A model generated the notes under the pieces. It was not told the origin of the DNA. It did not search any database and saw only the letters and a list, made by a program, of their open reading frames with translations. Both the position numbers and the translations under genes were made by a program. A DNA stretch of 64,000 nucleotides, from contig CM120645.1 of NCBI GenBank assembly GCA_051362555.1, positions 13,454,001-13,518,000 of the forward strand, read 5' to 3'. Positions 1 to 64,000 of the stretch are shown here, piece by piece. The stretch is from Lingula anatina. Its lineage: Eukaryota > Animalia > Brachiopoda. Each line of letters begins with the position of its first letter. Position 1 is the stretch's first letter.

Positions 1-88
1 GTACTGTTCTTTTAACAGAAATACAGACGATTTCATGCTTCAATCTGTATACATTGTAGTTGAGCAGAGGACAGCAGGAGCTGCACTG

Positions 89-455
89 ATGGCGGGGATT
101 CTTTTCTCGAAACGTCTATTAAAAGACGTATTTTCTGGGCGTTACACACAGAAGGCACTTTTCGTGAAAATGGTGAGTTATTGTACACAATACATGTAGC
201 CCCACAGAAATAGATAGGTGTATATATAGATGCAATGCACTCAGGCGTATATTCTATACACCATATTGGTAGGCAATTTCTCCCCAAAATGCTCCTTTTT
301 GTTTTTAACCAATAAAGCTCAGACACGTACTGTCATGTTGTTTTTAAAAGTGTTCACTAAGTGACGTAACCTCGATGGCCATGACCATTAACTTAGTGAC
401 ACGTGAAAGCACACTATGCACACTATAGGCACACACAAATAACCACTTTGATAAA

Positions 456-491
<36 letters not shown>

Positions 492-2454
492 TTTTATATC
501 TTTCACAGCAGGGGACCAACTTGTTCAATGTTGCATTTCATAACAGTGTTTGTTATGGCTACCATGCAACTTATTTAAAGCTGTGTGACATAATACTGTT
601 TACTATGGCTGCATGTTACCCTCATCGCCTGTTAGTATTCGTGACACTTGAAAAACCTTTGATGTTAACAATTCAACGACAAAAAGGGACAGTTTTTTTT
701 TACATAATATTATTAACTTGAAAAGAAATGGCTGTTTGCAAGTTGTGATATGGATTTCCTTTTATTGCATATGAAAAGGCCGACTTCTTTCATGCTCTCT
801 ATTCCTTTTATTCCAGTCTCCTCACGACTACCCGGTTTTGACAGGATCGGAGCACTGGAAAAGAAAAATCCGCACGTTTTTCAGAGCTCATGATATCGAC
901 CGCGACGGCTTTCTGACCAAAAAAGATTTTGAAATGACTGCTCATCGCGTTGCTGATTACATGAACCTTGATGGTAATAACCCCAACCCCTGAAATTAAG
1001 TTAAAGGGTTTGCTTCATGCCGTCAGAATGGCCTGAACGGAACATATTCTTCAGAAAACATGCCCAACTAACGATATCTTAATCCAAATACACAAATTAA
1101 AAGCTCATTTTGTAAATTTTTGGCTTTAAAAAACGTCCTATTTGCTCGGCCTGGGAGTTAATGAGCTACGTGGTCACGTGGTCCAATGACGACAATCGAG
1201 CCACTGGAGAACAGAGCGTGCTTAGCTGTCAAACTGAGCTGCATTGTCTACCTGTAAGATGACTTCTCTATCTGGCTTCTGATAAAAGTTTATACTCATT
1301 CAAATCTCTTACCCGAGGGGTCTAAATCCTCGTGAAGCTGTGTAAAACCATTTCCCGTCTAGTCATTTCTTTAACAAGCATTTCATTATGGTTATCCCAA
1401 GTTGTATAAAACACTGCATTTGAATGAGTTAAGGGAAATGTTGATTATTGCATATGAAGTCCATGTTATTTTATTAAACCGCTGACACTCCGTCTTGCAT
1501 ACTTTTATTAAACTGAGGTAAACAATGCCCGTTACCTTGACAAGTCCTATCTTAATCATCCATCTAACTGGAACTTCCTTTACCTCTTAATTAGAGGGTT
1601 AAATGGCATTCAATTTGTCTTGCTTGTATCGAACGCACTCTCTATCTAAGCTTTACTCCAGTTATCTCAGGTAAAAATCTACCTGTGCGTTAGTTACAAA
1701 GCGCAGCTCCCGTAGACCTGGGGGTACTAGATAAAATCTGAACACCAGGTTTATCGAGGAGCTAGAGAAAGAAAGGAAGAATTTTTCCTGCACAACTTCA
1801 TAGGAATTTTAACACGGACTTGATCCAGCTTAGACCTCCAAACTAACAGGGTGACATGGGCAATTTTCACAAACAAATCATAAAACTATATTTCAGTTAA
1901 CCGCCTTTAAAATAAATATACCGTTCTGGGTAAATTAAAATAGTTATTAAATCGCAAGAATATTTTTGACTTAAATGATGATTTTATTATTAATGGAAAT
2001 TAAGCTACTATATGAGGTACATTTGCTGTGATTACGGTACGCTGTCCTTCATGTTTTGCGTAAGTCTACATTTTGCTGTATGTGCTTGTAATCTTTTTAA
2101 ATATGTGCGTACAATTTTTGCAGGTCTGGTTACCCCCCTGTTATGTGATGAGAGTATTAATTTGGCAATTAGTTCCTTAGCTTATTTGAATAGAATTGCA
2201 GTGTAAAATTTTCAACAAGATGTTGGCGAAATAGCCCATTACTCTTTGTAGGTATTTCCCCCGTCAAAGTTTGTCTAAAATTATCTTTCAATCTTTACTC
2301 TTTCAAAGACAGTATAAAGTTACCTGACATATTTTCGTGTAAACTTAATGACAAGCCAAGTGTCTCCAGTTCATTCCGTACTCAATTTTACCCAAGCAAA
2401 TTTTTTTCTTGAGTAGATCTTTATAATAGCACGGTGTTATAAGCTTACAAATTT

Positions 2455-2488
<34 letters not shown>

Positions 2489-4342
2489 CGTACTGACGCA
2501 GAATTTGCGTTTCAAGTTATAAATAGATCAATCTTTTAAATTATTTAATATTTCAGATGAAATAATCTTCAGAAACAAATCCTCAAAGCATAAACGAATT
2601 AGGATAACGAACCATTTTATTATAGCAGTTCCCATTTTTTCTTTAATATAACGCTCTTTTTCCTGTTTTTCCTCAACACGTTTTCTTCCACGGAAGCTTC
2701 AAGATACCCTGAGAGCAATTTCTTTTATTAATGTTCGCGACCGTGTTTGAACTTAATTGTTTAAGTATTGATATTTAACGTCATTTACAAATACCAATAA
2801 AATAACCCCATGAAATAAATGAGATATATTGAAAAATATGAAAGCCCACCAAGACGAGTTTCATACCTGTTATTACCTGGCTTGGGAATTGCAGCGGTGC
2901 ATAATTAACAGGTTTGTTGTAAACGAGCTTTTGGTCAACTACAATGCATTTAAAATGCATCAGCAATCAGTAAGTTTGCCAACTGATGACAGTTAATCTG
3001 AAAGACTACCAGCTCTTGATATGATCTAAACCACCTGAGGCCAGGCCCGTAGCCAGGGGGGGTTCGGGGGGTTCGAAAGAACCACCCCTTTTGCTGGGAA
3101 AAGGTCCACTTTGGGTAAAATTTGTTCTAGGTACATGATGTTTTTATGGAAAAAGGTCCACTTTTTCAGAAAACGAACCCCCCTTTTGAAATTGCTGGCT
3201 ACGGGCCTGTGAGGTGACCATGATCTAGAGCATCGCAACTATTGTCACCGAAGTTAGTAAGTAAGTCACGGAAGACCGTCACAGACAAAGAAAGATTGTC
3301 AACGAGAGCTGCAATTTTGCTGAATCCCACGGCAACACACCGAGGCATAACGAAAATTCCTCAACTCCGTTCTACACAACTTTCCTTAACTTCTCCGTCT
3401 GTATGCAACATGCAGCTCAGAGTCTCATAGACCTTTATCGTGATTGTCGTCACAGTACCACGTGACCCAGATCTGTTGCTTCATTTTTGCATATTGAGGT
3501 GAGGTTTACTAAAACGCTTTTTTTTCTACTAATAGATTGTTTTTATAATTTTTAAATGGCGGGGATCGATTAAAACATACCTCTAGTGTATAGATTGAGT
3601 GCTGTATCTTCAAAATTCGAGAAATGGATTTTTACATGAACATTGTCCTTTAACGTCATGTTAAGAGTATACGAGTAGTTCAATTAAATATACAACTCGC
3701 TATTGTTCTGGGGGCAGTTTACCGCAAGAGATAATAAAGTATCAATATTATGACTTATGTTACATTATTTAACAGAAATTAACAGTGTGTTAGATTAACA
3801 GCTAAATTGTTTTCATGGCTTTGTGACATTTATTGAATGTAAATATGGGTTTAATTTAATTTATTGCAAATAAAATTGAAATATTCCCAGTATTTCTTAT
3901 ACTAAAATCTAGTTTTGCGTTTTTTATGTTTATTTCAGACAAAGCGGCACAGGATTTACTGAAAAGTCGCTTAAAAATCTGGGAAGGGATTGTTCAAGGC
4001 GGGGATCCGGATGACTTCAAAGTTTCTGAGGAAGTTTATTTTTCTCATCTCCTCGCTACCCTAAATACCGAATTTCGCGAAGCAGTTGTTGGATTCGTAA
4101 ACAATGACTTCGATTCAATGGATCTTGATGGCGACGGCTTCATCTCCCCGAAGGAACACAGAGCATTTTTCTACGGCTTTGGGATTCCGACAGAACATTC
4201 TGCGGCAGTCTTTGAGGCGTTTGATACCGACCGCGATGGCTTGATCAGCAGGGAGGAGTTCGTTCAAGGAGCGGTGGATTTCACTTTAAGTGAAGATGAA
4301 AACAGTCCTTACAATTGCTTTTTGGGGCCACTTGTGAAATAA
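89..4342 (+). CDS. SCP-like EF-hand protein copy 1 (214 aa); exons 89-172, 817-973, 3939-4342
   Basis: Exon 1 MAGILFSKRLLKDVFSGRYTQKALFVKM ends at GTGAGT. Exon 2 follows TTCCAG, reads SPHDYPVLTGSEHWKRKIRTFFRAHDIDRDGFLTKKDFEM... and ends in phase 1. Exon 3 has EF loops DLDGDGFISPKE and DTDRDGLISREE and ends FLGPLVK. The WKRK..FF, EF-I/III/IV and GPL C-terminus pattern matches Nereis-type SCP. Confidence 0.9.
1005..3649. mobile_element. Non-autonomous Kolobok-like DNA transposon in intron 2 of SCP copy 1
   Basis: TTAA on both flanks, AGG...CCT termini with imperfect TIR (AGGgtttgcTTCATG vs AGGacaatgTTCATG), and subterminal inverted GGTCACGTGG/CCACGTGACC. It accounts for this intron being about 2.6 kb longer than in the paralogs. 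Confidence 0.6.
3042..3209. mobile_element. Small MITE with 15-bp TIR CAGGCCCGTAGCCAG (hAT-like ends)
   Basis: Perfect TIR; no clean TSD seen. Confidence 0.65.
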
Positions 4343-5596
4343 ACTATTTATGGGCGCTTTAGCTCGTAAGATTTTATCATGGAGGCCACAACACCTATTA
4401 AACAAAAGGTTACAGACATACATATTAACACTGTATATAGTAGCTAGCGTCTAAATGTATACATATTTACTTACATCTTAATGTTTCTACAGACGGTTTC
4501 CCTTTCTTCCATCACGTTTCTTTGAGATCAGTGGTTAAAAATGGTATTTATTACACATTCATAATAATATCACGGGCGTTTCTTGCAAGTTGAAAATTGG
4601 TCTACCACATTATATTCAGAGGCCGAATTCTAAAAACGAAGCAATGATAGCACAGGTTCAATGACAGAAGTAATGACAGTAGTAGTAGTAATATAATTCT
4701 GTAATTTTATAGTGTTCTTTTTATTAATTTACTGTATACTTTCTTGAGGTTAGCACATGGCGACAACTATACGAGGTACTTACTGGATATATTTATCCAG
4801 ATCGGGGATTCTTCAAATAGCTCTGGATTTATTAGGCAGGCACTTTCGGTTAGATCATACTAGATGTATGTTAGACATTTCGTTTGGGCAGTTTTGTTGG
4901 AATCGGGATTTTTCATGGCACACTGTAAACAAAAAGGAAATCCCGCTTCTTATGTATGATTGTATATTTGTATTGTTAAGCATGCTTATGTATATTTGAA
5001 TTGTGAATGCTTTTCAATTGTATGTATGGCAAGGATAAATAAAAATGTATAGTATTGTGCCCACTATTATCTCGCCTTTATAATTCTGCGTAAATGTCAT
5101 AGGCATATTTTGACACAAGAGTCATGGAATAAACACTTTTGGCGTATTTACTGATCTGTCTCTAGATGTATTTATAAATTTCGCTTTCAGCACTTATAAA
5201 ATCTTCCCTTATTCAGGCCTTCATTAGAGCACTGGAGCTTGTGGTTTAATATGCTCTGTGGGAACCCAACCTAAAATGCTTTACGAAACTGATTTGTCAT
5301 CATTTTGAGCCCAGGGAAAAGGGGAAAGAGATGGAAAAAGTATTTCAAGCGCCGGTGCATCGTGACAGAGATCCCTTCATGATAGATAGTCCGCTTTCCT
5401 TTCATTTGTCAGGCCTCGCCCTAGATTTTGTCCCACTGAGGTCAGGCTAACTTTTACCATTATTGCAAATGGAGGGCGTACTTGCTGTTACACAGACCTT
5501 CAGTTACACGGGTCGTATGCAATTTCAGCTCCAAATGCCATGCTGACAGACAAACTCGATACGACACGAACCACTAATGGAACTCGTATATATTTT

Positions 5597-5828
5597 CAGG
5601 GGCGGATCCATGATTATTTGAAGGGGGTCCACGGATGCAAATCCGACCCCCCCTGGAGGGCCTCGAAAATTTTTGGTAATTTAGAGGGAGAACAGTGCCA
5701 TTTGGTACGGTTTAGAAATATGACTCAGCTAGTCCAAATTCTAATTTTAAGGTGGAGGGCACTGGTGTGATATTTTCAGAAATTTAGGGGTCTGGACACC
5801 CGTGACTCCCCCCCTAAATCCGCCACTG
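5597..5828. mobile_element. MITE with CAG(G/T)GGCGGAT TIR; related copy at 59591-59849
   Basis: CAGGGGCGGAT...ATCCGCCACTG termini; internal sequence shared with 59591-59849. Confidence 0.65.
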
Positions 5829-6260
5829 ATTTCGAGTGGCAGAGAGACGTCAACACCGGGAGCACAAATCACATATTAAAAACCAATTCACGCCTCGCCA
5901 TTATACATGTATATATTTTTTGGACCAAGTAAACTATAAATCGCCATGGTGCACGTAGATTTGGTATTCATTAAAGTCAAAGTTGAATTTGAAATTTATT
6001 CTTACAGGCACCATGGTTCTCCCATAAAAATGCATTTCAATTCACCCGCATTTCTTCTTTGTGGTTTATTTCTATTTCAAAGTCAGCAAACAGAATAGTT
6101 GACCTTGAACTTAGAGCATTCATTAGTGTGGCTGTACGCAAGCGTCTCGATTCCATAACACGCCCATACTCGACCCATGTAATATACTGTAATCTCTATG
6201 TGGTATCAATATTCGCAATACGCGATGCTTTCGAGTTACAGAGCCCAGATCACGGCATCA

Positions 6261-8220
6261 ATGGAGAGGATTATTCTTGCCAGTCGTTCCTTACAGGCCA
6301 CGATTTTTCGGCGTTTTACCCAAAAACCGATCATTTTGAAAAAGGTGAGTGTACATTAACTGACATGACTTTTTTCGCCTAAGGGCAGAAAACGGAGCTC
6401 AAATGAAATCGTGATAGCAACAATGACCGCATTCACATCGAGAAGAGCCGAGGCTAAGCAAGGCCGAGACCTAAATATGGCGGACGTGCATGAAAGGAAA
6501 ACACCCTAATCCTTTAATGGTCTCTCCGCCTCTCACACGCCTCCCCATGCGTCGTCCCTGCTGGGGTACAGTCATTAAATCTCGGCTCCATTCGTCCGGA
6601 AGCTACCTGAGAAAAATTAAGTGCGCATGCTCATTGGTCTTGGGTCAGCTGACATTATCTCTGCAGATAGCCGATTCATTGCTGCTCTACGGGCCAATTC
6701 ATGCCTTTTTTGTCTCTGTTTTGAAAGATAATAGAACAGAAGAGCTTTATTCCTTCGATCGCCTCCAGCTGCCATGCTTTCTTCACCTCGAGTTTAACTG
6801 ATGGTCTTGCGCACTTAATTTTTTCTCAGGTAGCTTCCAGGCCAATGGAAGCGAGATTTAATGACTGTACCCTCGCTTGGGGAGGCGTGTGAGAGGCGGA
6901 GAGACCATAAAAGGATTAGGCGGTTTTCGTTTCATGTACGTCCACCATATTTAGGTCTCGGCCTTGCTGAGCCTCGGCTCTTCTCGATGTAAATGCGGCC
7001 AATGATATGCACACACTTATGTACCGGGTATATCACAGCTACGACAATGTATTTATTTTACAGGTAATTATTTTCTTATCATAAAGAAAATGCACCAAAG
7101 CGTCAGCACAATCATGATATGTACCTGTAAAAATGTGACATATTCGACGTTTTTTGATAGAATTCAACAGAATGTTTCATCAAAACGAATGTCTTTTTCG
7201 TACATTATTTGTTAATCTATTTCATATACGAAGGTTTCAATCGGCGACTATACATAACGCAGAACATACTATACTAATACATATACTGTATTGGATGGCA
7301 TTCGTCACTGAAGAGTTCATTCATTCCAGTCTCCTCACGACTATCCGGTTGTGACAGGATCAGAGCTTTGGAAAAGCAAAGTCCATACATTCTTCAGAGC
7401 CCATGATTTAGACGGTGACGGATATCTGAGCCAAAATGACTTTGAGATGAGTGCTAATCGCATTGCAGATTACTTGAGCCTTGACGGTAACTGTTAAACT
7501 GCATTTATAACTAGGCGTTTGTGTTAAGTGATCAATTGCATTTTATTCTCATTGGCAGCCCAATGTGCAACCGTGTAAAACATAAAAATTATATTAGCCT
7601 TCACGTTATTTTACAATATCGCTCAGGTGACCGTGTATTATCTCACATCTGAGTGAAGATGGAACGTTAAGCGTACAAAATAAATATTTCAACCGATATT
7701 TGTGACATTGAATAACACGTTCACTACTGTTTATGTTTTATGTGTCAAATTTCAACCAAATCTAATATGCGAAGTTATTCTTATTTCGAATCGTTTTTCT
7801 TGTTTGTCTTCAGGTATAATGGCAAAAGAATTAAAAAAGAATCGTTTAAAACTCTGGGAAGCCATTGTTAAAAATGGGAAAAACGCTGCTGACTTCAAGG
7901 TGTCAGAAGAGGCTTATCTGTCAAGCTTCCTTGCTGCCGTCAATTCCAACTTCCGCGAATCTCTGGTTGACTCAATAAGTTTCGACTTCGATTGCATGGA
8001 TATTGACGGAGACGGTTTCATCTCCCCAAAGGAACACGAAGCAGTTTTCTTCGGCTGGGGAATCCCGATAAAGCACTCTTCGGATGTCTTTAAGGTGTTG
8101 GACGCCGACGGCGATGGCTTGATAAGCAAAGAGGAGTTCATCGAAGGAGCGGTAGATTTCACTTTTAGCGAAGATGAAAACAGTCCTTACAATTGCTTTT
8201 TCGGACCACTTGTGAAATAA
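6261..8220 (+). CDS. SCP-like EF-hand protein copy 2 (215 aa); exons 6261-6344, 7330-7486, 7814-8220
   Basis: Same intron phases as copy 1 (exons of 84/157/407 nt). Exon 1 MERIILASRSLQATIFRRFTQKPIILKK|GTGAGT. EF loops DLDGDGYLSQND, DIDGDGFISPKE, DADGDGLISKEE. Confidence 0.9.
6425..7000. mobile_element. Foldback MITE (about 200-bp TIRs, AAT 3-bp TSD) in intron 1 of SCP copy 2
   Basis: Long inverted arms GACCGCATT...AATGCGGCC, flanked by AAT. Confidence 0.85.
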
Positions 8221-8513
8221 AACAATCATTCGTGGTCCCTTTGATTCGTAAGGCAAGATTACGTAGACAACAGCGTAAATGTACCCTGCAAAACCAATGG
8301 TGCCCTTTCCACTGCCAGCATTTTGATAAAATGCAGGCCTACCCAACTACCAGACTCGGCACATAAGGATCCTGAATTAACCGGTATATCGGACCACACT
8401 ACCCGTTTTCAAGGTGTGTGTCAGATCGCATTTCGGAGTATCAGTCAGAACACCGACAGGATGAGCCCACGCTTGGATGTCACCTTGATTGGATAGTAAA
8501 CGGTTGTCGTAAA

Positions 8514-8776
8514 TCGCTATATGATTTTAAAACCGGGTGCATAAATTTGAAAACCACCTAGAACAACCTTAGACTGCCACATTAATGTAATACAATGAAA
8601 AAAAAAAAAAAAAAAACACTTTCAAAAGTGGTTAAAGCATTCAAACCGAATGTCGTAAAGTCTCCATATACCCCCATAGAGACAATAAAATAGAGTACTC
8701 TAAAGTTAGAGTACAGTCTAAGGTTGTTCTAGGTGGTTTTCAAATTTATGCACCCGGTTTTAAAATCATATAGCGA
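8514..8776. mobile_element. MITE-like element with about 62-bp perfect inverted repeats
   Basis: TCGCTATATGATTTTAAAACCGGGTGC...CTTAGACTG at 8514-8575 is inverted at about 8714-8776. Confidence 0.7.
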
Positions 8777-9831
8777 GTAGGCCTGAAATGTGGACTTTCC
8801 ATCATACGAAGGAAGGAATTCACCCACCTATATACACAACCTAGAAGTTATCTGCGCCCTTACACATAGGGCTAGTACCATCAAAAGGCAGGGCAAGTAT
8901 AGAAAAGCAGTGACAATTGTGACATTTGGGACAGTATGTAATTCTCTCACGTTCAATTAAGAATAACGGTTACAGAATCAACATCATGAATTATTTTACC
9001 CCTTAGGTACTGGTACACTGTGTGACACTGATTGGCCTACGAGATGATATTTCACGAATATTATACAGAAACTTTTTTTTTTATAAAATAATGCAATGAC
9101 AACGGTGCGTCAGGACAAAAAGTAATATGATCTGCACCTGAAGTAAAAAAGACTTGTCAATATACCCGCTAACACACGATGTAATTTGTTAAAGAGAAAT
9201 ACACTGTAAATAGATCAAAAACCGTAAAATCACTGACGGCAGACTGTGTAAGTCAAGTTTGGCGTACAAAGGCCTAAAGAGATCCGACCCACACAGACAT
9301 ATAAAGCGCAGACTGCATACCGGTAGCTTGGATATTTTGTTTTCAGACAAATGGAGACAGGTACCTCGTGCGTTTTGGGACTTATCAAATTGTTTCAGAC
9401 ACCGTGACAACGATATGGTGATCTGTTTTTGGCCTTTCTTTTGCCAGGGGAGAGGTGTAGTGAATTGATGATACGCATATTCATATTGTGTCATGTAATA
9501 TTCACTGTTGCAACAAAGAATCTTATATTCAATGCAATAAAATATTTTTCACCTTAAACTGAAACCGCCCCTCCCATAAAGATAAAGAGTAAGCCGCATT
9601 ATAGCATGCAAGAACGTCTTTGTGAATATACACAGACATGTTCATGTATACCTTACGTAGCTAGTGAACCCGAAAGTGTCAGTTACTGCATCGACTTTTT
9701 CATTTAAAGCCATAAAAAGAACGATTACCCAATTTTTTTATGCAGCTCTGAACACAAAACTATTTGCATTCTGGTATAACTAACTCGCTTTTCTTCCAAT
9801 ACTTAGTTACGGATCCCTAGACAACGGAAGA

Positions 9832-11364
9832 ATGTCGTTGTTACGTTTCTCCAAAAAACTTGTCCAACGTTCGTTTTGGCGTCATTTTTCGCAGCAGACG
9901 ATTTCCATACAGAAAGTGAGTATTCTTCACCAGACAACAAAAGCTTTATAGTGCATCTTGAAAAAGAAATAACGAGTACGAGTGCAGCAAGATTATTTAG
10001 TGAACGACAATTGCTCATCCGAAAAATGGGTTGTAAAGGGGCCAAAGCCCCTCTTTGGAAGTGCACGTCTTCCTTCCCCGAACAGCGTAGAAGTGTATAC
10101 TTGTAACGCACGCTTTACGTACGCTAAGCAACCAGTCTTAGATGCAGAAAATATTCATCTCACACAGCTGAGTCACTTCGTCAGCGGGCCCTTTGATTTT
10201 TATTCTGTGTTATATTTATTCTTTCTTAAATCTAGATAATCCGACCTGCCGACGGAATTTAGTTACAATTAGCAAAGGGTATAGCACTCTTTTCTTCTGT
10301 CTGTAATGGTAGACAACATGCAATGAGAGCCCTGATCAACAACTATTTTTTGCAAACTTATGTCACTCTTGCTTCACGGACAATAAAGGGTTACATCTTG
10401 TTCATGTATGGTCAGATTTAAACTGTTATATTTGGATTTGTGTTTTTTCTGTTTTTCTCAATAATTTGTGTAAAGAATGTGAGTTGATGTGAATCTTGTT
10501 CAAATTAACCTAAAGGTACATCACACGTATTCCAGACCCCTCACGACTATCCTATGGTGAAAGGTTCGGAAATATGGAAAAGAAAATTCAGGACCCTCTT
10601 CAGGTCCAATGATGTAGACGGCGACGGATACCTGACAAGGAGAGATTTTGAATTGAGCGCCCATCGCGTTACAGCTTACATGTGCCTTGACGGTAGCACA
10701 GCAAAACATTCTATTTTATATTAGTTTTGTTTATTAGAGAGCTGTTGTTTGTGCACACATGAGTCGATCAACTTAGTGTTAACTTGCTACAATATCAAAA
10801 TGATGAATTATGACCACAACAAAATGTTACGTGATTGTAGCTTAAAGTGACATCAAAACCTTTTCAATTACAATGAATACTTACTAAGGTAATTGGATGA
10901 GATGTGCATGTAATCACGCCATTTGTTGAATCTCGCTCTGTTGTTTTATTGTTTCAGAAAACGAAGCAAAAAAGGTATTGAAAAACCGTTTAGACATCTG
11001 GGAAGAAATGACGAGAGACATAGGCAAACCGGATGGCTCCAGAGTTTCAGAAGATGAGTATATTTCCAACTTCCTGCAAACCGTTAACACCAGTTACCGT
11101 GATTCGGCTGTAAGCTTTGCCTCCACTGACTTCGACTCCATAGATCTTGACGGAGACGGTTTCATCTCCCCAAAGGAGCACGAGGCGTTTTTCTACAGTT
11201 GGGGAATTCCCACAGAGCGCTCGGCAGATGTCTTTAAAACACTTGATACAAACGGCGATGGCTTGATAAGCAAAGAGGAGTTCATTCAAGGAGCGATGGA
11301 TTTCTCATTTACCGAAGATGAAAACAACCCCTACAATAATTTTCTTGGACCACTTGCAAATTAA
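9832..11364 (+). CDS. SCP-like EF-hand protein copy 3 (215 aa); exons 9832-9915, 10536-10692, 10958-11364
   Basis: Exon 1 MSLLRFSKKLVQRSFWRHFSQQTISIQK|GTGAGT. The 157-nt exon 2 has DVDGDGYLTRRD. Exon 3 has two EF loops and ends FLGPLAN. Confidence 0.9.
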
Positions 11365-12484
11365 TTGTTTTGATAAATTGAAGTTATTAAAAAATGCAGT
11401 GGATTGCAAGTAACGCCCTAACATCAAACGTAAACCTATGTACATATTACAAGCTGTGTGGGAAAACATTTCGACTCAATGCCCCTACTAGTATGTAGAA
11501 AAAATTACTTTCATGGCAAGAAGGATGCCCCACCAAAATAGACCTCGTCATTACAGTATGTTTAAAAGCATTAAAACGTGACTCCATTCATGTAATAACA
11601 GCACCCGTAACTGTACATAATATGCATCTTATATTGACTTCAGTAAGGCATTTGGCAGTGTTTATAGAAAAAAATTATGCATTCTTATTAAACTTCTAGA
11701 ACAAAACAAAAGGATGTATTTTTTTGCAAACATACGGTCGATGTATCAACAAGGTAAAGTTCATGGTACATGAAAACTAGCACAAGTATAATTCATTCCG
11801 TTCTAAACGTTCAAAGGGGTAAACACAGGCGATGACATTGTCCCCTTTTGGTTTTAAAATCTCCTTATACTTTATTTACTTAGACTTATGAATAATATGC
11901 AATTAATTTCTTATACTTATCAAAAATTCACTGCCTGGCATTGTCTTTGCAGACTGTCAGCTGCTACTGTCATAAAGTGCTTCCAGCCTACGATTTAACC
12001 CCGTCTAGCAGCTACAGATAAAGGACACATGTACCGGTATCAATAAACCTGTCTAAAATGATTAGTTACAATCAACAGAAAGAGAGAAGTTATTACATAA
12101 ATAGGAAACTAAAAAAATGTATGCCATGTATGCCATGCCATGATGATAGGAGACCTGTGTATATCTGATGAGCATGTGGAAAATGCCACAGCGGTATTTA
12201 TAGGTGTGATGCAACATACAGAGACCGCCGGGTAACTCTTAATTTGCACATACAAAGGTACTGTGGCACTGAGTATGCAGATGGTGTATTAGGGGCACTT
12301 TTACACAACGTGTCCAAATACCGATCCCTACATTATAATTTGGATGATTTCACGCATGGTAACAATAGAAAGATAAGGAAAAAATGGTCGTGTGTGGAAA
12401 ACTTCAAAGTCGTACAGCCAAATCACCCAGCGGGCACTCAATGTTGATTCAACATTGAGGATAGGTTGAGATGATGTTGATCCA

Positions 12485-13430
12485 TCAATATTGATAGATC
12501 AACAAGATCTCAACATTGAATCAACCTTTTCTTGTCAACCAATTGTCAATGTTGATAGATCAACAGGGTCTCAACATTGATTTTACCTTTCTTTGTCAAT
12601 CAATTTTCAATGTTGATATATCAACAGGATTTCAACATTGAATCAACCTTTTCTTGTCAACCAATTGTCAATGTTGATAGATCAACAGGGTCTCAACATT
12701 GATTTTACCTTTCTTTGTCAATATATTTTCAATGTTGATAGATCAACAGGATTTCAACATTGAATCAACCTTTTCTTGTCAACCAGTTGTCAATGTTGAT
12801 AGATCAACAGGGTCTCAACATTGATTTTACCTTTCTTTGTCAATCAATTTTCAATGTTGATAGATCAACAGGATTTCAACATTGAATCAACCTTTTCTTG
12901 TCAACCAATTGTCAATGTTGATAGATCAACAGGGTCTCAACATTGATTTTACCTTTCTTTGTAAATCAATTTTCAATGTTGATAGATCAACAGGATTTCA
13001 ACATTGAATCAACCTTTTCTTGTCAACCAATTGTCAATGTTGATAGATCAACAGGGTCTCAACATTGATTTTACCTTTCTTTGTAAATCAATTTTCAATG
13101 TTGATAGATCAACAGGATTTCAACATTGAATCAACCTTTTCTTGTCAACCAATTGTCAATGTTGATAGATCAACAGGGTCTCAACATTGATTTTACCTTT
13201 CTTTGTAAATCAATTTTCAATGTTGATAGATCAACAAGATTTCAACATTGAATCAACCTTTTCTTGTCAACCAATTGTCAATGTTGATAGATCAACAGGG
13301 TCTCAACATTGAATTTACCTTTCTTTGTAAATCAATTTTTAATGTTGATAGATCAACAGGATTTCAACATTGAATCAACCTGTGTTTGTAAACCCTTTGT
13401 CAATGTTGACATATCAACTGGATCTCAACA
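12485..13430 (+). repeat. Tandem array of 61-bp subunits organised as 122-bp dimers (about 15 subunits)
   Basis: CAACATTGAATCAACC recurs at 12511, 12633 and 12755 (period 122), alternating with a CAACATTGATTTTACC variant. Confidence 0.95.
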
Positions 13431-14699
13431 GTGGGCCAACCATAACTTTATAACCCTAATTATAACCTTGATAATAGTTTTAAATGATTATCTCACTAGA
13501 GAGGTATGCATAGGGGTAATTACCCCTCATAAAATGCTTGTTTTACCCCTTTTTCATTAAAATTTATTTTGTGAAAAAAGCGATCGTCAGTTTTTTTTAA
13601 ACTTTCCACAGGTTATCTTTAAGAAAAAGAAAAAAACATACGGTCACCAGCCTTACTTTATGGCAAATTGACAAAATTTTACTCAAGGTTGAAGAAAAAG
13701 TTTGAAAAAGCCAAAAATGCCTGTTTTTCTTTAAATTTAAGTTAGCTGTGAGAAAAAAACTAGACTGGTGACCCTTTGTTTTTGTATTCTTAAAATTATC
13801 TTAACTACCTGATGTGACGTTATAATTATTTTAGTAAAGCTAATTTGTTGTTTAATTTTTATGAGTAATTACCGTATGTGCCTGCATACTTGTATAATGT
13901 AAATGAAGTGCGGGACTGTTATTAAGTGCGAGACTCCGGATAACATGAACTGATGCAACACGTGAGTGTGGACAGTGTATAACACTTTAACAGTACAAAA
14001 ACTGTACTTTATTAACAGTACTTTGTGAGGCCACACTATCAGGAGGATCGTTCAACAGATAAGGACATGGAAAACGGCGACATTGCGTCTTCAAAACCCC
14101 ACACTATCAGGAGGATCCTTCAACAGATAAGGACATGGAAAACGGTGACATTGTGTCTTCAAAACCCCACACTATCAGGAGGAACGTTTAACAGAAAAGG
14201 ACTCGTAAAACTGTGACATTGCGTCTTCAAAACTTAACTGTCTACGAATCTGTTAGAATTTAACTGTATTTGACAAATGTTAAAGTTTATGCAACATGAT
14301 AGTATTACATGTAGTTAGTTTATGTAGTGTATGTTCATTGTTTGTAATATATTATATTCATAGTTAAGTTAGTTGTTGTTTGTGTTTTTTTTTATGTTTG
14401 GGCTGTTTTGGTCCGTAACACTGAGCATCAAACTGGAAAGTTTAAAAAGAATCTGACGACCCATAGATGGATACAGGGGGCGGTCCCGGGGTCTGGACCC
14501 CCCCCCTTTTCTTCCGAAATTACCTTTTTTTGTAGGTAATTTTCCTAATTTCCCCCCCTTTTCAGATCTGAGTCTTTTTATTTCAAGAAATGCTTGATAT
14601 CTTGGAGAACACCTTCAGCCATCAACCAAATTTCAATTAAATATCCTGATAGCCTAATTGATATATCAACGTTAATTCAATTTTCAAATTCAACTTTAT

Positions 14700-15545
14700 T
14701 TCAACATTGATTCAACATTGAGGTATCAATCTTGATTTAACATTGATACCTCATGGTTGTTTTAACCTTGATGGTTCAAGGTTGATTCAACCTTGATGGT
14801 TCAATGTTGATTCAACTTTCATAGTCAACGTCATATCAACAAAGTTTCAACGTTGACCATCAACTTTGATTCAACTTTGATACCTCAAGGTTGATTCAAC
14901 CTTGATGGTTCAACGTTGAGTCAACTTTCATAGTCAACGTCAAATCAACATTGTTTCAACGTTGACCGTCAACTTTGATTCAACATTGATAACTCAACGT
15001 TGATTCAACCTTGATGGTTCAACGTTGATTCAACTTTCATAGTCAACGTCATGTCAACATAGTTTCAACGTTGACCATCAATGTTGATTCAACCTTGATG
15101 GTTCAATGTTGATTCAACCTTGATGGTTCAACGTTGATTCAACTTTCATAGTCAACGTCAAATCAACATAGTTTCAATGTTGACCATCAACGTTGATTCA
15201 ACATTGATACCTCAAGGTTGATTCAATCTTGATGGTTCAACGTTGAGTCAACTTTCATAGTCAACATCAAATCAACATAGTTTCAACGTTGACCATCAAC
15301 GTTGATTCAACATTGATACCTCAAGGTTGATTCAACCTTGATGGTTCAACGTTGAGTCAACTTTCATAGTCAACGTCAAATCAACATAGTTTCAACGTTG
15401 ACCATCAACGTTGATTCAACATTGATACCTCAAGGTTGATTCAACCTTGATGGTTCAACGTTGAGTCAACTTTCATAGTCAACGTCAAATCAACATTGTT
15501 TCAACGTTGACCATCAACGTTGATTCAACATTGATTCAAGGTTGA
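14700..15545 (+). repeat. Tandem array with 109-bp period (about 7 units) built from TCAACGTTGA-like palindromes
   Basis: ATAGTCAAC recurs at 14821, 14930, 15039 and onward to 15475. Confidence 0.95.
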
Positions 15546-17203
15546 TTTGCCCGCTGGGCAATTAATTTATTCTAAACATGCTTCGTTTTGCATTTATACG
15601 CTGTACCTGTAGCACATGCATGGATTTAAATAACGTCAACCCATGTTTCGAGTCGCGCTTTGGTGAATTGCATGAAAATAAACTACAGTAGTTATTCTGA
15701 CTTCAGTAGCTTGAAATGATTATACACCTAAACAAACTTGTCCCTACACCATTCATACGTTGGCCTTGCAGAAACGAAAAAATACTTTGACACAAGGTTG
15801 CTTCAATTGTTATCGGAATACCTCAAATGCCTGTTATTTCAACGAACCAGCCAGATAATGTTCTATACACAATAGCTCTCCTGACATTGGGTCAGCCCGT
15901 CTGCAACGAAATAATGTTACCATATGATATAGAGGAGACGGTCTATAGAAACTCTGTGAAGCGATATTATGTATCATCAGACGTGCATATAACATTACCT
16001 GCCAACGCCTTTATTAATGGCAGCACGTCTTCTTTTATATACAGCCTATGTTGCCTCATGCCCAGCGAACCGATTCCTCGTGTCCCCATTCACCCTGACA
16101 CCAAAACTCCGCGGATTGCCCTTGAATAAGCCAGGAAATACTGCGCCGTTTTGGTCATTATGTAAAAATTTCCGTTAAAATAATTGTCGATTTCTGTCTT
16201 TTTACCCAATTATTCAGTGAAGTCAGGAAACTGTTTTAAGCCTTAATTAAGAAGCCGTATATTGTATTTATGAAGAATGAGAATTTGTATTTGTCGGGGA
16301 ATTTATAAGCATTGCTAGACTGAATAAGTAACGATCATGATAAACAAATTACCAGCTGTCGAATTGCATGTGAAGAGCAATAGTTTTGTTTTAGAGGGGA
16401 TCAATGTACTGTCTACTTTAGAGCCCAATGTAAAGTTACAGCTCTTATTATTTATGTAGCCTAATGTTCACACGCAGAACGAGCGTCGGTTTTTCCTCAA
16501 AGTTAAAAGTAGAAATAAGTACATATGACTGAAAATTGTCATTTATTAAAATGACGAAATATAATATGATACTAATTTACAAAATGGGAGATAGTAACAA
16601 CATTAAATAAAATGATCGCACATACATCCCCCATACAATGAGGCAAAAAGTTGACAAAGAGCACAGCAATGACCACAATATACGAAAGAAGCTCACATCC
16701 CCGCCAATCCAACAGTAATAAAAATGTATAAGTGATGTCTTCATGAACTGCATTAGGTAGAAAGACGGATAGTCATTTAAGAAATGAAATTGAAATAAAA
16801 TTATACAATTACACAGTTATACAGGGATCTTCAAATGAAACTGATGAAACAGTTTTTATGGCCTTAGGGACCATTCCTAGACCCTATCATACTAACTGTG
16901 GATCGGTCTATTACCAAGGGAATTCTCACTAAATTTCAATCAACTTAAGTAGCTTAGATGTCTGTTACGCCTACTGAAGCTGCTAGGGGGTAATTAATTA
17001 TCGTTAAGCAGCTTCAGTAGGCGTGTCAGACCCGGTACTAATTTTCCTTGTTATATTATTTTTAAAGGATACAAAATGTAAAACTCGAGACATGTGATAT
17101 TCTTATAATTCTAAATTAAAATATCTAAAGAACGTGTGTTGAAATTAATTTTATGAAAGAAAGCCTGAAGATACATGTACGTCACGCGTACAGGGTATTC
17201 CAG

Positions 17204-17738
17204 ACCCCTCACAACTACTCTATGGTGAAAGGCTAGGGAATATAGAAAAGGAAAGTCAGGAGTCTCTTCAGGTCCAATGATGTAGACGGATACCTGACAA
17301 AGAGAGATTTTGAATTGAGCGCCCGTCGCGTTACAGCTTACATGCGCCTTGATGGCACAATAGCAAAACAATTGTAATAGTTTATGTTCACTAGAACAAC
17401 AATTAATTTGTTTGTATAAGCCGATCAGCTCACAGTGTTATCATTATTAATGTTCAATTATTACCGAAACAAAATTTGAACATAACTGTAGTTTTTTTAA
17501 AAATGCAGTTTGACTTTCACGTTTTCTCTGGTTAATCAAAGGAAGTGATAAATAAGCTAAGTGTTTGTTACGTACCGGTAATAACGTAACTGGTTGAATC
17601 ACACTGTTCAAATGTTTATTTATTATCCATTTATTATAGGCAAAACAGATATTGAAAAACCATTTAGACATCTGGGAGATGCAGCCAAAGGATTAGGCAA
17701 GCCAGATGATCAGGGTATCAGAAGAAGAGTATTACTGG
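17204..17738 (+). pseudogene. SCP-like pseudogene (exon 2 at 17204-17354 and the start of exon 3 at about 17640-17738)
   Basis: Homologous to copy 3 but has two in-frame TAG stops, a 6-bp deletion in EF loop I and a GC instead of GT donor. Exon 3 is truncated before the EF-hands. Confidence 0.85.
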
Positions 17739-19083
17739 GAATGATTAACTCAACTCAGGGGGCTGGTTCAAAGTTTATTCTGACTTCCAAAGCAATAAAA
17801 TAGTATAAAATAAAAACCCTAAAAGAGATGTACAGCAATATTTACAATACAGTCGAAATAAATAAATTATACTGACAATTAAACATGTTTTTGTTAAATT
17901 AAGAAATACTAGTCTTACTATTAATGACAGATTTCACGTATATAGATTTAAACAGCGCTAACTCGTACATACCCCAATGTCCGGGAGGGGGTTGTAAGTG
18001 ACTAAGACGGGGATAAACTACATGTAGAGGATTCTGTAATCTGAGACTGAAAGAAAAATGAATTAGAGTAGTAGAGAACACTTCTATAGTAAATATGATA
18101 GGAAATACGATCAGAAAGAAATTAAATACCAGAGCAACTAACTTACCAACACAAGCCACAAGTCTCAGCCTTTCCACCGTCTCAGTGCTCGAAATTGGCG
18201 CGCAAAGATTTTATATAGTGAAAGGTCATGTGATAGAAGATAAGTTGTCAAGAGATGTACAAGTACTTAGCAGTCACGAGAGTCAAGAGATGTGCAAGTA
18301 CTTAGAAGTCACGACAGTCAACGTAAAAGTATTCAGGGAAGAACCAATTATATGTGTCCAACTTTCGTTAATATTTACAGTCGGTTTCTGGCCCAGTTAA
18401 CCCAGAACGAGGCTCTCATGAAGGACTAGGGTAAAACATGTTTGATGGCTAAATATATGTAGGGTATAAATGTATGGCCTTTAAGATAGAATTTAGTTTA
18501 ATATACAGTTGTTCTCTTATAAATATATTTATAAATATATATATAACAATGTCACAGGCACCTCAACCTGTCTATTTATAACATGTTTTCAAGAACTGTT
18601 AACTCCAACACGTTTACAGCAACTTATTCATCCTAGTGTTAGCTGACCTTGCAAACAATTCACTTTATTGGAATGTTTTTCTGAATAACAAGTTTAGAAA
18701 ATTCACTAGTTAACTAAAGACACAAAACAACTGTCACTTTTATTTAAAACCATTTTGTTATTATTTTGATAAATTTAGTTACAGTATTGATAAACAAAGT
18801 ATCACGTTTTCAATAATTAATATTTTAAATTACAATCCATAACTGCAAGGTTGTGCCATTGACCAAAATACAACGTTGAGTCAACGTCACATTATGACGG
18901 TGTTTCGACGTGGCTGGATCAACGTTGATTTGACGTTGAATTTAGGTAAATCAAAGGCAATTCAACGTATCAACCTGTTTTCAACGTTGATCCAACGCAA
19001 CTATGCCTGCTGGGAAGAGATGTGCAAGTACTTAGAAGTCACGAGAGTCAACGTAAAAGTATTCAGAGAAGACTAGGGTAAAA

Positions 19084-21440
19084 CATTGGATTGCGCCTAT
19101 TACAAACAATGTTAAATTAGTGAACTTTGATCGTTCATATCAAACAGACCAGAGAACAATTACTTGTGACAACCACTTGGTCATATTCACTGGATTTTTT
19201 TTTGCGTTTGTCAATAGGCCCAGGAGGTTTTTCTAGAGCTGCTGGTGATTTTATCAACGATAAAACCAACATTTCCCTACGGGCTCCAATTACAGTTTAC
19301 TCTGATATTGTTTTTTTTTTATCAAATATATCTCCAGAACCTCCCCATGACAGCGCCTGAATGGGACTTACCTGGATTTCCCCCTTATCATAAGGCCATT
19401 ACAGGCGATTTAGCTGGCAGAAATAGATCGTATCTATTACTTTCAGGATAAGGTCAGTGTCTCGATCAGTTCCTCAATCACGGACTCTAATTACTGTCAT
19501 CAGAACTAGCAGGACCAAGCTGACAGTGACAGGCAGGTGCTATAAGCCGGTTTTTTTAATGACAAATGCACGTGGTACATAATCACTGGAATTCTGAAAA
19601 TGGTGAAAGAATTTAGTGTGTCTAGCTGTACAGCCAACAGTTGTAAAAACCCACAGACAAAATTTTGTCAGCTGCCAACATTACCAGCACGACAACCTGA
19701 ATGGCTAAGAGCAATCAATCGTGCTCATGTTAATCCAGATGGGAGTATTGAGATAAATAAGATGTGGAACCCTCAAAATTTGTTTATGTGTGCTCAGCCC
19801 ATTTTGTCAAAGGTACAGTAATAATTAATGTGTTCAATATTTTAAGCAATTTTTTTATATTTATTGTAAGACTGTTATTGAATAAGTATATATTGTAATG
19901 TTTTTAAATTAAACAATGTGTATTCAAAATGACTGATGTCGTTTTTCTATGATATGTTTCTGTAATTTTTTGGTTCTTTAGAGAATGGATCACACCCAAT
20001 AAAGAAATTTGTACAAACCTGTACGGACGGAAACGACTCCCAAGAATTTACTGCAGATTGTGATGCACGAGCTTGTGGAAGATCCACATGAAGGTATAAT
20101 ACTAGTGTTTTTGTCAAAGTAGAAGTAATAGCTGAAAGAGGTCAGAATGTTGACACTTCTGAAAATGCATAATCTTCATCCTTTGTCAGTTTTGATTCCT
20201 TGCATTAATATATTGCCATTTCGGATATTTTCTACTCAATTTAATCAAGTTTGAGTACAACGTGCCCCCAACCACAAGACCATTATTGTGAAGTTTGGTA
20301 TTGGCACAATCATATTATGATTCATCATCAAGTTATTACTTAATAATATGCTACCGGAACAGATAACTTAAATATTTTTTGTGATACTTCAGGCATACAA
20401 CCAGAGGACAGTGTTCTAAAGACATCAACTAAAACACCATTGGAAATGTCAGAAAGAGAGCAGTTATGAGAAGAGATAAGCTCGTTGAGACATGAAAGAG
20501 ATGAGGCCCTGTCCTGTATTGCAAGTTTGGAGAAGTTACTTACTTTGACATCACTCAGTATATCTTCTGTTGAAGGCAATGATGAGGCGTGTAAAATGAT
20601 GACTGGTCTTTCATGGGGTGTATTCATGTACCTTACTACTGCAATGAGTGCCTTGTTCCATCAGTGAAACAAGGTACTTTATCCTTGAAGGAGCAACTAT
20701 TTGTGACACGTACGTACTTTTGAAATTAAGACACAATCTCACGATTGAATTTTAAGCACATATCAAGGGGATTCCCAAAACAACTATGATTGACATTTTT
20801 TGGAAATGGATTGACATGCGCTATTCCTAACTAAGCTTCACAATTGTACCGACAGACAGAGAACATATGTTTAGAACATTACCAGAAGTATTCAAAGATA
20901 AATTCCCCCGGTTAACGTCAATTGTGGATTGTTGTAAAATTTTCATAGAGTCACTACAATATCTCTTAGCCCGTGCACAGACTTATAGCAGCTACAAAAA
21001 ACACACAACGATTCATTTTTTTATTTCCTGTAACCCGAATGGCCACATCAACTTTTTGTCTAAAATTTGGGGTGATAGAGCATCTGATGTGATGATAGTG
21101 AGAGAGGTTTCCTCCTTCATGACGAGTTAGCAACACGATGCAGTGCTCAGCTCCTCACACCAGCTTTCACAAAAGGTCATAGACAAATGCCAGGCATTGA
21201 ACTTGAGGGATCAAGTAAGGTGTCCTCAGTTCGGATCCATATTGACAGAGTGATAGGTCTCCTTAAAAAAAGGTACACTATTTTGAAAGGCACCTTACTC
21301 CTGAGATGTGACAAAAGTATTAAAGATGAAAGTATGGATGCTGCAGTATCAAGTGGTGATAAAATAGAGTGTGTGCAGCTTTGGTAAACCTGGGTCCATC
21401 CATAGTGTTTAAGTAGTCATGTAACTGTAGGAAAGTGTTA
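19084..21440 (+). mobile_element. Decayed THAP + HTH + DDE_Tnp_4 transposon (ISL2EU/PIF-Harbinger-like), copy 1
   Basis: THAP-like ORF at 19600 (C..N...FCQLP...W..AI.R). DDE fragment FPRLTSIVDC.KIFIE...AQTYSSYKKHTT...G..SD and RIHIDRVIGLLK.RYTIL, with many stops. May extend to about 24700 beyond the LTR insertion. Confidence 0.8.
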
Positions 21441-22363
21441 ATGATAAATTGTTTTGATATTCAGCTTGTGACAATTAAAGCAGTTGCTAAGTAGGCTCAT
21501 GTTATAGGAATCCTCAGACGTAACTTTAGATAAAATTTTGAATACAAATTGATTGCTCATCTTATTGTTGCCTGTTGATAGATTATGAAATAAAATGTGT
21601 ATTCAAAGTTGTAAATTTTTATTGCATTTTTACTATTATTTTCATTTTATAGAGAAAGTACTGTATATAGTGTAACAACCCCAGATTGTGTTAGTTGGGC
21701 TCAACCGGAAAAGGTCAGATTGTGTGGGTTGGGTTCAACCGGAAAAGAGAAAGAGAGTGGAGGCCGGGAAGGAGAAAGGAAGGGAGTCACCGTGGAAAGC
21801 TAATGTTTCCAGGAATTTATAGACCAAAACATATATAGCCTGGAAATAGAGCAACCCAGCATGGTGACCTTTATGAAATGATTACAAAGATAATGACATT
21901 TCTGTGATGGTGAGCTTTATGAAATGATAACAAAGACCATGACATATCAGTGACATTTGTAACACCGGCGCCGGTGTCCACGTCAGTGACCGGTTTATCA
22001 TTAATGATAACTTTCATGACGAATTATTCAACCTCCCTGGTATATAAAGAGAATGATGTCGACATGCCGCCTCCTCCACCGTCGCTTTCATCGTTTCTAG
22101 TACCAGTGCCACCATGAAGATGTTTAAACAAGAAGGACAGCTAACTAGTGTTCCGGATAACTGTGTCAACGTGTCGCCTCCTCCATCATCGTCTTCACCG
22201 CTTTTAGTACCAATGCTTCCATGAAGACGTGTGAACGGGAATTAAGTAGGATTGTTACATAGTTTATTTTGTCAAATGACTATGCATTTAGAGACATTGT
22301 TGATATATATATTAATAAATTATATTTGAGAGTACATATAAAACTTTATTTTGTCATAACAAA

Positions 22364-22425
22364 TGGGGGCTCGTCCGGGAGTTGAACCCGGGACCTCTCG
22401 CATTCCAAGCGAGAATCATACCCCT
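22364..22425 (-). pseudogene. tRNA-Pro-derived segment (extended primer-binding site including CCA)
   Basis: The reverse complement AGGGGTATGATTCTCGCTTGGAATGCGAGAGGTCCCGGGTTCAACTCCCGGACGAGCCCCCA matches eukaryotic tRNA-Pro lacking its first dozen or so 5' nucleotides. Confidence 0.85.
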
Positions 22426-23027
22426 TAGAAAATCAAATCAATTGTGTCATGTCAACATGATAAAACCATACCATGCAACAATGGAGTGTCAAAACAAAGA
22501 AAGAAAGTCAACAGCTTGTAGTATTAATAATGTGCAAGAAGAAAACAGAAACAACATTAAAAACAAAAAGTTAGATGATTACAGTGAGGATGAGGCAGAA
22601 AAAGAACGTGGAAAAAAAAGAAGAAAACTATTGCCAGACAAAATTGTGTAATTCAGAAATATTAAATGATCTAGGAATGAAATTGGGTCATTTGCCAAAA
22701 AATAAGAAAAGCAATTAGCTGATTTGATTTGTGAGTATAAGTGTATTTTTCCAAATGCACCAGTAAAAACACATGTATTGGCACATGATGTTGTTATCGA
22801 AGAAGGAGTTTGACAATACAAACGTACAATTTAGAAATAAGGTACATTAAAGGTAAGGATAACAACATGGCAGATGCATTATCAAGATCAATTTGAACAC
22901 TATAGATTAATGTATAAAGAGTTGCAGTTATAGTATATCTCAGTATATTTCATGTAGTATAACATGAATGTAGATATAAGTTAACATATATAAGTATACA
23001 ATATTAATTAATTAAAATATTGTTATA

Positions 23028-23030
<3 letters not shown>

Positions 23031-23102
<72 letters not shown>
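23031..23102. repeat. (AT)n microsatellite inside the LTR element
   Basis: Direct observation. Confidence 0.95.
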
Positions 23103-23105
<3 letters not shown>

Positions 23106-26078
23106 TATTTTTTTTAAGGGGGAGGGAATGTAACAACCCCAGATTGTGTTAGTTGGGCTCAACCGGAAAAGGTCAGATTGTGTGGGTTGGGTTCAACCGG
23201 AAAAGAGAAAGAGAGTGGAGGCCGGGAAGGAGAAAGGAAGGGAGTCACCGTGGAAAGCTAATGTTTCCAGGAATTTATAGACCAAAACATATATAGCCTG
23301 GAAATAGAGCAACCCAGCATGGTGACCTTTATGAAATGATTACAAAGATAATGACATTTCTGTGATGGTGAGCTTTATGAAATGATAACAAAGACCATGA
23401 CATATCAGTGACATTTGTAACACCGGCGCCGGTGTCCACGTCAGTGACCGGTTTATCATTAATGATAACTTTCATGACGAATTATTCAACCTCCCTGGTA
23501 TATAAAGAGAATGATGTCGACATGCCGCCTCCTCCACCGTCGCTTTCATCGTTTCTAGTACCAGTGCCACCATGAAGATGTTTAAACAAGAAGGACAGCT
23601 AACTAGTGTTCCTGATAACTGTGTCAACGTGTCGCCTCCTCCATCATCGTCTTCACCGCTTTTAGTACCAATGCTTCCATGAAGACGTGTGAACGGGAAT
23701 TAAGTAGGATTGTTACATAGTTTATTTTGTCAAATGACTATGCATTTAGAGACATTGTTGATATATATTAATAAATTATATTTGAGAGTACATATAAAAC
23801 TTTATTTTGTCATAACAATAGAAATGATATTAAAACAATAAATTCTGTTTGTGATGGGATAGTATTTTAGCATTTGGTGCATTTCTTTTTTTTTCTTTTT
23901 TTTTGTGGATGGGGGGTGTCTACTCTTCAGGTGCATTTAACTAAATTGTTTCAATAATGTAAAAATTATGGATAATAAATCAGTCTTTTTTAGAGATATT
24001 TTGAAACAATAGATTTAAACCATGTATATAGGTTGGTGATAGTTGCATTTGAAAGTCAAACTACCAGTGGCTTTTAAAGATGGGTAACAGGACACCCAAC
24101 TCTTCCATAATGAATATACATCATCATTTATTAATGTGTCATGTGTATAGAGCACCCAGCCTTTCGGGCTTATAAGACACTTGTTGTATACATTTTTCCT
24201 GTCTTAAATCAAAAATCTTAACAACAAATTTTGGTGATTGCATCAATTTTTTTTCCATTATATGAATATATTATTGAGAATGAACAACTTGGTAATATTG
24301 AGACTAATTATAATCTCATTAAACAAAATGCAGCTACGGGAGGTGGGACAAACTGACAGTCTCACTTATTGGTGTACTCTCACTTTTGTTTATCCACATT
24401 ATCAAGTTTTCTTATCAAGTTGCCTCCCCAGGTAGAGGTGGGGTAAACAAATAATGTCACTCTTCCAGGTATTCTTTGAGACACTGTCACTTTTAACTGT
24501 TTCACCAAACCCTACTTGATCAAGCTTCCTGCCATTGTCAATCTCCAGGTAAAGGGGGGGATAAACAAATAATCTCTCTTGTCCAGGTATCCCTTTGGTT
24601 CAAGGGGGGGGGGGGGGGGGGTCTCCTAAAAAATTAAAAACTACATATGAAAGTCCAGAATAGTTAAATATATTTTAATGAGGTAAGCATGCCTGTTAAT
24701 GTTCACCTTTGATGGTATCAGCAGTGAGTAACCTAAGATACCGTGTAACTCTATTGATTGCAATCAAAATGTAATTATTCCAAGTAAACTTTTCCCAAAG
24801 ACAACTGCATAGTTACTTTAATGGTAGAGCCTGGAGGTAATCTTTTTAGTAAAAAGTAACATTTGAGTTTATTCATAGGGAAGAGGAGGCAAATCCCAAG
24901 GAGGCATCATGTGTTCTCCAAGAAATGCAAGGAACATTACAAATAACACATACACACACATATATACACAAAAAACAACAACAAAAAAGATAGCAAAGAA
25001 ACAAAGAAAAGGAATTATTATAGTAAAAGAAAATGATGCTGATTAACAACTAAGCAGAATAGTGAAATCAATCAGATGAAATAACCCATCATACGAAGGA
25101 AGGAATTCACCCGCCTACATATATACACGATCTAGAAGTTAAGGAAGTATAGAAAGAAATGGGAGTGTGCATGACATTTGGGACAATATGTACCTTTCCT
25201 TCTCTCACGATTCTCTCATTAATTAAGATTAATGATTGCAAAATTAACATAATTAATTATTTTACCCCCATTATGTTATGGCGCTGTTCTTGCTAATTAA
25301 AGATTGGCCCACGATATTTCACGAATATACAGAAGACATTTTTTTTATAAAAGAATGCAATGATTACAGCACGGAGTGTCGGGATAAAAAGCAATACAGT
25401 CAGTAAAACACATTAATATATCCGTGGTTATAAATGACGTAATTATATATAATTGGTTAGAAAGTAATAAATCACTGATGGCAGCCTTTGTGTGTCTTCA
25501 AGAGTTTGGCTTACATGTACAAAGGCCAAGGAAGATCCGACCGGTACAGAAAAGCGCAGATTAAAAAGCTTGAATATTTTGATATCTGACAAACTAAGAC
25601 AGGTACATTGTACGTTTTGGGACTTACCAAATCGTTTCAGACACCGTAACAATGACATGTTAATCTGTTTTGGCCTATAACATTTTTTTTTGTCCGAGGA
25701 GAAGTGCAGTGTATTGATGATACTCATATTTGAATTGTGTCACGTTATAGGCCTACTCACAGTTACATCAAAGAATCCTATATTCAATGCCAAAACAATA
25801 TTTTCTGACCTTAAACTGAAACCGACTCCCTCATAAAGAAAGAGTGAGCCTCATTATAGCATGCAAGCACGTGAATATTCAACGACATGTTCATGTATAC
25901 ATAACCTGTGACCCCAAAAGTGTCAGTTACTGCATCGACTCTTTCATTTAAAGCCATGCAGAACGAACGATTACCCCATATTTTTGATGCAGCTCTGCAT
26001 ACAAAACTATGTATATCCAGTAAACCTAACTCGCCTGTCTTCACAAATGTTAGTTCAGGATCCCTAGACAACGGAAGA

Positions 26079-28016
26079 ATGTCGTTGTTACGTTTTCCCA
26101 AACAACTAACCCAAGGTTCGTTTTTGCGCCATTTTTCGAAGCAGACGGTTTCCATTCAGAAGGTGAGCATACATGTATATACACCAGACAACGAAAGCTT
26201 TAAAGTGTATCTTGAAAAAGAAATAACGAATACGAATAAAGTAAGATTATTTAGTGAAGGACAATTGCTCATCCTGAAAACGGGGGCAGAAGGGGGCTGA
26301 AGCCTCTCCGCTTTTCTTTGGGAGTACACGTCTTCCTGCCAAAAACAGTGTAGCAAATCAAAACAAAAAGAAGCAATTTTCTATTTCTGTATTTCTATAT
26401 TTGTCGTTGCCGTTGATAAGGATATATGGTATACTTGGAACGTACGCTAAGAGACCATTCCCAGAGACTGTCGTACTAACTTCTGATCGATCTTGTTCCA
26501 TGTATGGTCAGGTTTACACTGTTAGATTTTGTTTTGTGTCGTTCTTTTTTTTTGTATTTCTCAATAAATGGCGTAAAGAATGTGAGTTGATATGAATCTT
26601 GTTCAAGATAACCTAAAGGTACATCACACGCATTTTAGAGCCCTCATGACTACCCTATGGTGAAAGGTTCGGAAATATGGAAAAGAAAATGCAGGACTTT
26701 CTTCAGGGCCAATGATGTAGACGGTGACGGATACCTGACAAGGAGAGATTATGAATTGAGCGCCCATCGCGTTACAGCTTACATGTGTCTTGACGGTAGC
26801 ACAGCAAAACATTCTATTTTATATAAGTTTTTGTTTAATATAGAGCGCATTCTCAACGAATTAAGCCAGGCTTTACAAAGCCGGTGACCTAAAAATGGTG
26901 GACGTACATGAAAGAAAAACCGCCTAATCTTTTAATAGTCTCTCCGCCTCCCCACACGTCGTCCCTGCGGGGTACAGTAATTAAATCGCGTCTCCGTTCG
27001 CCATGCGGAAGCTACCTGAGAAATATTAAGTGCGCATGCTCATCAGTTAAACTCGTGGTGAAGAAAGCATGGCGGCTGAAGGCGATCGAAGGAAAAAAAG
27101 CTCTTCAGTTCTATTATCTTTGAAAACAGAGACGAAAAAGGAATAATTTGGCCCGTAGAGCAGCAATGAATCGACTATCTACGGAGATAATATCACAAGA
27201 GATATTCGGAGCCGAGATTTAATTACTGTACCCCGCAGGGACGACGTGTGGGGAGGCGTGTGAGAGGCGGAGAGACTATTAAAAGATTAGGCGGTTTTTC
27301 TTTCATGTACGTCCGCCATTTTTAGGTCACCGGCTTTGTAAAGCCTGGCTTAATTCGTTGAGAATGCGCTCATAGAGCTGTTATTTGTGCTCACATTAGT
27401 CAATCGACTTAGTGTAAACTTGCTGCAATATCAAAATGATGAATTATGACCACAACAAAATGTTACATGATTGTAGCTTAAAGTGACAAAAAAGTTTACA
27501 TTATTGAATACTTACCAATTGTAACTATCAATGATATATATATAAGGTCATTGAATGTGATGTAATCACGTCATGAGTTGAATCAAGCTGTGTTGTTTTA
27601 TTGTTTCAGAAAACGAAGCAAAAAAGGTATTGAAAAACCGTTTAGACATCTGGGAAGGAGTGTCGAGAGGAATAGGCAAACCGGATGGCTCCAGAGTTTC
27701 AGAAGATGAGCATATTTCCAACTTCCTTCAAACCGTTAATACCAGTTACCGTGCTTCGGTTGTAAGCTTTGCCTCCAGAGACTTCGACACCATAGATCTT
27801 GACGGAGACGGTTTCATCTCCCCAAAGGAGCACGAGGCGTTTTTCTACAGTTGGGGAATTCCCACAGTGCACTCGGCAGATGCTTTTAAAACACTTGATA
27901 AAAACGGCGATGGCTTGATAAGCAAAGAGGAGTTCATTCGAGGAGCGTTGGATTACTCATTTACCGAAGATGAAAACAACCCCTACAATAATTTTTTTGG
28001 ACCAATTGCAAATTAA
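26079..28016 (+). CDS. SCP-like EF-hand protein copy 4 (215 aa); exons 26079-26162, 26639-26795, 27610-28016
   Basis: Close paralog of copy 3. Exon 1 MSLLRFPKQLTQGSFLRHFSKQTVSIQK|GTGAGC, with identical exon sizes and intact frames. Confidence 0.9.
26843..27371. mobile_element. Foldback MITE (same family as 6425-7000, ATA TSD) in intron 2 of SCP copy 4
   Basis: GAGCGCATTCTC...GAGAATGCGCTC arms; absent at the homologous site of copy 3 (about 10735). Confidence 0.88.
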
Positions 28017-31000
28017 TTGTTTTGATAAATTGAATTTATTCCAAAATGCAATGGATTGCAAATAACGCCCAAACATTTACCGTAAGCCTATCTACATATT
28101 ACAAGATGTGTGGGAAAACATTTCGACTCAATGCCCTCACTTGTATGTAGAAAAAAATTATATCTATGGCAAGAAGGATGCCCCACATCTCAACCAAAAT
28201 AGAACTCGACATTATAAGCAGTATGTTTAAAAGGATTAAACAGTGACTTCATTCATGTAATAACAGCACCCGTAACTGTACATACAGCATATGAATCTTA
28301 TGTTGACTTCAGTAAGGTATTTGGCAGTTTTTAGATAATTACGCATTTTCAAACTTCTAGAACAAAACAAATGGATGTATGTATTTATGCAAACATACGG
28401 TTGATGTATCAACAAGGTACAGTTCATGGTGCATGAAAACTAGCACAAGTCTAATTCATTCCGTTCTAAACGGGACTAATGAACTAATGAAATGTGCAGT
28501 TATTTTCTTATACTTAGCAAAATTTCACTGCCTGGCATTGTCACTGCAGATTGTCTGATGCTACTGTTATGAAGTGCTTCCAGCCTACGATTTAACAATA
28601 TCGAAAATATAGATAAAGGCCATCGATAGGTATCAATAAACCTGTCTAAATTGATTAGTTACTACATGTATCAGTAGAAAGAGGAAATTTTTACATAAAT
28701 AGAAAACCAAAAAAAAAAAAAAAAAAAAAAAACAATGTATGCCATGAATCGATAGGAGACCTGTGTATATCCGATGATCATGTGGAAAATGTCACAGCGG
28801 TATTTATAGGTATGATGTAACTCAAACAAACAGAAACCGCCGGTAACTCTAAATTTGTACATATAAAGGTACTGTGGTACTGAGTATGCAGATGGTGCAT
28901 TAGGGGCCTTTTTCCACAACGTGTCCAAATTCCATCAACCCTTGTCATAATTTGGCTTAAACCGTTACACAAAGAAACGAAAAAAAAAAAAAAAACCAAA
29001 AAAACAACCATTTATGAGAAATAAAGCACTGTGGTGAGCTGGAAGTATGCTAACTGCGTGCACTATGAAGTATGACTTGCATATGCAGAAAGAAACCGTG
29101 TTGCAACCGCTGCTATGAGTAAAAATAAGTGTTATACGCTATATTTGTTCTGCAAATGTCCTCTGTTTTAAAGATAAATAGCAACGTGTTAATTTGAACT
29201 CTGTGCTAGATCTGAAGAGTTAAATTGTATATTAATTTCAGCAACACGTTAATGCTGTAGATATTTATGATATAAACACCATATCATTATTTCAATATGA
29301 TAATTAATGTGAATTTTAGGCCCTGGTATAAGGTATGTATATAAAACTATCAGTAAGATAGAAAGATATAGAAAAAAGGTTATGTGTGTGGAAATCTGCT
29401 AACTCGTGCACCCAGATCAATTAAATTGTTTTGATAATGCATCGTATTGAATTTATACGTTGTAACACAGGCATAGAATAAATAATGTCAACCCATGGTT
29501 TGAGTTGTGCACTGATGATTTGTATGAAAATACGTATAGTTACCGGTTATTCTGACTTCAATAGATTTAAAAGTTGATATACTTAAACAAACATGTCCCT
29601 ACACCATTCATACATTGGTCTTGCAGAAACGAAAAAATACTTTGACACAAGGTTGCTTCAGTTGTTATCGGAATACATCAAATACCAAATACCGAGCCAG
29701 CCAGATAACGTTCTATACACAATACAGGTAGCTCTCCTGACATTGGGTCAGCCCGTCTGCAACGAAATAATGTTACCATATGATACAGAAGAGACGGTCT
29801 ATAGAAACTCTGTGAAGCGATATTATGTATCATCAGACGTGCATATAACATTACCTGTCAACACCTTTATTAATGGCAGCACGTCTTCTTTCATATACAG
29901 CCTATGTTGCCTCATGCCCAGCGAACCGATTCCTCGTGACCCCATTCACCTTGACACCAAAACTCTGCGGAAAGCCCTTGTATAAGCCAGGAAACGCTGC
30001 GCCGTTTCGGTCAATATGTAAAAATTTCCGTTAAAATAATTGTCGATTTTTATCTTTTTACCCAATTATTCAGTGAAGTCAGGAAACTGCTTTAAGCCTT
30101 AATTAAGAAGCCGTATCTTGTATTTATGAAGAACGAGAATTTGTATATGTCGGGGAATTTACAAGCATAGCTAGACTGAGAGAATAACGATCATGATAGA
30201 CAAATTACCAGCTGTCGAATCGCATGTGAAGAGCAATAGTTTTGTTTTAGAGGGGATGAATGTACTAGCTGTCAACTTAGGACCCAATGTAAAATTGCAG
30301 CATAATGAAAAACCATTTAACCATATCAAAAAGGTGAATGGAAATAAATGTGATCATTCGGACAAGTTTTTCAACAAAACAGAATCAAGATAAATAAAAC
30401 CGACGGTAAAAACAGACTGTAACCTCTGTGTGTCTGCAAATGTTATTAAATAATGGGTATATAGTAAGTTTTTTTTTACGCTTTTTTTATGTGCAGTTAT
30501 TTAAACGTGCAATTGAGCCGATGTCAAACAACACTTAGTTTGGGATAATGGCATAAAAATATCCAACCCCTACAGAAAAATGCAAACTGCATTTGTAATC
30601 TGACAAACGGAGACAGGCACTTTCATGACTGAACAAAGCGCCTATAATCCCGTTCATCTTTTTGGCCTATAACAATAATTTTGACGTGAATTGATGCTAC
30701 ACATATTCAGGTTGTATATATAATACCTTCGAACAAATTTTGAGTGGTGATGCAATGCTTTTCAACCCCGCTGAGAATCGTCACTATCACATCGCGTACA
30801 AGGCAAGAGCGGTGTCGCGTCTGATACTGTGAAATGCGTACTGATACACACCTTGAAAACGGGTAGTGTGGTCCAATTTACCGGTGAATTCAGGATCATT
30901 CGGTGCCGAGTCTGGTAGTTGGGTAGGCCTGACCCACCTCCAAGAGAAATACCTTGTAGGTATGCGCAGAATAACATGAAAACACGTCTTCATGCCATTT

Positions 31001-31343
31001 AAAACGACGTGTTATCAAAGACCTTACGTAACCAATGGTCGTGTTGGTTTTAGTAACTGCATCCAGTCTTTCATCTAGAATCATAAAAAGAAAGCATTAC
31101 CGGTCAGAAAGTTTTCATTTATGATATATCCTGAAATTTGATTTACCTGGTGACTGTTTCGTCTGTTCACTCTGACAGGCTTGGTCACAACTGAATTACC
31201 TGTTCAGGTGAAGATGAACAGGTAATTACCTCGGTCTTGATGATGACTTGTTAGTCCCTCTCGCCCCCCCCCCCCCCCCCCCCCGGGGTGGGTTTGAGAA
31301 TGTCGTCATACACAAGCACACAAGCTGTCCCATGTGTATGACG

Positions 31344-33285
31344 ACATTGGATTGTGCCTTTTACAGACTAGAGGACAATTACTTGTGACAACCACTTGGT
31401 CATTCACTTGGGTTTTTAGAGTCAGTCAATGGGCCCCAGGAGGTTTTTCTAGAGCTGCTGGTGATTTTATCAGCGATTAGACCAACATTTTCTCTAACGG
31501 GCTGCAATTACAGTTTACTCTGGTATTGTCTTCTTATCAAATATATCTCCAGAACCTCCCCCTGACAGCGCCTGAATGGGACTTACCTGGATTTCCCCCT
31601 ATCAGAAGACCGTTACAGGTGATTTAGCTCGCAGAAATAGATCGTATCTGTTACTTTAACGATAAGATCAGTGTTTCGATCAGTTCCTCAACCAAGGACT
31701 CTAATCATATCTGTCTGTCATCAGAACTAGCAGGGCCAAGCTGACAGTGACAGGCAGGTGCTCTAGGCTGATTTCTTAATTGACAAATGCAAGTGGTACA
31801 TGATCATTGCAATTCTGAAAATGGTGAAAGGATGTTGTGTGACTGGCAGTACAGCTAACAGTTATAAAAACCCACAGACAAAATTTTGTCAGCTGCCAAC
31901 ATTACCAGCACGACGACTTGAATGGCTAAGAGCAATCAATCGTGCTCATGTTAATCCAGATGGGAGTTTGGCATAAATAAGATGTGGAACCCTACCTCAG
32001 TATTTGTTTATGTGAGCTCAGCCCATATTGTCACAGGTACAGTAATAAATGTGTTCAATATTTTAATTTTAATATTTTAATTTTTTTTTATTTATTGTTT
32101 CCGTTAAACATAAGACTGCTATTGAATAATGTATATATTCTAATGGTTTTTAATTTAAAAATATGTATTTAAAATGACTTAGTCTTCCTACAGGGGCCAG
32201 CGTTAACGATCCAGGGCATCCAGTTTATTGTCCGTCAATTTTTCCACATAAGAAAACTACTCAGAAGGTGCAACGCTTTGAACGTGCAGCCAAAAGATGT
32301 TTTACAGAAGGTATACAATCAATGTTCCGTATTGCAAGTTTGGAGGACCTGTCCCGTATTGCAAGTTTGGAGAAGTTACTTACTTTGACACCACTCAGTA
32401 CATATTCTGTTGAAGGCAATGATGAGGCGTGTAAAATGATGACTGGTCTTTCATGGGGTGTATTCATGTGCCTTACTACTGCAATGAGAGCCTTGTTCCC
32501 ATCAGTGGAATAAGGTACCGGGTACTTTACCCTTGAAGGAGCAACTGTTTGTGACACGTACTTTTGAAATTAAGACACAATCTCACGTTTGAATTTTTAA
32601 CACATATTAAAGGGAATTTTCAAAACAACTATGATTGACATTTTTTGGAAATGGATTGACATGCTCTATTCCAAACTAAGCTTCACAATTGTACCGACAG
32701 ACAGAGAACATATATTTAGAACATTACCAGAAGTATTCAAAGATAAATTCCCCCGGTTAACGTCAATTGTGGATTGTTGTAAAATATTCATAGAGTCACT
32801 ACAAAATCTCTTAGCCCGTGCACAGACTTATAGCAGCTACAAAAAACACACAACGATTCATTTTTTTATTTCCTGTAACCCGAATGGCCACATCAAATTT
32901 TTTGTCTAATTTGGGGTGGTAGAGCATCTGATGTGATGATAGTGAGAGAGGTTTCCTCCTTCATGACGAGTTAGCAACACGATGCAGTGCCCAGCTCCTC
33001 ACACCAGCTTTCACAAAAGGCCATAGAAAAATGCCAGGCATTGACCTTCAGGGATCAAGTAAGGTGTCCTCAGTTAGGATCCATATTGAAAGACTGATAC
33101 ATGTTGTCCTAAAATAGGTACACTCTTTTGAAAGGCACCTTACTCCTGAGATGTGTCAAAAGTATTAAAGATGAAAGTATGGATGTTGCAGTATCAAGTG
33201 GTGATAAAATAGAGTGTGTGCAGCTTTAGTAAACCTGGGTCCATCCATAGTGTTTAAGTAGTCATGTAACTGTAGGAAAGTGTTA
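31344..33285 (+). mobile_element. Decayed THAP + DDE_Tnp_4 transposon, copy 2
   Basis: Colinear and highly similar to 19084-21440, with different internal deletions. Confidence 0.8.
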
Positions 33286-33451
33286 GTATGTCTTTTTTGG
33301 ACCTGAAAATAAATATATAAATAAAATAACGCGCATGCTCTTGTGGGCCTTAGTGGAATATATCTGGCGTATGTATATGTGCACCGTCAACTTTTTTTGA
33401 GGGATAAAGACACACAGGCACGTCAGCTCTGTACGGTTATTAGACTCCATA

Positions 33452-33688
33452 AGCCTAGGTCCCAACCGAACGTACGGGCTGCTACGTGTGGTCTACGGCT
33501 AAAAAATGGGGAAAACGTGGGAGTTCGTGCGTGAGGAGCACGTCCATCGTGCGACTTTTGGAGGACGCAAACAGCACGTAGAAACTTTTCGACATGAACA
33601 ACAGCCGCTACGTGCGATCTAGCTACGTCCTTGCAGGACGCAAGGAACCTAAAAACCGTGCGTCCAAAATGTAGTTGGGACCTAGACT
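33452..33688. mobile_element. MITE with about 15-bp TIR AG(C/T)CTAGGTCCCAAC and ATA TSD (Harbinger/Tourist-like)
   Basis: TIRs and 3-bp flanking duplication are seen directly. Confidence 0.65.
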
Positions 33689-35315
33689 ATAACGACAATG
33701 TTTCCCTGCAGTTTTCAAAAGTTAATGTACTGTGCAGTCCATTGACCTGTGACAACAGGTATCTGTTATTGCACGTGGTCTTTTATCAATGTCATGGAAA
33801 GAACATTTGACCTTAAATTAAGGGCATACTCTCATGCATAAGACTCGAAGAGTAATAGGGGCCTACATCTAAATTGCAAGACCCTAGTAGATGACGTGGC
33901 ATTCATGGTGGAAATGTTTCTTCACAGACTATTTTTAACACGTAGCGTGTCTGCTTAGTGGCTGATCTCTCCGGTATTAGGTATCTATCCCTCATTATAT
34001 TTTTTTCTTAAAAAGTCACTACAGTGGTTTGCCAAACTGGGCGAGTTCACGCGTGATAACAATAGGAAGGTCAAGAGAAGACCTTGTTGTTTTTGTGGAG
34101 AACTACACTGTACAATGTCGTGCTGCCAAAACAACTAGCTTAAATTAAACGTGTTTATTTACGTTTGCATTTATACATTTCCTGGGTGGGTACACTCCCA
34201 CTATAACACAAGAATGTACTTGATAATGTCAAACTACGTTTGTAATCGCGTATTGATACTAGTAGTTTGGTTAAAATAACTTAACATGTTGATAATTTTA
34301 AACGAACATTCCCAGAGACAATTCAGCGAACCAGCAATTAAAAATACTTCAGCACAAGGTTACTTCTGTGGTTTGTGCGTATAAACGAATACCTCAGATG
34401 CATGTCGTTTCACTATACATAATAACTCTCCTAACACTGACTCAGCCCGTATGCAGCGAAACAAGAGTTCCAGTTGATTCAACGGAGACCGTTTATAGAA
34501 ATCCTGTGTACCATCAGATGTATAACATTACCTGTCAACGTGATAAACTGTCCTCTTTATATTGCAACACATCTTTTTATGTGCAGTATAATTTACTTGA
34601 TGTATGCAAACCGACTCCTCAAGAATTGAGATTTTGGTGGCCATATCTTGTATTCATGACAATATAAGCCCTTGTATATGCTGGAAATTAATTTACTTTT
34701 TCGACTGAATATGTATCGAAAATAGTCAAAATACTAGCCATCGACTTGTATGTGAAGCGCAATAGTTCTTTTGCAAATGGAACTTAAGTACTAGTTAGTG
34801 TAAGGGAGCATTCCCATAAAACTATCGAACTAGCTGGATCGATCTAACTCTGAGGGGATTCTCGTTAAACTGCATTTCCTGTAAGCGGCTTTAATATCTG
34901 TCACGCCTACTCAGGCTGCGAGGGGGGTTATTAACAAACGCAGTCTAAACCCCAATATAAGGCCACAACTCCTAAATCTTACTTTGTTTTATCTTACTAA
35001 AAAAAAAAACCAAATGATGTGCATTTTTCTTTCCTAATCTTTTCTTATATTCATGAAGCACAGGGAGAAAACACGTTTGGTGTGTTAGGAAAATGTTTAT
35101 TTTTTCTTATTATAATCACACAAGATGCAATGGAAAATCTATGTAACCGCGTCATAAGCTGCTTTTATTGTATCAATGCGTCTAGTCACGTTCATTTCTG
35201 AATAAATGCAAGCCCAACTGTATACACACACATGCCTATATGACCACACAAAGTATATATAAAACCCAAATCTCATCTGAAGCGTTAATATATACATGCA
35301 TCCTGCTTCGTCATT

Positions 35316-36505
35316 TTAATCAAAAGGACCAAAGAAATCATTGTATCGGCTGTTTTCGTCTTCGCTGAACATGAAATCGGCGTGTGCTTCGATGAACTCC
35401 TCTCTGTTAATGAAGCCATCGCCGTCAGTGTCCATGACCTTGAAGACATCCTCCGAGTGTTCTGTCGGGATTCCCCATCCATAGAAAAAAGCCTTGTGCT
35501 CTTTTGGGGAGATGACACCGTCGCCATCAACATCAATGGAATCGAATTCACAATTAAATATACCCATAGCGGCTTCACGGAAAGTCGTGTTTAGCCCAGC
35601 AATCAATTTAGAGAGAAATTCTTCTTCCGACATCTTGAAATTATCTGGGTCGGGTGCACCACTTGCAAGTACTTCCCAAATGGCAACTCGTGTCTTTAAT
35701 AGTTCCTTTGCCTGTTTTTCTAAAACAACAAATTGTAATTACTTTAAACTCAGCGAGCAATGGAAATTAATACATAAATTTTTCGAAATAAAAATATTTT
35801 CTATCTGAAACTTTAAATATATATATGTTGGGATTGATTCTTTAATAACTTTTATTTTTATATTAATGTACAATTTTATAGCATTATTTTCTCAGAGGCA
35901 AATAATCTACCAAAGTTAACGGTAACAAATGACCGAATTTCGTATATGTTTTTTACCATTAAGATTCATATAGGAAGCCGCACGATGTGCGCTCATCTCA
36001 AAGTCTTTCTTGGTGTGATAACCGTCACCATCCAAATCTCTAACTCTAAAAAACTTTCGGAATTTTCTTTTCCAATGCTCCGACTCTGTCACCACTGGGT
36101 AGTCCTTGGGAGTCTGAAATACACCAATATGCCAGGATCTTATGAAATATTAAGCTTAGCTTTTGTGACCAGGGCAGATGTATGGAATCATCATCATTAA
36201 CTGCATAAATAATAAATAGTTTAACACTATTTGATATGATTCCCAAACTACAAAAGGCAAGTGATTTTCCAAAAAATACATTCATTTAATACAAGGCAAC
36301 GTGTTCACTTTTGGAGGTCGTTTTAGACGTCACGTCCAAACATTTCTCCGAGTATCCTGTAGTGTGGTTATCTTAACAAAAATTTAAAAACAGCTGTATT
36401 ATACCTGTACATATATGTGCTCACCTTTAAATTAATCGCTTTTTGCGTATAACATCGGTTCAGCACGCCGCGTAAAAAAGCACCAGAAAAGATTCGCCCA
36501 GCCAT
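35316..36505 (-). CDS. SCP-like EF-hand protein copy 5 (213 aa, inverted); exons 36505-36425, 36113-35957, 35719-35316
   Basis: Exon 1 MAGRIFSGAFLRGVLNRCYTQKAINLK|GTGAGC. Exon 2 TPKDYPVVTESEHWKRKFRKFFRVRDLDGDGYHTKKD... Exon 3 has loops DVDGDGVISPKE and DTDGDGFINREE. Confidence 0.9.
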
Positions 36506-36861
36506 TGCTTTTCCTGGCTCTCTCTATGTGCTCCAAGACAGAAAAGAGGGAGTGAAAAACGTCAGCAATGCATGTAAAGGATAAATGTATTCATGCTGAA
36601 TTAATTACGCTCCTCTTGTAAGGTCATGATCAGACCGTTCAAGGTCAAGTGGCGTCCTAGTCAGGACAGGTCAACTCAGGTCAGGTAGGGTACAGTATTG
36701 ACATGAAATGCCTATAGCTTGTTGTCGTACTAGTAGATATAATGGGATCGCCCTATAAGCTCCCTTACGCTTCTCACTGAAATTAACATATATTGTAACG
36801 TATAGCCGAAACCACAATCAACTAAGGATGCAAGTGGTGAATTCAGGGCTATAGTGAGAGC

Positions 36862-36904
<43 letters not shown>

Positions 36905-37716
36905 ACGATGGTAAGGACTTTATCTTACTGATTACGCGAGGTAAGAACTAAACAACTTTCAATGTTCCTTCATATTCTTTATTGCCATTTCCCAACTACC
37001 TTATCTACATTTTCTTCCTCTCACTTAAACCTCTTACATTGCTCTTTCTACAACGTCGTTCTCTCTCTTTTAAATTACATTCTATGCTTAAGTACGACAA
37101 GGTCATATGGCAATCAACTTAGTTCCTCTACAAAACACTCTCCGCTCCTTATTTACTCGTGGCTGTAAATTACTGACATTACACATAATGCAAGATAAAA
37201 TTTTTGTCTCGGTAATTTTGAAAGCGCTTTATTTATCCGTTGCATATTCACTTTAAGGACATTTTTCTTCAAATAAAGCTTCACACTATGGTAAACGATA
37301 GAAAAAGGTAAACTTGATGCTCTTCATTTGCCATATATAGGTAATTATTATATTTACAATGCATATTGCCCTCTATCAAATTGAGCCCAAATAGCGCGTT
37401 TTATAGTGTCATATTGTATGTCTATGCACAGGGCCGCCATTCTCGATTCAGGCTCAAATAATTCTCATTGTCTAACGGGTGCGTGGAAATGTGAGTGGTG
37501 GGTGGTCTAATCATCAACGGTCTAAATACCAAAATACTGCGCCGTTTTTTAATCTTACGATTTACATATTTTCTAATTTTAAAACATTCATCTACATGTA
37601 AGTTGCGAAGGCAGGGTTGTTGAAAACATTTGCAATCTAATTTCCATTTTTTTCCAATATATTCTGATAAAATTTGAATTGTCTGCCACTAAAAGAAACA
37701 CTGTCCTTGCTCTGGT

Positions 37717-38475
37717 CTAGCTACGACAACCCTCCGTCGCCCGTGGCGTTTGGATCGGGGTCTCCACCAATCTCTGTTAAAGCGAAAAAGAGGAAAACGT
37801 GACACGTATTTTTTCTAGATTATTACGTTAATGATTTGCGGTTTTTTGGTGGTAACATTTTAAACAACGGTTGTCTATGTTGACGTCTCACTACCATTAT
37901 CCTTATTCTAATACAGTGTTTATGAACGCTACTAAAAATACCAGGCTGTACGCCTCGTCAATTATTGGACAAAGATTGTCATGAAATGCCTGGAACGGCT
38001 TTTTATTTAGTCGGGTCTGCCGCAAAACTGATATAGAGAGTTCTGGAATGGTAATTGATTAGTTATGAAAAAACTAGTACATGTATAGGCCACACTTACC
38101 GTTGCGGTGCGGCTGCAGGCGACACTCCAAGTAAACAACGAAGACGCAATGGTGAGCAGCATCTCTAACGCAGCCAAGAACACCATAATGCAGCACATAG
38201 CTAATAAAACGATCCATTTCTGTAATAAAAAAGAAACTGTTCTTGTACAATCAGCAAATGCGTAAATATTAAAAAAAAAATGTTTGTTGAAAGAGAAATT
38301 ATTGTTGAACAACATGGATATTTGGTACATGATAATAATAATGTTTTGGGTTTAAAAACTAACTACGAGAACATTGACATATTAGTCTGTGTGGTTACGG
38401 AAATTGTACATGTACTCTACCAATATATGAATTGGGCTTTTTGTGACCCTTGCGCCAGTGTCAATAACAATACCA

Positions 38476-38533
<58 letters not shown>

Positions 38534-38538
38534 CACGT

Positions 38539-38582
<44 letters not shown>

Positions 38583-38803
38583 GGGAAAAGTGAGAAACTA
38601 AGATGAGCACACGTACTTGTACAGTAGGATTGGTATTAACATTACAGCTGACAGCTGTCAGATCAAGCACTGTGTGGTTACGGAAATTGTACATGTACTC
38701 TACCAATATATGAATTTGGATTTTTTGTGACCCTTGTGCCAATGTCAATAACAATACCAGTGTGTGTGAGAGAATGAGAGTAAGAGAAAGAAAGAGAGAG
38801 ACA

Positions 38804-38872
<69 letters not shown>

Positions 38873-40093
38873 GGAAAGTGAGAAACTAAGATGAGCACAC
38901 GTACTTGTACAGTAGGATTGGTATAAACATTACAGCTAACAGCTGTCAAATCAAGCATTGAGAATGACAACAGAACCAATGCTGTGACAAAAACAGTTCC
39001 AAACGACAAGACGTGTACAACCACCTGAAATTGATAACAAAAAGTCAGTCGCAATTCTTAACTCAGCGCAACAGTATTTTATGGTTACCCAAGTTTTAAA
39101 CAAAAGGTAGATATTAACTCACATATAGAAATGCATGCACGGCACCAACTGCATTAATCTCAACTGTTATTGTAATTGTTTTTTTTATATGTTATAAATC
39201 TTTCTTGATTAAAGTTCATTTTAGAGTGTACTGATAAGGATTTACTAACCAAACTAGATGGATTAGTCCCAGCAACTAGTCCAAGTATGCCAGAAATTAT
39301 GAACTGGAAAAAGCAATTTAAAAATGTAGCATTTATATTCTTAATAATTAATATTTTGCGATGAATGGAGTCTATTAAATATAATTATTATGCTCGCACG
39401 CAACATACACACTTTTTCAAGCTATGCTGTTTATACATATATTAATTCATTCGTCTTTTTATTTTTTGTTTTGAAAAAGTAAAAAAAGTAAAAGTGACAC
39501 TTGACCTAAAATTGACCTTTTATTGTCCATTGATTGTATTATTATTTTCATTGTTCTTCACACCATTTTGACCTCTTAACCTTTAGATAGTTGCCTAAGT
39601 GTTAAGGAAATATACAGGTTTGCTTAATGTGTAATGTATTTAAACATCTCGTAACACAAGCCATAGTATATCGTGGAATGAAGGAGAAATTTTTTTTGTT
39701 CAAAACGGTTGTGGACATGTATGGCCTAAAAAGAGTGTAGAGGAAAACTTATAAATAATTTTACAAACTTATAAATAATTTTACTTTCAGACTTTATTTA
39801 CCACACTGGGATTTTAGAGGATGAAAGCTCGCTTTAACTACCTGCCCCCTATACAATGAATAAAAAATCTTTCAAGTAAAACAAAGCGGCCATACATATT
39901 TTACACATTTAAACAACATGAAAGAAAAAATTTTCAAAATGAACAACCCAAACGCAACAGTGATACATGTAATATCTTTGGCCAAATTCGTTTACCTCAC
40001 TTTTGAGAAAAGAAACTGTGCTGCATCTTCCACTTAGAAATGTCTATGACCATAAATGGTATAAATTTTAATAATTGTATATAATAATAATAA

Positions 40094-40124
<31 letters not shown>

Positions 40125-40818
40125 AATTAACACACAGTGCATTGAAATGAATAATGAAAATGAAAACAAATAATAAACATCACGCCGAGAGCGACTTTCT
40201 TTTGTGCAGATCAGGTAACTAGTTTTTACTTTTTCTTTTTCTCAAACCTACCACAAACCCGCTCCAGATCCCGGCCCCAGTCCTCTGGTTCCACGTTGAT
40301 GTGGAGCTGTCACAGTTCGTACTTGTCACATAGCCGTCCGCTTTGAAGTAGTCGGGTAGCTGGATGATGAATGCTACCCCAAGCAAAAGGCACAGCACTC
40401 CAAAGACGATGTGGCAAATGTTGAGACACTTAGGTGGTGATCTAATAATAGTAATAATAATAATAATAATCATAATAATAATTGTTAAAATATAAGAATT
40501 GAATCCGATTGCTGAATATCATGCAACGTACAGTGTAAATGTGCATGAGTATGTGTTTTGAATTATGGAAAGACTGTTAAAAGTGCTGCAACTGTTATGA
40601 ATTTGTCCCTCACCCTCAAAAGTTTATTTACCGACACCATGATTTACGTATGTTAGCCATTAGTTTGTGTGTGTTTGTGTATGTGTGTGTGTGAGTGCAT
40701 GTGCGTCAGAGAGAGAGAGAGAGATGGAGAGAGAGAGAGAGAGACCATACCTCCTCCGCTCGCGTCCAGTGTAAGGTGGCGGGGGTACCAGCGGCACCCT
40801 GTCGTCAGTTTCAGACAT
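37717..40818 (-). CDS. CD20/MS4A-like four-transmembrane protein A (202 aa); exons 40818-40751, 40441-40252, 39303-39250, 39024-38905, 38219-38100, 37773-37717
   Basis: All introns are GT-AG and the frame is continuous. N-terminus MSETDDRVPLVPPPPYTG, four hydrophobic helices, and GAGIWSGFV/FIISGILGLVAG resembling the CD20-family TM2 signature. Confidence 0.8.
38388..38958. repeat. About 283-bp tandem duplication copying the 3' half of MS4A-A exon 4 and its donor
   Basis: TGTGTGGTTACGGAAATTGTACATG occurs at 38388 and 38671; LDLTAVSCNV.TNPTVQ|GTACGT occurs twice. Confidence 0.85.
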
Positions 40819-41534
40819 TTTTCCTAATTATTTAATAGCATAAAAAATCATCTCCTAAAAAACCATGCGAATCAGGTCACATGAGGCATAGTACGTCATT
40901 TCATCCCAACAACCAATCCCAAATATATGTGGACCACCTCGTTGTGATGTAAGTGTAGATTATGTCACAGATATATTAAATACTGAGAGCGAGACTAGAA
41001 TACGGGTAGTGGTTTCTGCTATCAGTTCTAGCGTTATCACCTGTACTGTAGATATAACACGCAATATGCTTTTTGGCAATTAAACAACAACCAGCACGTG
41101 CGTTTGAGTAAATCGTAACGTCTGGTCACGTGACATTTGAGGTGTGTTCCAGTTACCAACGTTGCTAGAGGCTGGAGATTGGGTGTAAACGCGCATGCGT
41201 GATCAAAGCATAACATTTAGAAAATGTCCTTGGCAACTGCTTCATGCCCGTGGGCATTCAAAGTCCAATTAAAGAATGGAAATTTGCACAAAAACAAAAC
41301 AAGCCAAACCAGCCAACCAAACGTACAAAATAGCACAACTTCCAGATAAATAACCCCATCATGCAGACAGGTATTATAACAATATTCATCACTTCTTTAA
41401 GTTTGAGCACAATTAAAATGACCTTTTAGTTTTCATAAAATGTGTCATATCAGTTTTGCTTATAGCATAATGCATGTGTATTCATATTGTAAATTCTACA
41501 GAGAATAATTGGATTTAACACTTAAGATAAAAAA

Positions 41535-41581
<47 letters not shown>

Positions 41582-41807
41582 TAACAGTGTTCGACAGATA
41601 AAACAAATGAGAATTGCTAAAGATCAACGAATACCCCCCCCCCTACACTTGTATGAGTATGTGTAATGGATTTTGGGAATACTATTGTAAGTGCTGCAAC
41701 TGTTATGTCTTTGCCCCTCATTCTCCAAAAAGTTTAGATTATTTAGCGACACCATGGTTAACGTATTCTTGCCAATATCGTGTGTGTGTGTATGTGTGCA
41801 TGTGTGC

Positions 41808-41849
<42 letters not shown>

Positions 41850-41857
41850 CTATATAC

Positions 41858-41925
41858 CTCTTCTTCTTGCGTCCGGGGTAGGGGGGTGGGGGAACCAGCA
41901 GCACCCTGTCGCCAGTTTCGGACAT
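41858..41925 (-). other. Duplicated MS4A-like exon 1 with its upstream region (alternative first exon or orphan)
   Basis: 68-nt MSETGDRVLLVPPPPYPGRKKK-AG|GTATAT, same size and phase as the other exon 1 copies, with no exon 2 of its own. Confidence 0.75.
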
Positions 41926-42570
41926 GTTCCCTTATTATTTGATAGCATAAAAACATCCCCTGAAAAAAACATGCGGATCAGGTCACATGAGAAATAGTAC
42001 GTCATTTGATCCCAACAACCACTGCCAAATATACACGGTACGTGGACCACCTCGTTGTAATGTAAGTGCAGATTATGTTACAGATATATAAAAATACTGA
42101 GATCAAGACTAGAATATGGATGGTGGTTCCTGCTATCATTTCAAGCGTTATCAAATTTTGGACTTCAGCTAAAAACTCGAGTACCATCTGATGCACGTTT
42201 GTTAACACGAAATAAGCACCGCTTCTGATAAGACGAATTGGATGAATATAATTTAGATGTCATATCTGTGCGAGTGATAAAGGTTTATTGTTGTTTTAAG
42301 TGGCCTACCACCTGTACTGTAGAGATACATTGTAATATTCTTTTTGGCAATTAAACAACAACCAGCACGTGCGTTTGAGTAAATCGTAACGTCTTGTCGT
42401 GTGACATTTTAAGAATGTTCCAGTTACTTACATTGCAGAGAGCTTGAGAAACGCGATTACGTGATCAAAGTATAACATTCAGAAAAAAAGTACTTATAAT
42501 CAGCTCCATGCCCTTGGGAGTTCAAAGTCACGTCTTGAAAATGAAAGTTAAAAAAGAAAAAAAAAATTCT

Positions 42571-42628
<58 letters not shown>

Positions 42629-42809
42629 AATGTGTGAAAGGCAGTAAAAAAGGACTTTTGGGCGAAGGGTGACAATATGCTTTATTTTGAACATAATTGA
42701 AAGGACCTACCAGTTTTCCTAGAAATGTGTTATCAGTTTTGCCTATAGTAAAATATATGTGTATTCACATAGTAAATTTTAATGAAAATAATTAGATTAA
42801 ACACTTTAG

Positions 42810-42844
<35 letters not shown>

Positions 42845-43124
42845 GAAAGCATATTCCGTACTTAAAACTGTCAGCTGCCTTCTTTATTTATATCAAACTT
42901 ACTAAAAGAATTTAATATTTTTTGCACCTTTATTCGCATTAAATGTATTAAAAGCTTATCAATATTTTTGCATCTTTATTCATATCAAAACTGGTATACG
43001 TACTAAAATAAATTATTTATACTTTTTGCATCCTATTCAAATCAAATGTAGTAAGATACTACAATACAGTATAACATAAAGTCTGTTACTGTAACCGTAA
43101 ACATACATGTATATACTTTATCCT

Positions 43125-43228
43125 GCCACGTGATTTTATCAAGTAGATCAATGACAATTATGATGGCTGTTTCGTCTTCACTGGTAGTGGAATCAGGTGA
43201 AGTCCTCTTTTCTTGTGACGTCATCGCA
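43125..43228 (-). pseudogene. Shorter SCP exon-3 remnant (duplicate of 48640-48755)
   Basis: TGATGGCTGTTTCGTCTTCACTGGTA...TGACGTCATCGC is shared with 48677-48754; the rest is deleted. Confidence 0.6.
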
Positions 43229-43281
43229 GTGCTTTGCAGTTTTGGTTGCCTGATTTTCGTTTGTGTCGATTGGGTGTAGAT

Positions 43282-44121
43282 TTACACAGCTCTCTGCTAA
43301 TGAAAAACAGAGACCAAAAATTTGACGAGAACGATTTATTGTTAGTCATAACATTTTAAAAAGTTCGCTGGATCTTACCTTATTCTTTGTATATGCGTTT
43401 ACGCCTATAGTCATTTCAATAAAAATAACAGCAATATTTTGGAATATCGTATGTTTTACTTCTTACACCGGATGGAGGATTCCTCTCATAAATCTTTTAA
43501 AATATGAATGAAATGTTCGCAAATAATTATGCTTGAACAACCCAGGTAGATTGCAAGTGTGACTTATACGAAAAAATCGTGAATGATTTACTTGCATGCA
43601 AATTCTGGTAGGCGATACTCACCGCTGGGCGGCTGTTCCAGGCGACACATTGCACCAATGAACACACTGTGGTAAACAGCATCTCTATCACAGCCAAAAA
43701 CACCATACTGCAGCACATAGCTAACACAACGATCCATTGCTGCAAAGAAGAAGGGCCATGACCTTGTAACGTATTTCTTTTTGATCACCCTCCTCCCCCC
43801 CCCCAAAAAAGGCAACTCGTTGCTATAAGGCAAATTATGTTTTAAAAAAAAATTTAAAAAAATTATTTGATAATAAACCAAAAACAACATGTTTATGATA
43901 AATACTGTACTCTATATACATGCAATGAATCATTTTAGAACTTAACTGTTAAAAAATACACTCCAAAATTTCATAGAACCGTACGTTAACAGTGTTCAAA
44001 AATACTGAAGTGCATGAATAAATGTACATGTATTTATAAATAAAGCTTTGTCCAACATACATGTACATGTATACATAAAGCATTGAGCATGTGTGTGTGT
44101 ATGTGTGTGTGTGTGTGTGTA

Positions 44122-44167
<46 letters not shown>

Positions 44168-44307
44168 CGATACAGAGACAGAAAAAGAGATGAACCGAGG
44201 TTGTTATAAACATTACAACTGACATTAGTCATATTTATTATGAACAGTACCAACAATAGAGCAGATATGGCAAATACAAGAGCAGACGACAACAGGTGCA
44301 CCACCAA
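43282..44307 (-). pseudogene. Truncated MS4A-like copy B (exons 4, 5 and 6 only)
   Basis: Exon 4 starts at 44307 and its donor segment is deleted. Exon 5 is 43739-43623 and exon 6 is 43293-43282 (RAV*). Closest to copy D; exons 1-3 are absent. Confidence 0.7.
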
Positions 44308-44989
44308 CTGCAATTATAAAAGCAGAAATAATTTTTATGGATCACTGAATAATTATAACACGCGTTTAAATAGACAGGTGTTATATTCACCGATGTTAAT
44401 ACTCAGTAGTATCAAGTGCTTTAATTTTTATCCCGCATATTTTCGCTCAAATATACAGACTTAACATTAAATATAGAATATTTTTTCCAAATCATTTTTC
44501 ATCAAATTTTCCCTATTATACTGACTGATCAATGAAAATAAGGATAAAAATCGTGTTTTAATATCTTTTAATAATATCTTTGATGTCATTGTGACATCAG
44601 TTCATTAATTGAATTCGCCTCTGAAGCAAACAAAAATACATTGCCTATTCTAAGTCATACGACAACCATTAAAAGCTATAGTTTGGATCTCCATAGTTTC
44701 CAAATAATCGTCTGCAAAAGCGTTACACGCCCACAAAAGTACCCCCATGTCAGTGTCTACTAATAGCAACGGTCGCTGATAAGCCTGACCTCATCTGGCT
44801 GCTACCAGGGCTCTCAAACGACAAGCCACTCCTTGGGATAGGTTTTTAGAGTTTAATCAGGAATAACTTTCCATGCGTCGATCAAAACTTGTTCAATGTG
44901 GTTCGGTTTTGTTGTAGGACATGTACGTGCTTTCTTAAATATATCCTGATGAAATTTAATTGTCCGCCACAAAATGGCATTGGTGTAGT

Positions 44990-45791
44990 CTACGACGACC
45001 CTGCGTCGTCTGTGGCGTTTGGCTGGGTCTCCACCAATCTCTGTTAAAGCGAAAAAGAGGAAAACGTGTCACATAGTTTTCCATATTATCACGTGAATGA
45101 TTTGCGGTTTATTGGTGGTAACATTTTAAACAGCTGTTGTCTATATTGACAACCCATTACCTTATCTGTGTACATTACTTATTCTATTACAGTGTTAATG
45201 CACGCTACTAAAATACCAGACTGTTCTGTACGTCTCGTCCATCAGTGGACAACGGGTATTTTTCAGCAGCGTTTTCGCAACCCGCTGATTTTCACGAAAC
45301 GCCTGAAACTGCTTTTTGCTTGTAAGTGAATAAGATATGGTCTGCTGCAAATTTGATATAGAGAGTTCTGGGATTAGTATTTGATTAGTTATGAAAAGAG
45401 GTCTAGTATAGTAGTATAGGCCACACTTACCGTTGTGGTGCGGCTGCAGGCGACATGCAAACTCAACAACGAAGACGCAATGGTGAGCAGCATCTCTAAC
45501 GCAGCCAAGAACACCATTATGCCACACATGGCTAATAAAACGATCCATTTCTGTAATAAAAAGAAACCTTTTTCTTGCACAGTCAGTAAAGCCGAAATGT
45601 TTGTTGAAAGAGGAATGAATGTTGAACAACGTGGATATAAGGTACATGATAAATATAATGTTTTTTTTTTTTGTTTAAAAATTAAGTACGAAAGTATTGA
45701 CACATTAGTCTATGTTGGTTACGGAAATTGTACTCTAACAATATATGAATAGGGCTATTTGTGGCCCATGCACCAATGTCAATACCGATAT

Positions 45792-45828
<37 letters not shown>

Positions 45829-45830
45829 AG

Positions 45831-45876
<46 letters not shown>

Positions 45877-47144
45877 GTGGAGAGTGAGAAAGTGAGAAGA
45901 ACACACGTACTTGTACAGTAGGATTGGTATAAACATTGCAGCTGACAGATGTCAAATCAAGCATTGAGAGCGACAACAGAACCAATGCTGTGACAAAAAC
46001 AGTACCAGATGACATTACGTGTACAACCACCTGAAATTGATAACAAAAAATTCAGTTACACTACTTAATTCAATGCATCAGTTATTAAAAGTTAACCACT
46101 TTTTAAGTAAAAAGGTAGATATTAACTCACATACAGCAATTCATGCACAGCACCATCTGCATTGATATTTATTGTTTTCTTTATAAGTAATGGTTATAAA
46201 ATGTGTATTGTTTAAGGTTAATTTATATAGTGTATTACTAAGGGTTTACTTACCAAACAGCACGAATTAGTTCCAGCAACTAATCCAAGTATGCCACAAA
46301 TTATGAACTGGAAATATATAAAATGCAGCATTTATATTCTGAATGATAATTATTTTGCTAGGAAAGGAATCAATTGAATATTGATATTATTGCAGAACAC
46401 AACGAGCACCAATTATTTCTTCCTATTCTCTCTGAATATAAATTCAATTCATAGATTCAATTCATTCATTTTCATTTTGCTTTTTATAAAAAAGTAAAAT
46501 TGATTTTAAAAAATCTTTGACTCACTTATTGACAATCCATTAATTGAATATTAATTAAATTATTAGCATTATTCTTTTGACAATTTTGACTTTTTAACAT
46601 TAAGATTGTTGCCTTATAGTTTAAGGGAAATATGAATTTACTTAATGTATAATGTTCCACATTTTACTTACTTAATGTACAAGCTCTTTACAATGCATGC
46701 AGCGCATTTATTAGAATAAATTAAATTGAAGTGAATGTCAACCTTGGCCTTTTAACAAGCAATAATAATACCCGTTGATCACGACTGGTATTTTCTATGC
46801 AAAAACAAATGACAATCATCAAGTCATTTACTTTCTTTTGTGCATCAGGTCAGTTCTTCTGTTTTATTTTTCTCAAACCTATTACAAACCTATCATTAAC
46901 CTACCACAAACCTACCAAAAATCTACCCTACAGTAAACCTACCACAAACCTACCACAAACCCACTCCAGACTCCGGCCCCAGTCCTCTGATTCCACGTTA
47001 CAGTGGAGTTAACACAGTTCTTACTTGTCACATAGCCGTCCGCTTTGAAGTACTCGGGTAGCTGGATGATGAATGCTGCCCCAAGCAAAAGGCACAGCAC
47101 TCCAATGATGAAGTGACAAATGTTGAGACATTTAGATGGTGATC

Positions 47145-47184
<40 letters not shown>

Positions 47185-47386
47185 TGTCATTTTTATTATT
47201 AGCAGTGTTCGACAGATAAAACATATAAGAATTGCTAAAGATCAACGAACACCCCCCCTCTACATATGAATGGGTATCTGTAATTAATACTGTTGAAAGT
47301 GCTGCAACTTATGTCTTTGCCCCACACTCTCCAAAAAGTTTAGATTATTTAGCGACACCATGGTTTACGTATATTTGCCAATAGCA

Positions 47387-47469
<83 letters not shown>

Positions 47470-47541
47470 ATACCTCTTTTTCTCGTGTCCGGGGTAAGGC
47501 GGTGGGGGTGCCAAAGGCACCCTTTCGTCAGTTTCGGACAT
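44990..47541 (-). CDS. CD20/MS4A-like four-transmembrane protein C (200 aa); exons 47541-47474, 47143-46954, 46307-46254, 46030-45911, 45550-45431, 45040-44990
   Basis: Exon sizes 68/190/54/120/120/51, GT-AG introns, open frame; close paralog of A. Confidence 0.8.
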
Positions 47542-48639
47542 GTTCCCTAATTATTAGATAGCATAAACAAAACTTTCCCCTAAAATCACGCGGATCAGGT
47601 CACATGAGAAATAGTACGTCATTCGATCCCAACAACCAATCTCAAATATATGTGGACCACCTCGTTGTAATGTAAGTGCAGATTTTGTTACAGATATAAT
47701 AAATTGTGAGAGTGAGACTAGAAATTGGATGGTGATGTCTGCTATCAGTTCAAGCGTTATCAATCTTTGAACTTCAACTAAAAACTCGATTACCACATGA
47801 TGCGAGTTTGTTAACGCAAAATAAGCACCTGACCTCTTCTGATAAGAAGAATTTGATAAGTATAAACTGGATGTCATATCTGTGATGAAGCTATACTGTT
47901 GTTCTCAGTGCCCTACCAAATGTACTGTAGATATACAATTGTATTATGCTTTTGGGCAATTAAACAACAACCAGCACGTGCGTTTGAGTAAATCGTAACG
48001 TCTGGTCACGTGTCATATGAGGAATGTTCCACTTACTAACATTGTAGAGAGCTAGAGATTAGGTGTAAACGCGCATGTGTGATCAAAGCATAAATGCACT
48101 TAGCATTAGTTTCGTGTCCGTGGGCGTTCAAAGTCACACCTTGGAAATGCTAGTTAAAGAAAGGGAAAAAAATGCACAAAAACAAACTAAACCAAACCGA
48201 ACAAACAAACAAACAAACAAACAAACAAACAAAAAAGCACAACTTCCAGACAAATAATCCCATCATGCAGATTTTTAACTCGACGTGTATTTTAACAATA
48301 TTTATCACTTCTTTAAGTTTGATCACAATTTAAAGGACCTACTAGTTAAAAGAGAATTGGATTTAACACTTAAAATAAATGTATTATTATTATTATTATT
48401 ATCATTATTATTATTATTAAAGTATATACCGTGCTTAAAACTGTCTGCTGTCTTCTTTATTTATATCAAACGTACTAAAAGAACTAATAAATACTTTTGT
48501 ATCTTTATTAATATCAAAAGTACTAAAAGAACCAATGTTTACTTTTTGCATCTTTATTCATATTTATTCATAAATATACTTAAATAACAATACAGTATAG
48601 CATAAAGTCTTTCACCATACATGTACATCCTGCTACGTG

Positions 48640-49060
48640 ATTTTAATCAAAACGATCAATGACACAATTACATATATGATGGCTGTTTCGTCTTCACTGG
48701 TAATGAAATCAGCGTGAGCTACAGCGAAGTCCTCTCCTCTTGTGACGTCATCGCCGTCAGCGTCCATGACCTTGAAGACATCCTCCGAGTGTTCCGATGG
48801 AATTCCACTACCGTAGAGAAACGCCTTGTCTTATTTTGGGGAGATGAAGACGTTGCCATGAACATTTATCAAACCCTTGGACTCGACTTTAAAATATCCA
48901 CAGAAAACCGACGGAAGGTGGTATTAACGCAAAGGTCAATATACCAAATATCTATGCCATTAAACTTATAAAAATATTCACCTATTTTCTGTTTTACATA
49001 TCGATATGAGCATGTTATATCTCGGGAGGCCTTGAAGACAGTTGCTGAAAACATTCCCAA
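48640..49060 (-). pseudogene. Decayed SCP exon-3 remnant
   Basis: GTCCATGACCTTGAAGACATCCTCCGAGTGTTC is identical to copy 5 exon 3 (about 35430-35463). Stops and frameshifts are present; boundaries are approximate. Confidence 0.8.
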
Positions 49061-49186
49061 TCTGATTTACAAGTCTACTAAAGTATGTCCAGATAAACGT
49101 CCATTGTCCGTTTCTAAGAAATAAAAAATAAATTTGCTTTGCAGTTTTGGTCGCCTCATTTCCGTCTGCGTCGATTGGGTGTGGAT

Positions 49187-49993
49187 TTACACAGCTCTCT
49201 GGTAATGAAAAACGGAGACAAAAAATCTGTAGTGAACGATTCACTGTTAGTCATAACATTTTTAAAAAATTGCTGCATCTAACATTATTATTTGTCGTTT
49301 ATGTGTTTACGCCTAGTTATTTCAATATAGAGAACCAGAGTCTCTTGGAATATCATATGTTTTGCTTCTTTCACCAGGCTGAGGAATCCTGTAAGCTTCG
49401 TTGTCTTAACTCTTAAATTTGGATGAAATGTTAGTAAATAAATTTTGCTTGAACTCTCCAGGTAGATTGCAAGTGTGACTTATATACACAAAATTCGTGA
49501 ATGATTTATTTGCATGAAAACATTGTTAGGCGATACCTACCGCTGGGCGGCTGTTCCAGGCGACACATTGCACCAATGAACACACAATGGTAAGCAGCAT
49601 CTCTATCACAGCCAAAAACACCATACTGCAGCACATAGCTAGCAAAACGATCCATTGCTGCAAAGAAGAAGGGCCATGACCTTGTAATGTGTCTTTTTGT
49701 TCACCCCCTCCCCCCAAAGCAACTTGTTGTTAAAAGGCGAATAATGTTCAACAATAAAAAACATCTCTCTTTGATAATAAACCAAAAACAACATGTTTAT
49801 GCTAAATAGTGTATTCCATATATACATGAAATGAATAATCTTTAGAATTTAAAAGCACACTCCAAAATTTCATGAAACCGTACGGTAACAATGTTAAAAA
49901 TACTGACGCTCGTGAATGAATATATTTGTAAAGAAGACTTTATCCAGCAGGCATGTGTACATATTGTTTTGTGCATGTGTGTGTGTGCTTTAG

Positions 49994-50058
<65 letters not shown>

Positions 50059-51072
50059 GATAAATAAAGAGAGAAAGAGAGATATGCACACGTACTACTA
50101 CACCCGGGTTGTTATAAACATTGCAACTGGTATCAGTCATATCTATTATGGACAGTACCAACAGCAGAGCAGATATGGCAATAACAATAGCAGACGACAA
50201 CAGGTGCACCACCAACTGCAATTATAAATCGGTTAAATGTTAATGATTAAATTCATGGAACAGATAGTTAATTAGGCATTTAAATAGGCAGATGTTTTTT
50301 CACCGTCACTAGTATCAATTGCTTTAATATATATATATATATCCAGCATATTTTCGCTCAAACATACTTGAAACATATTTGAAAACTATGTTCTTGGGAC
50401 CTTAACAAGTATGAAATGATATGGATATAGGCCTACTTACTAAAACAGATGGATTAGTCCAAGCAATTAGTCCAAGTATCCCAGAGATTATAAACTGAAA
50501 AATTGTAAATGAAAGAAAGTATAGCCCCAATGTTCTTATTCAAAATATAAAATCAATTCAACTTTGTTGTTACCGAAAATGCAGTGAATAAAATTATTTC
50601 GGAGTACAATCAACATTTAAATTAGACATATACATTATAGCATGGCAATAACATAAAAGTGTCAAAGGTATAATAGTTATAATTACATAAAAAAGTAATG
50701 CTCAGCATGGATTCAAACTGCTCACTGTATAAAGCTGGCAAAGTAAGTAAATGAATATTAAATTAACTATTTACCCAATTAACGAATAAATGAATAAATA
50801 ATAAATTATATGACAAAAACAGCCATTTTGATATGGACATAATTATCATTTCAGGTTGGTCTTTTTCTTTTTTTTGAAACCTACCAACATCCCACTCCAG
50901 ACCCCAGCCCCGGTTTTCAGGTTCCATATGACGACGGCCTTGTCGCAGTCTTTAGTTGGCACGTTTTCTTCTTTGAAAAACTCGGGTAACTGGACGAGGA
51001 ACAAAATTCCAAGTAGAAGACATAGCACTCCAATGACAACGTGGCAAACATTCAGACACTTCGACGAAACCC

Positions 51073-51106
<34 letters not shown>

Positions 51107-51318
51107 TATTATAATAATAAAATATATCAGACTAAGTAGCATACATGAAGCCCATGCAATTATTCAAAAGGAAATGAGGCACAGTTCATATAATTATCCT
51201 TGACAGATAAAAAGACTGTCTGTTAAACTAGCACAACATGCTATGACCTCCCCCCCCTTAGTTAAAAAAATGTTTGGTTAATTTAACGTCACCATTTATG
51301 TACGTGCGTCAAGTGTGT

Positions 51319-51381
<63 letters not shown>

Positions 51382-51536
51382 AGAAGAACGATGGAGAGAA
51401 AGTACAACTTTCGATAATGTCCGTAATGTCTTCTGCGCAATAAAAACAGTTCTGTATGTAACCCTTACCTCGTCTTGTCGCGGCCAGGATAGGGCGGTGG
51501 AGGTGCCAGCGGCACCCTGTCGTGAGTTTCGGACAT
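49187..51536 (-). CDS. CD20/MS4A-like four-transmembrane protein D (185 aa); exons 51536-51469, 51071-50885, 50494-50441, 50215-50096, 49657-49541, 49198-49187
   Basis: Same exon phases, PPPPY N-terminus, GAGVWSGML/FIISGILGLIAW. The 3-residue last exon (RAV*) is the least certain part. Confidence 0.75.
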
Positions 51537-52637
51537 GTTACCAAATTAGTTTAAACTTCAATGTATAAAAACCACCCCGTGATCAAAACCATTCAGTCCA
51601 GTTCGTCTTTACGTAAGTGATATGAAAATACATGTATATCACGACTTTTGATCCCTCTCAATGCCAAAAATATAAGGGCAACCTCCTTCTGACGTAAGAG
51701 CAGATTAGTTCATAGATAATTTGAACACTGAAAATGACACTTAAATGTGGATGGTAGTTCACACTACATGTTTCACTTCACACGTTATCAATTTTGACCT
51801 AAATTAAAACTCGCCATCTCATATGCGTTTGTTTTCACATTTAAGGACCTCATTTGATAAGAATTATAAGATAAATATTTATAAGAACTATGTCTATACA
51901 CGCGTGAAAAAATGCACGTACACTATAATATTGGTAGTGACTTTGTTCGTCTAAATAGCCTTTCTACGACCAATACGTCCATTTTTGGTCAAATTTTTGA
52001 AACCAAAAAGATTGCATTTATGTAACTTCTCTAAACATTTATGTCTATATTGCACATTTGCCTTGTGAAAGCTCTCACATGTACACACGTGATCAATAGG
52101 CACACATTTTAAGTTTCGGGGGAAAAACGACTCGTATATATCTAATTACGTTTTATTATTTTTTCTCGATATTTTCAGTTTTACTAACCCTCACTTTTTT
52201 CGATCGGTTTTTAACTATGACTTTCACAAGCGCACTTCTTATATATACTTCAATATCAATTGCATCTTAAAAGAATATATTTTATTTGTCTATATTTTCC
52301 GGTTGATACCCAATAATGTACACTACTTACAGCTGATTTTAAAGAATAAACAGTTCAGGTAAATGAAAGATCGCCTAGGCATAAGTGACCAATTTTGCTT
52401 GATTTTTGCCTTAGGATTCAAATAAATTTATCTAATAATACTCTTAAAGGTAAGATGCAAGAACGACTCAAAAACGGTACGAAAAACACCACGCCAATTA
52501 CAAAAATTGAGTGATACCACATTGTTGAAAGTGAAATATATTTACCAATATCACCACAATCGTCCGAACTCCATTGGCGGTCCGCCCAAAAGTATCCCTT
52601 TGGCCTTGAGGAACAAAGTATCTATTGTCACTAGCCG

Positions 52638-55600
52638 TTAAACTAACACCCATTTAATGCTTAACAAAATTAGATAGATTAAGGTTATTAGTCCAAGTTG
52701 CGGACAAGAAATAGTTCCCCGGTTCCCAGGAAGTTGGTCGTGAACCGGCGCAGGACTAGTTGCCCCTGGGGTTCTAAAGTTCGTTGTTGTGGTTATAGCG
52801 TCCGTGTGTTTTTCATTTTCCATAGAATTCCTAAAATTAACAACGGAAGAGTCTTTGTGGATGTTTGTCGTTTTTATACTGATATCGGTGTTACTCTGTT
52901 CTCGTGTTGTTGAGTCAGCCAATGAGACAATAGATGGGGTGCTGTCCAAATATCGTTCGTTTGTGGTTTCAAAGTGACCCCTATCATTGGACCCATCCAC
53001 TGCATTAGCTGCAGTATCAATGGAAAAATCAGCTGAAGGTGTTACATAATCAACAGCTGCTTTTGAATCAAATCGTTGACTGCTTTCCATTAATGTTGTT
53101 AGTTTTTCGGTCCTTTTTTCGATGTTTTCCTCTAATTCAGTTGATGCTGTAATTCCTATTGATTGGCCTGAATCGGAAACTCCTGGCAAAATGTCTTCAC
53201 TGGAAATGGCAGAATTTACCTCTGTGACGGAACTTTGCATGTCTAAAGTTGAATACACTTCAGGTAAAACGGATGTCGTTCTTAATCGTTTTCTGCCCCG
53301 CCTTCCACCCCGCCTATTGCCACGCCCCTTCCCATTGCCACGCCTACGTGAACCGGGCCGCGGGCGTCTTGACTTTTGTCGCAAGCTATCAACGGTTGTA
53401 TTGTAACTAGCTAAAGGAGTTGAATTCTCTGGTATTTCGGATGACAATCTACCTGTGTCTGGTTTGTCCGTGTTTGCATTTTCTGCGTCGATGAATAAAT
53501 AGTGTGTGGTGGACGATTTGATTGCATCTGACAAATGGGGAGGCTCTGGAGTAAGACCTCGGCTTTCTGCTGCAGTGGGCTCGTTTGTGGACCCTAGCAT
53601 TCTGACGGCGTCTGTCATCCATTCTTGTGTATTGTCTAAAGCAGCTGTGGTTTCAGTTGGTTGCACACGTGGCTGCTGAGACGTTTGCGCCCGGACATCA
53701 AAATAAACATGGGTACCTTTAAAATTATTTTCCGTCATTATTTTGCTTAATGTTACTGACCATGACGGCACTGTTGAATTGGCCTCTGTAAAGGGTAACA
53801 GTGACGTTACTGATTCACTGCCGTCTGCCGCAGAGGGCAGCACCGTAGGAGTCTCTCTGTCTTCTGATATTGAAACGTATTCAGCTGTCGTCTGTCGCTG
53901 GAAGGGGCTGTCGGTGGTTGACGTTTGGGGCGTAGTGTATGTGCTTTGCGCCATATTTAATGAAGGTGGCGTATTATCAACCTCTGAATTTTCTTCACTG
54001 GTAGCAAACCTCGATAGTTCTGTGATATAACCCCTAGTAGTAATCACTTGGTTTTTCTTTTCAAGTATCGTGGGTGAAGTGGTATGTGTGGGTTCAGCCC
54101 CGCTGGATACTAAGTGTGTGTTTCTTTCACCAATGTTTCTGTTAGCGGTTACGAAAGAAACATCTGTCACTTTTGTAACTTCATCAGAGGTAAATAAGTT
54201 AGCAACGGTTCTGAATTCAGCCGTGCGATCTCGTTTGTTTTGTGTTGTTTGGATTGGAACAAACCGCGTTGTGTGATCGAGGGCAGTTTTTATGTTCGAA
54301 TATGTAACCCGCTGATCCAGTGAGGAGTCTGTTGAGCTGCTCGTCGCACAAGAAACTGTTTCAGAAACAGTGGCCTCCGTTGTAGAGAACTGAGGTACCA
54401 CCGGGGTAATCTCTTGACAGAATCGACGAATAAATCTCGCCAGCTCGTACTCGCGTTTTTTACGCGCTGTTTTGCAACTCATGTGCATCAAATCCGACAT
54501 GATGTACATCTCTCTCGGGTTAGTCAGCCAGTTTAGACTGCAGGAACAGGTTAAAGGGTTCCCGCCTAAATACAGCACTCGCAGGTGCCTTAGACTAGCA
54601 AACATTTCGTAACGCGGTAACGTCAGCTTGTTGTGGTCTAAATACAGCCTCTGTAGAGACGATTCCAGTCCACGCAAGGTTTGCTGGGTCAAGGAGTTTA
54701 CAGCATTACCTGAAAGACTTAATATCATCAGTTGCCGACAGGTCACGAACGCGCCTTCCTCGATGCGATGAATCAAATTTTTATGGAGCCATAGCTCACC
54801 TAAGCGCCTTAGACTGGCAAAAATGTTGGAGGGGACCGTTTGAAGTTGATTAAACTGTAGATACAGGTGACCCAGCGTGTATTCCAACCCCGCAAACGCC
54901 CCGTCGGCAATGTGGGTAATGTTGTTCCGTTCGAGACGGAGATCTCGCAGCGAGGAGCAGTTCTGAAACGCACCTGTTAGAACCCTTCGGAGGCGGTTCT
55001 TGGCTAAGAGCAACCTCTGTAGATTGTGAAGATTACTGAAAACATACGGCTCAACGCGCACAAGCTGGTTGTTCCCCAGGTCTAAGGAAACCAGGGTGGT
55101 TTCCAGCCCGGCAAAAGCCCGCGGGGTGACAACTCTCAAAACATTGTCCGAAATTCTAAGCTCCTCCAGCTGTTGACAACCTCGAAATGAGTAATCTTCA
55201 ATATGTCTTATCCTATTCCCGTCAAGATCTAATTTCAACAAATGCCGTAGGTCACCGAACATTTCCGGGGTGATTTTGTTAAAAAGATTGCCCGCTAATG
55301 ACAGTTCAAGCAAGGTATCGGAGAGACCATGAAAAGCACCTGCCTGCAGGAATTTAATTTCATTGTTCTCAAGAATTAGTTTGGTAATACTTGTCCTTCT
55401 AATCCACCCAGATATCACCGTCTGGATGTGATTGTGTTCTATGTTAAGGGTGTCTAGAGTCAGTCCACTGAACACTGGGAGACTAGTTAGGCTATTATTT
55501 CGAAAACTTAAGTGGCGTAGACTATCTGTAATTCCGGAAAACGCGTCGCGACCGACGGCGCTGATTCTGTCATTGGTGAAACTAATCCGTTGCACGTTTT

Positions 55601-55904
55601 TACGCGACAGACGAATAAAGGCATTGTTTTGCACCTCTTCTATGGCATTATCATGAAATTGGATTTGGTCTAATTGCTCCCCCTCCGACGTAAAACGCGG
55701 TATTATGTCGTTGCTGACTCTGGAGCACGTGAGCAGCGTTACGCTGTACGTCGTACGTCGTCCAGACGTGCTGTCCAGAGAAAATTCACTTTTAACTGAA
55801 CATCCGCAGGTTAGTCGGGACGATGAGTGGACCGGGCATCCTAGCGTCTGTAGCAAATCAGCAAGCACGACAATCCTAAGAATATTGTGAATTAGACTCC
55901 TCAT
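52638..55904 (-). CDS. Extracellular leucine-rich-repeat protein with mucin-like stalk and probable GPI signal (about 1088 aa, single coding exon)
   Basis: First ATG at 55904 (MRSLIHNILRIVVLADLLQTLG, signal-peptide-like). Cys-rich LRRNT, roughly 15 LxxLxLxxNxL repeats, LRRCT (NPLTCSC...C...C), long Ser/Thr-rich region and a hydrophobic C-terminus without a cytoplasmic tail. Confidence 0.9.
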   Translation of the reverse strand: MRSLIHNILRIVVLADLLQTLGCPVHSSSRLTCGCSVKSEFSLDSTSGRRTTYSVTLLTCSRVSNDIIPRFTSEGEQLDQIQFHDNAIEEVQNNAFIRLSRKNVQRISFTNDRISAVGRDAFSGITDSLRHLSFRNNSLTSLPVFSGLTLDTLNIEHNHIQTVISGWIRRTSITKLILENNEIKFLQAGAFHGLSDTLLELSLAGNLFNKITPEMFGDLRHLLKLDLDGNRIRHIEDYSFRGCQQLEELRISDNVLRVVTPRAFAGLETTLVSLDLGNNQLVRVEPYVFSNLHNLQRLLLAKNRLRRVLTGAFQNCSSLRDLRLERNNITHIADGAFAGLEYTLGHLYLQFNQLQTVPSNIFASLRRLGELWLHKNLIHRIEEGAFVTCRQLMILSLSGNAVNSLTQQTLRGLESSLQRLYLDHNKLTLPRYEMFASLRHLRVLYLGGNPLTCSCSLNWLTNPREMYIMSDLMHMSCKTARKKREYELARFIRRFCQEITPVVPQFSTTEATVSETVSCATSSSTDSSLDQRVTYSNIKTALDHTTRFVPIQTTQNKRDRTAEFRTVANLFTSDEVTKVTDVSFVTANRNIGERNTHLVSSGAEPTHTTSPTILEKKNQVITTRGYITELSRFATSEENSEVDNTPPSLNMAQSTYTTPQTSTTDSPFQRQTTAEYVSISEDRETPTVLPSAADGSESVTSLLPFTEANSTVPSWSVTLSKIMTENNFKGTHVYFDVRAQTSQQPRVQPTETTAALDNTQEWMTDAVRMLGSTNEPTAAESRGLTPEPPHLSDAIKSSTTHYLFIDAENANTDKPDTGRLSSEIPENSTPLASYNTTVDSLRQKSRRPRPGSRRRGNGKGRGNRRGGRRGRKRLRTTSVLPEVYSTLDMQSSVTEVNSAISSEDILPGVSDSGQSIGITASTELEENIEKRTEKLTTLMESSQRFDSKAAVDYVTPSADFSIDTAANAVDGSNDRGHFETTNERYLDSTPSIVSLADSTTREQSNTDISIKTTNIHKDSSVVNFRNSMENEKHTDAITTTTNFRTPGATSPAPVHDQLPGNRGTISCPQLGLITLIYLILLSIKWVLV

Positions 55905-58900
55905 TTTCACATGTGGTAACTTGTCACGTACGGGTTCATAGTTAACAGCCAATTAACGCATTTTTTTCTGAAGAGATTTCACATGAAATTCGAAGCGTAG
56001 CCAATAGTCATAAAGTTCAAGTGTAAGATACAGATGAAAATAAAGATATCAGATGTTGCCCCTCGGCTCTTCTACCATCAAAGTGGTATACACTTAGAGT
56101 GAAACTGCAGGCATAAGCACATGACATAATCAGCTCCTTATGTCCATATACTGTCTCCAATAGCTCTTCTGAATCATCAAGCGCTCTGTGAAAGAACCAC
56201 AAACATTCCAGTGAGTTAAAAGTATTCTACACCACAGGTTTTTCAGCATCAACTAAGACCTCGTTTGATGCCTTGCGATTTCACTTCCTTTCCTAGCGTG
56301 TTATGAACACTAGCACTATTCTTTTCAAATATCTTATTCTGATTAAAGTCAAAAATCAAAAAAGACATATTTCAGAACAAGGCTTCATAGAGCGATATCG
56401 AGGGTAAGTCTGTATCGCTTATGTCATTGTTGATAATGCCGATAATAACTCTCTCGCTAGTTTGACAAGTTTAGAGCGCAGGGGTTGTCAAATAACTAGG
56501 TTGACGTGTAATCTATACATCCCATTACTCAGCAGGATCATTGTGCTTTGCTGTATCTTAACATCTTAAATGTTCTTTACATCTGATAAAAACTACAAAA
56601 AGCACAAGTTTCGCGAATCACTTACCCTTGCTATCAAAACCAAGCTGAATTTTCAGACAACGACCTTATGTCATCGCTTGATCAGTTTATTATATGTTTT
56701 GTTGCTGGATCTACGACATTTCCATAGTTAATTTCAGTTATTACCTCTTGCGACGTAAAAAGGGAACCTCCTCCGAAGGTCGCTTTAGGTTGTAATCCAT
56801 CAATTAAAACGTTGTAAGTTCACTTCCGGTGATCTGTCAAAGTCACTTCACTCTCCGTACATACCTGGTAGCAACCTTTTCTGAACTGCACTAATAATGT
56901 ATAAACAAAATCCTTAATTGTTCACTCTGCAACTGTAAATTATGGCAGAACTAACGAGCACGCCCGTCTAATTACGGAACCCAATGCACCCTTGCCTATG
57001 AATGTTCTTAGTCTCCATCCTATTAATACTTAGTTGTATCGGCATGCCCCAGGTATTATTTAAGGTTCCCTATTACGTCTTGGTTTCTTCTTATTAGCTA
57101 CATTATATAACAGCACCGCCAGTGGTCTTTTTAACGTCGGTTGTAAGTTGTTTATGCTCGCATTTGTGTTAAACTGAAAGCTCTTGCAGTGAACGTTGAA
57201 GCGGCAGTGGCGTTTTCTTCCTGTGATATAGTTCCAGTGAAGGCTAGAAAGTGGTTTAGGCAGTGACAGTAAGCGTAAACTTAAATCGAATTTGTTTATG
57301 ACATCCTTCGTCTAGGCTCTAGCATCGTTTAAAAGCTGAACCACCTTGGATTTCTCTTACGCCAACAGTGAGCAGAATTTCACACCCAGCTCTCTAGAAA
57401 AACAATGTTTGTATTGTGGCTCTGCAAAACCTTGCGTTACACTCTGTGTTGATTTTTCTTTTTCAGTTTTACCTCGTGCGATGTTCACCTCATCTGTTCA
57501 ATTCTATGTCCAAGTTCACCACGGGTCTGCTCCGTATTAACACGCAGTATCCCCCCAGCCTTTAGTGTGAGGTCTGTCCATCATCTGCCAGCAATATGAA
57601 GAATACACTCAGTTCTAATAAAGTTTGTACTCGCCGTAAATTATTCTCTTCTGTCTCTTGCGCTTTTTTTTGCAAATAGTCTGCAGCGAGTTCGCTCGCT
57701 TTAAATAAACATGCATTTGCTGTGTCCCCAAATTGTGAAAAGATCGTCTGCTCGGATTCAAATATATTATGATATCGTGTGATCTGTAGGTAAAACCGAG
57801 GCAAAGAGAATCCGGGAGGGTTAAAACTCAGTTACTTAAAGCTCACAAGTGGGAAGGAAGTTGATGCAAAACACGGTTAAATTCCTCCAGTCAGTCAAGC
57901 AAATGGAAACGCGTTGCTGTAAGGCTACATCCAACGCTCCGAGTTAATGCCAACAAGATGGACGTTTCGCACTGAGTAAACCCCAGAACTTGTTTCTTAA
58001 ACAAGAGTCATCCGAAGGCTGCAGCATGTTTAGTATACGTACGTTTTCCCCACTTTGATTTAGCAGGAGAGAAACCATGAAAACCGGAGGCGATATTTCT
58101 GCCGGGGGCAAAGTTACGTTGAAAAAATAGCCGTTTGCTTATTTGCTACCTTAAGTTAACAAACATAAATTCCATCAATTTGGCGTCTCTCAATTGGCTA
58201 TCAGGGTCGAAGCTAGAAAAAAACACTTTAATTTGTTGCCAAGCGAATATGATTACTGTCAGAATTCGCCAGCGGTCAACTGGATATCTGAACACACGAA
58301 CCGATTTATATTTCTGAGCGTTAAACGGACGCTAATCAGCACTGCATTGGGGTTTCTATTTTCATTTTACTTCGGAAGGAGTAGACGCTGCGTTCACGCT
58401 GTGTCATAACGAACTCCCCCTTTTTCAACGAAAACATACTCCATTTTACCTCCATCTTTGCTGTAAGTGTAAAACTAGACACAAAAAATATTTATACAAG
58501 TATATTCAGTTGCCAGGATTATATTTTCTCTTGCGTAAAAAAAAAAATACAAAAGTCGATCAAACGACATGGTAAACTTTCAATTATTTCTTCGGGCTTT
58601 TCCTTTTTAGATAAGAAAAATGTCTTTAGTCAAGCCTCAGAGGCTCTGCATCCTATGAATTCTGGTACACTTAAATTAAATTTACTTTAGAAGAATAGAA
58701 AACTGGTGGCGACATTTTATTTGTGTAATTTAGGGCAAAAGATAAAACTATCAATTCACGTGAACCATTGCAATCTGCTAAAAGCAAGGTGGGGTTAACA
58801 TCTAAAAAGCGTCTCCAAATTTTTGCGCTTATAATTTTAAGGTAAAACAATGAGAACTGGACACCCAAAAAGGGTGTATATTTTACCATTTCCAGCTTGA

Positions 58901-59052
58901 AGGGTCAGTCAGGTGGTTTACAGACCCGTAGACGATCAGGTATCACTGTAAACGGCGCTAGTAGTCATATGTTGTCAATATCCAAATGAATCATTTATTA
59001 AAGGATTTGCATGCACGAGTCCTAACATAAGAGTCTAAACACACATGCACAA

Positions 59053-59093
<41 letters not shown>

Positions 59094-59590
59094 AGGGGAG
59101 AGACAGAAGGAGTGAGGGAAATTGAAAGAGACAGCTTACACAACATGGAAAAATTCTGAAAACCAGCAACTGCCACTATTGTTCTCCTTTTTACAACAAT
59201 GACACTGAGGTATTTACCATAACAACTGTTCGCTCTCCCTTTAAGGGGAAACTAAATCATGCACTTTCTCCAGACATTCCTACTGTTTATTTTCACAAAG
59301 CTGCCGAGGAGGTCGGTCTGGTAACAGCAAACTTGCTCAAAACCACAACGCGTGTTCCCTGCTAGTACCCGCATATTAATCTTGACAAGTATAAAGAAGA
59401 AAAAACACAGAAAAGGTTAACTTCAATGTGCCGGGTTCGCTACCAAGGTTTCAACAACACAGGATCAAGCATGAGAAACCGACCAAACATTTATTCTTTT
59501 CCACCTGAGTTTTTACAGGTACATGTAGTTTGAGTATATGGACAGCCCAAATTAAATGCCCTGAATGTCTTCATGGCAGAATAGTGCATA

Positions 59591-59849
59591 CAGGATTATT
59601 TGAAGGGGGGTCCGCGGATGCAAAGCCGACCCTTACCACCGCCCCCCACCCCCTTGGCGTGGGTTTTGGTATTTTAGAGGGCGAACGGTGCCATTCGGTA
59701 CGGTTTAGAGCTATGATACAGCTAGTCAAAATTCCGATTTTAAGAGGGGACCATTGGTTTGATTTGTTTTCAGACATCGAGTGGGGGAGGGGGGGGTGGG
59801 GGGTGGGGGGAGGGCAGGACCCCGCTGGCACCCCCTAATTCCGCCACTG
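59591..59849. mobile_element. 5'-truncated MITE related to 5597-5828
   Basis: Shared GATTATTTGAAGGGG...GGTACGGTTTAGA...TCCGCCACTG. Confidence 0.6.
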
Positions 59850-61864
59850 TACATAGATGTGCTCGTAAATGGTTATTTACGTATAAGGACTATCATTGCC
59901 TGTCTCAGTCGGTTATGTCTATAATATGTCACAAGAATCAGCTAAACAATGACGATAAGAACAGGATCGAATGATGTCTTTGTAGACTCCACTTGATGCA
60001 GTTTTCGGTACATCTTTGCGATTCAAAACATGGTAAAAATCAGTAGAGGTCACCACTTGCACGTCCTCTAAATCAAAGCTATATGTTTATGCAAGGTTTT
60101 TCTGGCAGTGATAATTTTTGCCAAAAATTGCACAATAATATCTAAAGAATGCGTCACTAAAACACATGATTATTTTTCTTGAATTACATCAAAAAAGAAG
60201 ATGGTAATTGATTGCAAGTCTCCTTGTTTTCTTTGGCTTTAAATGCCACGTATGGCTACTTGTAAGAGAGTAGAAGTAAGGGTTGAAATATCTGACGCAA
60301 CATACAATGCAAATTTTCTCATTGCCTCCAAGATAACCGTGATGCTATTTTAGACAGGTTTTATAATGGGAAACAAAAAGAAACACGTTTTCGTTTTAGA
60401 AGTCTGATAGATTCACCTGATATTTATTAACGAAAAAATAAACACCCATTTTACAAAACAATAGCTCTTTTACAGGTATATGGAGATCAAAGTGGAATTA
60501 TATGCCAATTCAGTGTCCTTCAGTTCACTCTAAATTCATGGGAAACTTAACTTTTGTTAGACATTTACTACACTATAAAGCTGTCAAAGTCTTTCTCAGA
60601 AAACGCTCCCGCGTCTGTGTGTTTACTTCCTTGTTATCAAACAGTACACGGCGCACATAAGGCGCCAATCAGAAAACTGCCACTTGAAGCATAAACTGAA
60701 GTCTCAGAATTATTTTTTTTTCTAGTATTCCCTTTCTTTTTGTGTGTATTTTCTTTTTCTTGGCTTAAGGTACATGTACAGTACCACTCCAGAAGTGGCA
60801 TGACTAAGTATTCCAATTTCTTATTCAGATTTGTTATTTTTGTTTTTAACAATGTTTAAAAAAACGCATGGTCTTGCGATAAAAAAGGTTTTATAAGACC
60901 TCGTTGTTATTTTCTAAAATCCATCTTTCATAAACCAATATGCAAATACGCCACATCAAGACATTATTTCTAACTTTCATTTATATGTTGACATTTAAAA
61001 AAAATGAGTCGCCTTAATGTTGGGTGTCAATCAAGTAATTTGTACGAAAGAGAGAATGAATCAAGTACAATTGTTACAATATTTTGACCCTGTTAAAAAC
61101 TTAGTCATTGAGTTTCGATCAACAGATATTTCTGTCCTTGGTACAGTTGAAAATCTAGCTTAAACTAACTGCCTCTTATCCTAAGATAAATGTATAGTGA
61201 ATGAAAAATCCCACTTGTGGACAATGAACTTTGTGTGACATTTTCTTAAATCAAGACTCCATCTTAGAAAATTCCTCACAGGAAGATTTCGATAAGCAGG
61301 TAACACCCGGATTAAAGATGAAAACAACTTGTCACGCGATATAAATTAGAATCTATCGGCATCAAAAATTGGAAAATTTAAAACCATCGGTCTTAGACAT
61401 TAGCCTTTTCCTAAGGTCCGATGTCAACGATTTTAGTTTGCGCAATAAAATGGTATCCATTATTTCCCTGTATAATCCCGTTTAGAAAACTTACGCAATT
61501 GTTGTGGATTCATTCCATTTCAATGAAAAGGTTGGCAGTGATTCGTATTGTTACTAGAAAAAGCAACAAACAATAATTGAAAAGGCATTACATTCGATCG
61601 CACACTTTATCAATTTGAATCTCGGGTGGGCGCTGTCGGAAAAACAACACGCTATACATGGACTCCTCTGCATGCGAGATGTCGTGTAAGAGATTATGAA
61701 ATAAACAAATAAAAAATCACAAATTATTAACATTTCCTATTTCCTTTTCTTTCTCTTTATTATTAAATGACGTCCAAGGAAAACGTCAATCTTTAATTTT
61801 AACCCCCTAGAGGGCCATGTGTAAGATAAGTGTTCGCATGTTTTACCCTCTTTAAATAAAGTTG

Positions 61865-61920
<56 letters not shown>

Positions 61921-62721
61921 CTTCATTTTAGATACGTAAGTATTTTCTGTAATGTTTGTGAAAACTGTTATACTATAGGTTAATTTCTTCTATCTCCACA
62001 TAAGTCCAATGTGTGACAAACAGCTAGATCGCAAAGTACAACATAAGTGCCCTGTAAACATAATAAATCAAATCTTTTTTTACCAAGTTTATGCATTGAT
62101 AGTTATTATTTTTCTTTTTGCTGTAAACCTGTCAATTTTCTGTCCATTCAAGCATTTATCACTTCATTTAGAGTTTTTCTAGGTGAAAATATTCATGCCG
62201 CCCAACATTCACCCTTATCTCCTCTTTTTTAACAAAATCAGCGTGTATTCCGATGTCCACCGTTATAACCCACTGGAATAAAAAAAGGCAAACTAAAGGT
62301 AAAGATCACATTTTTTACTTCGTCTTTCCAACTAATGACTAATCACTGTTCAGTTAAGGAAAATGTTTTTGTAGGAAACCGTTACCTGCTGCACACGCTT
62401 GCGGTCTGTGTTGACTTAGTTGTTATTTCCCAGGCTAATTCTACGGTGATATGGTTTCAGTTTATTTGTTTTTCGCTTATTCAAAGTGCAGATTCACCGT
62501 TGACTGGAAGCGAGGTGTGTTCGTGAGAGATTTCGATATAAATGTTATACACGCGCGCACTTACACTCGTCGATTTTCGATGATGTTGGTAAAGACCCTA
62601 TGCAGATCTCAAATAGTTTACTTTTAAAATTGTGAGAGAATTTAGTTTAAACACATGCAAAAACACGCGTATATATGCGTGCATATATGCAAATTGACAA
62701 AGAGAAACGGAAAGAAAAAGA

Positions 62722-62758
<37 letters not shown>

Positions 62759-64000
62759 GGGTGGGAGCACAAACACAATCAATTGACCGGGGGATATACA
62801 GAAGTTCAGGCGACCTCATACTTGTATTATTTGCTTTCTTGAGCATTCGACAGTCTCTTATTTCATTCTTGCCCACGGTAGGCATTTGAGAGGGTTCAAT
62901 TTCCATCTTTTACGCTGTACCAAATTTGTTAAGAATCTGACTTAGACATGCGTTTTTACCTCAGGGCATAACAGCAACTGCTCCTTGCCCGATTTTGAGA
63001 TAGTTCATTGACGATAATTTCTTTTTTAGTAAATCCCTGTGTTAAAAATAGACACAAAGCTGAATTAAGTCTTAAGTTTAAGAGAAAAATGTGTTCTGTT
63101 TCATTATAGTACTTGTGCACTAACATACATGTACACGTTCATTTACATGGTGTAATTAATATCTTCCGAATTGGGTCTATTTTCGCTGAAGTCTATAACA
63201 TTCTGCAAAAATAGACCCAATTGCCTCATTTAAGAAAGTAGTATTATTCAATTGGATTCAAAGAATTGAATTAATTTTAGTTTTAAGGCCAAGTCCACTT
63301 TCATCTATAGTTATTTAATAAAACTCGCTCGTGACTGAGAAGTCCTGAAACGAGCATAAATGTCTCAATGTAGTGAAAATTCATCCAAAGAAAAAGAAAA
63401 AAAAAAGAGAAAAAAAAGAAAACGGTAATGAATAAATTGATATCAACTGAATATAGACATTTAGTTTCTGGTGTTACTTTCTACAATTCTAGAATATTCA
63501 GTGTTTGATGTTATTTTCAACAATTGCATTCCATCCACGTTGGCTTTGATGAATATTGCCTCACTTATTTTTACATCGTATTGACCCAATCGGGTCTAAT
63601 TTGCGGAACATGAATTTCGTTTACGCATTACATAAACACTCGGACCAATGACTGCCGCTGTTCAGGTCGTACGTATAAAATACTGGCATATCGCATGTTC
63701 GGTCACTGAAACTTAGTACACCACTATTGGTAATAGATATTGAAAAAAGTTATATACGTAAGATGCAATAAATACAAATTAATTAAATCATAAGTATTGA
63801 TGCTCAAGGGACAACATACCGCAAGATGACGATCGATATTACAGACAAACGAACTTACATGGAATGCAGCTATGTCAGTGCATTTTTCGTATAGGTTATG
63901 ACTCTTTATAAAGAAAGCTGTGTTGTGCGATTGCATGATGCACGAGCACTTAATAAATTACCGAGTAAAAAAATGCATCCGTAGGTGTTCGAGCTTGGCC

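Follow-up and report, generated by a model that had tools for sequence, protein, structure and literature searches.

Five intact three-exon genes (g1 to g5) in a 64,000-nucleotide window of the Lingula anatina genome, the whole stretch of DNA that was analysed, encode EF-hand proteins of the sarcoplasmic calcium-binding protein (SCP) fold, and each coding region opens with a short exon that resembles a mitochondrial presequence. On the sequence evidence, we give slightly better than even chances to the reading that the products are imported into the matrix, trimmed there and act as soluble Ca2+/Mg2+ buffers.

Gene models and protein fold

The spliced ORFs of g1-g5 are stop-free and encode proteins of 213-215 aa; a leader exon is joined to two more exons by GT-AG introns. 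The leader exons start at 89, 6261, 9832 and 26079 on the forward strand and at 36505 on the reverse strand. As proposed in the initial annotation, all five coding regions open with a phase-0 exon of 27-28 codons, and GTGAG(T/C) follows. The accompanying statement that each gene begins with this exon was upheld for the first coding exon and had to be amended for the transcript, since the g1 reads reveal a further 5' exon that is untranslated and lies beyond the window. The features are as follows.

89..172, forward: g1 first coding exon, 28 codons, presequence-like leader, last codon Met (reads, splice to 817)
817..973, forward: g1 exon 2, EF1 (sequence, reads)
3939..4342, forward: g1 exon 3, degenerate EF2, EF3, EF4 and stop (sequence; 16 reads of run X1 spliced across intron 2)
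6261..6344, forward: g2 leader exon (sequence)
7330..7486, forward: g2 exon 2 (sequence)
7814..8220, forward: g2 exon 3 (sequence; read depth low in run X7)
9832..9915, forward: g3 leader exon (sequence; zero read depth in four of four runs)
10536..10692, forward: g3 exon 2 (sequence)
10958..11364, forward: g3 exon 3 (sequence; read depth 5-11 in X1 and X7)
17204..17353, forward: pseudogene relic, exon 2 with two stops (sequence)
26079..26162, forward: g4 leader exon (sequence; start shared with RefSeq model P0007)
26639..26795, forward: g4 exon 2 (sequence)
27610..28016, forward: g4 exon 3 (sequence)
35316..35719, reverse: g5 exon 3 (sequence)
35957..36113, reverse: g5 exon 2 (sequence)
36425..36505, reverse: g5 leader exon, 27 codons (sequence)
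48617..48865, reverse: g5-like exon-3 relic with a stop codon (sequence)

An exon-3 fragment at 17640-17732 belongs to the relic at 17204-17353, for which no leader exon was found.

The assignment to the SCP/aequorin fold was borne out by the AlphaFold model of P0007 (97.7% identical to g4), which matches Nereis SCP 2scp with a TM of 0.91 and an rmsd of 1.9 and has the compact eight-helix fold of about 175-190 aa with four EF positions. Canonical loops (D-x-[DN]-x-D-G, with D or E at position 12) number three in each of the five proteins, at EF1, EF3 and EF4, and none was found in the EF2 region of any of them. Canonical EF1, EF3 and EF4 with a degenerate EF2 is the SCP pattern. Classical SCPs are cytosolic buffers that bind Ca2+/Mg2+ with high affinity and have no N-terminal targeting leader; such a leader is present in all five proteins, which are therefore classed as variants rather than as classical SCPs. 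The mean pLDDT of the P0007 model is 85.6, and values below 50 occur at residues 1-22 only. This span ends just past the predicted cut, and the leader lies outside the confident fold; a thin 12-row alignment alone may account for the low pLDDT over residues 1-22.

Splicing of the leader exon

In g1, the leader exon is part of the spliced transcript and provides the start of the ORF. Its junction with exon 2 was covered by 29 GT-AG junction reads from runs X1-X3, on a single strand, and a second variant of the junction by 16 further reads from the same runs on the same strand. Read depth was zero over 199-792, inside intron 1. Loose read ends of g1 lead to the upstream exon, and an in-frame stop precedes the main acceptor, which places the leader at the N-terminus of the main g1 isoform; two short motifs of the upstream exon are absent from the window. 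In a minor 5' isoform of g1 (4 reads, X2), an in-frame ATG lies 18 codons farther upstream; g2 and g4 likewise have in-frame ATGs upstream. The exon 1-exon 2 junction was thus confirmed by RNA-seq for g1, in three runs, and not for g3, the leader exon of which had no reads in any of the four runs while its exon 3 reached a depth of 5-11 in two. The reads were mapped over 1-11800, which holds g1-g3, and are dominated by repeats there; because repeats swamp the reads, the leader junctions of g2 and g3 were unreadable among the joints shown. For g2-g5, we infer that the leader exon is likewise spliced in and starts the ORF.

The proteins could also be cytosolic SCPs, mainly or partly, that are translated from a Met just before exon 2, with the leader form being minor or dual-targeted. 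This Met is kept in g1, P0009, P0269, P0270, P0272, P0012, P0017 and P0271, three RefSeq models start at it, and it has A at -3 whereas the first ATG of g1 has C. However, g2-g5 have Lys at this position and, apart from Met35 of g3 and g4, no nearby in-frame Met before EF1; no read starts inside g1 intron 1, and the leader composition is conserved. We consider such a cytosolic origin improbable.

Composition and arginine motif of the leader

The five leaders are basic and acid-poor, with 0-1 acidic and 5-7 basic residues and no hydrophobic core, as first described, and by a home-made rule they are amphipathic (11-residue hydrophobic moment, 0.49-0.76). The aligned Arg motif also stood up: R-x-[FY]-[ST] is present in four of the five, and g1 has G-R-Y-T with the Arg one place later, which puts the Arg of the window allele at -2, not -3, relative to Y|T. 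The predicted cut falls after residue 19. In the available text of PMC7723863, presequences are N-terminal, 20-60 aa long, Arg-rich, poor in acidic residues and subject to R-2/R-3 processing. Matrix presequences form positively charged amphiphilic helices, and R-10 is a further processing motif. Across 25 family proteins, the 1096 leader residues contain 11.2% Arg and 2.5% Asp+Glu, compared with 5.2% and 18.5% in the mature part, and an Arg stands 14-15 residues ahead of the DYP motif in 21 of the 25 members, with leaders of 24 to 86 aa. The leader is predicted to be a cleavable matrix presequence, the reading of the initial annotation. Consistent with this are the composition and Arg position, which persist in short and long leaders alike, the splicing of g1, the place of the leader outside the confident fold, and the Nereis-SCP fold.

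The composition rule was home-made, its thresholds were fixed after the five peptides had been seen, and the five window exons are homologous and so not independent; with these limits, it was passed by 5/5 window leaders, 17/21 RefSeq leaders, 34/528 (6%) random open peptides and 5/57 short SCP-like matches. The window has 2537 ATG sites, 528 of them open for 28 codons; 34 pass the rule, and the strict motif is present in 4 of these. Among 20000 exon-base shuffles, 301 passed the rule and the motif appeared in 14. On these counts, a chance ORF was rejected as the origin of the leader. In exon 1, pN was lower than pS in six of six pairs and was 2-3 times the pN of exon 2 (small counts in both cases); an exon that evolves faster than exon 2 yet is constrained is the pattern expected for a targeting peptide.

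The broader proposal, under which the leader exons would be fortuitous ATG...GT stretches or would go untranslated, draws on the lack of reads over the g3 leader exon and on the fairly frequent occurrence of acid-poor peptides from AT-rich DNA. It is refuted for g1 by the junction seen in three runs, and it is scarcely credible overall given five homologous stop-free exons in one phase, the agreement of the RefSeq models and pN below pS.

The leader exon alone gave no Pfam match. A secretory signal peptide was rejected for want of a hydrophobic core (best 9-residue Kyte-Doolittle mean, 0.0-1.14). Peroxisomal signals, namely PTS1 (an SKL-type end) and PTS2 (R-[LVIQ]-x5-[HQ]-[LA] near the N-terminus), had no match in the five proteins.

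Distribution of the leader in Lingula

The window genes match Lingula anatina RefSeq models named 'SCP' (g3 and P0267 are 99.5% identical over 187 aa), and these public models already contain the N-terminal extension. The family is large and divergent, with about 25 paralogs at 40-60% identity on at least 8 scaffolds. The question of how widely the extension occurs, raised in the initial annotation, was answered by its presence beyond the cluster, in 21 of 26 Lingula models (five are without it), and by a separate leader in insects and crustaceans. Judging from the tree, the Lingula lineage probably gained the leader a single time, ahead of the ancestral start Met, and later duplications multiplied it.

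An insect/crustacean clade with its own leader

A long 'sarcoplasmic calcium-binding protein' of about 240-305 aa occurs in Harmonia, Tribolium, Apis, Periplaneta, Notodromas and Procambarus. Like the window proteins, it combines an SCP domain with a preceding leader that is basic, poor in acidic residues and marked by an Arg motif; unlike them, its leader is longer and is followed by an acidic Ser/Asp/Glu spacer, and there is about one cluster per named species. By a looser rule, the acid-poor basic leader was found in 80 of 82 members, and R-x-[YFMLH]-[SAG] or R-[YF]-S in 72 of 82 (a raw count without a null). In a language-model search, the top neighbour of P0005 was an arthropod 296-aa SCP-like cluster (score 0.93). 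A single clade uniting the Lingula and arthropod leader groups was rejected (AU p=2e-5), and the same tree test rejected one origin for the two leaders.

No mitochondrial report on the insect/crustacean protein was found among the literature matches listed. Fly 'CBP' (NP_001259309), a candidate member of the insect clade, was present in a crude mitochondrial pellet and absent from the MitoMax-overlap file, in which the 189-aa fly Scp1 was present; the supplements of PMC8050774, as far as available, have rows for Scp1/Scp2 only. The fly proteomic data are not decisive for the location of the insect clade.

Alternatively, the leader may not serve import but stay on the protein as a basic amphipathic tail, with which it would attach to membranes or to an acidic partner in the cytosol. 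Basic amphipathic tails do have further uses, the last 8-10 leader residues are well conserved, and confident pLDDT begins at residue 23. Nevertheless, acid avoidance and Arg position hold across leaders of 24 to 86 aa, the predicted cut precedes the conserved stretch, and the same pattern recurs with a different sequence in the second clade, so that we hold an uncleaved tail to be unlikely.

Proposed import and calcium buffering

With the leader exon spliced in and beginning the ORF, as observed in g1 and presumed in g2-g5, TOM/TIM23 would read the basic amphipathic N-terminus suggested by the composition. MPP would cut two residues past the conserved Arg, and Icp55 would then strip the bulky F/Y; the motif points to both steps and to an acidic mature product of ~22 kDa (pI 4.6-5.3) that would start at T/S20. 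The matrix is the likely destination because no hydrophobic stop-transfer segment follows the leader. EF1, EF3 and EF4, the loops of which are seen in all five proteins, would bind Ca2+/Mg2+ as in SCPs, EF2 being degenerate. From the sequences, we judge import into mitochondria to be likely and, given import, a mainly buffering role to be fairly probable.

Two points count against buffering: about 25 paralogs at 40-60% identity suggest a diversity beyond the need of a plain buffer, and proteins of this fold also bind small molecules. The window proteins may be imported and yet be Ca2+-switched binders of a small hydrophobic ligand or sensors that act on a partner, in the manner of calexcitin, okadaic-acid-binding protein, JH diol kinase and the Renilla coelenterazine-binding protein. 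Such proteins take ranks 2-14 in the fold search, 2hps is second by sequence, several paralogs are called luciferin-binding-like by RefSeq, and the family is large and divergent. However, the buffer-type Nereis SCP tops both the sequence and the fold matches, and the present analyses point to no ligand or partner; we regard a ligand or sensor role as a possibility of lesser weight.

Literature context and implications

No mitochondrial SCP appeared in the titles or abstract openings among the matches listed, which is weak evidence of absence, the search having covered few subscription papers. The main text of the Lingula genome paper (PMC4595640) contains neither 'sarcoplasmic' nor 'mitochondri' and one supplement lacks 'sarcoplasmic'; the main text of PMC13425148 contains neither term. 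According to the available text of a 2023 review, known matrix buffers fail to explain some measurements and mitochondrial Ca2+ buffers need identifying (PMC11550887). If matrix import and buffering hold true, a soluble three-site EF-hand protein in the matrix would be a concrete Ca2+ buffer candidate in invertebrates, and a known fold would have changed compartment by gaining a single exon, seemingly on more than one occasion; the insect clade opens tests in beetle, moth or bee models. More tentatively, and on balance less probably than not, the SCP fold may have been recruited to the matrix at least twice, in Lingula (about 20 genes) and in insects/crustaceans (a conserved gene), as the first dedicated high-affinity matrix Ca2+ protein buffer, which could govern mitochondrial calcium-phosphate handling in phosphate-shelled Lingula; the tie to the phosphate shell is speculation.

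Comparison with known systems

Mitochondrial EF-hand proteins are known from other families. EFHD1, in the available accounts, is located in mitochondria, as the window proteins are proposed to be. MICU1-3 and the Ca2+-regulated carriers are mitochondrial EF-hand proteins with EF domains facing the intermembrane space. None of these was among the sequence or fold matches. The fold of the window proteins is shared by the Renilla coelenterazine-binding protein (2hps/2hq8), squid calexcitin (2ccm), Bombyx JH diol kinase (7pjd, 6kth) and aequorin/obelin, with a TM of about 0.6-0.87 of the target and 16-29% identity; for the photoproteins and the coelenterazine-binding protein, which hold luciferin in a central cavity, the likeness to the modelled protein is one of fold alone. 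The matching literature, in its available parts, describes no presequence for any of these fold relatives. SCPs are presented as parvalbumin-like muscle buffers in the available text of PMC12542302. The closest known system is the Nereis diversicolor SCP (2scp/1q80), the top match by sequence (E 2.4e-11) and by fold (TM 0.91 of target, 28% identity), which shares four EF-hand positions with three canonical loops. In Nereis SCP, site II is the one lost. Its solved chain has 174 aa, whereas the window proteins carry ~40 extra N-terminal residues, including the leader.

Structure of the gene cluster

The cluster contains five intact tandem EF-hand genes of the sarcoplasmic calcium-binding protein (SCP)/aequorin fold (g1-g4 on the + strand, g5 on the - strand), whose leader peptides lie at the coordinates given in the initial annotation. 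The coding sequence of each gene is divided into three exons by GT-AG introns, intron 1 in phase 0 and intron 2 in phase 1, and the spliced proteins are 213-215 aa long with no internal stop. One segmental duplication gave rise to g3 and g4. The other features of the window are as follows.

Relics, duplications and other features of the window
8920-16442 and 25172-30301: duplicated segment with g3 and g4, 74-89% identical
17204-17353: relic exon 2 with stops
48617-48865: relic exon 3
6421-7004 (g2 intron 1) and 26820-27373 (g4 intron 2): inverted-repeat (MITE-like) element
12485-13430 and 14657-15547: satellite arrays, 61/122-bp and 109-bp units of short palindromic words
19144-21440 and 31363-33285: two disrupted copies of a Harbinger-like transposon (matches to DDE_Tnp_4, a weak one to THAP)
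37656-51163, - strand: tandem repeated units with small exons, encoding a hydrophobic protein
52638-55952, - strand: 1104-codon open frame combining leucine-rich repeats with an extended Ser/Thr-rich stalk and a hydrophobic terminus

The MITE-like element is plentiful in RNA reads from other genomic places. The protein of the repeated units is probably a multi-pass membrane protein, five fragments of which had no Pfam match, and the 1104-codon frame resembles a surface receptor.

Transcript evidence for the leader exon

The exon 1-exon 2 junction was examined in RNA-seq runs, as the initial annotation had proposed, and the leader was found to be spliced into the g1 mRNA. The GT-AG junction 172/817 was crossed by 5, 20 and 4 reads in runs X1-X3, and a second sequence variant with the identical 644-base skip by 7, 7 and 2 reads. 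Junction reads of both variants came from a single strand, read depth over 199-792 was zero, and intron 2 was removed in 16 reads of X1; run X8 had zero reads on the g1 leader exon. From linked counts, residues 16-20 of the second variant appear to be C-R-R-F-T, which places an Arg at -3. In g3, depth over the leader bins was zero in all four runs, with an exon 3 depth of 5-11 in two of them, and the read signal of the g2 leader region was confounded by repeats. That the leader exons are an artefact is extremely improbable.

Loose read ends at g1 led to an untranslated upstream exon beyond the window, which is spliced to either of two acceptors, one close to base 7 and the other, the main one, at 60. 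Read by eye, the consensus shows an in-frame stop directly ahead of the main acceptor, and this makes ATG 89 the earliest in-frame start. The leader of g1 is therefore its first coding exon and is preceded by another exon in the transcript. Four reads in X2 represent a minor isoform that uses the acceptor near base 7 and takes in an in-frame ATG at 35, which would put 18 extra residues ahead of the leader.

A Met codon closes the g1 leader exon (170-172) directly before exon 2; it is retained in several paralogs, lies where leaderless models begin, and is a possible ancestral or second start. We consider a mainly cytosolic product begun at this downstream Met quite unlikely.

Family, fold and calcium loops

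A search with g1 exon 3 gave six matches, five of which, including all the close ones, were Lingula anatina RefSeq models named sarcoplasmic calcium-binding protein. A profile search gave 30 matches, 25 of them Lingula models across 8 scaffolds and the remaining five weak. Among the compared records, g3 was 99.5% identical to P0267 over 187 aa and g4 97.7% identical to P0007, identities that assign the window to L. anatina or to something very near it. The RefSeq models for the cluster (P0267, P0001, P0283) include fusions and truncations; in P0267, the tail of a g2-like gene runs on into g3.

Pfam matches in the cluster proteins were EF-hands only. Canonical loops were present in all five proteins at EF1, where position 12 is Asp, and at EF3 and EF4, where it is Glu; none of the five has one at EF2. 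The mature protein is acidic and 22 kDa by computation. The closest solved structures, by sequence and by fold, were Nereis SCP and Renilla coelenterazine-binding protein; the AlphaFold model of P0007 matched Nereis SCP 2scp with a TM of 0.91 of target and an rmsd of 1.9. An imported protein acting as a ligand carrier or sensor is a minor possibility.

Composition and conservation of the leaders

Presequences are described in a review as 20-60 aa long, high in Arg and acid-poor, with positive amphiphilicity and R-2/R-3/R-10 motifs (PMC7723863). The leaders have the composition first noted for them, with 0-1 acidic and 5-7 basic residues and no hydrophobic core, and their hydrophobic moments were 0.49-0.76. 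A presequence rule fixed after the leaders were seen (1 acidic residue at most, a net charge of +4, 2 Arg, a moment of 0.45 and no hydrophobic core) was passed by 5/5 leaders vs 34/528 random open peptides of the window, 301/20000 base shuffles and 5/57 short SCP-like matches; with a strict Arg motif added, 4/5 leaders, 4/528 peptides and 14/20000 shuffles passed. The aligned Arg motif ascribed to all five leaders was thus found in its strict form in four; g1 has G-R-Y-T, with the Arg one place later. A PTS2 signal was rejected, its pattern being absent in all five.

Among 26 Lingula models (ten partial, fused or distant ones excluded), 21 bear leaders, which are 24-86 aa in length and satisfy the rule in 17 cases, and five bear none. 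Asp plus Glu made up 2.5% of 25 leaders vs 18.5% of the mature part, and an Arg stood 14-15 residues ahead of the DYP motif in 21/25, irrespective of leader length. On small counts, exon 1 had pN < pS in 6/6 ungapped pairs among g1-g4 and evolved 2-3 times faster than exon 2. In the AlphaFold model, built on a thin alignment, pLDDT was below 50 at residues 1-22 only, near the predicted cut after residue 19. These features are consistent with a predicted cleavable matrix presequence; an uncleaved basic tail is unlikely.

Similar leaders in other animals

How widespread the extension is, a question left by the initial annotation, was addressed by sequence search: SCP-like proteins with leaders also occur in insects and crustaceans. 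The representative search gave such proteins of 240-305 aa, and the top-scoring language-model neighbour of P0005 was an arthropod 296-aa SCP-like cluster. A search with one arthropod member gave 94 matches, nearly all full-length ones bearing a long leader. Of 96 supplied rows, 82 were judged full-length; 80 of these had no more than 2 acidic residues and a net charge of +2 within the first 28 residues (a looser rule, no null), and 72 had an Arg motif ahead of an acidic spacer (no null). This insect/crustacean clade (P0116, P0175-P0265, P0048, P0070, P0084, P0109) has a conserved, long presequence-like leader of its own, adjoining an acidic Ser/Asp/Glu spacer. A third SCP-like family (P0083, P0160-P0170; ENA/JGI/Logan records) has an Arg-rich, acid-free presequence-like leader of about 42 aa, and its 182-aa members begin at a downstream Met.

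In trees built from the domain alone (103 rows, quick; 42 rows, careful), the Lingula group clustered with the leaderless relatives P0021 and P0041 (100/98), separate from the arthropod clade (100/99). A single clade of both leader groups was rejected in the 42-row tree (p-AU 2e-5), whose rows were picked after the first tree was seen and may include truncated models among the leaderless ones; separate gains of the two leaders are therefore likely, short of proof.

Proposed role and comparison with known SCPs

We regard, with modest confidence, a precursor imported into the matrix, cut, and acting when mature as a Ca2+/Mg2+ buffer as the most likely reading. The precursor would enter via TOM/TIM23, its leader would be cleaved by the processing proteases MPP and then Icp55, and the 22 kDa protein would bind Ca2+/Mg2+ at three sites and serve as a matrix buffer. 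The insect/crustacean clade offers the easiest system for testing mitochondrial SCPs.

One review closes its section on mitochondria by stating that the identity of mitochondrial Ca2+ buffers remains to be determined (PMC11550887), and our literature search for a mitochondrial SCP found none. Oyster Pf-SCP is described as present throughout mantle cells (PMC12542302). The Drosophila calcium-binding protein CBP (NP_001259309), assigned to the insect SCP clade by name only, provides data that are neutral on mitochondrial SCPs. The fold is known and the RefSeq models already contain the extension, the likely mitochondrial address of which seems to have been overlooked so far.
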